Shown: positions 1 to 64,000 of the stretch, piece by piece | Layout of the letters: every line of letters starts with the position of its first letter | How positions within the stretch are numbered: position 1 is the first letter of the stretch | From: Candidatus Micrarchaeia archaeon | GTDB taxonomy: Archaea > Micrarchaeota > Micrarchaeia > Burarchaeales > JAVZCV01 | DNA length: 64,000 nt | NCBI GenBank assembly: GCA_038874215.1 | Contig: JAVZCV010000002.1 | Span: 1-64,000, forward strand | Reading direction: 5' to 3' | Made by a program: the position numbers and the translations under genes | The notes under the pieces: generated by a model | Database searches by the model: none | What the model was told of the DNA's origin: nothing | The model's input: only the letters and a program-made list of their open reading frames with translations

Positions 1-1
1 C

Positions 2-2749
2 AACATGACATTCTCCATCCCAAGGGGCCGCTACGAGTATAACATGACAAGCGGGTTCAGCATCGGTGGTTCGTACTATCCATGGAACGTTTCATGTAAC
101 GCAACATCTTACATGACAAGAGCAGACGTTGATTCTGTTTTCATAAACGCCACTCAAACATCTCTTGAAATCTGGGATGAAACAGACTCCCGTGGGGGTT
201 CGCTCCCCAAATTTGCAAACGATCCAATCGCCTTCTTCGCCAACTACACAAACGCCAGCAACGGAATCCCGATAAACAAATCAGTAGTTTCCGACGCCCA
301 GTGCAAAATAAACATCTACAACGTAACCCAATGGACAGGCTGGCTCAACATGACATACAAACCGCTCCTGCGCCTATGGTTCTTCAACATGTCCTCAGGC
401 TTCACTACCTCTGCATATTATGAATGGAACGTTTCATGCAATGCTTCGGATTACCAGTACCAACACATAAATGACACCGTTCGCATCGGATACGATACAA
501 ATCTCTCAATATGGGATGAAACAGACATCCAGGAAGGCAAAAAGGTAAAGATGCCTGGTGATCCTGTTGCGTTTTTTGCCAACTACACAAACAGCACAAA
601 CGGCGCTGTGATAAATGCATCAGCAGAAGAAGGTGCGGTGTGCAGGATAAACATCTACAACGTAACCCAATGGACAGGCTGGCTTAACATGACATACAAT
701 CCAGTGCGAGGCTTATGGGTTTTTAATGCGACAACAGGTTTCGCAGATTCAGGCTATTTCCAATACAACATAACATGCAGGTCTCTAAGCTATGTTAAGC
801 GCACTTTGAACGATACAACAGAGATTGGGATACCAACCAATCTCTCAATCTGGGACGAAACAGACCCAAAGGGAGGCGGAGCAATAAAATATGCAGGTGA
901 GCAGGTTAAATTCTGGGCAAATTACTCCAATACAACATCACAGATTGTAGAACGCTGGTGGAACAACAGCTGGAACAAGAGGCGCAGGATAACGGTAGTT
1001 AATAACAACAATACCAGGCCATTACCCGTCAATTACATAGTAAGCCTTGAGCTTGATACTGCAACATTGATATCAAACGGCGAAATGCTGCCAAGCGGAA
1101 ACGACCTTCGCGTTGTTTATTGGAATGAATCTTCATCCTCTTGGGTTGAAATCCCGAGGTTTGTTTGGGATATAAACGCAGCAAGCACTACCATCTACTT
1201 CAACATAACGAGCGAAATACCTGCGGGAGATTACGATAACAATTACTATATCTACTACAATAACACGGATGCGGGCATTCCGCCCTCATGGTCTCCTTTC
1301 CTAAACTTCAGCAGTTATCCAATACAAAGTTACGATGCGTCTCAGGATGTTAACAGCACGGCGTACGAAATCCTTGATGGCGGATACACTCTGCACATGT
1401 GGGGCAACAACTGGAAGGCGCTCACATACTCGCTTACGATATACGCAAACACAACTCTTGATATAACATTCAAGAGTAATGGAACCGCGCCAGAAATAGA
1501 AGGAATAGGGGTTGACGACAATCTCGTTCAATCAAGCGACCGCTTTTACAAGTTTTATGGAACCCAGTCATGGGGCATAACTACGTATTACAACTACACA
1601 CCCGCAGGCTGGGTTAGATACCATGTAAAACCAGGCGTTGATTTTACTGGTGTTTTCAACTACTTGACTTTCGGCAACGATGCCGACGAGGGCCAAGCGA
1701 CAAACTGCTACTTCTCCCGCTACATCATACGAGAAACCGTTTTTGCAGAGCCCACAGTCGCACTCGGCAACGCCGAAACAAGAACATGCCTCATCTCATT
1801 CCAGACTTCCCCCGGCGCATCCTCATACACGCAATGGGAATCCATGGTGTACAACTCCTCATCGATGATCTATGAATACAACCGTTCTTTTGACTACAAC
1901 GGCACATACATCTGGAACGTTTCATGCTCTGCGTATCTTCACGTGCCGAAAACTGCCAACGATACCTTGCTTTTGGGCAACCCTACCAACCTTGAAATAT
2001 GGGACGAAACAGATTCTGCGGGAGGAGGAAAAGAGATATACTACAAACAGCCCGTTGTTTTCTTTGCAAACTACACGAATAAAACCAACGGGGTTCCGAT
2101 AAACACGAGCGCAATCCCAAACGCGAAATGCCAGATACGAATATACAATGTATCGGTTTGGACGCCTTGGATGGATATGGAATACAACCCCGCAAAAGAA
2201 CTATGGGTTTATAACATGACGAGCGGCTTTAACGTCTCTGGGATGGCATATCCGTGGGAGGTCTCATGCTCAGCGCTGGGCTACGAATATCAAATAAGAA
2301 ACGACACCGTTTTCATAACACTAGGCTCATCAGGCTTCACCGTATTCCTACCGAACAGTGGTTGCTCATATCCTAAAGGCTGCACAACCCCTGGCTGTAC
2401 TGCATGCGAGCGCTGTTATATTTACGCGGCGAATGCATCAGGACCGATACGCATGCTAAACGTTTCTTGCGAAGGCCAGACAAGCACAATTGCATTCTAC
2501 AATTTTAGAAATACGGGCGGTTCTCCCCTCAGCTGGTATATGCGGCTAAACGAGAGCCTACCATCAGGCTTTGCGTTCAAGGTCAACCCAGGAAGCGACA
2601 ACCCGAACAACGCAACGATAATATCCACTACCCCGACATTAATAGTAGCCGACACGATACCTGGCGTTGATGAATATGCGTGGGCATACGGCGTTTTTAG
2701 CGGTGTGAACGGGACTGAAATCCGCACGGCGATACATACGGCGTCTTAG
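2..2749 (+). CDS. Large repeat-built cell-surface/adhesin-like glycoprotein, 5'-truncated; contains DUF2341-like and jelly-roll lectin-like inserts
   Basis: Frame open to the window edge (AAC ATG = N-M of the internal 'NMTY/F' repeat motif, so the Met at 5 is internal). Four T(N/S)L(E/S)IWDETD modules at about 170, 509, 848, 1997; very many N-x-S/T sequons; WWNNSWNKRRRI...DLRVVY...YYIYYNN resembles DUF2341. Confidence 0.75.
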   Translation, partial: NMTFSIPRGRYEYNMTSGFSIGGSYYPWNVSCNATSYMTRADVDSVFINATQTSLEIWDETDSRGGSLPKFANDPIAFFANYTNASNGIPINKSVVSDAQCKINIYNVTQWTGWLNMTYKPLLRLWFFNMSSGFTTSAYYEWNVSCNASDYQYQHINDTVRIGYDTNLSIWDETDIQEGKKVKMPGDPVAFFANYTNSTNGAVINASAEEGAVCRINIYNVTQWTGWLNMTYNPVRGLWVFNATTGFADSGYFQYNITCRSLSYVKRTLNDTTEIGIPTNLSIWDETDPKGGGAIKYAGEQVKFWANYSNTTSQIVERWWNNSWNKRRRITVVNNNNTRPLPVNYIVSLELDTATLISNGEMLPSGNDLRVVYWNESSSSWVEIPRFVWDINAASTTIYFNITSEIPAGDYDNNYYIYYNNTDAGIPPSWSPFLNFSSYPIQSYDASQDVNSTAYEILDGGYTLHMWGNNWKALTYSLTIYANTTLDITFKSNGTAPEIEGIGVDDNLVQSSDRFYKFYGTQSWGITTYYNYTPAGWVRYHVKPGVDFTGVFNYLTFGNDADEGQATNCYFSRYIIRETVFAEPTVALGNAETRTCLISFQTSPGASSYTQWESMVYNSSSMIYEYNRSFDYNGTYIWNVSCSAYLHVPKTANDTLLLGNPTNLEIWDETDSAGGGKEIYYKQPVVFFANYTNKTNGVPINTSAIPNAKCQIRIYNVSVWTPWMDMEYNPAKELWVYNMTSGFNVSGMAYPWEVSCSALGYEYQIRNDTVFITLGSSGFTVFLPNSGCSYPKGCTTPGCTACERCYIYAANASGPIRMLNVSCEGQTSTIAFYNFRNTGGSPLSWYMRLNESLPSGFAFKVNPGSDNPNNATIISTTPTLIVADTIPGVDEYAWAYGVFSGVNGTEIRTAIHTAS
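308..699 (+). repeat. Intragenic direct repeat, 53 nt (308-360 and 647-699), 52/53 identical, 339-nt period
   Basis: ataaacatctacaacgtaacccaatggacaggctggct(c/t)aacatgacatacaa is present at both positions. Confidence 0.95.
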
Positions 2750-2759
2750 GAGGCATTAT

Positions 2760-3644
2760 ATGAAACTAAAACCGAGCCTGTTCGTCTTCGTGTTCCTTGC
2801 ATTGTTGGCATTAATTATGGTGTCAAAAATGCTTGGGGGAAAAGAAAAAGCAGAAGCCAGCATGAAAGCACCAGAAGTAGAAGAAATCATGACCCCCAAC
2901 CTCGGAAAAAGCACAGAGCAGATAGAAGAAAACAATACCCCACCCACTCCTCCTCCGCAGGCCGAAGTTCCCCCAAGGCAATTCACAATGCCCAACATCT
3001 CCGATTCAGAGCTTGCTGAAAAAAACAAGAACCGCATAACAACGATGCCACTGATAATTTTCGCAAACCTGCCAGAATTCCCTGAAGATTTTTATGCAAC
3101 ACAAGGCATGGTTGCGGATGGCCTAATAGATATTTCTGAATTGAATGAGAGCTATTGGAAGCAGCCTGAATTCATACCTACTTGGAAAACGCAGGGAGAG
3201 GCGCTTTTCAGAAACCCGCCAAAAGGAAGGTGGGGGGCTTATGGTTTAGGCGTATACCCGAATAAAATCACCGTCAGACTACGAAAAGGGCAGAATGCAA
3301 CAACATCCTTCCTGCTTCATTCTGGTTATCTTGTGCAGTCATACCAAGGGGTCGCATTATCCTATCAGAATTCAAGCGGAATAGTCCTCAACCTTTTGCC
3401 AAACCCCGTGCTTCTTGAGCCAACAGCGCCGATATTTGAATATGGGTGGGTAGAAAAAATAAATCTGACAATCGTTATCAACGTGAGTGCTCAGGCAGGC
3501 ATGCACGAAATCCCCATATGGATAACAGCGCCCGATAATGAAACTTCTAAAATTTGGGCATCCACACATAGCCCATATACAACAAGTGCAATGAATATGT
3601 GGTCTGGTCCATTAGTCAAGGTTCTTGTGGATGTGTTAGAATGA
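2760..3644 (+). CDS. Membrane-anchored hypothetical protein with Pro-rich linker and beta-rich (Ig-like) C-terminus
   Basis: 294-aa ORF, GGAGG RBS, N-terminal hydrophobic helix, PPTPPPQ linker. Confidence 0.7.
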   Translation: MKLKPSLFVFVFLALLALIMVSKMLGGKEKAEASMKAPEVEEIMTPNLGKSTEQIEENNTPPTPPPQAEVPPRQFTMPNISDSELAEKNKNRITTMPLIIFANLPEFPEDFYATQGMVADGLIDISELNESYWKQPEFIPTWKTQGEALFRNPPKGRWGAYGLGVYPNKITVRLRKGQNATTSFLLHSGYLVQSYQGVALSYQNSSGIVLNLLPNPVLLEPTAPIFEYGWVEKINLTIVINVSAQAGMHEIPIWITAPDNETSKIWASTHSPYTTSAMNMWSGPLVKVLVDVLE

Positions 3645-4864
3645 AAAAACAAAAAGAAGCGAAGGGCAAGGAATGTGCTTTTTACAAAGGCCAGTACGCC
3701 CCACCCATACTGCTTACCTTCGTTGTTACTTCCTTCCTGTTATTCTTGATTTCAATATACTCCTACTCCAATTCAATAGAATACAAATACACTCCTACCC
3801 ACGCTGTGAGGAGAATAGTGCAGGAAAAGCAAGACATTGATTCCGACTTCTGCATCCTGTTTAGGTCTTTTGGCGTGGAGGTAAATGGCACAAGCTTCGG
3901 CGACGGCTCAAACATTTCCTTCTCCATAAACTTTACCAACACATTATTCGGGAATGCATCAAACTATACACGTGCATACAAGACATACGTGAACTCCAGC
4001 ACGAAGACACTCCTGTTGGATGATTTCCTATCTGCGCTTGATAACAAAAAACTGCTCATAAGCGAGTTTTTTACAAACACCGTCCTCCAACTTGATTTGC
4101 AAGGAAAAAAGCAACTACGCCTATCCACGGAAAATCCAAAATCCATATATATGCGGCTCTACACAAGCAACACCAGCGAAATATCATGGAATCCCCCGCT
4201 TGAAAATGAAGGGGACATAAACATCTCTCTTCTGCTCAATAATTATGATTTGCATGCCAGCGCAGTATGCGGAGAAAACTGTAGCATAAACAAAACAGCT
4301 AATTATACTGCCAATTTCAGCACCGCATACGGTAATTTCTCAATATCTTTCATTGAAGGAATGCTTGAGCTCAACTTCACAGAAGATTTGCTGGTTAATA
4401 TCACAGCAACAGTACAGGGTAAAGTAGAAGAAAAGCCCCTTTTCTACCTGTTTATAAACACAACAAACATAAGCACGGCAGCAACAAAACTATCTACTGT
4501 TTGTTCTGGTTCAGAACCCAGGTTTACCAACACAACGCAGTATATAATGACCGAAAGGAAGTATGGGAGCGCAGAAGTTTCGGGCAGGAACATATACATC
4601 ATAGTCGCAAATTTATCTCAAAATATAAGCGGCGAACTCGTAGGTGATTTTAACACCATTTATATTGATAATGACGGCGATTGTAACTTTGTTGGGGCAA
4701 GCGACGAATATTTCGCCAAGAAAGGCGAATGGGTTCGCATTGGCAACCTCGTTGCAACACCCGTAGAGATAACTGGTGAAAGCACAACATTCATTTTTTC
4801 ATCGGGCGCAGAGCTCGTTCTCCCGCCAGCTCGTCTTGTCCAGCCAATTTTCATATGCCGCTAG
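3641..4864 (+). CDS. Hypothetical surface glycoprotein with class III (pilin-like) signal-like N-terminus
   Basis: ATGA overlap with upstream stop; basic N-terminus, KGQ followed by a hydrophobic stretch; many N-x-S/T sequons. Confidence 0.6.
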   Translation: MKKQKEAKGKECAFYKGQYAPPILLTFVVTSFLLFLISIYSYSNSIEYKYTPTHAVRRIVQEKQDIDSDFCILFRSFGVEVNGTSFGDGSNISFSINFTNTLFGNASNYTRAYKTYVNSSTKTLLLDDFLSALDNKKLLISEFFTNTVLQLDLQGKKQLRLSTENPKSIYMRLYTSNTSEISWNPPLENEGDINISLLLNNYDLHASAVCGENCSINKTANYTANFSTAYGNFSISFIEGMLELNFTEDLLVNITATVQGKVEEKPLFYLFINTTNISTAATKLSTVCSGSEPRFTNTTQYIMTERKYGSAEVSGRNIYIIVANLSQNISGELVGDFNTIYIDNDGDCNFVGASDEYFAKKGEWVRIGNLVATPVEITGESTTFIFSSGAELVLPPARLVQPIFICR

Positions 4865-4905
4865 CAACCGCTAATACTTAAATAGATGGGAAGTGAATTA
4901 GTCTC

Positions 4906-5901
4906 ATGGATGAAAAGAGGGATGTCGCAAAGCTCCTTAAAGAGTTCGTTGAAAGAGAAAAGACAAGGTTAGCGGAATTTGAAAAGCCAAAATTGTACTC
5001 AATACCATATCTGCCGATAATGCGCTTTGAGCAGGCTGCAAACATTGCGAAGCACTTAAAGCCACTAGTTCCCTTCCTATTTTTTATAAAACGCGATCTT
5101 GATAAGGACCTATCAGAGGCAGATATAGAAATAGATACTGATGTTTATGCTTCTGTTGCTTTGCTAGTCGGCATCTTCTACTTTATTTTTTTCATGCTCA
5201 TATTCTGGACATTTTCGCTTAACATTACGATACAACAACTTTTTCCAGAGACGTACGAAAGCCTCATGCAGATGGCTTTTCCTGTATCTATCTTCATCGG
5301 CTTTCTGATGACGCTCCAGACACTAAACTACCCGAGCATAATCGCCCAAAGAAAGGCAAAAGATGTCGACAAAAACCTACTTTATGTTATAAGGCATTTG
5401 ACGATTCAGGTTCGCTCTGGCGCCACGCTTTACGATGCTATGAAGAGCGTTGCTGCAAGCGACTACGGCTCAATCTCAAAAGACTTCCACCAAGGAGTGC
5501 GTATGGTTCTCGCAGGCTTTTCTCTACCAGACGCAATAGACCACATAGCTATGAAAAACAAATCAAAGCAACTCAGAAAAATACTATGGCAAACCGAAAA
5601 CGCAGTTAGAACGGGTGCGAACATAGGGGATGTTCTTATGACTCTCAGCGAAAACTACTTTAACGAACAGAAGGTTGCAATTGAGCAATTTGGAAAAGAC
5701 CTGAGCACGATGAGCATGTTCTTTCTTGTTCTCACCGTGATATTCCCTGTTATGGCTGTGATAGGGCTCGTCCTCTCTGCCCTGTTACCCATACAGTCAA
5801 TGCCCTCCTACATACTTTATATCTTCTTGGGCTTCATAGTTTTTGTTCAATATCTCTTCCTCAATTATGTCCGCGAAAAGAGACCCGCGGTGCATTTCTA
5901 G
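4906..5901 (+). CDS. Type II secretion system F-family / type IV pilus platform protein (PilC/TadC-like)
   Basis: T2SSF pattern (IQVRSGATLYDAM...YGSISKDF...TGANIGDVL) with multiple TM helices. Confidence 0.85.
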   Translation: MDEKRDVAKLLKEFVEREKTRLAEFEKPKLYSIPYLPIMRFEQAANIAKHLKPLVPFLFFIKRDLDKDLSEADIEIDTDVYASVALLVGIFYFIFFMLIFWTFSLNITIQQLFPETYESLMQMAFPVSIFIGFLMTLQTLNYPSIIAQRKAKDVDKNLLYVIRHLTIQVRSGATLYDAMKSVAASDYGSISKDFHQGVRMVLAGFSLPDAIDHIAMKNKSKQLRKILWQTENAVRTGANIGDVLMTLSENYFNEQKVAIEQFGKDLSTMSMFFLVLTVIFPVMAVIGLVLSALLPIQSMPSYILYIFLGFIVFVQYLFLNYVREKRPAVHF

Positions 5902-5908
5902 TGGTTTT

Positions 5909-6949
5909 ATGGCGCGAGCAAAAAGACGAACACTCGTATCTGCTCTTAAAGAAACATTTGACCTTCAAAAAGCCCTTCTTCATGCAGATGTGCCCCTTAG
6001 CCCCTTTCAGTATCTGCTTATAACTTTAGGCGCTTTTCTGGTATTTGCTGGCATTGGCATAATGATCTTCCCAAAACTTTTTGGCATTGGCACAATCACG
6101 AGTGCATCACTAGGTATCGCGATTGCGGGTTTTTCTTCATGGGGGTTCTTGGTGGTTATGGCGGAGAGAAAAAAGAAAGAGCTTGAAGAGGCACTGCCCG
6201 ATACCCTCCTATTGATAGCAACAAACATGCGAGCGGGAGCTACGATAGACAGGGCGATGAGCAGCATAATACCACACAGCTTCGGCGCCATGAGAAAGGA
6301 GCTTGATATAACGAGCAGAGAGCTTGCAAGCGGCGTACCGCTTGAAGTTGCTTTCAGAAACCTCGCTGAAAGAAGCCCAAGCCCTCTCGTAAAAAACGTC
6401 TGCGACATGGTGATATACGGAATAGAGGCAGGGGGCGATATGACCGACCTACTCATAGATACATCTTTTGAAATCCGCATGACACAAACGCTCCAAAAAG
6501 AAGTAGCAGCGCAGGTTACAACATACCGCACATTCTTTGTTTTTACCGTGCTTATAGTTTCACCAATACTACTCGCAGTAGCAACTAACTTTCTGGCAAT
6601 AACAAAGGCTTTCAGCTCGCAGTTCAGATCAGAATTGCAGGATAGGGATTTGCCCCCAATAGTTCTCGCGCGCGGTGGCATAGTTGTTGGCTTTGTGAGA
6701 AAACTGCAAACTGAGGGTCTGGGGGGGCGAATAACAGTACAGGATATGAGAATATTTTCCTATTCCTTATGTACTGTTTCCTCAATAATCTCATGCCTTC
6801 TCCTTGGCATAATAAGCGATGGCGAGATGCGTGCAGGTATAAAATACATCCCTATTTTTGTGATTGTTTCGCTTTCCGTTTACTTCTACGCGGACCAATT
6901 TGCAACGCAGATGTTAAACGAGGCTTTTGGCGGTCTCCTTTCTCAGTAA
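5909..6949 (+). CDS. Type II secretion system F-family / type IV pilus platform protein (PilC/TadB-like)
   Basis: LPDTLLLIATNMRAGATIDRA...GVPLEVAF...GGDMTDLL T2SSF signature; TM helices. Confidence 0.88.
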   Translation: MARAKRRTLVSALKETFDLQKALLHADVPLSPFQYLLITLGAFLVFAGIGIMIFPKLFGIGTITSASLGIAIAGFSSWGFLVVMAERKKKELEEALPDTLLLIATNMRAGATIDRAMSSIIPHSFGAMRKELDITSRELASGVPLEVAFRNLAERSPSPLVKNVCDMVIYGIEAGGDMTDLLIDTSFEIRMTQTLQKEVAAQVTTYRTFFVFTVLIVSPILLAVATNFLAITKAFSSQFRSELQDRDLPPIVLARGGIVVGFVRKLQTEGLGGRITVQDMRIFSYSLCTVSSIISCLLLGIISDGEMRAGIKYIPIFVIVSLSVYFYADQFATQMLNEAFGGLLSQ

Positions 6950-6964
6950 AGCTACACGTTTATG

Positions 6965-6978
6965 GAAAAGTATAAAAA
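6965..6978 (+). promoter_or_regulatory. Putative BRE/TATA promoter upstream of arlB1
   Basis: gaaaagtataaaaa in the intergenic region before the archaellin; motif match only. Confidence 0.45.
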
Positions 6979-7062
6979 GGGGTTATTGGATAACCATATC
7001 ATTGGCCGAAGAGCAGCGACCGTAGTTAAACATCTACACGTGGGGATTAGCGGTGGCGTTAT

Positions 7063-7665
7063 ATGTTTGATGGGAGCCGAATGAAAACCAAGCGTGGTGC
7101 TGTTGGTATCGGAACTCTGATAATCTTCATAGCGATGGTCCTTGTGGCCGCAATCGCTGCCGCAGTTCTCATCAACACCTCTGGTATTCTCCAACAAAGG
7201 TCCATGATGACTGGCAAAGAATCAATAGCGCAGGTTTCAACGAATATAAAAGTTTCTTCCATAATCGGCTTTACCGATGCCAATTTCAGCAATATAGAGA
7301 ACCTTAGTATTTTCATAACGATGGCACCGGGTGCGCAGCCACTGAACCTAAAATATCTTATCGTAGTGGTTGGAAACAACAACAACCAAACGACAAACCA
7401 ATTCTCAGAAGAGCTCGAGAACAATACCTTCACCCCAAGAATAATACGCGACCCAAACAATCTTTTCTCAACGACAAACCCAGTCATAGATAGTTCGTCT
7501 CTTGTTGAGCTTAAAATCACGCCAGCAAATATGTCACCAATCGTACTTTTGCCACCTCGCACCACACTTCATGTAGAACTAATCCCCGAGCATGGCTCGC
7601 CCGTTATCATAGAAACAAAAACCCCACAAACATACGCCACATCAATACAGCATCTCTATCCATAG
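7063..7665 (+). CDS. flaB: Archaellin ArlB/FlaB (copy 1; alternative start 7081)
   Basis: [37 protein letters not shown] archaellin N-terminus; C-terminal ELIPEHG motif. Confidence 0.97.
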
Positions 7666-7675
7666 GAAAACCAAC

Positions 7676-7689
7676 GAAAAGTTTATATA
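7676..7689 (+). promoter_or_regulatory. Putative BRE/TATA promoter upstream of arlB2
   Basis: cgaaaagtttatat(a) fits the archaeal BRE-TATA consensus. Confidence 0.5.
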
Positions 7690-7744
7690 GTGCGTAATGT
7701 TATTCCATTAGGAAAGCAATAAGAAAAAGGGAAGGAGGGAGAAC

Positions 7745-8338
7745 ATGCAATATAAAAAGGGTGCTGTTGGTATCGGAACTCTGATAATCTTCATAGCGAT
7801 GGTCCTTGTGGCCGCAATCGCCGCAGCCGTTTTGATAAACGTTTCTGGCATACTGCAACAGAGGGCAATGTCCACGGGCAAAGAGGCAATAGCCCAAGTC
7901 TCATCAAACATAATAGTAACATCTATATCTGGGAAAACCAATACTAATAAGACGAACATAGATAATCTCACCATAACCATTTCTGCGGCGGCAGGCGCTG
8001 GAAGGATAGACATCGGCAAAATGATTCTGAAGATTAGTAACGGGGATAACCAGACAGAGCAGAAATACAACGGGACCATAAACAATCCGGATGGTGCTCA
8101 CTTCACCGCAACAGCTCTCAGAGACCCGACAGGCCTATTTACTAAAGAATTGCCCGTGATAGACTCAAGCAGCTTAATTCAATTGCATGTTGTGCCAAGC
8201 AACGATACAACCCCTGTCTATCTGCCACCAAGAACGCCATTGCATATAGAGCTCATCCCAGAGCACGGTGCATCTGTTACGATAGATTTAGTAACGCCTT
8301 CAACATACCCAACTACCCTCCAGCAACTTTATCCATAA
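7745..8338 (+). CDS. flaB: Archaellin ArlB/FlaB (copy 2)
   Basis: [29 protein letters not shown] archaellin signature; GGAGG RBS. Confidence 0.97.
   Translation: MQYKKGAVGIGTLIIFIAMVLVAAIAAAVLINVSGILQQRAMSTGKEAIAQVSSNIIVTSISGKTNTNKTNIDNLTITISAAAGAGRIDIGKMILKISNGDNQTEQKYNGTINNPDGAHFTATALRDPTGLFTKELPVIDSSSLIQLHVVPSNDTTPVYLPPRTPLHIELIPEHGASVTIDLVTPSTYPTTLQQLYP
7766..7860 (+). repeat. 95-nt perfect repeat shared by arlB2 (7766-7860) and arlB3 (18444-18538); 62 nt shared by arlB1 (7096-7157) and arlB2 (7760-7821)
   Basis: Direct nucleotide comparison; synonymous sites are also identical. Confidence 0.9.
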
Positions 8339-8346
8339 ACAGTCAG

Positions 8347-8366
8347 CCTTTTATTCTCCTTTTTTT
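8347..8366 (+). terminator. Putative U-rich terminator after arlB2
   Basis: Pyrimidine tract ending in a T7 run just downstream of the arlB2 stop. Confidence 0.35.
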
Positions 8367-8386
8367 AATCTATCTTAGGTAATCCC

Positions 8387-8974
8387 ATGGAAATCATAAC
8401 TATCTTCAAGAAGGCACTTGGTTTACAAAAGGACGAAAAGGAAAGCGAAGAGAAAAAAGAGCAAGAGGCAAGTGCGAGTGAGATTGAGGTAGAGTTACCA
8501 GAAGGGGGCGGAATTTTTGATACGGAGGAGATAGACTCCTTGAAAAAAGAGCTCAGTGCAAGCGGTTCAAAAATAAGCGATCTGGAAGGAAAGCTGGTAA
8601 AGATAGAGGCCCAAAACCACCAAATCCAGAAAGAGATAGACGCTATAAAAAAACGCATGGATGAAATAGACGCAAGAATAATTGAAATGATGTCCATATA
8701 CGAGGTAGTTTCAAATCAAATAAACCCCTTTGTAGGCGAAACTAAAAATGTGAGTGCAAACGTAATCGAAGTTAAGGCGGAGCTTGAAAAACTTCGTGAG
8801 CAGGTTTCTGTTCTTGCAGCAGATGTTCGTATAATGGCGAGAAGCAGGATAAATATAAGCAGGGTTATAGAAGAAGTTCTGAGCACGCCGCCAAAGAAAA
8901 AAACCGTTGATCTAAGTAAATTGATAAAAACCGCCATACAGGAGAAGAGGAGGGATAATCTTGGTGCAGAGTGA
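8387..8974 (+). CDS. flaC: Archaellum accessory protein ArlC/FlaC
   Basis: Coiled coil followed by the MSIYEVVSNQINPFVG FlaC motif; position after archaellins. Confidence 0.9.
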   Translation: MEIITIFKKALGLQKDEKESEEKKEQEASASEIEVELPEGGGIFDTEEIDSLKKELSASGSKISDLEGKLVKIEAQNHQIQKEIDAIKKRMDEIDARIIEMMSIYEVVSNQINPFVGETKNVSANVIEVKAELEKLREQVSVLAADVRIMARSRINISRVIEEVLSTPPKKKTVDLSKLIKTAIQEKRRDNLGAE

Positions 8975-9665
8975 TGAACCAACTGGAAGAGGCAGTGAGC
9001 GCATTCTGACACCAGACGAAATAGAAGCAAAACTTTCGGTTTATCAATCACGCTTGCCCTCAACTGTTATAGAAGAACTTCTTCGCTATCTGAAAACGAT
9101 GAAGCTCAGCGAGTCAAAAGTTGATGAAATAATATCGCGTGTGGCATCAAAATACAGCGGCGAAGATGTATCCGAACAGATAGACTCCCTCTCATCAAAA
9201 CTTGATACTCTGAGCGCAACAGTTTCACGCATGGTTGCAGCAATAGAGAAGGAGCGCTCATATTTGGAAAGAGAACCAACCCCGCCCACCGAAGAAGTTC
9301 CAGAAGCCGAGCCAAAAACTCCCTTCCTTTCAAGCCTTAGGGAGGATGCAGTGACAAGAACGCTTTTTCTGAAATGGGTTGAGTTCCTTCTTTCACGTGT
9401 TGGGCATGAGCGGCTTGATGAGGCTCTAAACTTTTATGTTGACATAGGCTGGATAACTGAGGAAATAGCGATGAAAGCACTCGCATACTCCAAGGGAATA
9501 TCAACAAAGAAAGGCAGAAAATCATCAAAATTAACGCCAGAGGACCATCTTCGTACCCTCATATTTCTAGAGCGGTTAGGCGGTAAAAAAATAGACGAAA
9601 ATCTAATAACGAAAGCAGAGCGGGAAATAACATACCTGCTTGAAAAAAGACTGCGGAGGCCTTGA
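8961..9665 (+). CDS. flaD: Archaellum accessory protein ArlD/E (FlaD/FlaE)
   Basis: WVEFLLSRVG...L.FYVDIGWITE...DHLRTLIFLERL FlaD/E domain signature. Confidence 0.88.
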   Translation: MVQSDEPTGRGSERILTPDEIEAKLSVYQSRLPSTVIEELLRYLKTMKLSESKVDEIISRVASKYSGEDVSEQIDSLSSKLDTLSATVSRMVAAIEKERSYLEREPTPPTEEVPEAEPKTPFLSSLREDAVTRTLFLKWVEFLLSRVGHERLDEALNFYVDIGWITEEIAMKALAYSKGISTKKGRKSSKLTPEDHLRTLIFLERLGGKKIDENLITKAEREITYLLEKRLRRP

Positions 9666-9712
9666 ACGACATGCCTCTAAATATTTAAATAGAAAATAAC
9701 CTATTAAGATGC

Positions 9713-10153
9713 ATGGGTCTGAGCACGGTAGCAACATTCGCACTTTTTGCACTCGCCTTAATCTCTATCGTACTTGTCTCCTACGCCATAATCAACGAAT
9801 CTGCTAAGACAACCGTTGAAGCGATACGGGAGGAGCACAATCTTTTTAGGCTACGGCAGGCAACAAGCATAAAAATAAATAACATAAGCGTTAGCGGTAT
9901 TTGCACAAACTATAATCTCACCATATCCGCTACGAATATGGGCAGCATAGCGCTTGACAGGGCTAAGATGAACATACTTGATAACGGTGTTCTTATAAAC
10001 AACACTATGAGGGGAGCGTGGGCACCAGGAAGTGATATATATCTCAACTACACAGAGATGAGTACTATGGCAAGCAACCACACAATAAAAATAGTCACAG
10101 AAAATGGCGTTTCGGCAATCGGAAAGTATAACCTAACCGATTGCGAGATATAG
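9713..10153 (+). CDS. flaF: Archaellum stator protein ArlF/FlaF
   Basis: MGLSTVAT + TM; N.GS, G.WAPG and KIVTENG motifs; precedes arlG. Confidence 0.82.
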   Translation: MGLSTVATFALFALALISIVLVSYAIINESAKTTVEAIREEHNLFRLRQATSIKINNISVSGICTNYNLTISATNMGSIALDRAKMNILDNGVLINNTMRGAWAPGSDIYLNYTEMSTMASNHTIKIVTENGVSAIGKYNLTDCEI

Positions 10154-10161
10154 GTGAAAAT

Positions 10162-10626
10162 TTGGGGTTTGACACGTCCTTCACGCATGCCATGTTTTTC
10201 ATAGCGTCAATAGTTGTCGCAATCGCGGTTATATCTGTTCTGTCAACATCTATAAACACTATTAACAATAGCATAACAGTTCGTACCAACACTTTGGCTG
10301 CCCAGATAAGGACTGACATAACCATAATAAACGATCCCTGCTTTGTGAACCGTTCTATTTTTGTCAAGAATACTGGTAAAACAATATTGAACGCAAAGCT
10401 TGTAGACATATACGTTGATGGGAACTACACCCAGTATGATGCAGTAAGCATTCTGCGGAGTCCTACTGGTGTATGGGAGCCCTACAACGAAAGCAATGGA
10501 TGGCGCCCGCAAGAGGTCGTGAATTTCTCTTTTTCGTATCCATTGCCTGCTGGAACGCATACGCTGTTCGTGAGAACGGAAAATGGCGTATACGATAAAA
10601 TGCTATATACGAACGAGACATGCTAG
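10162..10626 (+). CDS. flaG: Archaellum stator protein ArlG/FlaG
   Basis: TTG start after AGGTGA RBS; THAMFFIASIVVA, IRTDITIINDP, FVKNTG, W.P.E motifs. Confidence 0.88.
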   Translation: MGFDTSFTHAMFFIASIVVAIAVISVLSTSINTINNSITVRTNTLAAQIRTDITIINDPCFVNRSIFVKNTGKTILNAKLVDIYVDGNYTQYDAVSILRSPTGVWEPYNESNGWRPQEVVNFSFSYPLPAGTHTLFVRTENGVYDKMLYTNETC

Positions 10627-10671
10627 ATGCGCACACCAACATTAAAAAACAACTAAAAGAAACAATATACC

Positions 10672-11109
10672 ATGAGAGCACAGGTTTCCTTTGAATACAT
10701 TTCGCTTTTCACGCTCCTACTTATTCCACTCGCAGTCGCTTTCCTCTATTCTTATGCCGCTGTTTTCCAAGCAACATCCGCTTACAAAATAGAAACAAGC
10801 CTTGATAAGCTTGCCCAAAATGCAGAAGAACTGTATGTGCAGGGGCCAGGCGCCAAATCCATAGTAACAATAGACCTGCCTAGCGGCATAAATGCCCATG
10901 GTTCATTTATAGGGAATTCTTCGGGCGGACCGGGTCGCTACATTATGCTTAATTTCTCGGGTTCAAATGCCGTGAGAATTACCCGCGCAACCGTCCAAGG
11001 ATACTGGCCAAATACTACGGGTGGCTATGTTCGACCAGGCATACTGCAGATGAACCTAACCGTTGATAATAACAACATTGTTATTATGAGACCGTTGAGG
11101 AGTGGTTAA
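10672..11109 (+). CDS. Class III signal peptide (type IV pilin-like) protein
   Basis: MRA|QVSFEY plus hydrophobic helix; LYVQGPGAK motif typical of archaeal minor pilin-like proteins. Confidence 0.8.
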   Translation: MRAQVSFEYISLFTLLLIPLAVAFLYSYAAVFQATSAYKIETSLDKLAQNAEELYVQGPGAKSIVTIDLPSGINAHGSFIGNSSGGPGRYIMLNFSGSNAVRITRATVQGYWPNTTGGYVRPGILQMNLTVDNNNIVIMRPLRSG

Positions 11110-11490
11110 ATGCGGAGAGGACAGGTTGGTACCGAATACATAGCCGCATTTACTCTTTGGGTGATGGTGTGCGTAATAATAAGCTACACCCTCTCTTCGT
11201 ATTCCCTTAGCTTAAAGGAAAGTAGGGATACGAATGCCCGCAACACGATTCTTGGGCATTTTTTTTCTCTTGCCGATGATGCAACAGAACCCTCAACAAA
11301 AATCTCTGGCATTTTTTTAGAAGACTACAACATAACCTTCTTTGGTAATATTGGCAGCCTCTCTTCACGAAATAAGACCACACTCGGCTACACAACGGCA
11401 AATTTTACGTATTCTGACACAATAGGGCGTGGCGATACTTTCCTAATCAAAAATGTCAACGGCACATTTCTCCTAATAAAAGAAGAATGA
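11110..11490 (+). CDS. Class III signal peptide (type IV pilin-like) protein
   Basis: MRRG|QVGTEY plus hydrophobic helix. Confidence 0.75.
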   Translation: MRRGQVGTEYIAAFTLWVMVCVIISYTLSSYSLSLKESRDTNARNTILGHFFSLADDATEPSTKISGIFLEDYNITFFGNIGSLSSRNKTTLGYTTANFTYSDTIGRGDTFLIKNVNGTFLLIKEE

Positions 11491-11497
11491 TGGTGTT

Positions 11498-11989
11498 ATG
11501 AAACGAGCGCAGATTGCCACTCTTGACATGCTGCTTGCGATTACGGTACTTCTACTCATCGTTTTTTCCTTCATCATGTTTCTTATTGTTGAGATGCATG
11601 AGAAAGATAAAAAAAGCCATGCAGATTCCGAAAGAATCCTTTCAGCATTGGTTGGAAGCTCTGGCAAACCGTCAAACTGGACGAGCACCCACTTCATAAT
11701 CCCGGGGCTGAAATGCGGGCAAGGCGTCGTTTGCGCAAATAAAATCAAAGAGCTCAATAATTCATGCGGTTCCTCATCGCAATCCGGCTATGTTTCTGTT
11801 AAAAAAAGCCTCGGCATACCCACACAATACTACCTGATAGGATACTATGCCAGCAATTCAGAAAGATGCCTGTGTGGTTGCGATCTTTCAGAAAGAAGAA
11901 ATACTGCATTGGAAGTTTCAAAATCAAGCCTCCTCGTTTCATTGGACAATAATATAACACGTCTCTCAATCTATTTATGGAACAGATGA
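11498..11989 (+). CDS. Class III signal peptide (type IV pilin-like) protein
   Basis: MKRA|QIATLD plus hydrophobic helix; SSGKPSNW motif; several Cys. Confidence 0.75.
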   Translation: MKRAQIATLDMLLAITVLLLIVFSFIMFLIVEMHEKDKKSHADSERILSALVGSSGKPSNWTSTHFIIPGLKCGQGVVCANKIKELNNSCGSSSQSGYVSVKKSLGIPTQYYLIGYYASNSERCLCGCDLSERRNTALEVSKSSLLVSLDNNITRLSIYLWNR

Positions 11990-13663
11990 CTAAACTATTG
12001 TGGGTGCTGGCAGAACTGCTGCAAGCATCAAGTCTACAATCACTGCGGTTATCGCCCCCGTCCACGTCAGACCCACGAAATGAAGAAGCGAGTTTGTCAG
12101 GTGTCCGCCATCTATTAATCTTATGGCAACCGCCGAGAGTAGCGCATTAGCAAGCAGTATTATGAGCAGAAGAAGAGATATAACCTCAAGAGTATGGCTC
12201 TTTGGCAGCATTATCAGGCTCGTGAAAACTGACTCTGGTATCTCCATGCTCGTGTATAATTTATTTAGGTAAACCAATATGCCATTTGATACGTATATGC
12301 AGAAGATTACGCCTGCCTGCAACCCATACATTATCCCTATGAAGCTCGTTGTGGCGTGATAACGCTCACGCCTTAACATCTGTAATTTCATGAAATTTCT
12401 GCCTATCATCTGAGCTACTGCGTTTGGTTTTCCACCAAGCCCTATCGCCTCAATAAACATCTCGCTAAACCTGCTTATCAGATAGCTGCCTGCCTCTATT
12501 CTAAAAAAATGCCATGCTTGGAAAACATCTATATTCGTCTTGATACGCTCAAACAAGTTTTTTATTATCGGCGTTAAAGGCCCGAAGTCATGATAAGCCA
12601 AAGATTTGAGAGCACCGCGCATAACTCCGCCGCGTGCAGCCGTTTCAAGCCCAAGCGAAATTATGAATTCAACGAAAAACATGTCCCTGCGTTTTATTAA
12701 TTCCTCTATACTCCTTGCAACATAACCGACACCAACAAGCGGCGTTATTGTCAGCGCAGCCATTATCGGTGCTGGCAGTCCCCTCCAATATGTGTTGATA
12801 ATGAGCGATACAAAAACTATCCCCACAAGAGATACCGCAAAGGCAGGAAGAATCTGCCTCCTCATCTCGTTGTTTGCGTATTCGGTGTACCATATTCTAT
12901 CTTCTGGCAATATACTCTTTATATAATAAACAACCCCCAACTCTGCAACAGCATAGAGAATCATAACGAAACCTATTAGGACTGTGGGGTCAGTACCGCT
13001 TATATACGGAATTACGATTGCAAACGAAACGAGAAAAACAAGCGTTATCACCATAGATGTATAAACCTCTTTCAATACATCAACATCATAGAGCGCACCA
13101 CGGTATCTTATTGAATAATCGCTTAGGACGATCTCCTGCTCCTCGCCAAGGAAAACTTCTATGTTCTCCCCAGCTTCCAATGCGTTTGCAAACCTATCCA
13201 GAAAATCTGCAAATATTATACTCGGGGTTTGCCTTGCCTCTATCCTGCACGCATCTGCGAGTGTCGTCCTCCATACAGAGAAGCGCAGGTATATGTTCCT
13301 GCACGAATCAGCAAGAGCGCCGTACTCCTTTCTAGCTGCCATAACTCTAAAAAGCTCCCCCGTTGGTACCTCACATGTAGAAAGTGCACCCATCTGCGTT
13401 ACAAAAAAATGTATGTTGTTTTCAATCTCCGTCTTAACATTTTCTGCCAAAAGATAAGGGTAGACAAGCACAAGCGCCACTACGAGAAAAGGAAAAGCAA
13501 AAAGGAAGACGAGAAAAATGCCCGTGAAAAGTTGTGGGACAAGAAAATAAACCACTACTGAAGTTAGAAGAGATAAAACAAAAATAGGCAAAACAACCTG
13601 TGTGAGGTAGTCATAAAGGGTATACCCAACATTTTTCACAAGGTCGGCATACCCCTCTACCAT
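11990..13663 (-). CDS. flaJ: Archaellum platform protein ArlJ/FlaJ
   Basis: 557 aa, two T2SSF halves, FADFLDRFA..GE and DFGPLT motifs; directly downstream of arlI. Confidence 0.95.
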   Translation of the reverse strand: MVEGYADLVKNVGYTLYDYLTQVVLPIFVLSLLTSVVVYFLVPQLFTGIFLVFLFAFPFLVVALVLVYPYLLAENVKTEIENNIHFFVTQMGALSTCEVPTGELFRVMAARKEYGALADSCRNIYLRFSVWRTTLADACRIEARQTPSIIFADFLDRFANALEAGENIEVFLGEEQEIVLSDYSIRYRGALYDVDVLKEVYTSMVITLVFLVSFAIVIPYISGTDPTVLIGFVMILYAVAELGVVYYIKSILPEDRIWYTEYANNEMRRQILPAFAVSLVGIVFVSLIINTYWRGLPAPIMAALTITPLVGVGYVARSIEELIKRRDMFFVEFIISLGLETAARGGVMRGALKSLAYHDFGPLTPIIKNLFERIKTNIDVFQAWHFFRIEAGSYLISRFSEMFIEAIGLGGKPNAVAQMIGRNFMKLQMLRRERYHATTSFIGIMYGLQAGVIFCIYVSNGILVYLNKLYTSMEIPESVFTSLIMLPKSHTLEVISLLLLIILLANALLSAVAIRLIDGGHLTNSLLHFVGLTWTGAITAVIVDLMLAAVLPAPTIV

Positions 13664-13665
13664 CT

Positions 13666-15267
13666 CTACACCGTTGGGAGGGAGTCAATACCCTCTTCAT
13701 AGTATCTCACAAACATTTTGAGAACACTGTCGTAGTCAAATATTTTCTTTGCATACATTGCATCAAGCACTCTTTTTCTCTTCTCAAGTTCTATGTAAAC
13801 CATTCTCTTCTCAGCATAACCCGCCATCGGGGCTATTTTCTCTTCAAGTATGTAGCTGTTGTGCAGTCCAAGGAACCTATGTTCATCCCTGCTTCCATCC
13901 CATTCAAACATCTGCTTCGTTATAACACCCCCCGCCTCCTCCGAATAGCCCTCTATTTCCTCTATTGAAATACACCTTCTCTGGAACCTGCCTTTTATAT
14001 AAACTGCCTGCAGGATTGCAACAACATGCAGGTTATCCATAAAAGTTATTGGTATGTTAATAGGATTGCCAACAAGCCTCTGTATAAGTCTCCTGACGCT
14101 TCCTGCATGGAATGTGGCAAGAACAGAGTGGCCTGTTTGCATCGCTTGAAATGCGACAGAGCCTTCAACACCCCTTATTTCCCCAACAATTATGTAATTG
14201 GGCCTTGAACGCAGGGCTGCTTTTAATATAGAGAACATATCGACTCTTGATTCTTCTGGTCCTGTAGTCCTCGTTACAAGCCTCTGCCATATTTTATGCG
14301 GCGGCCTAACCTCTGGCGTATCCTCAGCGCTCAATATCTTCAAGTCTGGTCTTATCATTGGTAAACATGCGTTAAGAAATGTAGTCTTGCCGCTTGCCGT
14401 TTCTCCTGAGAAGAATATATTCATGCCGTACTCTAAGCATATCCATAGGTATGCTGCCATCTCAGTGCTTATTGTACCAAGCTTTACCAAGTCCATTATG
14501 CTCATTGGGACTGCGGCAAATTTCCTAACCGTAAAACTCGGGCCTCTTATGCTTATATCATCAGCATATATTATGTTTATCCTGCTTCCATCAGGAAGCA
14601 CGGAGTCCGCTATCGGCCTTGCAACACTGACAGGATGCCCTATTCTCTCGCTCAGGTTGCGGAGATATTCCCCAAGGTATTGGAGATTATCAAACTTAAG
14701 GTTTGTTATAAGCGGGCCGAATATCTTATGCACCACGCCTATCTCGTTCGTGCCAACTACGTGTATGTCTTCAAGGTTCCAGTCATCTACAAGTGGTTGT
14801 ATAAGCGCATGCCCTATTATGTCTCTTTTCAGCTGATAAATAAACTTCACGTACTCTTCATCTGTTACATAAACCTTCTTCGTTCCCCAGTCTCTAAAAG
14901 TCAGCCTTGTGCGCTTAACGCTTTTTTCATATAGCCTTAAAAGAGTCTTTTCAAGTTCTTTCTCGTCCTCAGGAACTTCCTCTCTCGGTGCATTCTCAAG
15001 TATTGCATTCAGAATGCGTCCATACTTCGTTCTCTCAGCTTGTGTTAGTTGGGGTTGTATAACCTCATATCTTCTAATGTGTTTATCTATAAAAATATGA
15101 ACGAAAACATGTTCGCCCGCAGGATATATTATATTAACGAACGGTTCGTCCCCAAGCTCTCTCGTGAGCCTCTCGTAAAACCTCGGAATGCGCCCCGTCT
15201 CCTTCTTCAACCTATCAATATACTGCCGCAGGTGTGGCTCCTTTTTTATTGCCTCATCAAATTCCAC
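13666..15267 (-). CDS. flaI: Archaellum motor ATPase ArlI/FlaI
   Basis: GTG start after AGGTG RBS; Walker A GETASGKTT, ALRSRPNYIIVGEIRG, TGHSVLATFHA; N-terminal PHLRQY. Confidence 0.95.
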   Translation of the reverse strand: MEFDEAIKKEPHLRQYIDRLKKETGRIPRFYERLTRELGDEPFVNIIYPAGEHVFVHIFIDKHIRRYEVIQPQLTQAERTKYGRILNAILENAPREEVPEDEKELEKTLLRLYEKSVKRTRLTFRDWGTKKVYVTDEEYVKFIYQLKRDIIGHALIQPLVDDWNLEDIHVVGTNEIGVVHKIFGPLITNLKFDNLQYLGEYLRNLSERIGHPVSVARPIADSVLPDGSRINIIYADDISIRGPSFTVRKFAAVPMSIMDLVKLGTISTEMAAYLWICLEYGMNIFFSGETASGKTTFLNACLPMIRPDLKILSAEDTPEVRPPHKIWQRLVTRTTGPEESRVDMFSILKAALRSRPNYIIVGEIRGVEGSVAFQAMQTGHSVLATFHAGSVRRLIQRLVGNPINIPITFMDNLHVVAILQAVYIKGRFQRRCISIEEIEGYSEEAGGVITKQMFEWDGSRDEHRFLGLHNSYILEEKIAPMAGYAEKRMVYIELEKRKRVLDAMYAKKIFDYDSVLKMFVRYYEEGIDSLPTV

Positions 15268-15275
15268 AACCCCAC

Positions 15276-16154
15276 CTAAACATACGAGATGCTGTCCTCG
15301 CATTCATAATGCATTACCGTAATGCCCTTCAAATCCCTTTCAAGTTTCTCTGCGAGGTTTTGCATTATCAGTCTTTCAAGCCTGCTTCTCTCTATATCTA
15401 TTAGTGAGATGCCAAGATCATCTGCATAGCGTGCCACCGTCTCCGTCATCTCAGAAGAAACAACAACCTGCGCCCCTTTCAGATACATCTCTTCTATAAC
15501 ATCAATATACTTCAGCCCTGGTCCTATGAAGCACCCAACCTTTGTAATGGGCTTGCTTGATTCTACATCGCCCGTTATTCTAATGACATCGCACAAATAC
15601 GAAGTTTTTAGCGTGCTTACTATATTCCCTAGCGTTGTTTCCGCAATTTCCCCAATTCTACCGCATTTGAATTTTTCAACAACGTGCATACCAAGCACCT
15701 TAGCCAAAGCATCCGCAGTGCCCCCCTCAGCATCATCCAGATTTGAGTGCATAACATAAACACACACATCTTTTGCTGCGAGCCTCTTAATCCTCTTCGC
15801 ATTTGGGGGTTTTTCAAAAAATGAAATGCCAGGGAAAATCGCCCTCTTTTCTTCAAAAAACGGGTATTCATGAAGAACGAACATATCTATGTCTGCTTCC
15901 ACTTCCTCTGGCGTCTTTTTTCTTAGAGCAAAACGTGCATGCAAAGGGCTTATCTTTCTGGGCTTTATCTCCTGCGTTACTTCAAGAAGGTTTGCCTGCT
16001 CCATTACATAATCTGTTATTGCCCAAGCAACTCCCACCTTTTTGACTACCTTGTTAGGGTCGCCGAAAACAAGGCCTACCGGGTCGTCCTCAAACGCCAA
16101 TGATAGTGGTGCTATCTTCTCAAGTCGCCCAACTATCTCCGATGCTAGCATCAA
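15276..16154 (-). CDS. NIF3/DUF34-family dinuclear metal-centre protein (divergent)
   Basis: LEKIAPL.LA..DD.VGL..G and HSNLD..EGG motifs. Confidence 0.8.
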   Translation of the reverse strand: MMLASEIVGRLEKIAPLSLAFEDDPVGLVFGDPNKVVKKVGVAWAITDYVMEQANLLEVTQEIKPRKISPLHARFALRKKTPEEVEADIDMFVLHEYPFFEEKRAIFPGISFFEKPPNAKRIKRLAAKDVCVYVMHSNLDDAEGGTADALAKVLGMHVVEKFKCGRIGEIAETTLGNIVSTLKTSYLCDVIRITGDVESSKPITKVGCFIGPGLKYIDVIEEMYLKGAQVVVSSEMTETVARYADDLGISLIDIERSRLERLIMQNLAEKLERDLKGITVMHYECEDSISYV

Positions 16155-16254
16155 ATCACTCTCTTCTCACCATTATATACCTGCCTTTAATTTTAAACCT
16201 ATTGTATGTTGAAACAACAAATCTATTTTAAGGTGTTATGAGAAAGGTCTTTTC

Positions 16255-16941
16255 ATGAGAAAAAAAATAGCATTCATGCTCGCTGTTTTTTTATTCATGT
16301 CCGTATCAGCGGCAGAAGTAAAACTATCAAATACTAGGATAGTCTGTTGCGATAGATGGACATCTCTGGTGAACGTCAGCGAAGATGCCAAACCCCTGCG
16401 TGCGCGGGTTATGCTTGTTGCCCTATCCCCCACAGAAATCCGCCTCAATGCTACTTTCTTCACAGACTCTAATGGCATCGCACAGGTTTCATATACCCCG
16501 TCTGCGCCAGGCGAGATTGTTTTAATAAAAGTTTACAAAAATGAGAGTCCTATCTATGAGGCCTTTATTGAGGTTTCTTCAAACCCAAACCAGACCCCCA
16601 AGACCATTTTAGGCATTCCATTAGAAATTTTTCCGTTTGACGTTATAGCGCTTATCTACAATCTTTCATTAATAACGATTGTCCTATCAGCATTCTTACT
16701 GGTTCTACTTTTTGTCCACGTATACTACAAGCGTCGGGGGATAGATTTGTTTGATATTTTTAGGCGAAAAATATCCCTGCTCCTATTCTGGATTAAAGGA
16801 AGATTGCTTCCAATCTACGCCACGTTTAAAAAACTCGGCAAAAAACAAGAACAAGACCTAAGCTCCATTAGAATGCGCAGGGCAGTTCTTTCAACTAAGC
16901 AAGAAAAGAAAATAGGTGGGAACACAGGCAAAAACCCCTAA
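16255..16941 (+). CDS. Hypothetical membrane protein (signal peptide, Ig-like domain, TM, basic tail) upstream of arlH
   Basis: 228-aa ORF; TDSNGIA Ig-like motif; long hydrophobic helix. Confidence 0.65.
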   Translation: MRKKIAFMLAVFLFMSVSAAEVKLSNTRIVCCDRWTSLVNVSEDAKPLRARVMLVALSPTEIRLNATFFTDSNGIAQVSYTPSAPGEIVLIKVYKNESPIYEAFIEVSSNPNQTPKTILGIPLEIFPFDVIALIYNLSLITIVLSAFLLVLLFVHVYYKRRGIDLFDIFRRKISLLLFWIKGRLLPIYATFKKLGKKQEQDLSSIRMRRAVLSTKQEKKIGGNTGKNP

Positions 16942-16976
16942 GCAATATGCTTTAATATCATATTCTATATTCTTTT

Positions 16977-17672
16977 ATGGCACTTCCGCTTTCATTTAAG
17001 ATAGAAGTTGACGATTTGGACAAGCGCCTTGGAGGCGGAATACCAAAAGGTTCGCTTGTGCTGATAGACGGCGAGCACGGGACTGGCAAGAGCGTTTTAG
17101 TCCAGAGGCTTGCATACGGATTTCTCCAAAATGGGTACTCCGTTACTTTTATCTCAACACAACTCACAACCAAGGATTTCATAAGCCAGATGTATTCACT
17201 TGGCTATGATATTCTGAAATACCTCTCAAAAAACAAACTGCTCTTCATCTCTGTTTTTCCACTTTTGGGCGAGCACAAAAAAGAAGACGTCTTCTTTAAA
17301 AAGCTCGTAGAAACGCAGGAACTTTACAAAAACGACATCATTTTCATAGATACGCTCTCCTCAATAATACGATACTCCTTGGATTTGGGAAAAATAGACG
17401 ATTTAATCGGTTTCTTTAAAAGGCTGACGGGCATAGGTAAAACCATATTCGTAACGCTCGGAGAAGGAGACCTTGACTCCATGATAGTGGGCGAACTCGT
17501 ATCAAGTGCTGACATCCACATAACCATGAAGGCGAAAACATTCGGCGAGGATATAAAGCACATGCTCGTGATTAACAAGTATGCAGGAGCCCTTCAGCCA
17601 TACAGCACAATGACTGGCTTCCGCATAGTCCCGAAAATAGGTTTCGTAATAGAAATCGCAACAGTTGCTTAA
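16977..17672 (+). CDS. flaH: Archaellum KaiC-like ATPase ArlH/FlaH
   Basis: LDKRLGGGIP, Walker A GEHGTGKS, FISQMYSLGY, C-terminal FRIVPKIGFVIEI. Confidence 0.93.
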   Translation: MALPLSFKIEVDDLDKRLGGGIPKGSLVLIDGEHGTGKSVLVQRLAYGFLQNGYSVTFISTQLTTKDFISQMYSLGYDILKYLSKNKLLFISVFPLLGEHKKEDVFFKKLVETQELYKNDIIFIDTLSSIIRYSLDLGKIDDLIGFFKRLTGIGKTIFVTLGEGDLDSMIVGELVSSADIHITMKAKTFGEDIKHMLVINKYAGALQPYSTMTGFRIVPKIGFVIEIATVA

Positions 17673-17688
17673 TCGCTGCAAAATCAGC

Positions 17689-17704
17689 GAAACATTTATA
17701 AATA
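17689..17704 (+). promoter_or_regulatory. Putative BRE/TATA promoter for the pilin-arlB3 pair
   Basis: gaaacatttataaata upstream of 17797. Confidence 0.45.
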
Positions 17705-17796
17705 GCCTAATAGAAATAAAAACTGCCACGTGTGGGAGCAAGGCGACGAATTATGGCAATAAGCATCCTACTCGTAGGTATATAGGAGGTGCAGCA

Positions 17797-18387
17797 ATGT
17801 CCGAGAAAAAAGGCCAAGGTGCTTTTGAATACCTTATGAGCTATGGTTGGGCTATCCTTATCGTGATCGTGCTCGGTATAGTGCTCTGGAACCTTGGTGT
17901 TTTCAACCCAAACACAACCCCAGAAGCAAGCGGCTTCACTATCCTCAGACCAGGAACATGGGAGTTCACAGGAGCAGCATCGCAAACGGGCTGGGCAGAA
18001 GCAGAAGGTGACACTTCGGTGACATATGTTGCAATCGCATTCCAGAATGTGGCAGGAATAGACTTGATACTTAGAGTTAATGAAACCAATTCTTCTATAC
18101 AATTCAAAAAACCAGGTTCTGGAATATGTCAATTTCATACAAATCCAGGTTCAGATATTTTTGTGAACGCTACGGATGAACAGGGGAATAGGCTTGTAAT
18201 AACCGACAACTCAGTCGCTGTGCCTGCAGGCTCCACAGTAATACTACGAGGATGGCTTAAAAGCGATCAGGGGGGTTGTGGGGGATTAAGCAAAGGTCCT
18301 TATAGGTATTCGGTGATTACCGTTTCAACAGATGCATTTAACATCTCTCATACGGATACAGGCTTCATAACTGGGAGGTATACCTAA
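17797..18387 (+). CDS. Class III signal peptide type IV pilin (DPANN-type, candidate major pilin)
   Basis: GGAGGTG RBS; KKG|QGAFEYLMSYGWAILIVIV signature. Confidence 0.88.
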   Translation: MSEKKGQGAFEYLMSYGWAILIVIVLGIVLWNLGVFNPNTTPEASGFTILRPGTWEFTGAASQTGWAEAEGDTSVTYVAIAFQNVAGIDLILRVNETNSSIQFKKPGSGICQFHTNPGSDIFVNATDEQGNRLVITDNSVAVPAGSTVILRGWLKSDQGGCGGLSKGPYRYSVITVSTDAFNISHTDTGFITGRYT

Positions 18388-18410
18388 TAAAATTTTAAGA
18401 GGTGCTACGC

Positions 18411-19010
18411 ATGAGATTTGATAAAAATACCAAACGTGGTGCGGTTGGTATCGGAACTCTGATAATCTTCATAGCGATGGTCCTTGTGGCCGCAATCGCC
18501 GCAGCCGTTTTGATAAACGTTTCTGGCATACTGCAACAAAGGGCGATGACGACGGGCAAAGAGTCAATAGCGCAGGTTTCATCCAACCTGATAGTAACAG
18601 GCATAACGGGCTATACTGATGATAACAGAACAAACATAGAGAACATAAGTATCTATATAACTGCGGCATCTGGTGCGGGGAGGCTTGACCTACGTTATCT
18701 CATAATGAAAGTAGGCAACAACATTAACGAGACACCGCAACGCTACTCAAATGTCTCATCGGGTGATAGCAATTTCACTGCGCAAGTGCTCAGAGATCCT
18801 GCAAACTTATTCACACCGAATAACCCGGTGATAGACTCTACATCTTTAATAGAGCTTAAAATAATACCAAGCAACGATACAACTTTTGTTTCCTTGCCCC
18901 CACGGTCTCCGTTTCACATAGAGCTTATCCCAGAAAGGGGCGCACCACTCGTGATAGATACGATGACACCAAGCACTTATGCAACCAACATTCAACACCT
19001 CTACCCATAG
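18411..19010 (+). CDS. flaB: Archaellin ArlB/FlaB (copy 3)
   Basis: [38 protein letters not shown]. Confidence 0.97.
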   Translation: MRFDKNTKRGAVGIGTLIIFIAMVLVAAIAAAVLINVSGILQQRAMTTGKESIAQVSSNLIVTGITGYTDDNRTNIENISIYITAASGAGRLDLRYLIMKVGNNINETPQRYSNVSSGDSNFTAQVLRDPANLFTPNNPVIDSTSLIELKIIPSNDTTFVSLPPRSPFHIELIPERGAPLVIDTMTPSTYATNIQHLYP

Positions 19011-19404
19011 CCCCCTCTCCCCTTTCTTTTCATTTCTACCACAATAGAAAGAATAACTGATAATAGGTAAATTAGGAAAAAAGCAGACAAAGCTAACTTT
19101 ATACTGGTTTTAAAGTAAAAAAACGATTCTGGTGCCAATCCTCTCAACAAGTTTCCGAAAAACCAACCCCATGTCTTACACAAAGAAAAAATAGCGGATC
19201 AAAAAACCAAGGAAGATTACCCGAAAATCTAAATCCCAAGACGAGCCAGACTATCGCTATCAAAAATTCAAAACAATACCCCGAAATCCCATACTGTGAT
19301 ATTATTGGCGAACCCTCTGCATAGGGTCCTATAGTCAAATAATTCACAAGTGAGCTAACCATGTCTGCAAAAACGAGCAGAAAAGCGAGAAAAAACAATC
19401 TCAT
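19001..19404 (-). pseudogene. Small membrane protein gene split by a 1-nt frameshift (or assembly indel)
   Basis: ORFs 19144-19404 and 19001-19183 fuse into one 134-aa hydrophobic ORF if one base is added to the A5 run at 19158-19162. Confidence 0.5.
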
Positions 19405-20234
19405 TTCCCGCCTCCCCTATATATCTTTTGCATTTTAATAGCATCCTGCTCAAGTAAGGGAGTTTCGCAGATTATTGTGCCTTCAAGATTGTTCTTGGAT
19501 AAAAATCCTGCAAGTTCTTTGAAAGGCGGCTCGTTGTTCGTTCCGAGTTCAAGATGCCTGATTTCACCTCCTTTTCCATATTCTATCTCGCTGAAATGCG
19601 AATGAAACCGTTTAACTTTCAGCCTACTCCATTTTTCAAATATCTTTGCGTAGTCTTTCTCGCTTTTTATCCACCCGCCTTCTCGCGCATGCATGTGCGC
19701 AAAGTCTATTACAGGAACGACCTCCTTAATCGTTCTTGAAAGTGAAATTATCTCATCCAGGCTTCCATACTGCGAGTTTTTTCCAGTCGTCTCAGCGCCA
19801 AGAGTTACGTCATCTATCCCTGCGTCCTTCATTTTTGCCAAAAGTTTATCGAGTGTCTGGATAGTTATCTCTTCACAGACTTTCGGCTCCCTGCCCATGT
19901 AATAGCCCGGATGGAACACAATAACCCACGCACCCATTGCATGCGCAGCGCGTGCTGTTTCAAACAAATTCCTTATAGTCATTGCAATCTTCCTTTCTTC
20001 CTTTGCGCAACAATTTATCCAGTAGGGCGCATGACAGCTTAGAATTATTCCGTGCTTTTTTGCTATCTCCCCAACCTCTTTTGCAGCGCTCTCGCCCATC
20101 TTCACTCCTCTTACGAACTCAACCTCAAAAGCGTCCAATCCGATTTTTGAAACATACTCTATTCCATCAAGCGTGCTGCAACTATGGCATGCGATCGGTA
20201 TCCCGGCAGGACCAAATCTAACAACGGAAACCAT
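19401..20234 (-). CDS. nfo: Endonuclease IV (AP endonuclease family 2)
   Basis: FGPAG, HAPYWIN, FHPGYY, ETTGK, DFAHMHAR, HSHFS metal ligands. Confidence 0.92.
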   Translation of the reverse strand: MVSVVRFGPAGIPIACHSCSTLDGIEYVSKIGLDAFEVEFVRGVKMGESAAKEVGEIAKKHGIILSCHAPYWINCCAKEERKIAMTIRNLFETARAAHAMGAWVIVFHPGYYMGREPKVCEEITIQTLDKLLAKMKDAGIDDVTLGAETTGKNSQYGSLDEIISLSRTIKEVVPVIDFAHMHAREGGWIKSEKDYAKIFEKWSRLKVKRFHSHFSEIEYGKGGEIRHLELGTNNEPPFKELAGFLSKNNLEGTIICETPLLEQDAIKMQKIYRGGGK

Positions 20235-20286
20235 GCTTGGCTAAACTGTTTTTGCATTTTTAAGTTTTTTCATCCATTCTATACTC

Positions 20287-21222
20287 ATGGAAAAGTATGA
20301 AATATACGACAGGGACATCAGCACATACCACAGGAAGATTATGGAAAATGCCATACGTGCATTAAAAGACGATATTGGCGATGGAGACATAACGTCAGAT
20401 GCTGTTGTCCAGGATTGCGACATAACTGGAGAAATAAAAGCAAGAAAGCCCGCTGTTGTTTGTGGGTTGCTGGAAGGCAGAACAATTTTTGAGGCTAACG
20501 GCTTAGTAGTAAGGGTATTTGTTGACGAGGGGGAGTATGTTGGAGAGGGAACAACCATCATGCGAGTTACGGGAAATGCAAAAAAGATGTTCTCTTGCAT
20601 AAGGCTTGTTGTTGATTACCTTCATCTTCTTAGCGGAATAGCAACAACAACAAGAGAGCTTGAAGAAAAATATCCTGGCAGAATAGCCGCAACGAGAAAA
20701 TCACACCCAGGCCTATTGCTAAGTGAAAAACGTGCAGTAAGCATAGGAGGGGGCTTTACGCACCGCGTTTCATTGTCTGACGGCTATCTTATCAAAGACC
20801 ACCACATAGATGCGGTAGGAGCGGAGCTTTTTGGGCAAGGAAAATTCGTTGAAGAGCGCCGCGTTGCCGCAACCCAAGAAGCAATCAGAAGGGCAGAAGA
20901 ACACAGAAAGAAAAAAGGATTATCCTGCCCCATAATTGTTGAGGTTATAAGTTTAGAACAAGCAGTTGCAGCCGCAAAAATTTTCACAGAAAGAGGAGTT
21001 CCCGACGCCATCCTAATAGACAACAAGACACCAGAAGAGGTAAAAAAGATAGTCCAAGAGGTTAGGCCCATAAGCAAAGATATAAAGATAGAGGCTTCTG
21101 GCGGGATAACCCCATACAACATTGAGGAATACCTCAATGCGGGTGTTGATGTTGTCTCAATGAGCTATCTAATACTCGGGGCGACGGACATTGATTTTTA
21201 TTTTTCAATAGTTGGGGAGTAA
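20287..21222 (+). CDS. nadC: Quinolinate phosphoribosyltransferase (nicotinate-nucleotide pyrophosphorylase)
   Basis: DIGDGDITS, SGIAT, TRKSHPG, HR..LSD..LIKDHH, IDN, EASGGI. Confidence 0.88.
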   Translation: MEKYEIYDRDISTYHRKIMENAIRALKDDIGDGDITSDAVVQDCDITGEIKARKPAVVCGLLEGRTIFEANGLVVRVFVDEGEYVGEGTTIMRVTGNAKKMFSCIRLVVDYLHLLSGIATTTRELEEKYPGRIAATRKSHPGLLLSEKRAVSIGGGFTHRVSLSDGYLIKDHHIDAVGAELFGQGKFVEERRVAATQEAIRRAEEHRKKKGLSCPIIVEVISLEQAVAAAKIFTERGVPDAILIDNKTPEEVKKIVQEVRPISKDIKIEASGGITPYNIEEYLNAGVDVVSMSYLILGATDIDFYFSIVGE

Positions 21223-22098
21223 ATGCAGGTTTTTTATTCAGAAAAATTCCTGAATCACAAAACGAATACTCCCGATACGCCCGAACGTTTGAAAGCAATA
21301 GTAAAAAAAATATCCAACCGATCGGATTTCGTTTTTGTTGAGCCAACCCAAACCGATGAAGACATGCTTCTCCTTGTTCATGAGAAACCATATCTAGAAA
21401 AACTGAAAGAACTCTGTAATATCGGCGCCGATTTTGGCGACAATCAATTCTATGGTGACACGTTTGAAATAGCGATGCTTGCCTGCAGTGCTTCATGCCA
21501 AGCTGCTTTAAACGATGGTTTTGCACTTGTCAGACCACCAGGGCATCATGCAGGAAAGGATTTCTTTGGTGGCTTCTGCTTTCTAAATAACATTGCCGTT
21601 GCCGTTCGTGCAAGGCAAAGAGACATAGGCGGCAAATCCCTAATAGTTGATATAGACCACCATCACGGAAACGGAACGCAGAGCATCTTCTACGATGACG
21701 ATACCGTTTTCTACATATCGCTTCATCAGGACCCACGCGTATCCTACCCTGGCACGGGCTTTGAGAGCGAAAACAATGAAACTACATTAAACATTCCGCT
21801 TCCGCCAAACACGAGCGATGAGGAATACCTTGAAAAACTCCGCTTTGCGCTTTCAATCGCAGAGCAAAACTTCTCTTTTGATTTCGTCGCAGTAAACGCA
21901 GGCTTTGATACATACTATCTTGATCCTGTAGGAGGTCTTGGCATACGAAACGTCCCAACATACGAAAAAATTGGAGAGATGATAGCAGAACTCGGGAAAC
22001 CAACCTTTGCAGTTTTAGAAGGCGGATATTTTGAAAAAATGCTCGGGGATATGGCTCTTTCTTTCCTTAATGGTTTGCAAAAACGAAATCAAAAATAA
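21223..22098 (+). CDS. Histone deacetylase-family (Zn-dependent) protein
   Basis: RPPGHHA, GFCFLNN, DIDHHHGNGTQ, AGFD, LEGGY. Confidence 0.95.
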   Translation: MQVFYSEKFLNHKTNTPDTPERLKAIVKKISNRSDFVFVEPTQTDEDMLLLVHEKPYLEKLKELCNIGADFGDNQFYGDTFEIAMLACSASCQAALNDGFALVRPPGHHAGKDFFGGFCFLNNIAVAVRARQRDIGGKSLIVDIDHHHGNGTQSIFYDDDTVFYISLHQDPRVSYPGTGFESENNETTLNIPLPPNTSDEEYLEKLRFALSIAEQNFSFDFVAVNAGFDTYYLDPVGGLGIRNVPTYEKIGEMIAELGKPTFAVLEGGYFEKMLGDMALSFLNGLQKRNQK

Positions 22099-22119
22099 AA
22101 AAGAGTAAAGGGAGGGGCG

Positions 22120-23772
22120 TTAGTATTCGCCACCCGTTTCTTCCCCGCCAGGTCCTCCTCCCTTCGGCATCTCTGGCTTCTTGCCCTTTGAGCTTATGAC
22201 GTCATCTATTCTCAACAGCATCTCTGCCGCTTCGCTTGCGCTCGCTATCGCCTGCTTTTTGACTTTGAGAGGCTCTATTACTCCGAGTTTTGTCATATCT
22301 GCAACCTTTCCCTCAAACACATCAACACCTGCAGTTTTCTCTCCCTTCTGGTGTTTTGCCCTGAGCAAAACTATTGTGTCTATCGGGTCCATGCCTGCAC
22401 TCTCTGCAAGCGTTCTTGGCACGCTCTCAAGCGCATCCGCAAACGCCTGCACGGCAAGTTGCTCTCTTCCCCCAATATCGTTTGCGAAGTTCCTTAGTTC
22501 AAGCGCAAGCTCAACCTCCGTGCTGCCACCACCAGTCACGTAGTATCCCTCTTCTATTGCAGAGGCAACTGCCCCCACACCGTCTTTGACAGCCCTTTCT
22601 GCCTCATTGACAACATGCTCTGTTCCAGCCCTAACGAATATCGTAACGCTCTTCGGGTCTTTGCAGTTCTCAACAAAAACCATCTCTTCGCCAGCAATCT
22701 TCCTCTCCTCAACAAGACCCGCAAACCCGAGGTCCTTCTCACTTAGGTCGTCAAGGCTCGTTGCTATCTTTGCACCAGTCGCCCTTGCAAGCTTCTCCAT
22801 GTCGCTCTTCTTCACGCGCCTTACCGCAACGATTCCCTTCTTGGCCAAGTAGTGTTGTGCGATGTCGTCAATACCTTTCTGGCAGAATACGACATTTGCA
22901 CCGCTTGCCTCTATCTTGTCTACCATGTTCTTGAGCATTTTCTCCTCTTGGTCCAAGAATGCCTGCAGTTGGTCGGGTGAAGTTATCTCTATCTTTGCGT
23001 CAGTCTCTGTTTTTTCTATTTCAAGCGCAGAGTCTATGAGCGCTATCTTTGCGTTCTTTACGCTCTTCGGCATCCCTGGGTGCACTATCTCTTTGTCTAT
23101 TAAAACACCGTTTATAAGCTGCGTATCCTCTACATTCCCCCCTTCTTTCTTCTCTATTTTTACAAATTCCTGGTCAATCTTCCATTTTCCATCGCTTTTC
23201 TCCGCAACCTGCGTTACTGCGCTAACAACAAGCTTCGCAAGGTGCTCCTTCGCCCTTCCGACACCGACAGTCTTTGACCCCATAGATACCTCTGCTATCT
23301 TCTGGAGTGTTTTGGTGTCCTCTATGCTAACCTTGTTCGCTATTTTGAGCAATATTTCATGCGATTTTTTTGCAGCTTTCTTATACCCGTTTATTATTGT
23401 GCTTGCATGCACGTCTTGATCAAGCAAATCCCCAGCACGCTTGAGAAGCTCGCCAGCAAGCATCGCCGCCGTCGTAGTTCCATCGCCTACCTCCTTGTCC
23501 TGCGTTTTTGCTATCTCCACCATTATTTTCGCTGCGGGGTGCTCAACGTTCATCTCCTCAAGTATCGTCGCTCCATCGTTTGTTATCACTATGTCGCCGA
23601 GTTCGCTCACAAGCATTTTGTCCATGCCCTTCGGGCCAAGCGTTGTCCTTATTGCGTTTGCAACAGCCCACGCTACACCTATATTCGTTCTTTGCGCATC
23701 ACGACCTATCAATCTGCCCGTTCCTTCGGGCAAAATCAGGATTGGTTGCGCGCCCATGCTCTCCTGTGGCAT
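22120..23772 (-). CDS. ths: Thermosome (group II chaperonin) subunit
   Basis: [32 protein letters not shown]. Confidence 0.98.
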
Positions 23773-23853
23773 TTTCTCACCTCCAAACAAAACTCATTAT
23801 TTGCATTTTTAATGGATATGAATGCATACAAAAATTTATATATCTTTCCCACT

Positions 23854-24855
23854 TCAGAATTCTCTCATAACGAGGAAATCGGCAAGTTCCAAAAGCATCC
23901 TTTTGGTTCTGCTGTCGGGTAGCTGCTCTATGCACATCTTCGCCTCACCGCTTATTTTTCTGCATTTCCTCTTTGCGTAATCAACAGCTCCACAGTTTCT
24001 AAGTATATCTATCACTTCTTGTATCTCCTCATCGCTACTCGCCTCTTTTCCAAGCACCACTAGAAGCTTCTCCCTATCCTTCTGTTCGCAATTCCTTAAA
24101 GCATAAATCGTGCTTAATGTCCTCTTGCCTTCCCGGATATCGCCTCCTATCTCCTTCTTGTATAAATCCTCCTCACCTATTAGGTTCAGCACATCGTCCC
24201 GTATCTGGAATGCTATTCCTAGCTTCTTTCCAAACTCCTCCAGCCTTTTTATTTCCTCCTCGCTGCCCCCACCCAAATATGCGCCGACAGAGCAAGCCGC
24301 GCCTAACAGGGCTCCTGTCTTGCCCTCAACCATACTGAAGTAGTTCTCTTCCGTTATATCCCATGTTTTATTTTTGTGCCATTCCAACTCAATTCCTTGT
24401 CCATCAAGAACTAGGCTGAATGCATTGCATAACCTCTTCTCCGTTTCTATTATCTTTTCAGGTTCAAACTTAAGGTTAAAGAGAGACTGAAAAACCCACA
24501 TGAAAAGGCCGTCGCCCGCGTTTATTGCAAGCGGAACCCCATATATGTGATGAAGACACGGCTTTCCTCTCCTCATCTTTGAGTCATCCTCTATATCATC
24601 GTGTATCAGAGTGAAATTGTGGAATAGTTCAATCGAAACAGCAGCAGGCAAAACGGAGTCTGGATCACCGCCAACCGCCTCGCATGAGAGCATGCACAGC
24701 GCTGGCCTGAATCTTTTACCCCCCCTATCAAGCAAATCCCATATTATTTTGTAAACTGCTTGGGGCTCCTTATTCCTTGGCATTATCCTCTCAATTTCTG
24801 CTTCAACTTTCGGTTTAATGGCTTCTATATACTCCATAACTCCTTCGTGTGCCAT
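23854..24855 (-). CDS. idsA: Polyprenyl (geranylgeranyl) diphosphate synthase
   Basis: GGKRFRP, HDDIEDDS..RRG, FQIRDDVL aspartate-rich motifs. Confidence 0.92.
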   Translation of the reverse strand: MAHEGVMEYIEAIKPKVEAEIERIMPRNKEPQAVYKIIWDLLDRGGKRFRPALCMLSCEAVGGDPDSVLPAAVSIELFHNFTLIHDDIEDDSKMRRGKPCLHHIYGVPLAINAGDGLFMWVFQSLFNLKFEPEKIIETEKRLCNAFSLVLDGQGIELEWHKNKTWDITEENYFSMVEGKTGALLGAACSVGAYLGGGSEEEIKRLEEFGKKLGIAFQIRDDVLNLIGEEDLYKKEIGGDIREGKRTLSTIYALRNCEQKDREKLLVVLGKEASSDEEIQEVIDILRNCGAVDYAKRKCRKISGEAKMCIEQLPDSRTKRMLLELADFLVMREF

Positions 24856-24859
24856 TCAA

Positions 24860-26395
24860 TCACTCCAAAAGTGCTCTCTTGACCTCTTTTATCCCTATCG
24901 CTTCTATCAGCCTCCCCATACGGGGTCCCCTCTCCTTGCCAATCAGCGCCATGTAAAGCATCTTGAACAATTCGCTTGGTTCCATACCATTCTCTCTGGC
25001 AAATTTAAAAACACTATTGTGGATTTCAACCGCACTCATCCCCTCCTGCAAACTTCTAACGAACTTTTTAACCTCCTCGCTTGGCTTCTGCGGGTTAAAA
25101 GAGAAAGAGTATTCTTCTGGTGCATATCCTTCCTTTATCCAGTTCTCTATGTATTTTTGCAGGTTCTTCGCCCCTTCCTTATCCCCAATGAGTTCTCCAA
25201 CCTTCTCCCAATTTTTGTAGAGCTGATAGTAGAGGAGAAAATCTGTGAACTGCGCTGAAAACAATTTGCTTTCGCAGGCAAGCTGGAAGGCAACAAGTTT
25301 TTTTCTATCTGCACGTGAAAGCCCACCATTATCTGAAAGGGAGCTCGCATACAAAAAATCGTTGTAAAGGTCTATGAGCTTGTATCCTGAGGGGTCAAAA
25401 TCTATATTTTCTTCAAGGTCAGGCCTAAAGAGCGCATACTTTATAATTTCGGGAGGAACAAGGGAGAGCAATTCCCTGACGCCCATGCCTTCCCCTTTTG
25501 ATTTTGAGTATTTTTTTCCTTTGAAGAGAATAAAACCAAATTTATACCCGATTGGCGGCTCTTTGCAAAATATGCGCTTATGAACTGCTTTTGCAGTATC
25601 CCAAGAGCCACCCCTCGTCATGTGGTCTACCCCGGCGCCTTCTATACTTGCATGAAGGAAATCCTGTCTTGATGGCCAGTCAAGCCGCCACGTCACCTTG
25701 TATTCATGCTCCTCTATCCTGCCCTCGCCAACATGGCCGCAGCCCTCGATCTCGCCTTTACCCACGCACTCATACCTGTATGCCCCGCTTTTCCACTCCA
25801 AAACCCTTGTTGTTGCCATCTTCCCGCATTTTTCACAAATGGGCATCAGGGGGCTCCAATACTCCCCCGAATCCTTGCGAAGAGAAGTCTCAAAAACGAG
25901 CTTCCTCATTTCCTCCTGACTCTCCATAAACATTTTAGCATACCTATCATACATGCCCGCCGCATACATCTCATTTGCCCTCATTATCTCAGGTGATACC
26001 CCAAACTCCTGCATTATCTCAACCGTTTCCATGAGAAAATGTTCGCCAAAAGAATTGTGGCAACCAAGAGGGTCTAACACGTTGCATAAGGGCTTTCCAA
26101 GCTCGGGAATAAGACTACGCTCGTGCTCTTTCATCGCAACGGGAACCGAGTCAAACGCATCCATTATATCAGCTATGAAAATAAACCGTGCTTCATGCTC
26201 TCTTGAAATGTACTTGTGTATCGCAGACGGAAAAAGAAATTCGCAAAGCGTTCCCAAATGGCATGGGCCACTTGTTGTTATTCCCGAAAGAACAACGTAA
26301 GGCGGTTCCTTCTCCTTTACAACCCTCTCAGCCAGAACCTCTGCCCAGTGCCTGTTCTCCCTCTCCCCTATCTTTCCACTTCTCTCTCTTTCCAT
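24860..26395 (-). CDS. lysS: Lysine--tRNA ligase, class I
   Basis: HWAE, GITTSG.CHLG (HIGH-like), KYSKSKG (KMSK-like), GPRMG. Confidence 0.95.
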   Translation of the reverse strand: MERERSGKIGERENRHWAEVLAERVVKEKEPPYVVLSGITTSGPCHLGTLCEFLFPSAIHKYISREHEARFIFIADIMDAFDSVPVAMKEHERSLIPELGKPLCNVLDPLGCHNSFGEHFLMETVEIMQEFGVSPEIMRANEMYAAGMYDRYAKMFMESQEEMRKLVFETSLRKDSGEYWSPLMPICEKCGKMATTRVLEWKSGAYRYECVGKGEIEGCGHVGEGRIEEHEYKVTWRLDWPSRQDFLHASIEGAGVDHMTRGGSWDTAKAVHKRIFCKEPPIGYKFGFILFKGKKYSKSKGEGMGVRELLSLVPPEIIKYALFRPDLEENIDFDPSGYKLIDLYNDFLYASSLSDNGGLSRADRKKLVAFQLACESKLFSAQFTDFLLYYQLYKNWEKVGELIGDKEGAKNLQKYIENWIKEGYAPEEYSFSFNPQKPSEEVKKFVRSLQEGMSAVEIHNSVFKFARENGMEPSELFKMLYMALIGKERGPRMGRLIEAIGIKEVKRALLE

Positions 26396-26438
26396 ACCTT
26401 CCTATTGTCCGCGAAAGTTTATATTTGCGCCACAAAAG

Positions 26439-26527
26439 CGGGCCCGGAGGGATTTTCGCGTCCTATTTCGAACCCTCGACCTACTGGTTAAGAGCCAGCC
26501 GCTCTGGCCAAGCTGAGCTACGGGCCC
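26439..26527 (-). tRNA. tRNA-Lys(CUU) with 14-nt intron at 59/60 (26453-26466)
   Basis: GGGCCCG/CGGGCCC acceptor, GCTC/GAGC D-stem, GCTGG-CT-CTT-AA-CCAGT anticodon arm; T-loop TTCGAA[ATAGGACGCGAAAA]T with TTCG/CGAA helix and 3-nt bulge. Confidence 0.93.
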
Positions 26528-26562
26528 AGATTATAAACTCTTCCATATAAACAATAATAAAC

Positions 26563-27084
26563 ATGCATGTAAGCGTCCTAAGGCTTGGGCACAGAATAAA
26601 GCGTGATGAGCGGGCAACAACACACGTCTGTCTTGTTGCTCGCGCTTTCGGAGCAAGCGAGGTATTCATAAGCGGGGATAAAGATACGGCTCTAATAGAG
26701 CGAATAGGCAAAATGCAGGAGAAATGGGGGTTTGGGATAACAGTAAAGCACGTTAAAAATTGGCGCGAAGTTTTGGATAACTGGCACGGAATAAAGGTTC
26801 ATCTAACAATGTACGGTCTTCCAGTTTCCCACGTTCTTTCTGAGATAAAGAAGGCGGAGAACATTCTCGTAATTGTTGGGTCCCAGAAAGTGCCCCCCGA
26901 AATTTACAAGAATGCCGATTTTAACGTTTCTATCACGAACCAACCCCACTCCGAAATAGCAGCCCTCGCAGTCTTCCTTGACCATCTATTTGAAGGAGCC
27001 GAGCTAGAACAGAACAGCTTTAAGAATGCAAAGCACAGAATAATTCCCTCGGCGCGTAGCAAATTGATACGAAGGTATTTATAA
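26563..27084 (+). CDS. trm56: tRNA (cytidine(56)-2'-O)-methyltransferase aTrm56
   Basis: LRLGHR..RD.R.TTHV, HLTMYG, VG.QKVP, NQPHSE SPOUT motifs. Confidence 0.96.
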   Translation: MHVSVLRLGHRIKRDERATTHVCLVARAFGASEVFISGDKDTALIERIGKMQEKWGFGITVKHVKNWREVLDNWHGIKVHLTMYGLPVSHVLSEIKKAENILVIVGSQKVPPEIYKNADFNVSITNQPHSEIAALAVFLDHLFEGAELEQNSFKNAKHRIIPSARSKLIRRYL

Positions 27085-27107
27085 TTGATTTTACAAAACT
27101 ATCATGT

Positions 27108-27572
27108 ATGCCGAAAAGAGTTATTAGCGCCGAGCTTCGCAAATTCTTGGTTGAGATTGCAGGAGAATACGCGCCACCTATCGTAGATGCCATAAAAAAG
27201 CCAAAAAGCGACGAGCAGCTAGCCGAGATATGCAACATAAAGGTAAGCGAAGTAAGGGCTACACTGAATAAGCTTCACATCCTTGGTATTGCAACATATG
27301 ATAGAACGAGAGATGAAGAAACTGGGTGGTACTCGTATGTTTGGAACGTCAATCTAAGCAAGGCGTACGAGCTTATGGAAATGAAACAGAAGAAAGAGGC
27401 CGAAAAGCGAATCGTTCCGTTCACAGAAACCGTCATGGACTTCTATATGTGTAAAAACTGCATAGATTTCAAAATCCAGTTTGACCAAGCGATGGACTAT
27501 CTTTTCAAATGCCCAAAATGCAACAGCGATTTGGTTTATTTTGAAAATGTTAGAAAAGAAAAAAAGCCCTGA
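27108..27572 (+). CDS. tfe: Transcription factor E (TFE alpha)
   Basis: Winged helix (SDEQLAE...VRATLNKL), GWYSYVW, Zn ribbon C..C...FKCPKC. Confidence 0.9.
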   Translation: MPKRVISAELRKFLVEIAGEYAPPIVDAIKKPKSDEQLAEICNIKVSEVRATLNKLHILGIATYDRTRDEETGWYSYVWNVNLSKAYELMEMKQKKEAEKRIVPFTETVMDFYMCKNCIDFKIQFDQAMDYLFKCPKCNSDLVYFENVRKEKKP

Positions 27573-27606
27573 TTCCCCACCAACAATGCTGATTTTCATG
27601 ATATTA

Positions 27607-27714
27607 TAGCGGGAGGTGGATTTGAACCACCGATCTCTGGGTTCCTCAAAACGTTTTGGCATCGTCAAAGGTTTGTATGAGCCCAGCGGGCACTCCATGC
27701 TACCCTATCCCGCT
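27607..27714 (-). tRNA. Initiator tRNA-Met(CAU) with 33-nt canonical 37/38 intron (27643-27675)
   Basis: A1:U72 acceptor AGCGGGA/TCCCGCT; GGG/CCC anticodon stem; BHB with CTCA/TGAG helix. Confidence 0.95.
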
Positions 27715-27746
27715 ACTTATTCTTATGTATAGGTGCGTTTAAATCC

Positions 27747-28091
27747 TTATCTCAGCTCGGTCATTTTGAGCATTCTGAAGTAGGAATATGCAAAAACCAC
27801 TATGAAGAGAGCCTCAAAAAAATCATGAAGAAGAATTGTGATATCTGGCTGCATTATGCCGGAGCATTTTACAAAGTCAAGCGCAAAGGAGATAGCAAGC
27901 ATGTAAAGACCCACATACAAGTATACGTTTTTTCTTAGAAAATGCCATCGGGTGTAGAAAAGAGATATACTCGCAAGAGTTATTATCATTAGGAGGAATT
28001 TTAGAAGAGCGAGAAATGCATCAGCAATATCTATAACCCCAGCATAGCCAAAAAGCAAAGTCGCAGAAGGCTCGCACATTGTTGATACCAT
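27747..28091 (-). CDS. Hypothetical membrane protein
   Basis: 114-aa ORF with three hydrophobic helices; AGGTG RBS. Confidence 0.6.
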   Translation of the reverse strand: MVSTMCEPSATLLFGYAGVIDIADAFLALLKFLLMIITLASISLFYTRWHFLRKNVYLYVGLYMLAISFALDFVKCSGIMQPDITILLHDFFEALFIVVFAYSYFRMLKMTELR

Positions 28092-28145
28092 GGGTGCACC
28101 TATTCTCCCTTTATCTTTCTTAATCCTTTAAATACCTCCGTTTTT

Positions 28146-29354
28146 TCACAACCATTCGGTAAGCCTCGTCTGCCCTATTATCCTGCTTTTTAGAATATAA
28201 TCATTTATATTTAATCTCAGTCTCCCTGCAATATCGCCAAGCGCTTCGCTAAGTGTCTGGAACTTAACCCCATTCTTCATTAACGCATGCCTTATGTTTT
28301 CTCGCACTTCCCACACACCGACAGGGACCATGTATCCCTCATAAACTTCCCTGAAAACCACTGCTTTCGCCTGTCTTTTTATGCGCTTTGCAAGCGCTTC
28401 CGAAACGGCAAACCTGCTCGCATAGTACCCCCCACCCTGGCTCTCCGCATACTTCGTCCTTCCTTCATAGGGTTCGTGTTCTTCTGTTATCTGCGCGTTG
28501 GTCATTCCCTGCGTCCAGACAGTGTTTGGCGCCCATGCCTCAAAGTTTTCAAATTCCCATTTCCCAGGCATGAGCAAAATCTCAAAATGGTTGCTCAGAT
28601 ATTCGTTTGAAAACACAAGAAATTCGTTTATGCTTGGCATGCTTTTTATCTCCGCAACATAATTTTTTGAGAGCATGTCGTCTATTGCGGTTATTGACCA
28701 TCTTGTTGGCACCATCCTCTTGTTTTCCTTCTTGCCCAATACACCCGCAGAAAAAACACGCGTTATATAATAATTATCAAACCCATACCTGCACATTTCT
28801 CTTATAGCTTCCATTGCACTAATACCATCATCTACTATCATGTCTACCCGCTTTGGTATCTTGGGATTCTCACATACATGGAAATCAAGCAGGGGGGCGG
28901 AAGGACCCATTGGCTGGGTAATCGGAGAAAAAACGATCATCGGCTTTATTTTCCTTGAGAAATGCGCCTCAACGTCAATGCTCCTGTAAGAGAGGGCTAC
29001 TTCCTGCGCTCGCTCAACCATCCTATCCTTGAGATGCACATCCCCCTGCTTCTTCCCTCTTACAAGCATCCCCCTATGCCTAATTATATCTGAAAGCTCC
29101 ATCCCATACATGTCGGCGGGGTTATCAACGACAGTTTCACTTGCAGATACAAGGGGACCCCAGAAAACGCTGGGATAACCGTACGAACCTACGAATATAT
29201 TTGGCGGCGTTTTTCCGAATATGCTATCTTTATAAACCGCAACACTATGAACCTCAAAAAGCAACCGTGCTTTTTCAAGATGAGGGCATCTCTCCCTACC
29301 GCACAGCATTCTCCCTCCCTTGCAGAATACGCACAAACCCCTATCAGGCTGCAT
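28146..29354 (-). CDS. nreA: Nre-family DNA repair protein (PCNA-interacting)
   Basis: C..CKG...LCG...CP, FVGSYGYP, VPTRWSITAID, C-terminal PIP box QTRLTEW. Confidence 0.92.
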   Translation of the reverse strand: MQPDRGLCVFCKGGRMLCGRERCPHLEKARLLFEVHSVAVYKDSIFGKTPPNIFVGSYGYPSVFWGPLVSASETVVDNPADMYGMELSDIIRHRGMLVRGKKQGDVHLKDRMVERAQEVALSYRSIDVEAHFSRKIKPMIVFSPITQPMGPSAPLLDFHVCENPKIPKRVDMIVDDGISAMEAIREMCRYGFDNYYITRVFSAGVLGKKENKRMVPTRWSITAIDDMLSKNYVAEIKSMPSINEFLVFSNEYLSNHFEILLMPGKWEFENFEAWAPNTVWTQGMTNAQITEEHEPYEGRTKYAESQGGGYYASRFAVSEALAKRIKRQAKAVVFREVYEGYMVPVGVWEVRENIRHALMKNGVKFQTLSEALGDIAGRLRLNINDYILKSRIIGQTRLTEWL

Positions 29355-29387
29355 AACCGTTATATTGGTTTCCGCAAAATTAATAAC

Positions 29388-30236
29388 GTGCTCCGCAGCT
29401 TCATAGACAGATACTTCATAGAGCCTTTATGGCAACACGAAGGCTACAACATCTTTAATACTACTGTGTATGCGATAATAGCGCTTGCCTCCGCATACCT
29501 CATTTTCTTACTATTGCAGAAAATGAAAATTCGCATAGACGACGAATTCATCTACTCCATCATACCCTTCATATTTATTGGTTCAACTATCCGTGTTATT
29601 ACTGATAGCATAGATACGGGCGTCGCTAAAGGCGAGATGCTTCTCGGGTTCATGCAGTACATACTTGACTCACACATATACGATTACGGCTACCTAACAG
29701 CTTCGCCAGGCATATATGTTGTTATCGGCTTGCTAACGCTCGTGTGCGTTGTTGTTTTCAAATTATTGGGCAAAGAGAAGTATCTGAAATTCGTGGGAAT
29801 TACCCTTTTCATCCCGCACTTCCTAATCCTCACACCCATGATGAAGAACTTCGCATACGTCGTGCTTATCCTCGTTTTCGCTCTACTCGGGTTTTCAATA
29901 GGCTTTTACATTTTCAAAGGCATAAACCCCGCTTCTCTCGCCGTTTTTTCACATTCTCTTGACGGTGCAGCAACCTTCGTCATACTGGATTTTTTTAACA
30001 GATATGCAGGAGGGAAATACTTTGAGCAGCATGTCATCCCATCGCTAATAGGCTCTGCTTTTGGCACGATGCTACCTTTCTTTCTTATAAAAGTCTTCTT
30101 TTCCACATTCGCCGCATACATAATAATTAACTCTGAAGAGAGCGAAGAAGAGAAAAAATACCTCTTACTTCTACTTGTAATCTTCGGGCTTGCCCCAGGC
30201 ATACGTGATACGATGCGCCTTCTGGTGGGAGCATGA
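29388..30236 (+). CDS. DUF63-family membrane protein
   Basis: GYN..NT..Y, PGIY, H.LD.A.T, YFEQHV, LGLAPG.RD-like motifs. Confidence 0.85.
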   Translation: MLRSFIDRYFIEPLWQHEGYNIFNTTVYAIIALASAYLIFLLLQKMKIRIDDEFIYSIIPFIFIGSTIRVITDSIDTGVAKGEMLLGFMQYILDSHIYDYGYLTASPGIYVVIGLLTLVCVVVFKLLGKEKYLKFVGITLFIPHFLILTPMMKNFAYVVLILVFALLGFSIGFYIFKGINPASLAVFSHSLDGAATFVILDFFNRYAGGKYFEQHVIPSLIGSAFGTMLPFFLIKVFFSTFAAYIIINSEESEEEKKYLLLLLVIFGLAPGIRDTMRLLVGA

Positions 30237-30664
30237 ATACACACCTATGCGCCACAACAAACTATGCTTTCTTTATTTTTGGCTGGGCTCTGGTTGCGGT
30301 TTTTCTCTTCTTTTACACAGGATTCATCAGAAAAATGAAGCCCAACGTGAAAACCTTCGCAATCTCCCTCCTGACGCTCTTCCCGACGGCTTTATCTTTT
30401 GAGCTCGCCTACCCTGGCCTTATGCTCTCCCAGTATAAGGCAGAGTTACCCGACCAAAATCCCGGGGCTGGTTTGGCAGACTTTGCAAACTTCATGATGC
30501 CTCTATCCGTCTATCTTCTGCTTACAGGGCTCCTCTATTTCCTTACACGAAGATACTTCGGAAGCACTGCATTCATTTTTGTTGCAACGTTCATAACCGC
30601 CGTATCCTATATATTTTCATTTGCAATCTTTCCGCCAAAGTGGTATCTATGCTATATCTTATAG
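30233..30664 (+). CDS. Hypothetical membrane protein
   Basis: ATGA overlap; four hydrophobic segments. Confidence 0.6.
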   Translation: MNTHLCATTNYAFFIFGWALVAVFLFFYTGFIRKMKPNVKTFAISLLTLFPTALSFELAYPGLMLSQYKAELPDQNPGAGLADFANFMMPLSVYLLLTGLLYFLTRRYFGSTAFIFVATFITAVSYIFSFAIFPPKWYLCYIL

Positions 30665-31410
30665 GGACGGGCATATGGGATGAGATGGACATGTCCCTAC
30701 GGGCAGTTGAATGCGCAAAGAAGTGCGAGCGCGTTTATGCGGAATTCTACACAACGAAAAACGGGACAGATGCCAAAAAGCTATCAAAATTGATAGGGAA
30801 AGATGTTGTGGAAGTTCAAAGAAAAGACCTTGAGGAAAACTGCGCCAGAATGGTAGAGGAAGCACGCTACAATGATGTTGCAATACTGGTTGGTGGGGAT
30901 TGCTTGGCTGCAACAACCCACTCCGCGCTTATTCTTGAAGCGATAAAGCGCAAAATCCCATACAGCGTTATACATGGTTCATCTGTTTTTACTGCTGTCT
31001 CCGAATGCGGTTTATTTCTTTATAAATTCGGCAACACAACAACGCTCCCATTCTGGAGTGATAGGTACAAGCCAACCTCAACATACGAAACAATAGCAGA
31101 AAACACGAGGCGTGGCCTTCACACCCTTGTTCTCCTTGACATAGGGTCCAGCCCCATGGAAATCGGAACCGCCTTTACAATCTTAATTGATATGGAGAAG
31201 AGAAGCAGCGAGAATATTAACATAGGCGAAAAAAACATCGTTGTACTATCTCGTATTGGAAGCAGCGAGCAGAAGGTTACGTATGGGAAGCTTTGCGATC
31301 TTGCAGAGCACAGGGAGCTCTTGGGCAAACCGCCATTCGTAATAGTTTTCCCAGGCAGGCTCCACTTCATTGAGGAAGAAATGCTTGTCAATTTCAAATT
31401 AAAAAAATAG
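30649..31410 (+). CDS. dph5: Diphthine synthase
   Basis: MLYLIG.G, EFYT, GD...ATTH, LYKFG.T, GLHTL.LLDI. Confidence 0.95.
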   Translation: MLYLIGTGIWDEMDMSLRAVECAKKCERVYAEFYTTKNGTDAKKLSKLIGKDVVEVQRKDLEENCARMVEEARYNDVAILVGGDCLAATTHSALILEAIKRKIPYSVIHGSSVFTAVSECGLFLYKFGNTTTLPFWSDRYKPTSTYETIAENTRRGLHTLVLLDIGSSPMEIGTAFTILIDMEKRSSENINIGEKNIVVLSRIGSSEQKVTYGKLCDLAEHRELLGKPPFVIVFPGRLHFIEEEMLVNFKLKK

Positions 31411-31443
31411 CAAGAATTTTAATCCATGGTGTTATATAGGATT

Positions 31444-31839
31444 ATGTTTAGTTTTACGATATCAACGAAAAGGCAGATTGAGCTGATTGACATAACTGAT
31501 AAGGTGGGCGAAATCGTTGTGAAGAGCGGTGTAAAGGAGGGCGTCTGCCTTGTTTATGTCCCGCATGCAACAGCGGCTATAATAATAAATGAGTTTGAAC
31601 CGAACATAGCACAAGATTATTTGGAGTTCTTTGAAAAATTCGTTCCAAAAGGCCCTTATAAGCACAACATGATTGACGACAATGCCGAGGCGCACATGAA
31701 AAGTGCATTTTTTGGCGCGGGCAAATGCATCCCCGTTTCAGGCGGCAAGATTGCGCTCGGCACATGGCAAAGCATCATCCTATGCGAATTTGACGGCCCA
31801 AGAACGCGAACAGTCCATGTGCAGGTGGCATCATGCTAA
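31444..31839 (+). CDS. yjbQ: YjbQ/UPF0047 family protein
   Basis: PHATAAI.INE, NA.AH.K, LGTWQ.I...EFDGPR. Confidence 0.93.
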   Translation: MFSFTISTKRQIELIDITDKVGEIVVKSGVKEGVCLVYVPHATAAIIINEFEPNIAQDYLEFFEKFVPKGPYKHNMIDDNAEAHMKSAFFGAGKCIPVSGGKIALGTWQSIILCEFDGPRTRTVHVQVASC

Positions 31840-31873
31840 TTTTATTAAATAAATACAGTCGGTGGCTGTTTCA

Positions 31874-32647
31874 ATGAAATATCGCGCATGTGTCATACCA
31901 AACCCGTTTAAAGACTCCGCCGTTGCACTATCAAAGGAGATTGAAAAATTCCTACTGGAATGTGATTGCGTTATCTCTAACATGAAGCAATGCGATTTCG
32001 TGATAACGGTAGGAGGAGATGGAACCGTGCTGTTTGAAAAGAACAGGACAGAAAAACCAATATTCGCAGTCGGAAGCGAAATAAGCTATCTCTGCCAAGC
32101 ATCCGAAAAAAATTGGGAGCAGATACTAAGCGACATAATAAACAAGGGATACATACTGGAAGAGAGGGATATGCTTCTCTCCTCGTTAAATTCCAGAGTT
32201 CTTCCACCCGCCCTGAACGAGGTTACCGTAAGGAACAAGGAACATAGGATACTGCGGCTTGAGCTGAATGTTATGGGATCAATATACACATTTAAGGCAG
32301 ATGGGGTAATATTCGCAACCCCGACTGGCTCAACAGCCTACTCGTACTCATGCGGCGGCCCAGAGCTTGATCCGCATGCAGACAAGTATGTTCTCGCCCC
32401 CATTGCGGCTTACAGGCGTGCCTTCCTACCCCTCATCGTGCCGATCAATGAGAAATCCCTGCTAAAAGTTTCAACAACATGCGAAGCAGACGTAGTTATT
32501 GATGGCCAGATTGTTTTTCCTTTAAGCGAGAACAACTCCATAGAGGTATGGAAAAGCGAGAGAAAGCAGGCATTCATCATACCAAAGACAGAGAAACTGC
32601 TTCGCACGTTCCCTCTCTCAAATTTTATGAGAAAGCATTACGACTAG
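31874..32647 (+). CDS. nadK: NAD(+) kinase
   Basis: GGDGT, ALNE, DGVIFATPTGSTAY..SCGGP. Confidence 0.93.
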   Translation: MKYRACVIPNPFKDSAVALSKEIEKFLLECDCVISNMKQCDFVITVGGDGTVLFEKNRTEKPIFAVGSEISYLCQASEKNWEQILSDIINKGYILEERDMLLSSLNSRVLPPALNEVTVRNKEHRILRLELNVMGSIYTFKADGVIFATPTGSTAYSYSCGGPELDPHADKYVLAPIAAYRRAFLPLIVPINEKSLLKVSTTCEADVVIDGQIVFPLSENNSIEVWKSERKQAFIIPKTEKLLRTFPLSNFMRKHYD

Positions 32648-33442
32648 GCCAAAAAGCCCGTAGGAGAGAAGGTTGTTTAGCAGCATGTGGAGTGCGCTCA
32701 TTAAGTCCAATGGCAATCCCTCAACACAGAAAACAACGGTGTTAATTGCGAATATGAGTGCACCCAGCAAGCATGAGACAAAAACAAATCCATACTGTAT
32801 TTTAACTTTGAAAAGATCGCACGCAAACGGAAGCGCAGAAGCAACTGAAAAACCGAAGAGTGCATTTATCGCTATGAAATGAAAGTTTTCAAAGAGCCAC
32901 GCTGTGCCCTGAAAAGTCGGCAACGTACCGCGAAGTAGCGCCACATAGGTAGGCGAGCTTATCCACGAGATGCCAACAGAGAGGATGGGCAGAGATACCA
33001 AGCCTATAAACGCCTTTCCCCTAAGCTTGCTATCAAAACTTAGGATAAGACCCAAATAAACCACGAAAAAGAAAACAAGGTTATTTAGATAATGCACAAG
33101 TGCTCGGCTTAGTAGTGCAGTTGTTATAATCACATCTTGGGTGGCTATTGGAGACGAGATGGCAGTCAAAGTAAAGAGGGCGGTGGAGTGGATGACTGCG
33201 AAAGAAGCAGCCTCTTCTCGCCTGACCTTTCTCGCGAGAATGTAATACGACCCGATTACCAGAACTGGTTTAAAAACTTCCGCAACTTCCTTAACGTAGC
33301 CTGTCCCAGTTCCGCTGATGACTTCATATCCAAGTAGCGTGGCAATCGCAAAGACAACATATATGAAAGATGTAGCAGCGATAAATGCCCCTATCTGCCC
33401 CCTGTTTATCTCAAACTCCGCCTTCTTAAACCATTTATGCAT
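32618..33442 (-). CDS. Hypothetical multi-pass membrane protein
   Basis: 274-aa hydrophobic ORF co-oriented with neighbours. Confidence 0.6.
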   Translation of the reverse strand: MHKWFKKAEFEINRGQIGAFIAATSFIYVVFAIATLLGYEVISGTGTGYVKEVAEVFKPVLVIGSYYILARKVRREEAASFAVIHSTALFTLTAISSPIATQDVIITTALLSRALVHYLNNLVFFFVVYLGLILSFDSKLRGKAFIGLVSLPILSVGISWISSPTYVALLRGTLPTFQGTAWLFENFHFIAINALFGFSVASALPFACDLFKVKIQYGFVFVSCLLGALIFAINTVVFCVEGLPLDLMSALHMLLNNLLSYGLFGLVVMLSHKI

Positions 33443-33467
33443 GTGCGTATATCGCAGTTCCTAAATT

Positions 33468-34103
33468 TTAATATTTCCCTTCCTCTATCTTAGCGATAAC
33501 CTCCGCAACCTCCTCTATTCTCCTTATGTTCGCATCCCCTTTAACAGCATCGCCCAATATTATCGTAAAAACGCCAGCTGCCCTGCCCGCTTCCAAATCA
33601 ACCCCATTATCCCCAACATAAACAGCACTTTCCTTATCCACGTTAAGGGCTTTGAGCGCCTTTAGTATCGGCTCTGGGTGGGGTTTTATGTTATCGCAGT
33701 CCGCACTCGTTATGACCACGTCAAACTTAATCCCAAAGTGCCTGAGAACAGCCGGCGTGGACCTACCCCTGTTCGTGACAAGGCCCAACCGATACCTCTT
33801 GCCAAGACGCTCAAGCAGTCCAGGAACCCCTCCCCCTATCTTCATATCCCCAATCGTTTCTATTGATATGCGAGATGTTTCCAGGCTCATTTGTCTTATG
33901 AGTCCCTCACTTCTTTTTTCTTTCGGTAGCAACTCCCTTATGATGTTTCTGCTTCCAGATGCCCAAAGCCTTTCTATATCCTTTCTGGGAGGCTTTTCAA
34001 ACCCAAACATCGTGAAAACCTGCTGGAATACCTTAACAACATGCTCCTTGGAATCTACAATTACGCCATCAAGATCAAATAAAATAGCCTTTATCCTTTG
34101 CAC
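33468..34103 (-). CDS. HAD-superfamily phosphatase (Gph-like)
   Basis: FDLDGVIVDS, VTN, KPHPEP, VGD...D motifs. Confidence 0.92.
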   Translation of the reverse strand: MQRIKAILFDLDGVIVDSKEHVVKVFQQVFTMFGFEKPPRKDIERLWASGSRNIIRELLPKEKRSEGLIRQMSLETSRISIETIGDMKIGGGVPGLLERLGKRYRLGLVTNRGRSTPAVLRHFGIKFDVVITSADCDNIKPHPEPILKALKALNVDKESAVYVGDNGVDLEAGRAAGVFTIILGDAVKGDANIRRIEEVAEVIAKIEEGKY

Positions 34104-34110
34104 TCTCTCA

Positions 34111-34662
34111 TCACTCCCTGCCAAAAACACAATACCAAAGACAATGGCACAAGGATAGCAGCACAAGGTATTTTATAAATGTATGCGCTGAAGTCCACCC
34201 CGCGCCGTACCCAACAATCATCCACTGCCAGCCAAGTATATACTCCACCAACGTAAGCAAAAAGCCCACCATCACGACTTCAATAATGCTATGCCCCCAA
34301 TCAAATTTCCTTGGTATGTAGAGAGCCCATGCCACGCTGCAGAAGAAGTAGACAGCCACGAGTTCAGCAGGTATCCCGAAAAACAAAAAAGAGCCTCCAT
34401 AGAGACTCCAAAGCTTCAACCATCGCGCCATCTCCTCCATCGCAAAGAGAATACACGAAACAACAAAACCAAAAACAAGCGCATTCAGGACAATTCTATT
34501 CCTCAGATTTCTATATGCTTCTACGAGAAACCACGTACCCGAGGAAGCGAGCATTGTCGTCCATACCCATCTTTGCGACGGAAAATTCGCAAATGCAAAA
34601 ACTGCGCAGAAACCGGAAAGCACCGCTACGATCCACATAAGATGGTGCCATTTGCCAGCCAT
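34111..34662 (-). CDS. Hypothetical membrane protein
   Basis: 183-aa hydrophobic ORF with W.L..G....GIP.E segment. Confidence 0.6.
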   Translation of the reverse strand: MAGKWHHLMWIVAVLSGFCAVFAFANFPSQRWVWTTMLASSGTWFLVEAYRNLRNRIVLNALVFGFVVSCILFAMEEMARWLKLWSLYGGSFLFFGIPAELVAVYFFCSVAWALYIPRKFDWGHSIIEVVMVGFLLTLVEYILGWQWMIVGYGAGWTSAHTFIKYLVLLSLCHCLWYCVFGRE

Positions 34663-34665
34663 GCT

Positions 34666-35622
34666 CTAACTATCCGCTCTTATATTTAAAATTCTCCCCC
34701 TATCACTTTTTTTATCCCTGCATAAAAGAACAACCCTGCTTGGCTCATATTCCGCAGATACGATATAGCCACACACCTCTGCAAGTTCTTTGGCGAAAGC
34801 TCTTATCTCGTCATGTGTTGGCATATTGTTGAGGCTGAGCCCCCTACGCGGGTCCCGAGCCCCGCCAACATACACGAAGCTCTTAACCTCAACATATTCT
34901 GGCAGTGCTTTCTCAATGAGCTTTGCGTAACCTGCGGCATCAAGCATGTTATGCCCTTTTACAAGCGTCATTCTCAGAACGCGGCGCGTTGGCATGCTGT
35001 TTAAAATCTCCAAAGTTTCGTTGAAATTCACCCATGCTCTCTGGTACTTAGGGGCGCAAATACGGCGATACACCTCCTCGTTTGGTGCGTTGAGGGAAAC
35101 ATAAAACTGGGTAGGCAGCCTTTCAAGTTCTGCAATTTGTTTGGGAAGCGTTCCGTTCGTAACCAAAAATGTTGTCATCCCCCTCCTCCAGAACTCCTCA
35201 ATCAATTCAGACATATGTGGGTAAAACATTACCTCCCCAGTAAGGCTTATTGCGGCATGCTTCGGGTTTTTAGCTTCCTCCCACATCCCTTTGCTAACCC
35301 TCTTATTCCCCCCATAACCCGATACTATCCTAAGATGTTCTGCAATAATCCATTCAACAACATCAGCAGCTTCATCCCATTTAGCAGGGAGGTTCTCTTT
35401 TTCATCGGGCATAATCCGCCAGCAGAATATGCAACCCATGTTGCAGTATGTTGCAACAGGGGTGCACTGGATACATCGGTGGCTTTCTATCCCGTAAAAA
35501 GCATTCTTGTAGCACTTTTTCCCTTTGACAAGGGCATCGTGGAGCCATTTGCATCCCTTTACTGCGCTATGCCCGCCTGCGAAATGGTACTCTTGGTTTT
35601 TCATCCTCTCCATCAAACCCAT
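34666..35622 (-). CDS. taw1: 4-demethylwyosine synthase Taw1/TYW1 (radical SAM)
   Basis: HSAVK.C.W, CYK..FYGI.SHRC, CNMGCIFCWR, AISLTGE, VEVK. Confidence 0.95.
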   Translation of the reverse strand: MGLMERMKNQEYHFAGGHSAVKGCKWLHDALVKGKKCYKNAFYGIESHRCIQCTPVATYCNMGCIFCWRIMPDEKENLPAKWDEAADVVEWIIAEHLRIVSGYGGNKRVSKGMWEEAKNPKHAAISLTGEVMFYPHMSELIEEFWRRGMTTFLVTNGTLPKQIAELERLPTQFYVSLNAPNEEVYRRICAPKYQRAWVNFNETLEILNSMPTRRVLRMTLVKGHNMLDAAGYAKLIEKALPEYVEVKSFVYVGGARDPRRGLSLNNMPTHDEIRAFAKELAEVCGYIVSAEYEPSRVVLLCRDKKSDRGRILNIRADS

Positions 35623-35655
35623 GCGTTTTTTATTTTTCACATCATATTTATAGGC

Positions 35656-36813
35656 ATGGCGGTCCAGCTTGAGGTTCATGGGAAAAAAATAATCGTGCGC
35701 GATCCCGCTTCTGTCTCTTCACTTCAAAAGGGTTTCTATGGTGTGATGCACAAAGGCGTAATCACCCTCTTCCCCGAGGAAGCCCTTTATCTCATAGATA
35801 TAAGGAATGCAAAATGCTACGATAAAAATGGGAACGCGCTAAAATTCAACGATGTTGCCCAAATTTTCAAAAAGAAGAAACTACTCGCCCGCTACTTCAC
35901 CTATAAAGATTGGCGCGACAGAGGGCTCATAGTTCGTCCTGTTGAAGAGGCTACGGGTAACTACGGGAGGAATCCTGTCAAAAAATATCCCATGCGCGAG
36001 TTTGAACCTCCAAAATACTCTGTTGATGGGGTCTTCTTCCCAGATGATCTTTTTACAATAATAGATGACGAAGTTGTCGGCAGAGAGCTGTATGAGAACT
36101 ACTGGCTTGGCCAGTTTGCCTCATACAAAGCAGAACAAAGGGGCAGAGTAGCGAAACTTGACGCCTACGAGACTCTTTTCATGCTGAGGCACTGCAACCT
36201 CTCCCTCCATAACTCTGATGAGGAGAAGGTTATCAAGAACGCTACAAAAAGAAGAAGCGATTTCATGCTGATGTACGAGGTTTATGAGGATTGGAGGCTT
36301 CGTGGCTATATACTAAAAACTGGTTTCAAGTTTGGCACGCACTTCAGGCTCTATATGCCAGGCGCATCACCAGTTAAAAAAGGCGACGAATGGATACACA
36401 GCAAGCATGTAATCCACATATTCCCGCGTTCCAAAAAAATGATAATCTCTGAATGGGCGAGAGCAATACGGGTTGCACACAGCGTAAAGAAGACTTTTAT
36501 ACTTGCGATACCAGGCGCGAAGAAGAAGCACAGTTTGAAGAAACCCGATTTTCTTCTTTATCATCGCCACAAAACAGGCATAGAGACCCCAGATACAGGA
36601 AAGCCGAAGTTTCTCATGCTATCCCTAAGCGAAGAGGAGTACATAGGGGGTGAAGAACTCGCAGATGCTATAGAAATCGCAAAGAGCTTTGGGCTTGACC
36701 TAATGCTCGCAATAGCGGATAGGGAAAGCTCTGTTACTTACTATCGTGTAAGAAGGATAGAGTTGCAGGGCAGCAAATACGAATATTACGAGATAGAATG
36801 GGAGCAACCATAA
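35656..36813 (+). CDS. endA: tRNA-intron splicing endonuclease, three-unit (epsilon2, ARMAN-type) architecture
   Basis: 385 aa from ATG 35656; two YxDWRxRG units, KTGFKFGTHFRLY, H248, AHSVKK, C-terminal DRESSVTYY. Confidence 0.92.
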   Translation: MAVQLEVHGKKIIVRDPASVSSLQKGFYGVMHKGVITLFPEEALYLIDIRNAKCYDKNGNALKFNDVAQIFKKKKLLARYFTYKDWRDRGLIVRPVEEATGNYGRNPVKKYPMREFEPPKYSVDGVFFPDDLFTIIDDEVVGRELYENYWLGQFASYKAEQRGRVAKLDAYETLFMLRHCNLSLHNSDEEKVIKNATKRRSDFMLMYEVYEDWRLRGYILKTGFKFGTHFRLYMPGASPVKKGDEWIHSKHVIHIFPRSKKMIISEWARAIRVAHSVKKTFILAIPGAKKKHSLKKPDFLLYHRHKTGIETPDTGKPKFLMLSLSEEEYIGGEELADAIEIAKSFGLDLMLAIADRESSVTYYRVRRIELQGSKYEYYEIEWEQP

Positions 36814-36867
36814 TCTGCGAAAGGTATTTAAACACCATATAGCCAATTTAGATAAAAGGTGGTGCTA

Positions 36868-37122
36868 ATGTCAAAATACATGATTGCAAAGCAGGTTGCA
36901 GGCAAGCGCTTAATAACAAATGATGGTGAAGAGTTGGGAAGGCTAGTGGATATAAACGTAAACGAAGTGACTGGAAAGATTGAATCCCTCGTAATTGAGC
37001 CAAACCTTGACAATAAAACAGCAAGAAAAATGGGGAAGCAGGATGGCATGATAGTTCTTCCTTACAAATCCGTTTTGGCTATTTCTGATCACATAATCGT
37101 CCAGAAGAAGGACCTGCTCTGA
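36868..37122 (+). CDS. PRC-barrel domain protein (CdpB-like)
   Basis: GK.LITNDG..LG.L.D....TGKI, LPY.SV.AI.D.IIV. Confidence 0.85.
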   Translation: MSKYMIAKQVAGKRLITNDGEELGRLVDINVNEVTGKIESLVIEPNLDNKTARKMGKQDGMIVLPYKSVLAISDHIIVQKKDLL

Positions 37123-37176
37123 TTTCCCCCTTTTATTTATAATTTATATTTTGTTACTGGAAAGAAGTTATAAGCG

Positions 37177-37833
37177 GTGGTAGGTCTGTCAGCAAAATTG
37201 ATAGCTGGCGTGGATGAGGCGGGAAGGGGTGCAGTCATCGGCCCGCTCGTTATATGCGTCGCAGCAATAGACAAGGGAAAAGAGAACAGTCTCAGAGGGC
37301 TTGGCGTAAAAGATTCAAAAATGCTCGGAAAGGAAAGGCGTTCTGTTCTATACGAACAGATACTCAAAATTTGTAGGGTTCGGGTGATAAAAATCAGCGC
37401 AAAGGAGCTCAACCTTCTTATGGAGAAACACACGCTCAACGAAATAGAGGCAATGGCATGCGCACCAGCAATCGCTTCATTCAATCCAGATATAGCATAT
37501 GTTGATTCGCCCGACCCGCAACCAAAAAAATTTGAGTTAAGGTTAAAGAAGTTCGGCGTATCATGCAACCTTGTCTGTGAAAATGGCGCCGACGCAAAAT
37601 ACCCTATCGTTTCTGCCGCCTCAATAGTGGCGAAGGTTGAGAGAGATGCTGAAATAGACCAAATAAAGAAAATCCTTGGCTTTGATTTCAACAGCGGCTA
37701 TCCTTCCGATGAAAAAACGCGCAAGTTCTTGGAAAACAAAAAAATTGAGGGAAAACTGCTTGACTATGTTCGCCTAAAATGGAGGACTCTCAAAAAAATT
37801 CGGCAGAAAAAAATAAGCGATTTCTTTTCATGA
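37177..37833 (+). CDS. rnhB: Ribonuclease HII
   Basis: GVDEAGRG.VIGP, DSK, VSAASIVAK, SGYPSD; PIP box QKKISDFF. Confidence 0.97.
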   Translation: MVGLSAKLIAGVDEAGRGAVIGPLVICVAAIDKGKENSLRGLGVKDSKMLGKERRSVLYEQILKICRVRVIKISAKELNLLMEKHTLNEIEAMACAPAIASFNPDIAYVDSPDPQPKKFELRLKKFGVSCNLVCENGADAKYPIVSAASIVAKVERDAEIDQIKKILGFDFNSGYPSDEKTRKFLENKKIEGKLLDYVRLKWRTLKKIRQKKISDFFS

Positions 37834-38718
37834 GCCCATTATGAAAATGAGGACAGCCGGGATTGTCAAGAGGCTCAAAAGCGTTGAAACGAAAACTATG
37901 GACGCAACGAGCTCTTCCCTTCTTCTGTACTTTGCCGCAAGCAGGAAATTGGTGACAGCAGACGGCATCGCAGACTGCAGTACGAGGACACCCATATAAA
38001 TTCCACTGATTCCTGCGAAACTGCAAAGCACGAATGCAACAACAGGCCCGATTATAAGCCTAACAAAAGCGTTGAGGCAGGGCAGTTTTATCTTCCTCGC
38101 ATCTGGCTTTATCCTTGAAAGCTGAACTCCAAGCATGATTAGCTGTACGGGCAATGCGGATTTGCCCAGCAGTTCAACCACCCCGAAAATCGGGGCGGGC
38201 AGCTTTATCGACAGCGCAGAGAGCGCAATACCAGCAGCCACAAAATACACCAAAGGAAGTTTCAGGAACTCAAGCATCCTGCTTCCGCTTGCTATATAAA
38301 CGCCAGCAGTGTACATTATTATTGTATTTACAACCATGTAGTAAGCACCAAGCGAAAGACCCTCATTCCCAAAAGCGAAAAGACAGAAGGACAGGCCCAT
38401 GTTACCCGTGTTTATAAGCATTGATGTCATCAGCACAATCCTTGCGTCTTCATCACTGAATCCGAAAAGACGCGTCCCCAAGAATCCTATAACCCCCGAG
38501 ATTATCATAACTGCGAGAGAAACAACCACAAAACCAACGAGTTCTGGCCCGAGCTGCCCTATGCCAAGCGAATATAACATGAGAAAAGGCGACAGTACAT
38601 AAATGGTCATGTCTGCGAGCGAGCCAACATCTATTTTCCTGTATTTGCCGAGGCAGTATCCAAGCCCCATTATGAAGAATGCTGGGAAAGATACACCCAA
38701 TACCCTTACTATGTCCAT
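37828..38718 (-). CDS. AEC (auxin efflux carrier) family transporter
   Basis: NTGNMGL, P..L..LG, RLI.GP, AMPSAV; about 10 TM. Confidence 0.9.
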   Translation of the reverse strand: MDIVRVLGVSFPAFFIMGLGYCLGKYRKIDVGSLADMTIYVLSPFLMLYSLGIGQLGPELVGFVVVSLAVMIISGVIGFLGTRLFGFSDEDARIVLMTSMLINTGNMGLSFCLFAFGNEGLSLGAYYMVVNTIIMYTAGVYIASGSRMLEFLKLPLVYFVAAGIALSALSIKLPAPIFGVVELLGKSALPVQLIMLGVQLSRIKPDARKIKLPCLNAFVRLIIGPVVAFVLCSFAGISGIYMGVLVLQSAMPSAVTNFLLAAKYRRREELVASIVFVSTLLSLLTIPAVLIFIMGS

Positions 38719-40025
38719 AGCCCAAACGCCCCCAGTGCTTCATCCAGTCTTCTCATAAAAGCCTCAAGATTTTCTTTCTTTACGCTTGCACCAGCCGCCA
38801 TTTTATGCCCCCCACCGTTTCCAATTCCCTCGCATGCCTCAACCATGATCCTACCTAAATTAACACCCCTTTTGACTACTTCGCTGGATGCACGTGCAGA
38901 GACCTTAACGTTCCCCTCATCATCGTAAGCAAGGCCTATGACAGGTTTATCCTGCTTATACATCATGCCTGCAATGACACCGATTATTCCGTCCTCTATC
39001 TTGCCCCTGCCATCTATGATGTAGTACGCATCCCTTTCTTCGGTTGAAGATACGGCGAATTCTATTCCCTCCCTTAATTTTTTCCTGTAAATTCTCAGTA
39101 TAGCCCTCGCCTCATTCCGTGCCTTTTCGTCACCCATACAAAGCCGTATGCCTATCTCTGGCTTTTTGTTTCTGCCGCAGGCGTTTAGGAGCGTTGAAAA
39201 CTCATTCGCATCCCTCGTTTCCTCAGGCTCGTTCGGGAATTCGTAGACCTCCCCAACGAGTTCTCTCGCCTTCTCATCAAGACCGTGTGCGTACAGGTGT
39301 TTTACGAGTGCGGTTACAAAGCGAACCTTCTCATCCATGCTCAAATCCACATACCGCCTCCACTTTTCCCTCTTCTGCTCAATTCCAAGCATTTCAATGA
39401 AATCCCTGCATGCTTCAACATCCTCAGTCAGCCCAGGAAAATAATGGGAAGTTGAGTAGCACAAAAGCTCTGCTAAGGGCCTGTTGAATCGCCCGTAGAG
39501 CGTTAAATCCCTCTTTATTTCTATGAGCCCTGCCCTTTGCCCTTCCTCAAGTATTACCCTGTTCATTCCCCTTAGGGGATGTTGCATGTCCCCAACAGCA
39601 CCAACAACGGCGAGATGGGACATTTTGGCATCACCAAAAACACGATATGCGACCCCCGCTGCGCTCAACTCTTTGCCCCCATCTATCCCGAATTCATGCG
39701 GGTTTGCCTCAATGACGCCTATGCCATCGCCCTTCCTCTGATGATGGTCTATAACAACTATTCTCCTACCAGTTTTACCCAACAAATCCAAGACGCCGCT
39801 CCCCAAATCAACGAAAATAATCTCATCCTCAGATATCTCGCCCAATTCCTTCTCGCCAAGTTTTCTAACGGTCTTTACGCTGAATTCCTTGCCCATATCC
39901 CTAAGCCCAAGCAAAACTATCGCTGTTGAGGAGATGCCATCAGAATCGTAGTGGCCAACAACAAGCGGCCTCTCCATCTTTTCTATCTCCCGCCTGACAT
40001 TTTTGCATTTTTCCAGAAAATTCAT
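38709..40025 (-). CDS. recJ: RecJ/GAN-like DHH-family nuclease
   Basis: HYDSDG, DLG, DHH, GAVGD, NACGR, GGGH..AAG (DHHA1). Confidence 0.85.
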   Translation of the reverse strand: MNFLEKCKNVRREIEKMERPLVVGHYDSDGISSTAIVLLGLRDMGKEFSVKTVRKLGEKELGEISEDEIIFVDLGSGVLDLLGKTGRRIVVIDHHQRKGDGIGVIEANPHEFGIDGGKELSAAGVAYRVFGDAKMSHLAVVGAVGDMQHPLRGMNRVILEEGQRAGLIEIKRDLTLYGRFNRPLAELLCYSTSHYFPGLTEDVEACRDFIEMLGIEQKREKWRRYVDLSMDEKVRFVTALVKHLYAHGLDEKARELVGEVYEFPNEPEETRDANEFSTLLNACGRNKKPEIGIRLCMGDEKARNEARAILRIYRKKLREGIEFAVSSTEERDAYYIIDGRGKIEDGIIGVIAGMMYKQDKPVIGLAYDDEGNVKVSARASSEVVKRGVNLGRIMVEACEGIGNGGGHKMAAGASVKKENLEAFMRRLDEALGAFGLWT

Positions 40026-40074
40026 GGGTAAATTTTGAAAACAAGTTTTTTATCCCTCCCCTCATTATATTCTC

Positions 40075-40695
40075 ATGCAAAAGAAACTCGCCACTTCTTT
40101 CCTGTTTCTCATCAACCTTCTCTATTCCTACTCCTGCGCTGTTGAACCAAAAGCGTCCTTTGCCCACGAAGGCGAAACAGCCACGTTCTCCATCTTCTAT
40201 GAAAACATGACAATTGGCGAGATCATAACTCTCGTATGCAGGCCAAACTACTTCGCTTCCTGCAACACAAAGAATGCGAGCGGGCAGTGCGAAGCAAATT
40301 ACCGCTACTTTCCACAGGGAAGATTCTTTATCTATGCATCATCGCCTTTCACTTCATGCAACGCCACACTATCTGTAGCCTCAAAAAGGGATTCTATCCC
40401 ACCGATCGTAGATATAACGAATATAAGAAACGGCGATACGGTGTCTGGCATTACGCCCATAAACGCTGCTGCATACGATCAATCTGGTGTAAAGCGGGTT
40501 GATATACTGATAAATGGCATTCTCGTTAAATCATGCCCTTCAGATTCATGTGTTTATCTATGGAATACTACGGGGCTTCCCCCGCGCAACTACACGATAT
40601 CGGCAGTTGCATACGATTCCCAAAACAACAGCGCTGCAACAACCACAGTAGTCCGTACTGCGGAAGTGAAGGGATGCAGATGCGGGGCCACATAG
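40075..40695 (+). CDS. Secreted Ig-like domain protein
   Basis: Signal peptide; D..PP.V.I...G.TVSG, D.SGV..V, WNTT....Y.I.A.AYD bacterial Ig-like pattern. Confidence 0.75.
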   Translation: MQKKLATSFLFLINLLYSYSCAVEPKASFAHEGETATFSIFYENMTIGEIITLVCRPNYFASCNTKNASGQCEANYRYFPQGRFFIYASSPFTSCNATLSVASKRDSIPPIVDITNIRNGDTVSGITPINAAAYDQSGVKRVDILINGILVKSCPSDSCVYLWNTTGLPPRNYTISAVAYDSQNNSAATTTVVRTAEVKGCRCGAT

Positions 40696-40730
40696 CTACA
40701 TATATATAGGTCAAATGAATATACTTTCTT

Positions 40731-41279
40731 ATGAAGTTCTCACTCACTGAGACTGCTTTAATCGCCTTTTTCGCTTTTTTCATCATCTTTCTGGTGGTTG
40801 TTTTAACTTCAACCCCCCCAAAAAGCGTGGCCGCATACAAGCTCTACTCAATAAAACCCGACCTTGAATATACCTACATCGTTCTGTCAAAATCTAACTC
40901 ATCCCAAATTACCAAAATATCCCGCCACGTGCTGGGCGCAAGCGATGGCTACTGGATCATTGATACGAGTCTGGAGGGCGGTGAAAAAATTCGTACATGG
41001 GTAAGCAAAAGCACACTCGTCTGTGCGAAGGCAATCCTCATATTCGGAAGCAGGGAAAAGGAGGCAGTATGTCCTGAACCTTTTTATAACGAAGAACTGC
41101 TACACGGCGGCAGAGAAAAAATAAACTTCAGCATGGGCTCATTCGTAGCGGATGTGTACTCCTCAAAAGACGGCAAGCTTCGTTTCTGGCAGGTCCCAGA
41201 AATCCCTGTTCCAGTGAAAATAGACTTGGGAGAGAATATTCTTCTTCTTGAAAACTGTACACACCCCCCACATATTTAG
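40731..41279 (+). CDS. Membrane-anchored hypothetical protein
   Basis: N-terminal TM helix and beta-rich body. Confidence 0.6.
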   Translation: MKFSLTETALIAFFAFFIIFLVVVLTSTPPKSVAAYKLYSIKPDLEYTYIVLSKSNSSQITKISRHVLGASDGYWIIDTSLEGGEKIRTWVSKSTLVCAKAILIFGSREKEAVCPEPFYNEELLHGGREKINFSMGSFVADVYSSKDGKLRFWQVPEIPVPVKIDLGENILLLENCTHPPHI

Positions 41280-42568
41280 ACTGTATAACTCTCAAGGTTT
41301 GCTGGGACCACAACGTCATACCCATACTTCTCAAGACTCTCTTTAAGCTCGTATGGCTTTCTTTCATCTCCATGGACTATGAAGATTTTCTTGAGACCCC
41401 GTATACTCCTCGCGAAACTTACGAGCCCCTGCCTATCTGCGTGTGCGCTGAGCTCAAACTTTACAACCTCCATATTAACATTGATTTCATCCCCCCCGAT
41501 AATCACCCTCCTCTCCCCATCAAGCAGTTTCCTACCCAATGTTCCCTTTGCCTGATACCCCACAAGAGCGAGCGTGTTTTTCGGGTCCGCTGCGAGCGCT
41601 TTCAGATACCCCACAACAGGCCCCCCTGTGAGCATACCAGAACTTGCGACTATTATCCCTCCTTCCCCAAGCACGTCGCTCCTATCTTTTGTTTTGGGCA
41701 TCCTGAAAAATCTACTTTTGAAAGGATCATCGTCGCTCATGAGAATGCGGAGTTGTATCTCCCTCCGCGCGTATATCACGTTTTGCCTATATATCCTGTT
41801 TGCCTTTATTATCATCCCATCAACCCATATAGGCACCTTTTTTATTACCCCAGAACGCATGTAGCTTTCAAGAGTTATGAGAACCTCTTGCCCCCTCCCA
41901 ACCGCGAAAGATGGTATTAAGACTACTCCGCCCCTGCTTATAGTCCTGTTTATAGTTTCACAAAGTTTTGCAAATTCACTTTTTGCGGGAGGATGTTTAT
42001 CCTCAAAACCGCCATATGTGCTTTCAATTATCAGCGTATCCGCGCGTATACCAGTCTCAGCACCTTCAATGAGCCTTGAACCCTTAATCTCTATATCTGA
42101 AGTGTATAGGATGTTCTTATCCGCACTGAGCTTTATCATAGCCCCTCCAAGGATATGCCCAGACCTGCGGAATTCTGTTTTTATGCCCCCCCCAAACTTA
42201 GCGCCGTATTCCACGATCGCACAGCGGCGCATAACTTCTTCTATCTCCTTATCAGAAACTGCCTCCGGGTTTATTCTTCTATAATCAGCAAGAAGCAGAT
42301 GCATGAGATCCCGCGTAGGCTTTGTTGCATATATGCTCGCTTTGCAGCCTCTCCTCATGAGCATAGGTAGATAGCCCGCATGGTCTATATGGGCATGACT
42401 GACCACAACCCTCCGCGTTCTTTTTATAAGCCCATCGTCCAGAAGAGGATACTCTTCTCTCTCCCCCAACTTTATCCCACAGTCAAGCATAACCGCTGTT
42501 CTCTTTTCTTCTGCAAGGATGCAGCTTCTGCCTACTTCGCCCGCACCGCCTAAAAACGTGAGTTTCAT
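41276..42568 (-). CDS. MBL-fold beta-CASP ribonuclease (aCPSF-like, no KH domains)
   Basis: LGGAGEVGRSC, HAHIDH, GHILG, ESTYG, FAVGR.QE, SAHAD, VHGD. Confidence 0.93.
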   Translation of the reverse strand: MKLTFLGGAGEVGRSCILAEEKRTAVMLDCGIKLGEREEYPLLDDGLIKRTRRVVVSHAHIDHAGYLPMLMRRGCKASIYATKPTRDLMHLLLADYRRINPEAVSDKEIEEVMRRCAIVEYGAKFGGGIKTEFRRSGHILGGAMIKLSADKNILYTSDIEIKGSRLIEGAETGIRADTLIIESTYGGFEDKHPPAKSEFAKLCETINRTISRGGVVLIPSFAVGRGQEVLITLESYMRSGVIKKVPIWVDGMIIKANRIYRQNVIYARREIQLRILMSDDDPFKSRFFRMPKTKDRSDVLGEGGIIVASSGMLTGGPVVGYLKALAADPKNTLALVGYQAKGTLGRKLLDGERRVIIGGDEINVNMEVVKFELSAHADRQGLVSFARSIRGLKKIFIVHGDERKPYELKESLEKYGYDVVVPANLESYTV

Positions 42569-42618
42569 GCTCGTTTTTCTGTGCTCATCTTTATAAACCG
42601 TCAAGCATTATTCCTATC

Positions 42619-43251
42619 GTGGCAATCATAGATATCCCAAAAATCCCGCTCATTAAGGGAAACGGGAAGAAAGCACCCCGAGAGTGCGGCAAAAAAGAGG
42701 ACGAGCCACTGAAAAAAGTTGAGCGCATACTAAAAATCTACAAAGCAATAATAAGCCGTTACCGCGAGATGATAGAGGAGAAGGAAAAAAAGACAATACC
42801 AGAGCTCAAGATGCTCATCCAACCAGAAAATCCTGCGGTACTCTCTATATGCAACTCTATAAAAGCGAATTTCAGGCCCTATATATACAAAGAGCATTTT
42901 TTAAAAGCGGCCGAACTCTGCCATGACTTTGTGAAGGAGGAGATAGCGAACGAAGTTCTTCCCGTAGACTTCTGGATGAGGCCAGAAGAAATTCTTGAAA
43001 TAGGTGCTGCTGACGAAGTTGATAAGGCGATATTCCTCTGCTCCCTCCTGATAGCACTTGAGAACAAGAGCGCAAAGGTCCTTATTGAATCGGCCGAAGC
43101 AAAGCGTGCATTCGTAATTTTTGAGTTTGGTGGTGATTTTTACCTCATTGACCCAGTCCGTGGCGAAATTAAAAAAGGAAAACACGAGGATTTTGCAAAG
43201 AGCGGTTCATACGAATTCAACAACCAGGAATACAACGAACTCAGCGATTGA
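42619..43251 (+). CDS. Transglutaminase-like domain protein, apparently non-catalytic
   Basis: FW..P.E.L..GA.D..DKAI.LCSLL and F..IDP pattern. Confidence 0.6.
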   Translation: MAIIDIPKIPLIKGNGKKAPRECGKKEDEPLKKVERILKIYKAIISRYREMIEEKEKKTIPELKMLIQPENPAVLSICNSIKANFRPYIYKEHFLKAAELCHDFVKEEIANEVLPVDFWMRPEEILEIGAADEVDKAIFLCSLLIALENKSAKVLIESAEAKRAFVIFEFGGDFYLIDPVRGEIKKGKHEDFAKSGSYEFNNQEYNELSD

Positions 43252-43282
43252 AATATATACTTTTCTGTAAAAAAATTATCCC

Positions 43283-43459
43283 ATGTTTCGGTTAAATGAA
43301 AATAGGTGCATGTACTGCGGTTCATGTGTTGGCGTATGCCCGCAGCTTGCTCTCGTTCTTGACGAAGTGAAAATAAGGCATGATGCCAAAAGATGCATAG
43401 AATGTGGCATATGCATGCGCGCATGTCCGCTTTCAGCTATAACCGTGAAAAAAGAGTGA
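43283..43459 (+). CDS. 2x[4Fe-4S] ferredoxin (not in ORF track)
   Basis: MFRLNENRCMYCGSCVGVCP...CIECGICMRACP, two CxxCxxCxxxCP motifs. Confidence 0.95.
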   Translation: MFRLNENRCMYCGSCVGVCPQLALVLDEVKIRHDAKRCIECGICMRACPLSAITVKKE

Positions 43460-43463
43460 TAGC

Positions 43464-44669
43464 ATGCGCACATACGACATCGCAGTGGTCGGCGCTGGTC
43501 CTGCTGGTTCCTCTGCAGCAAGGGTTGCGGCAGAGGCGGGCGCAAAAGTAATCCTTATTGAGAGAAAAAAGGAGATAGGCAACCCAGTGCGCTGTGGGGA
43601 AGGAATAGGGAAGCACTGGCTTGATGAGATAGGTCTAAAAGTCCCTCCACGCGCGATATGTGCTGAGCTGAACGGCGCTATCCTTTTCGGCCCGAATATG
43701 AAATCAATAAAGATAAAAACAGACGAGACGAAGGGCTATGTTCTTGATAGGAATGTTTTTGATAGGGAGCTTGCGATTGATGCTGCAAGGGTGGGCGCAG
43801 AGATATTGGTGAAGGCGCAGGTTGTTGATATAGAAGGGAATACGCTCAAAGTCGCCCACATGGGGGAAAAGAATGAGATAAAGGCAAGTGTGATAATCGC
43901 GGCTGATGGTGGCGAGTCTGTCATTGCAAGGAAAGTTGGAATAAACTCTACCGCAACGCTTTACGATACAGACTTCGGGGTTGAGTACGAGATGGCGAAT
44001 GTTGAGTGCACGGACCTGATAGAAATATACTTCGGCAGAAGCGTTGCACCGCGCGGATACGTCTGGGTCTTTCCAAAAGGAAAAGACGTTGCGAACGTTG
44101 GTGTTGGTATCGGTGGCTTAGAACAACCAAACGCGATAAGCTACCTTGAAAAGTTCATAAAAGGCCATCCCGATAGGTTTAAGGATGCGCAGCCCGTTGC
44201 AGTCAAGGCTGGCGTAATACCTGTGGGTGCTCCTCTTGAAACTTTTGTCAAAGGCAATGTTATGGTTGTTGGTACAGCTGCACATCAGGTTGACCCGATA
44301 CACGGCGGCGGCATATGCCTTGCCATAGATGCAGGGCTGATGGCAGGCAAGGTTGCCGCAAAATGCATAAATGAAAAAAAGGTTAGCGAGTCTTCCTTAA
44401 AAGAATACGAGAAGATATGGAGAAGCAAAAGGGAAAGCAAGCATATGAAGAGGCTTGCACTAAGGAAGGCTGTTGAAAAGCTTGATGACGATGACTTCAA
44501 TGTTATATTCTCTTCTTTAGATGAGAATGATCTAGACCTTCTGTTGAAGGGAAACTACGCACCCGTGGTCCAGAAGGTGCTATTGAGAAGACCGCAACTC
44601 CTAAAAATACTCTCCCCACTTTCACAGTATGGTGCTGGGGAACTGATAAAGGCATTCAAGGATTGGTAG
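43464..44669 (+). CDS. Digeranylgeranylglycerophospholipid (geranylgeranyl) reductase
   Basis: GAGPAG, PVRCGE, PRGYVWVFPK, A.QVDP..GGGI. Confidence 0.92.
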   Translation: MRTYDIAVVGAGPAGSSAARVAAEAGAKVILIERKKEIGNPVRCGEGIGKHWLDEIGLKVPPRAICAELNGAILFGPNMKSIKIKTDETKGYVLDRNVFDRELAIDAARVGAEILVKAQVVDIEGNTLKVAHMGEKNEIKASVIIAADGGESVIARKVGINSTATLYDTDFGVEYEMANVECTDLIEIYFGRSVAPRGYVWVFPKGKDVANVGVGIGGLEQPNAISYLEKFIKGHPDRFKDAQPVAVKAGVIPVGAPLETFVKGNVMVVGTAAHQVDPIHGGGICLAIDAGLMAGKVAAKCINEKKVSESSLKEYEKIWRSKRESKHMKRLALRKAVEKLDDDDFNVIFSSLDENDLDLLLKGNYAPVVQKVLLRRPQLLKILSPLSQYGAGELIKAFKDW

Positions 44670-44676
44670 TGGTCCT

Positions 44677-44850
44677 ATGAATGAGTACACAAAATATGAA
44701 AAGGCAAGGTTGATAGGTGCAAGGGCATTGCAGATCGCGTTGGGGGCACCGCCGCTCATAGACTTGTCAGAGGGTTTAACGGACGCAGTGGCAATAGCGA
44801 TGAAGGAGTTTGAAAAAGGCGTCATACCCCTCGCCGTGATGAGGGAATAA
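44677..44850 (+). CDS. rpoK: RNA polymerase subunit Rpo6/K (not in ORF track)
   Basis: YTKYEKARLIGARALQIALGAP...IAMKEF..GVIP. Confidence 0.96.
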   Translation: MNEYTKYEKARLIGARALQIALGAPPLIDLSEGLTDAVAIAMKEFEKGVIPLAVMRE

Positions 44851-44962
44851 CGGTGCTTTTACGAGGCACTACTACTCTGTTCTTGAAAACAAAGAGCAGG
44901 CGAACTACCTGAAATCAAAAATCAAACCTGTTCTTGAGGAGAAGATAAGAAAAGCAAGAAAA

Positions 44963-45751
44963 ATGATTGAAAGCTGCGTTTTTTGTGAGCGCAAATGCAG
45001 AGCAAACAGACTTCACGAGAGAGGCTTCTGCGGCGTTTCTTATGATGCACGCGTCTCATCCGCTTTCATCCATATGGGTGAGGAGAGCATGCTAATTCCG
45101 TCAGGCACGATATTCTTCTCCGGTTGTAATTTTAGGTGCTGCTTCTGCCAGAATTACGACATAAGCCAAAACCCAAGCGCAGGTAGGGTGTGGACTGCTG
45201 AAGAAATCGCATCGTGGATTGAAAACATAAAAGCGAAAAACATAAACCTCGTAGGCGGCGAGCCAACGCCCAACCTCCACATCATCCTTGATGCACTTGC
45301 CCTTTGCAAAAGAAACATTCCAATAATATGGAACTCAAACATGTACATGTCTTTGGAGGCGATGGAACTCCTGAATGGAATCGTTGATTTATACCTCGCC
45401 GATTTCAAATACGGCAACAGCAAATGTGCTGAGAGGCTTTCATCGGCTCCCAACTACTTTGAGATCGTATCAAGAAACCACCTAATCGCACAAGAACAGT
45501 GCGATGTTCTCATACGGCATCTCGTCCTGCCTGGTCATTTAGAGTGCTGTTCTAGACCAACACTGAGATGGATCGTTGAAAACATGGATCCAGAAAAAAC
45601 ACACGTAAACATAATGAGGCAGTACAGGCCAGTTTACAAGGCGCATATGCACAAAGAAATAGACCGCCTTCTCTCGGGCGACGAGTACTGGTCTGTTGTA
45701 GAATATGCTGAGAGGCTTGGGCTTGAGAACTACGAAATACAAGGGTTATGA
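44963..45751 (+). CDS. Radical SAM protein, PflX/PFL-activase-like (true start possibly 44861)
   Basis: CERKC..NR, H.GEE, SGTIFFSGCNFRCCFCQN, GGEPTP, RHLVLPG. Confidence 0.88.
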   Translation: MIESCVFCERKCRANRLHERGFCGVSYDARVSSAFIHMGEESMLIPSGTIFFSGCNFRCCFCQNYDISQNPSAGRVWTAEEIASWIENIKAKNINLVGGEPTPNLHIILDALALCKRNIPIIWNSNMYMSLEAMELLNGIVDLYLADFKYGNSKCAERLSSAPNYFEIVSRNHLIAQEQCDVLIRHLVLPGHLECCSRPTLRWIVENMDPEKTHVNIMRQYRPVYKAHMHKEIDRLLSGDEYWSVVEYAERLGLENYEIQGL

Positions 45752-46459
45752 CTACGTGAAGGGTGCCTCTATCAGCACAATGCTTACATACTCATTTCTT
45801 CTTTCCAAAACAAGTCGGCTTTCCTTGTCTATGATGGCTTTTTCTGTCCTCGCACCGCCACGAGCGGTATTCATCGTTATTCTCACATCGTATGCACTCC
45901 GTCCTTTGAAAGTAATCTCTGTCGCTCCGTAGTCCACCACATCAACAAGCTCATTACCCAGCCTTTCATATTTTGTGGTGATGTTCACCTGCCAACGCCA
46001 TCCGTCATCAACGGCAAGCATCCATTCCTGAAAAAAATCAAGGCTTGTGTTTATAGGGACACCGCCAACATTTACGCCATCATATTTGCCATCCTCATAG
46101 ACACATGCCCAGAAGCTTACATTCTGCCCTTCACCCGTTAGCTTCCCGCTTATGGGAGTGCAAATACCCTTATCTAAAACATCAAACTCAACCCTGCTAC
46201 TGCTGTTCAGCACCCTCATCTCGTAGGCATAATGTCCTTTTGGGGGCGAAAACTTCGCAACTTTTTTAAGAGGCGCCATTTTTACCTCCATTTTTATTTC
46301 TTTTGAATAATCATACGGAAAAAGCAGGAAATACCCTACCGTTACTGCGATAAGGAGAAAAACGAAAATTGCCGGTATAAGAAGATCACGCCAGCCTATG
46401 CGGGAGAGTATTCCCTCCCTCTTCTTTTCTCCAGCTGGCTTTTCTACCTCCCCCATCAA
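45752..46459 (-). CDS. Membrane-anchored hypothetical protein
   Basis: 235 aa with one N-terminal TM. Confidence 0.6.
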   Translation of the reverse strand: MMGEVEKPAGEKKREGILSRIGWRDLLIPAIFVFLLIAVTVGYFLLFPYDYSKEIKMEVKMAPLKKVAKFSPPKGHYAYEMRVLNSSSRVEFDVLDKGICTPISGKLTGEGQNVSFWACVYEDGKYDGVNVGGVPINTSLDFFQEWMLAVDDGWRWQVNITTKYERLGNELVDVVDYGATEITFKGRSAYDVRITMNTARGGARTEKAIIDKESRLVLERRNEYVSIVLIEAPFT

Positions 46460-46995
46460 ATCCCTTTTGAAACAACAGGCGATTGCATCTTTTGTTTATT
46501 TATGAATTCCATAAGCGCAGGGGTGAGCATGACGCTGAAGAGGCAGTTGGACAGAAGATGCATGAGGGTGAAAGGAACTTGCGCCAAAGCCACATATTGC
46601 ATGTATCCAAGTAAACCGAAAGAAGCCGCAAATGCCACCATTGTTATAACATCATAAACGACCGTAAGGGTAATGGCAATAACAACCAGCTCCACACTTT
46701 TTCTAAAAGGCTTCGGCATGAATAGCCCATACAAGCCCGCCAAAAAGCCAACCACCCCATAAGCGATACTCGTATAAACCGTCCACGGCCCAATCCAGAG
46801 AAGATTGACATCATAGAGCGCCCTTATCGCAAGCCCACCTACAAAGCCCCCCATCGGGCCATATGCAAAGGCAACACTCAAAACGAAAGGCATGAGCATC
46901 TCAAAATTGGGCGGCGCTCCCGCAAATTTTAAGACTACGCCAAGAAATGCGCCAAAGAAAACAATACCCGCAGCCGATATTGCCCCCCTGTCCAT
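46456..46995 (-). CDS. ECF transporter S-component (CbrT-like, substrate uncertain)
   Basis: About 6 TM; PN motif after TM1, GPWT...AYG, PF...H..SN. Confidence 0.6.
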   Translation of the reverse strand: MDRGAISAAGIVFFGAFLGVVLKFAGAPPNFEMLMPFVLSVAFAYGPMGGFVGGLAIRALYDVNLLWIGPWTVYTSIAYGVVGFLAGLYGLFMPKPFRKSVELVVIAITLTVVYDVITMVAFAASFGLLGYMQYVALAQVPFTLMHLLSNCLFSVMLTPALMEFINKQKMQSPVVSKGI

Positions 46996-47054
46996 GCATC
47001 CCTATTATGCATTCGCATATTTAAAATCTACCCAATATATCCAACCGTGGTTCA

Positions 47055-47447
47055 ATGGGCTTCAAAATATCGCCTGCACCCGACGTAGAGGAAATGGCGA
47101 AGTCAATCGTAACAGTTCTTCCAGAATTTTCACATATAAACAACAGCCGTGTTTTCTATGTGCGGAGCACGGGCTCAAAAGCACGCGCATACGCAAGAAT
47201 ATGGGAACTTCCTTCAATATGGCAGAATGTCCTTAGCATAGGGCCGTACTACATAATTGAAGTCCTCTCACAGAATTTTGACAAACTGCCTGCTGAAGAA
47301 AAAACAAAAGTGATAATACACGAGCTTCTTCACATTCCCAAAACATTCAGCGGCTCAATAAAGCCCCATAGATGCTTCAAAGATAGGATAGACAGGAAAA
47401 TCGTCAATAGGCTTTATGAAAAATACGTTGCGCTACTTTCACAGTGA
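47055..47447 (+). CDS. Putative metallopeptidase
   Basis: RS.GS..RA.ARIW and HELLH zincin motif. Confidence 0.8.
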   Translation: MGFKISPAPDVEEMAKSIVTVLPEFSHINNSRVFYVRSTGSKARAYARIWELPSIWQNVLSIGPYYIIEVLSQNFDKLPAEEKTKVIIHELLHIPKTFSGSIKPHRCFKDRIDRKIVNRLYEKYVALLSQ

Positions 47448-47449
47448 AT

Positions 47450-48178
47450 TCACCTAAGTCGCTCAAAGCTCTCTGTTTCGTATACCTGTTCGTTTGGATA
47501 TATCGCGATGCCTTTTTCAGTAAACCTCATAGGGCATATTCTCTGCTCAAAATTCGTGCCCCTTAACTTTATCACTTCAAGCGCCCTCTGCCTTACATTT
47601 CCCTTCCGAAGATTATACAGATATATGAGACCATCCGTAAGCGTTTCCACCCCAAAGCGTGCGCGGGGTTGGCCCGCTTTGGTAGTGCTTTCAGAGGTCA
47701 TCACAATAGTGCAATTCCACCTCCTCAATTTTCCAAGAAGCCTAACGAGCTCCTCCCTCCTTCTGTGTTCTGTCTCATAAAGTAGAGCAAGGGATGTTAC
47801 CGAGTCTATCGCTACCCTTCTAACGCCGTGCTCGTCTATCGCATCCTTAATGAGTGTCTCCTGGTTTACGAACCTATCAACTTCCTGTGGCGGATACTCA
47901 TAAAAAAGCAACTTCTTCTGCTTTTCAAGCTCATGAAGGTTCCACCCATAGCCTTTAAGGTTGTCAAAAAGGTAATCCCTCTCTTCCTCAAAAGATACGT
48001 AGAGGCCTGGCTCGTTGTATCTTGTTATGCCCGCCCATATGAACTGCATGGCAAACGTTGTTTTGCCGCAACCACTATCCCCCGTAATCGTTATTATGCT
48101 ACCTCTCTTGAAGCCCCCACTTATTATTTCGTCAAGCCCAGGTATCCCTGTTTTTACCCTCTCATCACCCACCATCAT
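47450..48178 (-). CDS. KaiC/RAD55-family single-domain ATPase
   Basis: TGIPGLD, GDSGCGKT, SFEE, IDS, R.LEVIKLRG. Confidence 0.9.
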   Translation of the reverse strand: MMVGDERVKTGIPGLDEIISGGFKRGSIITITGDSGCGKTTFAMQFIWAGITRYNEPGLYVSFEEERDYLFDNLKGYGWNLHELEKQKKLLFYEYPPQEVDRFVNQETLIKDAIDEHGVRRVAIDSVTSLALLYETEHRRREELVRLLGKLRRWNCTIVMTSESTTKAGQPRARFGVETLTDGLIYLYNLRKGNVRQRALEVIKLRGTNFEQRICPMRFTEKGIAIYPNEQVYETESFERLR

Positions 48179-48263
48179 ACCACCTATCCTCATTCGGATA
48201 AACAGATATAAAAATGTTGGGAAACCGCCGCATCACAATAAGCAATTTCATAATGCACATAAA

Positions 48264-49202
48264 CTAATCCAACAATGCATCAACGAACCACTCAGGGTTG
48301 AATTCAACAAGCGCATCATACTCCTGACCCGTGCCAATGTATGCGATGGGGAATCCAGCATCGCAAACAGACAAAATAGTGCCTCCTTTTACATCGCAGT
48401 CTATCTTCGTCAGTATGGCGGCATCAACCCCCACCGCCTTATCAAGCTCCTTTATCTGGCTCACTACCGCATTACCAGCCAATGCTTCCCCAACAAAAAT
48501 TTTTAGGTCTGGTTTTGCCACGCGGGCTATCTTCCTCATTTCCTCAAGCAAGTTTCTGTTTGTTTCCTGCCTGCCCGCTGTATCTATAAGAACTACATCT
48601 ATCCCGCGTGCCTTCGCTCTCTCTATAGCATCAAATGCTATGGCGGCAGGGTCAGAGCCATAGCTATGCCTTATTATGCCTACACCAAGCCTCCTGCCAT
48701 GCTCCTCTATCTGCTCTATCGCCGCCGCCCTAAAAGTATCCGAAGCCGCTATTATGCACCTATAACCCTTTCGGCCGAGCATATACGCAAATTTTGCTAT
48801 CGTTGTTGTTTTTCCAGCGCCGTTCGGTCCGATAAAAAGAATTACATACGGGCTTTTTTCTATCCTCAGCTCATATTTTTTCGTAATGGAAAGGAGAGAG
48901 TTTCTCACGACTTCCTGGACAAACTCCCTTATCGTGTTTTTCTCAACACGCTTTCCAACCAACCCCTCCTTTATTATTCCCGTTATCCTCTCTGCTGTTT
49001 CATGGGCAACATCTGCCTCAAGCAGTGAGAGCATAAGTTTTTCCAAGTAGGTTGCAACATCCCTTTCTTTTATCTCTACCTCTTTGCTTAATATGCTCGT
49101 AAGTTTTGTTTGCATACTTAACTCTAACTCTATCTCCTTTTCTTCTGCTTTTACGAAGGAGCTAGCGAACTCTGCTATCCTGCTCTTCAGAATTTCGAAC
49201 AT
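48264..49202 (-). CDS. ftsY: SRP receptor FtsY
   Basis: GPNGAGKTT, DTFRAAA, DTAGR, TKID...KGG. Confidence 0.97.
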   Translation of the reverse strand: MFEILKSRIAEFASSFVKAEEKEIELELSMQTKLTSILSKEVEIKERDVATYLEKLMLSLLEADVAHETAERITGIIKEGLVGKRVEKNTIREFVQEVVRNSLLSITKKYELRIEKSPYVILFIGPNGAGKTTTIAKFAYMLGRKGYRCIIAASDTFRAAAIEQIEEHGRRLGVGIIRHSYGSDPAAIAFDAIERAKARGIDVVLIDTAGRQETNRNLLEEMRKIARVAKPDLKIFVGEALAGNAVVSQIKELDKAVGVDAAILTKIDCDVKGGTILSVCDAGFPIAYIGTGQEYDALVEFNPEWFVDALLD

Positions 49203-49614
49203 CCTTCATCTTCTCTAAAAGCTTTCTTGTACTTCTATCTATCTCCTGTAATCTGCCAGCCGTCTCCGCCATTCTCTTTTCTATCATATCCTGCATTTCC
49301 TCAAGCTCCTTCTTCTTCTTAACCAAGAACTCCTCTGTTTCCTCCTTCGTCTTTGCAACAATAACATTTGCGCCAACATTGACGAGGAACGAGTTTGCAT
49401 CAACATCGCTGACCTTCACGTATACCCCTGAACCCATATGGAAAAGATTTTTTTTAGACCCAAGCTTCCTCAACGCCTCCACGCTCCCCTCTATCTCTGC
49501 AATCTTCATGGATACGGCACTAAGCTGCCTCCTTAATACCTCACCCTGTTGCTGATATGCCTGTGCTTCATAAGCAAGCCTGGAAAGCTCCTCTTCATCG
49601 GACGTTTTTTCCAA
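49162..49614 (-). CDS. pfdA: Prefoldin alpha subunit
   Basis: Coiled coils flanking GSGVYV...VNVGANV hairpins; conserved operon position. Confidence 0.92.
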   Translation of the reverse strand: MEKTSDEEELSRLAYEAQAYQQQGEVLRRQLSAVSMKIAEIEGSVEALRKLGSKKNLFHMGSGVYVKVSDVDANSFLVNVGANVIVAKTKEETEEFLVKKKKELEEMQDMIEKRMAETAGRLQEIDRSTRKLLEKMKDVRNSEEQDSRVR

Positions 49615-49618
49615 CTGC

Positions 49619-49798
49619 TCACCCCCTAGCTCTTTCCACACCCTCTATTTTTATCATGCTCCTTTTCAACCTGCTTCTACTTCCCATCTCTGCAAGCGCA
49701 ACATCAACAGCATGCTTCTCATTCTTTGCATCAACTACGATATTAAACTCCCTCTTTTTTCCCATCTTGCTCATTCTACCGATTATTCTGAATTTCAT
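49619..49798 (-). CDS. rpl18a: 50S ribosomal protein L18Ae/LX (eL20) (not in ORF track)
   Basis: MKFRIIG...F...V.A.NE.HA.......GSR..LKR..I.I; position before prefoldin. Confidence 0.9.
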   Translation of the reverse strand: MKFRIIGRMSKMGKKREFNIVVDAKNEKHAVDVALAEMGSRSRLKRSMIKIEGVERARG

Positions 49799-49808
49799 AG
49801 TATCCCCC

Positions 49809-50135
49809 TCATAGTATTGGCGTGCCTGCCTTCACATCTTTATCTACTGTTACCAATGATATTATGCCTTCCGCATCACTTACTGCTGCGAGTAGCATGC
49901 CCTCAGAAAGTACGCCTCGCACATTTCTCGGCTCTAAGTTTTTAACGAGTATTATCTTTTTTCCTATCAGTTCGTCTGGCGTGTAGTGCTTTGCTATGCC
50001 CGCAACTATCTGCCTGCTACTGTTCCCCACATCCAGCGAGAGTTTAAGGAGTTTCTCCGCGCCCACGATTTTTTCCGCACTCTTTATCTCAGCAACTACA
50101 AGTTCAATTTTCTTGAAATCCTCATACGTTGCCAT
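49809..50135 (-). CDS. tRNA-binding OB-fold protein (Trbp111/MetRS C-terminal-like)
   Basis: F.K..L.V..I, KLL.L..DVG, RQIVAGI, NL.PR..RG..SEGMLL. Confidence 0.9.
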   Translation of the reverse strand: MATYEDFKKIELVVAEIKSAEKIVGAEKLLKLSLDVGNSSRQIVAGIAKHYTPDELIGKKIILVKNLEPRNVRGVLSEGMLLAAVSDAEGIISLVTVDKDVKAGTPIL

Positions 50136-50146
50136 TCCATCACCTC

Positions 50147-50809
50147 TCATATAAACCCAAGGCACTCGTCTATCCTATGCATTTCAAAGCCGCTCGTTCC
50201 TTCCCCTACAACATAACCCTTTGAGTTTGCTATCATCCCAAGCGCAACAAACGGAATACCCATATTTATTGTTCCTATGCCAGAACGCACACCAAGTATC
50301 CCCTCAACAGCCCTCAATTCCTCATCACTTGCGTTGTTGTGCAATATAGCACCCCTGTTGGTTGCAACACAACAACTGCCAACCGTTTTATACCCCGCTA
50401 TGCTCATCCTCTCCATCTCAACCCCTAGGCAATCGCTTATACCCTTTACTTCGTTGAGGGGTACTGACTGGTTTACTATCCCCCCCTTATCGTTTGCGCA
50501 AATGTTCATGCCCACAGCACAGTATTTTGATTTAATTACATAAACGTTCAGCCCAGTTTTTCTCACCCTATTAATCTCTCCTTTCGTTACAAATGGTGGC
50601 AGTATTATGCCGTTTGAATTCATAACCGCATAAATCCCTATAAGGTCGCTGTTTCCAATACTCATCTGAAACATCTCTGTTCCGAGCGCCTTGCAAGCAT
50701 CTATAAACTTGCGATGGGCGTTTTCGCCGATTATCGTTATCTCATCATTCGTTTCAGCGAAAAGCCCGACTGCATCGTTCCCCCAAACCGACACCTTTCT
50801 AAAATGCAA
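50147..50809 (-). CDS. eif6: Translation initiation factor aIF6
   Basis: Pentein repeats NSNG, ANDKG, TNRG, GTINMG, ANSKG..VG..TSG.E. Confidence 0.95.
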   Translation of the reverse strand: MHFRKVSVWGNDAVGLFAETNDEITIIGENAHRKFIDACKALGTEMFQMSIGNSDLIGIYAVMNSNGIILPPFVTKGEINRVRKTGLNVYVIKSKYCAVGMNICANDKGGIVNQSVPLNEVKGISDCLGVEMERMSIAGYKTVGSCCVATNRGAILHNNASDEELRAVEGILGVRSGIGTINMGIPFVALGMIANSKGYVVGEGTSGFEMHRIDECLGFI

Positions 50810-51175
50810 TCACTCACTCCCCGTTTTTTTGCTTTCCTCCCCTCTCTCTGGTTTTGTAGTCTGCTCTGTATCCTTTACTTCTCCTCCCCTACTCTTCTCC
50901 TCTTTAATTTTTTTCTCTGATTTAACGTCAGCAAGCCTCACGTTCACATAGCCCTCCTCCACAGATACCATTACTTTTACTCTTCTGGGTGGTTTCTTCA
51001 TACCGCGGCTAAAAACATACTCCCCGATTTTGCCATCAATTCTAACTGCGTCTTCCTTCACTTTCATGTGCCTTGCTACTCCCACCCTGATTATTTCTAT
51101 CGCCTTTCTCGCTCTCTTAGTTCTGGGCTGTTCGTAAGCGGAAGAAAGCGTTAAAGTGTAAACTCTCTCTTTCAA
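50810..51175 (-). CDS. rpl31e: 50S ribosomal protein L31e
   Basis: ERVYT..L, KRA.KA, RHMK, SRG..KPP. Confidence 0.95.
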   Translation of the reverse strand: MKERVYTLTLSSAYEQPRTKRARKAIEIIRVGVARHMKVKEDAVRIDGKIGEYVFSRGMKKPPRRVKVMVSVEEGYVNVRLADVKSEKKIKEEKSRGGEVKDTEQTTKPERGEESKKTGSE

Positions 51176-51183
51176 ACAACCAC

Positions 51184-51345
51184 CTACTCCAACTTCAATT
51201 TCAGTTTTCTCGCCCTCCAGTTTCTTGCCTTGACGTTTCTTTTTACCTTTCTATTCGTTTTCGCCATCACAAAAATCGGAACCCTTCTATTCTGCCTCAA
51301 TTTCTTGCCCAGCCTTGCTTTTTTTTCAGCGCTTTTCTTCCCCAC
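51184..51345 (-). CDS. rpl39e: 50S ribosomal protein L39e (not in ORF track)
   Basis: KK.RLGK..RQNRRVP.FV..KT.R.V..N...RNWR. Confidence 0.95.
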
Positions 51346-51354
51346 CAAACCACC

Positions 51355-51660
51355 CTACTTCCTCCTTATCTCTATTCTCGTCTCTTTTTTAGTGCTAACG
51401 CGCGAAAGCAAATCTAAAAGCTTTTCATTGCTTATCTTGCCTCTAAGTTGGTTTGATTGTATCAGATATGCGATAAGCGATACAACCTGATTATACAATT
51501 CCGGGTTTGCAATCCTAACGTTCATCATTCTCTCGTATGCATCTGCTTCAAGCGCAGACTTAAGAATGAGCTTCCTCTGCTCTTCCATAGCAATCTCTTT
51601 TTGCAATCTCTCAATTTTTTTTCTTCTTAATTCCTCTATGTCCACCATTTCTGCACCCAT
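51355..51660 (-). CDS. PDCD5-related DNA-binding protein
   Basis: EELRRKK, L...A.ER, I....L..LL, C-terminal I.IRRK. Confidence 0.9.
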   Translation of the reverse strand: MGAEMVDIEELRRKKIERLQKEIAMEEQRKLILKSALEADAYERMMNVRIANPELYNQVVSLIAYLIQSNQLRGKISNEKLLDLLSRVSTKKETRIEIRRK

Positions 51661-52082
51661 TACTTCGCTACATTCTTTATTGCTGCAGAAACCTCATTCA
51701 AAAAAGATATTCCTTTTTCTGTTAGCATTCTGCCATTTTTTGTCTTTTTTACAAAACCTATTTTTTCAAGCTGTTGCAACCCCATCCTTATTATTTTACC
51801 CCCAGCCTTCCCATGCCTCTCCGACCTACTTCCATGCTTTACCCTTCCGCCGTATGCCTTCCTAAAATCACCAACACCCATCGCACCGTTAACATACATC
51901 TTTCTGAGCATGGATGCGCAGCGAATATACCAGAAGTTCTTTTGTTCCGGAGCCCTCTCCCTATGCGCACCGCTCTTTACGAATGAAAGCCATTGCGGTG
52001 CCTTAATTTCCCCGATTCCTTCAAGCCTCCTCGCAGTTTCCTCTATCAGCCTCTTTGCTGGAACATCATACGGCGTTACCAT
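51660..52082 (-). CDS. rps19e: 30S ribosomal protein S19e
   Basis: DVPA..LI, P.W..FVKSG...ER.P, WYIR.AS.LRK, LQQLE. Confidence 0.97.
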   Translation of the reverse strand: MVTPYDVPAKRLIEETARRLEGIGEIKAPQWLSFVKSGAHRERAPEQKNFWYIRCASMLRKMYVNGAMGVGDFRKAYGGRVKHGSRSERHGKAGGKIIRMGLQQLEKIGFVKKTKNGRMLTEKGISFLNEVSAAIKNVAK

Positions 52083-52091
52083 ATGCCCACC

Positions 52092-52397
52092 TCACTTGTA
52101 ACCAAATCGCCTTTTTGCTCCACATTCACACACATACTCAACAACCCCTCTGCGAGGTAAGAGTCTAACACTCGCATTATAGCCTGGGATCAAAAAGGCA
52201 TTACACTTTTTGCACAATCGCCTTTTTATCGTTTTCGGAATTCTGACGTTATACCTCCTCTCTATTTTTCTTGCCAGTTCAACATAGCGTTTGCTTCTCT
52301 TTGGGTTCGTTTTGGCGTTTTCTTTGGCAAGGGAGCAGAGTATGGCGATCCTCTCCTTTGCAATCGCCTTAACAATCGTCCGCCTGTTCGCCCCCAC
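52092..52397 (-). CDS. rnp4: Ribonuclease P protein component 4 (Rpp21)
   Basis: IA.ERI..L, RY..LA, CKKC..FL.PG, C.CG..RR. Confidence 0.93.
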   Translation of the reverse strand: MGANRRTIVKAIAKERIAILCSLAKENAKTNPKRSKRYVELARKIERRYNVRIPKTIKRRLCKKCNAFLIPGYNASVRLLPRRGVVEYVCECGAKRRFGYK

Positions 52398-52428
52398 TTC
52401 TACTCCCTTGTCTACGTAAAAGCAAACA

Positions 52429-52576
52429 TGGGCCCGGAGGGATTTCCGCAACCTTCATTCGAACCCTCGACCTACAGCTGTCGCAAGCGCATGTGCTAGA
52501 GTGCGCCATATAAGACATGCGTACCGAAAGGCAAGGCATTTCGGTATGCCGCTCTAGCCAGCTGAGCTACGGGCCC
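52429..52576 (-). tRNA. tRNA-Ile(UAU) with three introns: 29/30 (52517-52546), 37/38 (52480-52508), 59/60 (52443-52457)
   Basis: Removing 30+29+15 nt gives a 74-nt cloverleaf: GGGCCCG/CGGGCCC-A73, GCAGT-CT-TAT-AA-GCTGT, GAGGG-TTCGAAT-CCCTC; each intron has BHB/BHL-like geometry. Confidence 0.85.
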
Positions 52577-52663
52577 ATATCTTTTCTAATTAAAATAAAA
52601 TTATAAGCGCATCGGTTGTTCTAATACCTAAATCGTTTTATTTCTCACATTCGGAGCTGCTTT

Positions 52664-53968
52664 ATGGACCTTGGGCAAAGTCTCAGGAATGCACTTGCAA
52701 AAATAACGGGCGCAGCGCTTGTAGACGAAAAAGCAGTGAATTCCCTTGTCAAGGAGCTCCAAAGGCTTCTAATAAGCGCCGATGTAAGCGTATCGCTTGT
52801 TTTTGAGCTTTCGGAGAGAATACGCAGGCGCGCCCTTTCCGAGCAGATACCCCCAAGCATATCCCGCAAGGAGCACATAGTTCGTGTCGTGTATGATGAG
52901 CTCGTTTCTCTTATGGGCGAGAAATACGAGTGCAGGCTTGGGCCGCAAAAAATACTTGTAGTGGGATTATATGGGAGCGGCAAGACAACGACATGCGGGA
53001 AGCTTGCGAACTTCTATAAATCCCGCGGTCTTTCAGTCCTTCTTGTATGTGCTGATGTATCAAGACCCGCAGCCTACGAACAGCTTAAACAGCTCGCAGA
53101 AAAATGCGGGGTAGCGTTCTATGGCGAAAAGGAAAATACCAACGCGACTCACATAGTCCGAAATGCGCTCAGTGTTGCAAATCAGGACGTTATAATAGTG
53201 GATTCATCTGGAAGAAACGCGATTGAAGATGAGCTCGCAAAAGAGCTGCGTGAAATAGGCGATGTACTAAAACCAGACGAGTGTTTCCTCGTTGTCAGCG
53301 CTGATATTGGACAGGTTGCAGCAAAGCAGGCAAAGGCATTCAATGCTGCCGTTGGAATAACGGGCGTAATCGTTACAAAGATGGATGGCAGCGCAAAAGG
53401 GGGGGGCGCTCTAAGTGCTGTTGCCGCAAGCGGCTCAAAAATAGCGTTCATGGGAACGGGCGAAAAAATCTCAGATATTGAGGTTTTCGACGCTAAAAAA
53501 TATGTAGGCAGGCTTCTCGGTTTCCCTGATATAGAAGCGCTGCTTGAGCGTGTGAAGGAGGCTTCAAAAGAGTTAGACGAAAGCATGCTTGAAGAGAAGT
53601 TCACTCTAAACACTTTCTACAAGCAAATGAAAGCGGCAAAGAGCATGGGACCGCTAAAGAATATCTTCTCAATGCTTGGTTTATCAGACCTGCCAGAAGA
53701 AGTCTTATCACAGAGTGAGGAGAAACTTAGAAAGTACGAGAGCATAATACTGTCAATGACTCCCGAGGAGCGTGAGAATGCCCTTCTTGTAAAGAAGAGC
53801 AGGAGCAGAATTGAAAGAATAGCAAAGGGTTCGGGCAGGAGTGTTGATGACGTAAAGGCTCTGCTCCAGGAATTTGAAAGAATTGAAAAAATGCTAAATG
53901 CGATTAAGAAGAACAGAGGGATGAGGCGGAAGTTTGAGAAAATGCTCGGGACGAAACTCGGTGGTTGA
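52664..53968 (+). CDS. srp54: Signal recognition particle protein SRP54
   Basis: GLYGSGKTT, RPAA.EQL, DSSGR, TKMDGSAKGGG, M domain SMT.EER. Confidence 0.97.
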   Translation: MDLGQSLRNALAKITGAALVDEKAVNSLVKELQRLLISADVSVSLVFELSERIRRRALSEQIPPSISRKEHIVRVVYDELVSLMGEKYECRLGPQKILVVGLYGSGKTTTCGKLANFYKSRGLSVLLVCADVSRPAAYEQLKQLAEKCGVAFYGEKENTNATHIVRNALSVANQDVIIVDSSGRNAIEDELAKELREIGDVLKPDECFLVVSADIGQVAAKQAKAFNAAVGITGVIVTKMDGSAKGGGALSAVAASGSKIAFMGTGEKISDIEVFDAKKYVGRLLGFPDIEALLERVKEASKELDESMLEEKFTLNTFYKQMKAAKSMGPLKNIFSMLGLSDLPEEVLSQSEEKLRKYESIILSMTPEERENALLVKKSRSRIERIAKGSGRSVDDVKALLQEFERIEKMLNAIKKNRGMRRKFEKMLGTKLGG

Positions 53969-54937
53969 ATGAAAACAATTACCCTATTCTTTCTACTCCT
54001 GACACTTGTGCTTTTCATATTCTCATTTTATATTTTTCCAATAATGATTGAGGGGATTATACCCCCCCAATTCCACGATTTGTCCAAAAAGACGCTAATC
54101 TCCGTGATTGTCCTTGTTGTTGCCATAACTCTATCTAAGGTATTTGATGAATGGGTCAGGCATGCTTTGCGCAGAGTATCAGAAATGGAGGTTGGCATTG
54201 TTTCAAACATCTTCCGCTATACCGTCCTCGGAATAGCACTTTTGATGATTGCTTTCACATTCGTTGGCGACGTGGGTTCTCTTTCTGTCTTTTTGGGACT
54301 CGTTGGAGCGGGGCTTGCCGTTGCTCTTCAGCAACCTCTCTCCTGCGTTATTGCTTGGCTTGTCATAATAACGAACCGCCTCTATCGCATAGGCGATAGG
54401 GTTGCGATAGATGGGGTGAGGGGCGATATAGCGGATATAAGGCTTTTCTTCACCCAGCTTGTAGAAGTTGATGAGATGACGGAGCAGGAAACTGGTCGTC
54501 TCGTTTTCATCCCTAACAACGTCATATTCGCAAAGAACATATTAAACTACACGCTTGAGAATCCCTTCGTATGGGATGAAGTGCTCGTCTCAGTTACATA
54601 CGAAAGCGACATAAAACTCGCAAACAAGCTGATTGAAAAGGCGGCGCATGAAATAGTAGGCAAGAGCATGGAGAATGCTGCATACTATCTATCACTTAGA
54701 AGCGAGCCCCTGCAAAAATTCAGGGATAGAACCGCAAAACCGATAACATATATAAAATTCGCGCCGAGTTCGGTTGATATTTCGGTTCGTTATCTCGTTG
54801 AGGCAAGGAGCAGGCGAAACGTGCATTCAGCGATAACCTCCAGAATATTTGAATACTTCTCAAAAACACCAGGGGTTGAGATTGCCTATCCAACAACAAG
54901 GACGATTAGGATTGAGCCCGAGGCCAAAAGTAATTAA
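53969..54937 (+). CDS. mscS: Small-conductance mechanosensitive channel
   Basis: GLVGAGLAVALQ, Y.IGD.V.I, IPN, V.V.YESD, I.YP. Confidence 0.92.
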   Translation: MKTITLFFLLLTLVLFIFSFYIFPIMIEGIIPPQFHDLSKKTLISVIVLVVAITLSKVFDEWVRHALRRVSEMEVGIVSNIFRYTVLGIALLMIAFTFVGDVGSLSVFLGLVGAGLAVALQQPLSCVIAWLVIITNRLYRIGDRVAIDGVRGDIADIRLFFTQLVEVDEMTEQETGRLVFIPNNVIFAKNILNYTLENPFVWDEVLVSVTYESDIKLANKLIEKAAHEIVGKSMENAAYYLSLRSEPLQKFRDRTAKPITYIKFAPSSVDISVRYLVEARSRRNVHSAITSRIFEYFSKTPGVEIAYPTTRTIRIEPEAKSN

Positions 54938-54960
54938 TGTAAAAATACATATGTGTTTAT

Positions 54961-56067
54961 ATGAAGATAGCCGCAATCGGCCATTGCCTGCTTGCGCGGA
55001 GGCAATACGGGATATTTAACGAAATGCGCGAGCACGAAATTGAGCTTTTCGTCCCAAAAGCGTGGCCTGGCGTCCTTGAAAGGCCGGTAATAGCAGGAAA
55101 AGTCCATAGGATGAGGCTTCTTAACCATGGCAACACCTACAATTACATCATGCCCGGCATTATGCCAGCCCTCGCAGCTTCAAAGCCTGATTTAGTATAC
55201 ACAAACGCTGAGCCATGGAGCAACATGTGCTTCTATGCACAACTCTGCTCAAAAATGCTGAAAATACCGCATGTTTTTTTCACATGGGAAAATACAAGCT
55301 GGCCCACAAGAGGGTTTCAGAAGAGAAAAGAATGCTTCGTGGTTTCATGCGCTGCGGGTGCGGTGGCAGGAAACAAGGATGCAGAGAACAGGCTTAAGAT
55401 CCTTAGGCCTGACCTCCCAGTCAAGAGAATGCCAAATGGCGGAATAGACACGAAACTTTTCAGGCATTCAAAGAAAAGCCTAAGACACGAGCTGGGGCTT
55501 GAAGATAAGAAGGTTGTTCTATTTGTAGGAAGGTTTGTGAAGGAAAAGGGCATTTGGTTTATCATTGATAGCATTGAACGCGTAAGGCAGGAAATAAAGG
55601 ATGCCCATTTTGTTTTCGCCGGTAAGGGTCCCGAGAAGCGGGCAATGATGCTCCGCATACTGAATTCACCATTCAGGGACGCATGCACGCTTCTCAGCTG
55701 GAGGCCATACGAGGAACTACCACTTGTATACAACAGCGCAGACATTTTCGTGTACCCAAGCTATTCCACACCGCACTGGAGAGAGCAGTTCGGCTTTGCA
55801 ATACTTGAAGCGATGGCATGCGGTCTCCCCGTTATAACAACGAGATGCGGCGCTATAGAAGAAGTTGCGGGCGATGCCGCAGAGTATGTGCCAGAAAGGG
55901 ATTCAAACGCCCTTGCAAAAAAAATAGTGGAGTTGCTCTGCGAAGAAGGAAAAAGAAAATCACTTGCCGCAAAGGGCCGAGAAAGAGCACAAGTTTACGA
56001 TTTAAAGAGAGTTGCACGCATGCACAAAGAATTCTTTGAGGAAATAGCAGGCAGGGGTCATATATAG
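54961..56067 (+). CDS. Glycosyltransferase family 4
   Basis: FVGR...EKG, EQFG..ILEAMACG.PVI. Confidence 0.93.
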   Translation: MKIAAIGHCLLARRQYGIFNEMREHEIELFVPKAWPGVLERPVIAGKVHRMRLLNHGNTYNYIMPGIMPALAASKPDLVYTNAEPWSNMCFYAQLCSKMLKIPHVFFTWENTSWPTRGFQKRKECFVVSCAAGAVAGNKDAENRLKILRPDLPVKRMPNGGIDTKLFRHSKKSLRHELGLEDKKVVLFVGRFVKEKGIWFIIDSIERVRQEIKDAHFVFAGKGPEKRAMMLRILNSPFRDACTLLSWRPYEELPLVYNSADIFVYPSYSTPHWREQFGFAILEAMACGLPVITTRCGAIEEVAGDAAEYVPERDSNALAKKIVELLCEEGKRKSLAAKGRERAQVYDLKRVARMHKEFFEEIAGRGHI

Positions 56068-57029
56068 AACCAAAAATTTTCCCTGTAATATTCATACATC
56101 TTCCTCAGCCCTTCTTCAAAACATGTTTCTGGTCTCCAGCCCAGCTCTTTCAATCTTCCTATATCGGCTATGTAATCGCCTGTTTTGTCTCGCCCGTAGT
56201 CCTCGGGCCATTCTGCGTGCTTAATCCTCCCCTTTCCAACAACTTTGACGACTGATTTCGCCATGTCTATAAAGGCGGTTCCCTTTCCCGAGCCTATGTT
56301 GAAAGGACCTTGATTCCCGCACGCAACAACCATACCCTCTACTACATCATCCACATACACATAGTCTCTCAACTGCTTTCCATCCCCAAAAACCTCTATT
56401 GTCTTATCCTCCATCGCAAGCCTCATGAACCATCCTACTATACCATATTTCCAGTGCTTTATCTGCTGGCGAGGTCCATACGGGTTTGCAATCCTTACTA
56501 TCGTAGTTTTCATGCCATATGCACGCGCATATATCATGTAATACATCTCCCCGACCAGTTTCTCTATCCCGTATAGCGTTATCGGTTTTTTTGGTGCATC
56601 CTCATTTGTAAGGCCGTTCGTAATACCATAGACCATTCTTGAGCTTGTGAAGAGAATAGCTGCACTTTCCGCATGCTTTCTGCACGCTTCAAGTATGTTT
56701 ATATGCCCCTTAAGATTGACGTCAATATCATAAAGCGCCATTTTTAGCGCATCAACGTAGTTCACCTGCGCCGCCAGACTGAAAACATAATCCTTTTCCT
56801 TCACTGCTTCCTCAACCCTGCGCATATCCCTAATGTCTGCTTTAATGAATTCTATATCCCCCTCCATGCCTTCAAGGTTCTTCATGTTTCCGCCATAGCC
56901 CGGTAGCATCCCATCTAAAATTGTGACTTTTGCACCAAGCGAAACAAGCCTCCTTGCAAGATTGCTACCTATAAAACCCGCACCCCCTGTTATCAGAACT
57001 TCGCTATCCTCGTAATCTTTGGGTTCCAT
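56058..57029 (-). CDS. NAD-dependent nucleotide-sugar epimerase/dehydratase
   Basis: TGGAGFIGS, YGIEK (YxxxK), NPYGP, RDYVYV. Confidence 0.93.
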   Translation of the reverse strand: MEPKDYEDSEVLITGGAGFIGSNLARRLVSLGAKVTILDGMLPGYGGNMKNLEGMEGDIEFIKADIRDMRRVEEAVKEKDYVFSLAAQVNYVDALKMALYDIDVNLKGHINILEACRKHAESAAILFTSSRMVYGITNGLTNEDAPKKPITLYGIEKLVGEMYYMIYARAYGMKTTIVRIANPYGPRQQIKHWKYGIVGWFMRLAMEDKTIEVFGDGKQLRDYVYVDDVVEGMVVACGNQGPFNIGSGKGTAFIDMAKSVVKVVGKGRIKHAEWPEDYGRDKTGDYIADIGRLKELGWRPETCFEEGLRKMYEYYRENFWFYI

Positions 57030-57078
57030 GATAAAACCTCACCTCGCACTTATTAAATATTGGCTATTCTATCTAATT

Positions 57079-58188
57079 ATGCGCGTTGTCTATTCTATCG
57101 GCGTTGAGCTTTCCAGCGGAGCTCTCGCCGAGGTTGGGCTCAACGCAATACATGCAATAGAAAAGAAGGGAATGCTAAAAAGTGCATTTTTTTTGCATGG
57201 GGCGAAGGACGCCGATAGCGGTCTGGTACGGGAAAACTATGCGCGCATAAATCTGCCCGCATTCGTTCTTCATCGCTACTGGGCAAAAGACAACCTTTTT
57301 GACATTTCAGTCGCGATGAAAATGCCAAGCTGTGAAATATTCCATGGGTGGAACGGTTTTTCGCTATTTTCAATCATGGCTGCAAAAAGGAAGAATGCAA
57401 AAACGATCGTAGAGCGTGCATCAACCCACATACTAACACAAAAGAAAATACTTGAAACAGAACGCATGCTTTTTGGTTTAAGCGGAAGCGGCCTAAACCC
57501 CATCTCTGTTAGGAAATCACTGCTTGAGTACAAGCATGCGCACTATGTTTTTGTGCCTTCCGACCTTGCCTATAACTCTTTCGTTGAAAACGGTTTTGAA
57601 AGAGAACGGCTCATAAAAATACCGCTTGGTGTTGACTTGGGGGTGTTCTCTCCTGCGAAAAAAGAAAGCGACGTTTTCACTGTTCTCTTTGTTGGAAGCA
57701 TCATACTGCGTAAGGGCTTGCAGTATCTCCTGCAGGCATACAGCAAGATGGACAAAAAAGGTAAAGAGCTTGTCGTTATCGGCTCCGTTTCCCCCGAGAT
57801 GAGGCGCATATTCAACCTTTACATGCAAAAGATGAAATTTAAGCACATAGAATGGGCAGACAACCTTTTGCCATACTACAGAAATGCGAGCGTTTTCGTT
57901 CTCCCGACTCTTGAGGAGGGGTTTTCGCTTGCACTCCTAAAGGCGATGGCGTGCGGCATTCCCGTCATAACAACAGAGAATTCAGGCTTACCAATCCGCG
58001 ATGGGGTTGAAGGTTTCATATGTCCTTTCCGCGACCCAAAATCAATACGCGAGAAACTACTGTATCTTTTTGAAAACGAGAGCGAACGAAAAAGGATGGG
58101 CAATATGGCGAGAAGGAAGGCAGAGGATTTCTCGTGGGATAAATACGGCGAAAACCTCATTAAGGTATATCGTTCCTTGTGTGAATGA
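57079..58188 (+). CDS. Glycosyltransferase family 4
   Basis: FVG....RKG, EEGF....L.AMACG.PVI (second Glu of ExxxxxxxE replaced by Lys). Confidence 0.9.
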   Translation: MRVVYSIGVELSSGALAEVGLNAIHAIEKKGMLKSAFFLHGAKDADSGLVRENYARINLPAFVLHRYWAKDNLFDISVAMKMPSCEIFHGWNGFSLFSIMAAKRKNAKTIVERASTHILTQKKILETERMLFGLSGSGLNPISVRKSLLEYKHAHYVFVPSDLAYNSFVENGFERERLIKIPLGVDLGVFSPAKKESDVFTVLFVGSIILRKGLQYLLQAYSKMDKKGKELVVIGSVSPEMRRIFNLYMQKMKFKHIEWADNLLPYYRNASVFVLPTLEEGFSLALLKAMACGIPVITTENSGLPIRDGVEGFICPFRDPKSIREKLLYLFENESERKRMGNMARRKAEDFSWDKYGENLIKVYRSLCE

Positions 58189-58205
58189 ATGTTGGTGCGT
58201 TGCCG

Positions 58206-58841
58206 ATGAAATACTATGAATACTATTGGACTGCAATGAAACCGCATTGCGAGATTACGCACGCAAAGAAGGATGCGTTCACCCTTCTTAAAGGCAAAAA
58301 AGTACTTGATGTCGGCTGTGGGGACGGAGAACACTACGGGAAGGCTCTCGCAAAGGAATGCCAGCTTTATGGGATAGATATCTCAAACGAGGCCGTGTCT
58401 ATTGCAAGAAAAAACGGCATGGATGCCACTGTTGGGGAGGCAGACAACCTTCCTTTCGGAGATGGGGAATTTGACGCGGTCTTGTTTATTGACGTTCTTG
58501 AACACCTTTTCAATCCAGAAGGTGCCCTCCACGAGGCAAACCGCGTTTTGAAAAACAACGGTTTTATTATAGTATCCCTGCCGAATGCCGCTTACATCCG
58601 CGAGAGGCTTTCTTTCCTATTTGGGGATTTCAACCCGCGAGGCTCGCCCCACACTTCTTTTGATTCGCCTTGGGCTGACCCCCACATACGCTTCTTCACC
58701 AAGAAAACGGTTATGGCACTTCTCCAAAAAACAGGCTTCAAAGTCCGCGTTTTTATAGGGGAGGCAGGCATACCAATACTATCGCATTTCTTCCCTTCTC
58801 TCTTTGCCTCGGATTTCCTCATAATCGCAGAAAAGCAGTGA
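58206..58841 (+). CDS. Class I SAM-dependent methyltransferase
   Basis: VLDVGCGDG, GIDIS, DVLEHL, PHIRFFT. Confidence 0.9.
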   Translation: MKYYEYYWTAMKPHCEITHAKKDAFTLLKGKKVLDVGCGDGEHYGKALAKECQLYGIDISNEAVSIARKNGMDATVGEADNLPFGDGEFDAVLFIDVLEHLFNPEGALHEANRVLKNNGFIIVSLPNAAYIRERLSFLFGDFNPRGSPHTSFDSPWADPHIRFFTKKTVMALLQKTGFKVRVFIGEAGIPILSHFFPSLFASDFLIIAEKQ

Positions 58842-58845
58842 TTCC

Positions 58846-59727
58846 ATGGCCACTGGCAAAAAACCAGAATTGAGCGTCGTCGTCCCAACATATAATCGGG
58901 CAGAAAAACTAAAAGAGACGCTGAATTCCCTTTTGCGCCAGAGTATCCCGTGCGAGATAATCATCGTAGATGACGGTTCGCGCGATGATACGCCCCTGAT
59001 TGCTAAAAATTTTGGCTTTAAATACATAAAGTGCGAGCACAGGGGACCAGCAGCATCACGCAACATCGGAATAAAGAATGCGAACGCAGACATAGTTGCC
59101 TTTATAGATGACGACTGCATAGCACCCGAAAGATGGGCTGAAACCTTGCTTGAAGGCTACAAGCGTCATCCTCATGTTGCAGGAGCTGGAGGCTACATGC
59201 TACCCCCCCAAGATGCGAAGGGCATTTTTGCAGATTACGAACGCCATAACACAAAGAAATACGGTGCTTTTTCAGGAGAGAGCGTATACAAGGAAGACGG
59301 ACCCGTAGGCTCCACATGCAACATGTCTTACAGAAAAAGCGTGCTTTTAGAAGCAGGCGGATTTGATGAGCGCTTCGTATCTGCAGCTGGCGAGGATATA
59401 GACCTTCGCGACCGCGTCTATGAACTGGGATACTCTCTGCTTTTCATTCCTGTTGCAGTAATCCACAATGCCGACTATTCCTTTCGCGGTTTTTTAAGGA
59501 GATCCTTGATGCGTGCCGATGGGGTTTTTGTTTACGAGCAGAAGCGTGGGCGAAGGTTCTCCATTAAAACAAATACATTCAATGCGCTTTCTGCCTTCCT
59601 GCGCTTTCTGCTCTTCCTTATCCTTATTGACTCAATTTCTGCATTAGAAAGCCTTGAGCTTTTTATAGTGAATGCGGGCATCATACGGAGGTGTCTCTCT
59701 GATCGTCTCTCTTTTTGCACCCCTTGA
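58846..59727 (+). CDS. Glycosyltransferase family 2
   Basis: SVVVPTYNR, DDGS, RN.G, FIDDD, GGFDE, ED.D. Confidence 0.93.
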   Translation: MATGKKPELSVVVPTYNRAEKLKETLNSLLRQSIPCEIIIVDDGSRDDTPLIAKNFGFKYIKCEHRGPAASRNIGIKNANADIVAFIDDDCIAPERWAETLLEGYKRHPHVAGAGGYMLPPQDAKGIFADYERHNTKKYGAFSGESVYKEDGPVGSTCNMSYRKSVLLEAGGFDERFVSAAGEDIDLRDRVYELGYSLLFIPVAVIHNADYSFRGFLRRSLMRADGVFVYEQKRGRRFSIKTNTFNALSAFLRFLLFLILIDSISALESLELFIVNAGIIRRCLSDRLSFCTP

Positions 59728-60769
59728 AAAGCACTGGGCAAGCATGCACGTATTTACGCAAAACCTTGCAAAAAATCTGCCCTCAGGAGTGCATGTTTCA
59801 AGGCCATTCATCCCATACATAAGGCTCCCGCTCGCTTCATTAGAGCGCAGAAGCATATCCTTTTTCAAGCATATCGTCTATCCTAACGTTGCGCATATTT
59901 CACAGGGAGCAATAAACCACATCACAGACCACAGCTACTCTTTTTTAATAAAAAAAATTGACCCAAAAAGAACGCTTGTGACATGCCACGACCTTATCCC
60001 CCTTAATTTTTTTGAAGAAAGCATAAGGGATGCTTTTCTGCGCGATATATCGCCAATTAGGGATGCAGCAGCTATCGTAGCCGATTCTAAAAAAACAAAG
60101 GCCGACATAGTTGAAAAGCTTGGAATTGAAGAGAAAAAAATACGGGTTGTGCCGCTGGGTGTTGATCATGAACGCTTTTTTCCGTTTGATGAAAAAAGAA
60201 AGAGATGCACAAGAGCCAAATTCGGCTTCGGCTCAGAATTCGTAGTCCTGCATGTTGGCAGCACGCTTCCTTATAAGAACATAGAGGGCATAATACATGC
60301 GCTCTCGTTGATAGAGGATGAAATACTCTTTGTAAAGGTCGGTTGGGATTTCACTGCTGAGCAAAAAAAATTCATTGATAAAAAAGGCATCCGCAAGAAA
60401 ATATCTTATATCGGAAAACTTAAAGATGCCCAGATGCCCGAGATATACAATGCATGCGACCTTCTCGTTTTCCCATCCTTCAATGAGGGCTTTGGTCTTC
60501 CCATAATAGAAGCAATGGCATGCGGCCTTCCCGTCCTCACATCAAATAGCGGGGGTTGCGAAGAAACGGCAGGAGATGCAGGGATACTAGTGGAACCATC
60601 CGATGCAGGAGCGATAGCCGACGCAATAATGCAGGTTATGCAATCAAAGGATTTTGCATGCGAAATTTCCAAAAAAGGATTAAAGAGGGCAGCGGAATTC
60701 TCATGGAAGAGAACAGCAGAAGAATACATGCACATTTATACCCACATCATAAAGTCATTAAAGAGGTAG
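59672..60769 (+). CDS. Glycosyltransferase family 4 (start uncertain)
   Basis: TCHDL, KN.EG, EGFGLP..EAMACG. Confidence 0.92.
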   Translation: MRASYGGVSLIVSLFAPLEKHWASMHVFTQNLAKNLPSGVHVSRPFIPYIRLPLASLERRSISFFKHIVYPNVAHISQGAINHITDHSYSFLIKKIDPKRTLVTCHDLIPLNFFEESIRDAFLRDISPIRDAAAIVADSKKTKADIVEKLGIEEKKIRVVPLGVDHERFFPFDEKRKRCTRAKFGFGSEFVVLHVGSTLPYKNIEGIIHALSLIEDEILFVKVGWDFTAEQKKFIDKKGIRKKISYIGKLKDAQMPEIYNACDLLVFPSFNEGFGLPIIEAMACGLPVLTSNSGGCEETAGDAGILVEPSDAGAIADAIMQVMQSKDFACEISKKGLKRAAEFSWKRTAEEYMHIYTHIIKSLKR

Positions 60770-60773
60770 GCTA

Positions 60774-62195
60774 ATGCATGTCCTTTTCATATACCCCGAC
60801 ATAATATTTAAAGAGAACTGGAATGGGCAGTACTACTCGGGCATAGCTTACATATCATCCGTTCTTAAAGAAAACGGCCATAAAACCTCGCTCCTTCACA
60901 TAACACAGCCAATCAGGCGGAAAAATCTCATAGAGCTTGTAAAACGAGAGGTCAAGGGCGATACGATAATAGGCATTTCTTCTACAACAAACATGTTCCC
61001 ATTCGCTGCGAGATGGGCAAAATGGATAAAAGAAGAGTTACCAGAAACCACCATACTCTGCGGAGGAGTCCACCCAACCTTATCGCCAAAAAGCGTCATA
61101 AAAACCAGCAACATAGATGCCATTGTTGTTGGCGAGGGTGAATACCCCACACTAGAAATATGCGATGCGCTTGAAAAAGGAGCATGGATAAACGGGATAC
61201 CAAACGTTTGGGTTCGCGATGGGCAAAGAATATACGCAAACCCAACACGCCCGCCTATAAAACTTGATTCTCTTCCACTGCCCGATAGAAGCATCTTCAA
61301 GATGAGGGAATTGTTCTGGGAAAGACAAGGAATAGGAAATCTCATAGTTTCAAGGGGGTGCCCATATAACTGCGCATACTGTTGCAACCATGCGCTAAGA
61401 AAGTTCATGGGTTCGGGTGTGCGAATGAGAAGCGTTGAGAAGACCATAGAAGAGGCAAACCAACTTATAACAGAATATCCCTTCATAAAAAAGCTGCACT
61501 TTGATGATGACATATTCGGCTTATCAATTGGCTGGCTTCGTGAATTTGCAGAGAAATTCCCAGATGAAGTGGGTGTGCCATTCAGCTGCAACATACGTGC
61601 AAACCTGCTTACAGATGAGCGCATCGCACTTCTGAAAAAATCAGGCTGCTACCGTTTGCAGATTGGAGTAGAGAGCGGGAATGATTTCATACGCAATGAG
61701 ATAATGAACCGCAACATGAGCAGGGAAACGATCGTACGCGCATTTAAAAAAGCGAAGGAGGCGGGCTTTGAGACATATGCGTTCAACATGATCGGCCTGC
61801 CGCATGAGAATGCGGCTGCAGTTCTTGATACCGTTAAGTTAAATGCCGAGATAGAACCAGATATGTTCCAATGCTCAATATTCTATCCCTACCCCTCAAC
61901 ACGCCTTTACTCTCTCTGCCGCAAGGAAAATATGATAAGGCGCAGGCAGATGCATAGCTATTTCCGAGGTAGCATACTCAACCTGCAAGGCATGTCAGAT
62001 GCACAGCTTGAAGTTTTCAACAGATACTTTGAACACCTCGTTGCACTATATGGAGATGCGAAAGCAATCCCGAAGGTGCATAAGCTGCTTGATACCATGC
62101 TCTGTTCACGAGCGTTTCCTATTTTCGCAGGCAACCTCATCTCCTGTTACCTCTGGATGAAACAACTTCATCGTAAATTCTTTCAATCTCAATAG
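60774..62195 (+). CDS. Cobalamin-binding radical SAM protein
   Basis: B12-binding N-domain (GGVHPT, GEGE), SRGCPYNCAYC, DDDIF, GVESG, MIGLP.E. Confidence 0.92.
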   Translation: MHVLFIYPDIIFKENWNGQYYSGIAYISSVLKENGHKTSLLHITQPIRRKNLIELVKREVKGDTIIGISSTTNMFPFAARWAKWIKEELPETTILCGGVHPTLSPKSVIKTSNIDAIVVGEGEYPTLEICDALEKGAWINGIPNVWVRDGQRIYANPTRPPIKLDSLPLPDRSIFKMRELFWERQGIGNLIVSRGCPYNCAYCCNHALRKFMGSGVRMRSVEKTIEEANQLITEYPFIKKLHFDDDIFGLSIGWLREFAEKFPDEVGVPFSCNIRANLLTDERIALLKKSGCYRLQIGVESGNDFIRNEIMNRNMSRETIVRAFKKAKEAGFETYAFNMIGLPHENAAAVLDTVKLNAEIEPDMFQCSIFYPYPSTRLYSLCRKENMIRRRQMHSYFRGSILNLQGMSDAQLEVFNRYFEHLVALYGDAKAIPKVHKLLDTMLCSRAFPIFAGNLISCYLWMKQLHRKFFQSQ

Positions 62196-63297
62196 CATGC
62201 TGGCTTATTCCAAAGCGCTTTGAGAATTCAAATGCCCGCCTGCCCATATCCATCGCTTTTTTCCTGTCAGCAAGCAGCATCACGATTTTATCCGCAAGTT
62301 CCTCCTCATCCTTAGGTTTTACAAGAAATCCTGTCTTACCATCTTCAACAAGTTCGCTGAACGCACCAACATCGCTTGCAACAACGGGACGTGCTGTTGA
62401 AAATGCCTCAAGTATCACAAGCCCGAACGTCTCGGGCCATATTGAAGGGGCAACAACAACCCTGCTTCTCTCAAAAAGCTTCTCCTTTTGCCTATCGCTT
62501 ATCTTCCCGAGCATTTTTATGCCATCAGCCCCAGTTTCTGTAGCCCAAATACCTTCACCCGCTATCACAAGTTTTGCATCGCTAACCCTATCGCGTACTT
62601 TTGAAAATGCTCTCTCTAGATAGCCTATGCCTTTAAGAGGATTTAATCTGCCCACATACGTGACTATTTTTTCAACACCCATGTACTTCTCGCCGATAGG
62701 CTCTATTCCATGTGGCAGATGAATTACCTTCTCGCTCTTTATCCCGTTCCTTATTAGAAGGTTCTTGACGAATAAACTTGGCGCTATGTACTTGTCTATA
62801 AACCTATCATACGGTTTGGTTGCGAATATCGCTTCCCGAAGTGCAAACAAGCTTCTGCCTGTTAAGGTGGTTGAGCAAAGAGAGCATATCCTAACCCCCC
62901 CCTTCATCTTCGGGCACTGTTCCCCGTCCGTAGTGTAGTATGTCAAAAGCGGGCAGAACATCCAGTGGTCATGCACCGTTAAAACTACGGGTGCCTTCCT
63001 TGAAACCCTACCAAGCGCAGCTAAAGAGATCCCCCAAACACCATGCACATGCACAACGTCAGCATCAATATCCAGCTTTATATCGGGGTTAAAAACATCC
63101 CTTCGCATTATCTGATCATGGCTCCTCCCAATTCCAACGACCTTGATTCCCCCTTCAATCTCCCTATCTTCCGTATCGCAGGCGAATATCGTTACCTCGT
63201 GTCTCTTTGCCAACTCTTTTGAGAGCGACAGGCAGTAGCGCTCGCTTCCTCCAATGCCTTCACCGCTAAACTTGTTCGTCAACTGAGCTATCCGCAT
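62137..63297 (-). CDS. Glycosyltransferase family 4
   Basis: GGSE, TVHD.W..CP, GRL...KG, ETFG.V.LEA. Confidence 0.92.
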   Translation of the reverse strand: MRIAQLTNKFSGEGIGGSERYCLSLSKELAKRHEVTIFACDTEDREIEGGIKVVGIGRSHDQIMRRDVFNPDIKLDIDADVVHVHGVWGISLAALGRVSRKAPVVLTVHDHWMFCPLLTYYTTDGEQCPKMKGGVRICSLCSTTLTGRSLFALREAIFATKPYDRFIDKYIAPSLFVKNLLIRNGIKSEKVIHLPHGIEPIGEKYMGVEKIVTYVGRLNPLKGIGYLERAFSKVRDRVSDAKLVIAGEGIWATETGADGIKMLGKISDRQKEKLFERSRVVVAPSIWPETFGLVILEAFSTARPVVASDVGAFSELVEDGKTGFLVKPKDEEELADKIVMLLADRKKAMDMGRRAFEFSKRFGISQHAIEIERIYDEVVSSRGNRR

Positions 63298-63420
63298 TCT
63301 AACCCTCTTTTATACCACATAGGTTTCCTTCATTACTGCTTGCATGGCCGCCTTTTTCAAAAAAAGGCACAGCATCACCAAAACAATTTAATTAATTACA
63401 TATAAACTTATTTGGAGTCT

Positions 63421-64000
63421 ATGGAACATGAGTTAATAAGGATTTCACTTGCTGTGGCGGCGTGTGCGCTCGGGGCATACTACGATATTAAAAACAACAG
63501 GAATGTCCCAAACTGGGTTACATACTCCTTCGTTGCTATCGGCGTTTTTATAAACGCCATCCCCTTTGATCTTTCCTTTATCCTTCCTGTTTTTGCTGTT
63601 TCTGCCCTTATTTTCATTGTCGGCTATTTGTTCTACAGGCTTGGGCAGATAGGGGGAGCAGACGTTCTTTTATTTACCGGCGTGTCCCTCGCACTTCCGT
63701 ATCCCCCCTCGCACCTCTCTTCTACCCTTTTTGAATATCCCTTCATACTTCCTGTCTTCGTTGTTTCTGGTGTTCTGTTCAGCATTGCAATGCTCATAGC
63801 ATACGTGCCGCGTATTTTTGCAGATGTGCGTGCGCGAAAAGTAAAAACCAGCCCTTATGGCGTCTTACTCTCGCTCATCATGCTCCTTGCATACACCGCA
63901 GTCATCTATATGCTGGCCCAGATACTGCCATTGCGACCCCTCCAAATTCTCATTTTGGTTATCGTGGTGTTTTCTGCGGTTTTCTTCATGCTTTTCAGGG
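63421..64000 (+). CDS. Prepilin/prearchaellin peptidase (A24; FlaK/PibD/EppA-like), 3'-truncated (not in ORF track)
   Basis: MEHELIRISLAVAACALGAYYDIKNNRNVPNW...GQIGGADVLL: both catalytic Asp motifs (YD, GGAD); frame open to the window end. Confidence 0.88.
   Translation, partial: MEHELIRISLAVAACALGAYYDIKNNRNVPNWVTYSFVAIGVFINAIPFDLSFILPVFAVSALIFIVGYLFYRLGQIGGADVLLFTGVSLALPYPPSHLSSTLFEYPFILPVFVVSGVLFSIAMLIAYVPRIFADVRARKVKTSPYGVLLSLIMLLAYTAVIYMLAQILPLRPLQILILVIVVFSAVFFMLFR

Follow-up and report, generated by a model that had tools for sequence, protein, structure and literature searches.

Interleaved archaellum and type IV pilus-like genes in a Micrarchaeota-type genome

In the window, by which the whole 64,000-nucleotide stretch of analysed DNA is meant, a complete archaellum gene set was found interleaved with genes of a second filament system. 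We consider it moderately probable that two type IV filament machines, originating from one ancestral super-cluster, are combined in this locus in a conserved manner. The second system has the appearance of a type IV pilus that is complete but dispersed, and not that of a set of archaellum subunits; the archaellum, of the euryarchaeal type, was probably acquired horizontally. The window belongs to G000, a small Micrarchaeota-type (DPANN) metagenome-assembled genome (1.13 Mb, 91% complete, 1.1% contaminated). The closest relatives of its ArlI, of the pilin-like pX4 and of the NIF3-family protein were from Candidatus Micrarchaeota or Anstonellales records, which agrees with the Micrarchaeota-like organism assumed in the preliminary description; nothing indicated that the contig was euryarchaeal or chimeric. 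The relatives are labelled with G-numbers, and four archaellated ones, G006, G015, G018 and G021, are referred to as f7.

Archaellum genes and assembly of the window

Searches with Pfam and NCBIfam profiles confirmed the complete archaellum set (arlB in three copies, arlC, D/E, F, G, H, I and J) within 3599-19010, and all the genes named in the preliminary description were found at or near the coordinates it gave. The archaellum genes and the peptidase gene of the window are as follows:

7063-7665, + strand, arlB1, archaellin (Arch_flagellin 121.3 bits, cut-off 29.5)
7745-8338, + strand, arlB2, archaellin (Arch_flagellin 119.1 bits, cut-off 29.5)
8387-8974, + strand, arlC (FlaC_arch 60.2 bits, cut-off 27.8)
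8961-9665, + strand, arlD/E (Arch_fla_DE 80.5 bits, cut-off 21)
9713-10153, + strand, arlF, stator protein (NF052590 58.3 bits, E 8.7e-16)
10141-10626, + strand, arlG, stator protein (NF052591 84.7 bits; Arch_flagellin 58.5 bits)
11990-13663, - strand, arlJ, archaellum platform (NF004704 575.8 bits, cut-off 550)
13666-15303, - strand, arlI, archaellum motor ATPase (NF058587 689.5 bits, cut-off 550)
16977-17672, + strand, arlH, KaiC-like archaellum ATPase (NF006320 254.6 bits and NF052589 242.2 bits, cut-offs 215)
18402-19010, + strand, arlB3, archaellin (Arch_flagellin 118 bits, cut-off 29.5)
63412-64000, + strand, prepilin/prearchaellin peptidase of the A24 family (PF01478 45.3 bits, cut-off 26.5)

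The score of arlB1 with NF006325, 164 bits, was under the cut-off of 210 bits. The likely start of arlB3 is the ATG at 18411, and a fourth archaellin is encoded beyond the window (G000:C2:93380-94024). The start of arlD/E overlaps the end of arlC, and arlJ-arlI are inverted relative to the other archaellum genes. The alignment of arlF to NF052590 covered the full length of the model (1-137 of 137); the scores of arlF and arlG were both under the 110-bit equivalog cut-offs of NCBIfam, which was counted against the reading with two machines. The A24 peptidase, a 289-aa open reading frame that runs past the window end, is the sole PF01478 match in G000.

In an independent k-mer assembly of run X1, with an even depth of about 10.8, positions 7841-17853 were covered without a break by one contig and positions 3000-7125 by another. 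The breaks were located only at the 5' ends of the arlB genes, where 62-100 nt are near-identical, and at the pX4 N-terminus; for the order of the arlB bodies we therefore depend on the original assembly. As X1 is probably the source sample, this comparison checks the assembler and not the sample.

Platform, pilin-like and NIF3-family genes

The remaining features of the locus were determined to be:

5-2749, + strand, big surface protein with many N-glycosylation sequons, running off the contig start
2760-3644, + strand, u2760, secreted protein (open reading frame)
3599-4864, + strand, u3599, large pilin-like protein (KGQ motif; hydrophobic helix close to the N-terminus)
4906-5901, + strand, platN, N-terminal half of a PilC/TadC/EpdJ-like platform (T2SSF 56.1 bits, cut-off 25.2)
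5843-6949, + strand, platC, C-terminal half of the platform (T2SSF 55.9 bits)
10672-11109, + strand, pX1, minor-pilin-like (class III signal-like motif MRA/QVSFEY)
11110-11490, + strand, pX2, minor-pilin-like (MRRG/QVGTEY)
11498-11989, + strand, pX3, minor-pilin-like (MKRA/QIATLD)
15276-16154, - strand, nif3, NIF3-family gene (DUF34_NIF3 119.4 bits)
16255-16941, + strand, u16255, small membrane protein (open reading frame divergent from nif3, upstream of arlH)
17797-18387, + strand, pX4, major-pilin-like (MSEKKG/QGAFEY)

What had been described as two PilC-like platforms proved to be the halves of one split platform. Each carries one T2SSF domain; in alignments to the ArlJ/UpsF models, platN matches the first half and platC, with a likely start near 5909, the second. 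Orthologues of platN (50-52% identity) were detected only in the 5 ArlI-bearing genomes of the 61 searched, with the next best match at 30%, and those of platC (46-51% identity) adjoin platN in all four f7 relatives. In the same four genomes, 568-573-aa orthologues of u3599 (likely start ATG 3641; no Pfam family found) are located immediately upstream of platN. No Pfam family was found for the surface protein at 5-2749, nor any Pfam or NCBIfam family for u2760. Both have paralogues on G000:C34, where that of u2760 (36% identity) is flanked by that of the big protein and by an ArlG-like gene. With surface proteins of 788-802 aa standing beside the platform genes of the f7 relatives, the 5-2749 protein is a possible adhesin of the pilus module.

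The three tandem minor pilin-like genes 3' of arlG and the KGQGAFEY pilin between arlH and arlB3 were both confirmed. The gap between arlG and pX1 is 45 nt, and the stop codon of pX3 abuts that of arlJ. The AF2 model of pX1 (pLDDT 95.8) consists of a helix at residues 2-57 and a six-stranded sheet; its best structural match, a weak one, was the Thermus type IV pilin PilA4 (Z 4.5). Orthologues of pX1 (E <= 1.6e-38) were present in 6 of 61 genomes, all archaellated, the next best match having an E value of 3e-12. In all four f7 relatives, orthologues of pX2 (24-29% identity) are flanked by pX1 and by pX3 (26-34% identity). The open frame of pX4 begins at 17665; its likely start is the ATG at 17797, with GGAGGTG just 5' and a TATA-like box upstream. 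The pX4 family comprised 28 proteins with the invariant motif QGAFEY..SYGWA, and all the source names given were Micrarchaeota or Anstonellales. Genes of this family had no arl neighbour in 8 of the 12 loci holding a full-length homologue, and pX4 of the window was nearer to copies in arrays of that kind (46-49% identity) than to the arlH-linked copies of f7 (37-40%); both observations were counted against two machines.

It is conceivable that the archaellum of this lineage includes the pilin-like proteins as integral parts, and possibly the split platform and NIF3 as well. The pX1-3 proteins would then form a priming, tip or stator-associated complex by ArlF/ArlG, pX4 would be co-assembled with ArlB as a minor or basal subunit of the filament, and NIF3 would be an extra ArlI-bound cytoplasmic component of the motor. 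We regard this as quite unlikely. In its favour, the AF2 model of pX4 (pLDDT 83), an N-terminal helix with a beta-sandwich, matched archaellins and pilins alike, although weakly, and pX1 of f7 has an N-terminal membrane and coiled-coil extension, presumably resembling crenarchaeal ArlX in general outline. However, pX1 is a paralogue (E 8e-11) of the first minor-pilin gene in the ordinary pilus locus on contig C27, and its wider family includes lectin and Ig adhesin domains. Genes of the pX4 type encode the pilins in ordinary Micrarchaeota pilus loci, e.g. L120. The mature pX N-termini, with Q at +1 and an acidic residue at +5, are unlike that of archaellin, which would argue against co-polymerisation. 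For pX2 and pX3, no significant similarity was found to pilin genes two and three of the C27 locus, a difference that was counted against the reading with two machines.

Contig C8 of G000 carries a pilus ATPase, a KaiC-like partner, a MinD-type ATPase and a surface protein of about 600 aa. There is no platform beside the C8 ATPase and no ATPase beside platN/platC, and this mutual 'orphan' status, along with their shared distribution, is the basis on which the two are putatively paired. An ATPase of the C8 type was found at 63-67% identity in 5 of the 28 other genomes of the order and at no more than 48% in the remaining 23. In the ordinary Micrarchaeota pilus locus, as seen on C27 and in L120, a KaiC-like gene is accompanied by small pilin-like genes in a row, by a major pilin, by platC and platN and by an ATPase; the gene set of the second system matches this locus. 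The separate C8 ATPase and the pilus kinship of pX1 and pX4 therefore make the second system look like a type IV pilus, complete but dispersed. A second platform and a second ATPase are present that can account for the pX proteins. No positive evidence was obtained for the hybrid filament with pilin-type minor subunits that had been suggested earlier; this kinship and the matching ATPase and KaiC-like partner elsewhere in the genome speak against it.

The nif3 gene overlaps the start of arlI and leads a putative nif3-arlI-arlJ operon; its profile matched the solved NIF3 proteins 2gx8, 4iwg and 3wsd. Within the order, nif3 was confined to 5 of 29 genomes, exactly those with ArlI, and it immediately precedes arlI in every one of them, which favours an integral role in the archaellum. 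The nif3-arlI-arlJ arrangement is kept in all four f7 relatives and in L195. Pfam profile searches found no family for u16255; in L195, a weak homologue (26% identity over 103 aa, E 1e-7) stands at the corresponding place. Both u16255 and u3599 belong to the conserved gene set.

Gene order and co-occurrence in relatives

True ArlI was encoded by 5 of the 61 relatives, by 5 of the 29 members of the order and by 5 of the 401 genomes sampled from the phylum. Archaella are rare in this lineage, in agreement with the patchy occurrence of complete archaella in DPANN noted earlier. The interleaving of arl and pilus genes was found conserved in G006, G015, G018, G021 and L195 and appeared not to be accidental. 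Orthologues of pX1, the platform, nif3 and the C8 ATPase occurred only in archaellated genomes, where they stand beside arl genes in three lineages in differing permutations. This confinement is also what an integral role in the archaellum would predict, as are two positional constants. First, pX1-3 adjoin arlF-arlG in 5 of 5 genomes despite the inversion of G000 relative to f7, where arlF-arlG faces pX3-pX2-pX1 in all four. Second, pX4 is flanked by arlH and arlB in four genomes, G000 and those with the order arlB-arlH-pX4-arlB (G006, G018, G021), and in the window its stop lies 23 nt from the arlB3 start. On the other side, pX4 of L195 is located away from the arlH-arlB interval, and homologues of pX or nif3 were detected in 0 of 78 arlI loci from outside Micrarchaeota (tblastn E <= 1e-3). 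For each arl-pilus adjacency observed, descent from one ancestral cluster would be a sufficient explanation, and selection is not required; this was counted against two machines.

The u3599-platN-platC module lies no more than about 4.4 kb from arlB-arlH in G006 and G018, and is likewise present without an ATPase in G015 and G021. Shared neighbours connect the C8 locus with the arl locus. A MinD gene with its 181-aa neighbour is upstream of the C8 ATPase in G000 and upstream of arlF in f7. The protein of about 600 aa adjoins the KaiC-like gene and the C8 ATPase in G000, stands beside arlB-arlH in f7, and is flanked by arlJ and pX4 in L195. The nadC gene is near arlB3 in G000 and a few kb from the C8-type ATPase in two f7 genomes.

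The sixth genome with a pX1 orthologue, G023 (71% complete), contained ArlH and three ArlB. In G011, of the same family and 87% complete, no ArlI, nif3, ArlH or ArlB and no orthologues of pX1, platN or the C8 ATPase were found. No ArlH orthologue was found in G015 (95% complete), which was counted against two machines. In the ArlI tree, the window ArlI was monophyletic with the four of f7 and nested among euryarchaeal ArlI. As the archaellated genomes form one ArlI clade, the co-occurrence corresponds to roughly a single gain and a single loss (in G011), not to many independent events, which was likewise counted against two machines.

This pattern could also be a historical accident without functional coupling, the shared distribution reflecting shared descent only, which we judge to be rather unlikely. 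An acquired archaellum cluster would have landed in a resident pilus locus, or both would have come on one island, and later rearrangements would have scattered both clusters. A single acquisition fits the ArlI monophyly and the 5/401 occurrence; the pilus components are of the Micrarchaeota type, no shared regulator was identified, and the gene order differs in each of the three lineages, as neutral decay of one cluster predicts. Yet the parts, which in f7 lie at at least four separate places, are jointly missing from G011, and the arl-pilus adjacencies persist at 57-62% ArlI identity where the flanking housekeeping genes are not syntenic (nfo and hdac had no matches in the relatives' arl loci). 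Moreover, shared transcripts are suggested by how close pX4 lies to arlB3 and pX1 to arlG.

Proposed operation of two linked machines

In the preferred reading of two linked machines, the first would be the complete archaellum, with four ArlB, ArlC, D/E, F, G, H, I and J and the single A24 peptidase; a NIF3-family gene would have been added at the head of its motor operon. The second would be a lineage-specific Epd-like type IV pilus. Its platN/platC, u3599, pX4 and pX1-3 would be embedded among the arl genes, and its ATPase, KaiC-like partner, MinD-type ATPase and surface protein would make up the remainder on C8. The ancestral super-cluster would have been cut at different places in the three lineages, the machines being inherited and lost together. 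ArlI/ArlJ would assemble and rotate the archaellin filament, while the C8-type ATPase with platN/platC would build a separate adhesive pilus of pX4, with pX1-3 as its primer or tip; the subunits of both may be processed by a single peptidase.

Shared promoters (pX4-arlB3, arlG-pX1) and membrane-level crosstalk could switch the cell from swimming to host attachment. Such crosstalk could resemble that of Haloferax, with the KaiC-like and MinD-like ATPases taking part; the pilin-ArlI/ArlJ regulation there gives a precedent for crosstalk between pilins and the archaellum (10.1101/2024.03.04.583388). Judged from linkage and co-occurrence, coordination of the two machines for swimming and then attaching is the most plausible reading, and the locus points to a genetic coupling of swimming and attachment in these host-dependent cells.

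Gene content and assembly of the locus

The preliminary description of an archaellum locus interleaved with pilus genes was confirmed, with corrections, by a map of the window made from an ORF listing and from Pfam and NCBIfam scans. In the list of the mapped genes, pX1-pX3 are minor-pilin-like genes 3' of arlG, pX4 is a major-pilin-like gene between arlH and arlB3, platN and platC belong to a type IV pilus platform, and the genes beginning with u are named by their start positions.

Genes of the interleaved locus (position, strand, assignment and its basis)
5-2749, +, large sequon-rich surface protein (ORF, open at the contig start)
2760-3644, +, u2760 (ORF)
3599-4864, +, u3599, large protein with a pilin-like N-terminus (ORF)
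4906-5901, +, platN (one T2SSF domain)
5843-6949, +, platC (one T2SSF domain)
7063-7665, +, arlB1 (Pfam Arch_flagellin)
7745-8338, +, arlB2 (Pfam Arch_flagellin)
8387-8974, +, arlC (Pfam FlaC_arch)
8961-9665, +, arlD/E (Pfam Arch_fla_DE)
9713-10153, +, arlF (NCBIfam ArlF model)
10141-10626, +, arlG (NCBIfam ArlG model and Arch_flagellin)
10672-11109, +, pX1 (small ORF, class III signal-like N-terminus)
11110-11490, +, pX2 (small ORF, class III signal-like N-terminus)
11498-11989, +, pX3 (small ORF, class III signal-like N-terminus)
11990-13663, -, arlJ (NF004704)
13666-15303, -, arlI (NF058587)
15276-16154, -, nif3, NIF3-family gene (PF01784), overlapping the arlI start
16255-16941, +, u16255 (ORF)
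16977-17672, +, arlH (NF006320, NF052589)
likely 17797-18387, +, pX4 (ORF with the motif KKGQGAFEY)
18402-19010, +, arlB3 (Pfam Arch_flagellin)

The NCBIfam equivalog cut-offs were passed by ArlI (NF058587, 689.5 bits, cut-off 550), ArlJ (NF004704, 575.8 bits, cut-off 550) and ArlH (NF006320 and NF052589, 254.6 and 242.2 bits, cut-off 215 for each). The three archaellins of the window matched Arch_flagellin with 118-121 bits (cut-off 29.5) and NF006325 of NCBIfam with 155-164 bits, which is under its 210-bit cut-off; a fourth archaellin was located outside the window at C2:93380-94024. The switch proteins scored 60.2 bits with FlaC_arch (cut-off 27.8) and 80.5 bits with Arch_fla_DE (cut-off 21). 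For ArlF and ArlG, the best models were aligned over almost their full length with 58.3 and 84.7 bits, respectively, below the 110-bit equivalog cut-offs; ArlG passed Pfam Arch_flagellin (58.5 bits), and the position and order of both genes fit the assignment. A single PF01478 match for a class III signal peptidase was obtained in the genome (45.3 bits, cut-off 26.5; window 63451-63774), and the 289-aa ORF of the A24 prepilin peptidase, which starts at 63412 and runs off the window end, is the sole one in the genome.

The locus is not a single compact co-directional operon, as arlJ-arlI are inverted, arlH and arlB3 are found only past this inverted pair, and eight non-arl genes are interleaved among the arl genes of the window. 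The compact order is a feature of typical archaellum loci and not of the machine itself. CheF and CheW were not found in the source genome (91% complete), though ArlC and ArlD/E are present, and these switch proteins appear to be without their usual chemotaxis partner.

Variation of single components was observed as well. In three genomes of f7, a family of the same order (the source genome belongs to f1), ArlF is 323-338 aa long (fetched loci L101:5676-6692; L102:11368-12363, minus strand; L103:4855-5826, minus strand), with an insertion of ~190 residues separating the N- and C-terminal ArlF-like parts; in the source genome and in the f7 genome G015 it has 144-146 aa. G015 (95% complete) has ArlI, ArlJ, ArlB, ArlC, ArlD/E, ArlF and ArlG, and no orthologue of ArlH was found in it, the best hit having E 1.8e-9. 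On contig C34 of the source genome (L106:5337-7762, minus strand), a paralogous mini-module consists of adjacent genes for a big surface protein rich in sequons, a protein resembling u2760 (36% identity) and one resembling ArlG (29-31%).

The source genome was assembled to 1.13 Mb in 38 contigs, with 1.1% contamination. The runs containing the stretch were exclusively DNA runs of one hot-spring study, and no RNA run was listed for positions 9100-19000 of the window. The k-mer contigs of run X1 were aligned to positions 3000-21000 of the window. One of them, of 10,013 nt, covered 7841-17853 unbroken, from arlB2 over pX1-pX3 and the reversed arlJ-arlI-nif3 genes to arlH, and another covered 3000-7125. 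The read depth was even, about 10.8, over the checked stretch, and the GC content was flat across the region. The breaks of the k-mer contigs coincided with the 62-100 nt over which the arlB genes are nearly identical at their 5' ends and with the conserved N-terminus of pX4, and how the arlB bodies are ordered relative to one another still rests on the original assembly. Since run X1 is probably the source sample, this comparison tests the assembler and not the biology. The closest homologues of ArlI (62% identity), pX4 and NIF3 were all in records titled Candidatus Micrarchaeota or Candidatus Anstonellales. A chimera, or contamination by euryarchaeal DNA, was rejected due to the micrarchaeotal closest relatives of nif3-arlI-arlJ and of the pX genes, the even depth and the independent contig spanning arlB2 to arlH. 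The contig of run X1 differed from the window at 16 positions within 14263-17252, all from arlI to arlH and none in the preceding 6.4 kb, possibly due to local variability of the stretch or to another strain. No matches resulted from the tRNA and Rfam scans of the window.

The split platform and the pilin-like proteins

The two PilC-like platforms of the preliminary description resulted to be one. The single T2SSF domains of platN and platC scored 56.1 and 55.9 bits, respectively (cut-off 25.2), and, because platN aligned with the first half and platC with the second half of the ArlJ/UpsF models, the two genes represent one split platform. No T2SSE gene was found beside platN/platC in the source genome or in the f7 genomes G006, G015, G018 and G021. 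Six secretion-ATPase genes were detected in the source genome, ArlI among them. Those on contigs C5 and C27 each adjoin platN/platC-like genes, the one on C13 adjoins a full-length platform, and that of C16 is a short lone gene. The ATPase gene on C8 encodes 597 aa and is followed by a KaiC-like gene; pilin-like genes and the genes of a ~600-aa secreted protein and of a MinD-type ATPase lie around it, with no platform at the locus. It is a candidate partner of platN/platC, the pairing being putative. Orthologues of the C8 type with 63-67% identity were found only in G006, G015, G018, G021 and G023, all of f7, the other 23 genomes of the order reaching at most 48%; the ATPase-KaiC pair is kept in f7. 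An own EppA-type peptidase was not found in the source genome (91% complete), where only one A24-family match was obtained. On C27, a canonical pilus locus combines a KaiC-like gene with a row of five small pilin-like genes, a major-pilin gene, platC, platN and an ATPase gene. About five small pilin-like ORFs were seen on both strands in the C8 ATPase locus (G000:C8:13251-16014, G000 being the source genome; L187:3252-6015), and they could be parts of the platN/platC system.

The class III signal motifs (basic residues, G/A at -1, Q at +1 and a hydrophobic helix) are visible in pX1-4, and an N-terminal helix is present in the predicted folds of pX4 and pX1. With the Pfam Class_IIIsignal model, pX4 gave a non-significant E of 4, and three pX1 homologues were below the cut-off with E 1e-4 to 5e-3. 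At E <= 5, only insignificant Pfam matches were obtained for pX1-4, u16255, u3599, u2760 and the big surface protein, and the Atlas search with u3599 gave no usable match.

The pX4 family had 28 members in a large protein collection, all given source names being Micrarchaeota or Anstonellales, and the QGAFEY..SYGWA motif was invariant across it. For pX4, AF2 predicted a helix at the N-terminus and a beta-sandwich (pLDDT 83). Its weak Foldseek matches (E ~1e-3) were to archaellins, archaeal pilins and FlaF/FlaG alike, so the predicted fold does not tell pilin from archaellin. These matches, together with the position of pX4 beside an archaellin gene, would be compatible with the pilin-like proteins being true archaellum parts. 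Full-length pX4 homologues were found at twelve loci. The arlH-pX4-arlB order occurred at three of them, all duplicating stretches already counted among the compared genomes, and at one pX1 and pX3 were alongside. At the other eight loci neither arl nor pX genes were adjacent; at two of them the pX4-type gene is repeated in tandem, three or four times, and these copies are the most similar to the pX4 of the window (46-49% identity). At a thirteenth locus (L120), more distant homologues (28-40% identity) were found in an ordinary pilus locus with an ATPase, platN, platC, three pX4-like genes and a KaiC-like gene. With this distribution, a role as true archaellum parts is considered improbable.

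The pX1 model (pLDDT 95.8) consists of a 56-residue helix and a six-strand sheet. No Foldseek match was obtained with it at E <= 0.001, and the best match of a wide structure search, a type IV pilin of Thermus, was within noise (Z 4.5). Only pX1 itself was found by a word-index search. A profile search of 1.84 billion representatives resulted in 366 hits at E <= 0.001, only 5 of them at E <= 1e-30; in the distant hits, lectin-like and Ig-like domains accompany the same N-terminal module. Significant similarity was found between pX1 and the first small pilin-like gene of the C27 row (E 8e-11), and the likeness of pX2 and pX3 to the next two is limited to position, size and N-terminal motif.

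The pX1 orthologues of the four ArlI-bearing f7 genomes are open frames of 240-260 aa (L101:8122-8901, minus strand; L102:9301-10020, plus strand; L103:2782-3501, plus strand; L105:783-1502, minus strand), in which the KKAQASIE pilin motif comes after an in-frame membrane helix and a coiled coil of ~80 residues. A putative signal-peptidase cut would therefore free a membrane-anchored coiled-coil piece. This extension is missing from the pX1 of the window, and long forms (245 and 251 aa) are also two of the five closest profile-search clusters. In G015, a 376-aa open frame (L105:3251-4381) 2 kb from pX1-3 has the pX4-type globular domain fused to a multi-pass membrane N-terminus, which replaces the QGAFEY pilin helix.

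The intergenic DNA was read by eye for promoter-like signals. TATA-like boxes were noted upstream of platN, arlB1, arlB2, arlF, arlH and pX4. A strong GGAGGTG motif belongs to pX4, and the pX4 gene ends 23 nt before the likely arlB3 start. The arlG-pX1 gap is 45 nt, pX1, pX2 and pX3 are separated by 0-7 nt, and the stop codons of pX3 and arlJ abut. The divergent spacer between nif3 and u16255 is 100 nt, and this arrangement is kept in L195, a metagenome locus of a third, deeper lineage. These features hint at possible transcripts mixing arl and pilin genes.

Distribution and conservation of the interleaved genes

ArlI above the curated cut-off was detected in 5 of 61 relatives, in 5 of the 29 genomes of the order and in 5 of 401 genomes sampled from the phylum (three candidates scored per genome). 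The carriers are the source genome and G006, G015, G018 and G021 of f7. In G023 (f7, 71% complete), ArlI was not detected, and as ArlH and three archaellins are present, it is regarded as the sixth archaellated genome; no ArlI, ArlH or archaellins were found in G011 (f7, 87% complete). Strong pX1 matches (E <= 1.6e-38, 45-50% identity) were confined to 6 of 61 genomes, namely the five with ArlI and G023, the next match having E 3e-12. Strong platN matches (E <= 3e-102, 50-52% identity) were found in the five ArlI genomes of 61, followed by a best identity of 30%. Since all carriers belong to one clade, the pattern amounts to roughly one gain and one loss (G011), not to many independent events.

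A quick maximum-likelihood tree was made of 85 rows, 82 ArlI and three pilus ATPases of the source genome as an outgroup. The five Micrarchaeota ArlI formed one clade (SH-aLRT 100) nested among euryarchaeal ArlI, and their grouping with ArlI of Methanosarcinales, ANME and Methanoperedens was weakly supported (89). The sample of the tree consisted of the 79 best-matching loci, with archaella of neither TACK nor other DPANN among them. The simplest reading of the tree and the distribution is that the archaellum was acquired once, probably by horizontal transfer.

The nif3-arlI-arlJ trio has the same order in all four ArlI-bearing f7 genomes. In all four, arlF-arlG converge on opposite-strand pX3-pX2-pX1 and are preceded by a MinD-type ATPase, unlike in the source genome, where the pX trio is co-directional with arlG. 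The order in G021 is arlB-arlH-pX4-arlB-arlB-arlC-arlD/E. In G006 and G018, u3599-platN-platC are followed by a gap of ~4.4 kb and by arlB-arlH-pX4-arlB to the contig end, and in G015 and G021 a module of a small pilin, u3599, platN, platC, the big surface protein and the ~600-aa protein ends at the contig edge. In L195 (NIF3 45% and ArlI 57-58% identical to those of the window), arlD/E, arlC, arlB, arlH and a u16255-like gene are on one strand and diverge from nif3-arlI-arlI'-arlJ, beyond which lie the ~600-aa protein and a pX4 homologue (48% identity). The arlI genes of L195 between nif3 and arlJ are two tandem full-length copies (11098-12714 and 12833-14443).

Other genes connect the archaellum loci with the C8 ATPase. 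The MinD gene, with a neighbour of 181 aa, is upstream of the C8 ATPase in the source genome and upstream of arlF in f7. The ~600-aa protein is beside the KaiC-like gene and the C8 ATPase in the source genome, adjoins arlB-arlH in f7 and is between arlJ and pX4 in L195. The gene nadC is near arlB3 in the source genome and a few kb from the C8-type ATPase in two f7 genomes. The simplest account of these arrangements would be one ancestral super-cluster, which held both machines and was cut differently in each lineage. The housekeeping flanks of the window locus, nfo and hdac, were not found in the arl loci of relatives. Neither pX1-4 nor nif3 was detected by tblastn (E <= 1e-3) at 78 arlI loci from outside Micrarchaeota, with flanks of <=10 kb, many of them shorter. 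The linkage of archaellum and pilus could also be a relic without function, for which the differently cut arrangements would leave room; such a relic is considered unlikely.

The NIF3 domain of the window scored 119.4 bits with PF01784 (cut-off 23.4), and its profile matched solved NIF3 proteins with E 7e-19 to 9e-17; the TIGR00486 score, 87.5 bits, was below the cut-off of 130.55 bits. At E <= 1e-10, nif3 was found in 5 of 29 genomes of the order, the same five that carry ArlI, and its nearest relatives outside Micrarchaeota were only 26-27% identical. The NIF3-family protein may have been recruited to the archaellum motor operon. No NIF3-family protein tied to an archaellum motor was found in the literature searched (full text, NIF3 and archaellum).

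Comparison with known systems and interpretation

All seven component families of the euryarchaeal-type archaellum operon (Methanococcales, Thermococcales) are also represented in the window locus, ArlF and ArlG by matches below the equivalog cut-offs. ArlC and ArlD/E are of the euryarchaeal kind and ArlI branches among euryarchaeal ArlI; the archaellum of the source genome is probably of euryarchaeal origin. In contrast to that operon, the inverted arlJ-arlI are led by nif3, arlH and one arlB stand apart from the rest, and pilus genes are mixed in; the host lineage is DPANN, and no CheF/CheW was found in the source genome (91% complete). Nanobdella aerobiophila and Nanoclepta minutus have archaellum genes in a non-canonical order in reduced host-dependent archaea, as here (PMC13705601; 10.1101/2023.10.27.564410), and Nanobdella is reported with ArlBHIJ only, its free cells being non-motile (10.1101/2023.10.27.564410). 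Compared with Nanobdella, the window locus has a probable stator (ArlF/G) and the switch (ArlC/D/E), is clustered and not scattered, and has pilus genes mixed in.

The Epd platform is split into two genes. The window system shares with the System 1/Epd pilus (Methanococcus maripaludis epd) and with the ordinary Micrarchaeota loci (C27, L120) one T2SSF domain per platform half, Q at +1, a row of minor-pilin-like genes and a KaiC-like neighbour of the ATPase. It differs from them in having its candidate ATPase and KaiC-like gene on a separate contig and its platform and pilin genes scattered between arl genes; no dedicated EppA-type peptidase was found in the source genome (91% complete), and the orthologues are confined to archaellated genomes. 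Bacterial minor-pilin complexes of type IV pili and type II secretion likewise have several small pilin-like genes in a row, and the adhesin-type lectin/Ig domains in distant pX1 homologues and the long N-terminal helix and small sheet of pX1 are further likenesses; there is no sequence relationship, and the structural match is weak (Z 4.5). By this likeness, pX1-3 may have a priming or tip role.

In Haloferax volcanii, pilins control archaellar motility through ArlI/ArlJ (pilin H-domain, ArlI/ArlJ suppressors), and the KaiC-like CirA, encoded inside the arl cluster, represses arl genes, as described in the consulted part of 10.1101/2024.03.04.583388, where no placement of pilA genes inside that cluster is given. 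In both cases type IV pilins are linked to the ArlI/ArlJ motor and a KaiC-like regulator, in the window a candidate one, is encoded beside arl genes; the Haloferax link is genetic, whereas that of the window is genomic only (adjacency and co-occurrence). In the consulted text of PMC13705601 (PLoS Genet, Oct 2026), type IV filament genes of DPANN are scattered, 167 genomes have an archaellum, ATPase and platform are usually adjacent, and system 1 (Epd-like) pilins occur in 1990 genomes; Micrarchaeota, arl-linked platforms or pilins, and NIF3 are not mentioned in that text. The archaellum has seven components, and one or more further type IV pilus systems accompany it in every archaellated archaeon of the set (PMC4858521, in the part consulted). 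The consulted excerpts further describe Micrarchaeota-related lineages with pili, one explicitly without an archaellum (PMC8561730), and list archaellum proteins for Nanoarchaeota and Woesearchaeota only (PMC8407392). No description of this locus was found in the consulted parts of the literature on Micrarchaeota archaella, ArlI and ArlJ.

The reading judged somewhat better than even, from gene order and co-occurrence, is that of two entangled and conserved machines, a complete archaellum, gained probably by horizontal transfer, and a dedicated pilus of the Epd-like type with dispersed genes; both would be inherited together and would likely be coordinated for swimming and then attaching to a host. 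Alternatively, the archaellum of this Micrarchaeota clade would have been rebuilt with pilus parts: pX1-3 would form a pilin-type priming or stator-associated complex by ArlF/ArlG, pX4 would sit as a subunit at the base or tip of the archaellar filament, the pX subunits would be assembled by the split platform and an ATPase of its own, and a NIF3 hexamer would dock on ArlI as a new motor component. The pX row next to arlG and the nif3-arlI overlap would fit such a machine, and the pX4 homologues at loci without arl genes fit a pilus; a rebuilt archaellum is held doubtful. If true, it would mean labour divided between two ATPase-platform pairs, which to our knowledge is not known for any archaellum.

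Locus-based detectors expecting ordered clusters will split or misclassify such loci. The function of NIF3 has long been unclear, and the nif3-arlI-arlJ operon therefore gives a testable lead on it. DPANN archaea depend on finding and holding a host cell, and archaella are rare among them. The source genome, 1.1 Mb in size, encodes an apparently full rotary set with both the switch and a probable stator, and this set is tied to a putative dedicated pilus over family-level divergence. If the coupling is functional, it would extend the pilin-ArlI/ArlJ crosstalk of Haloferax and would show how motility and adhesion filaments of one superfamily can be coordinated.
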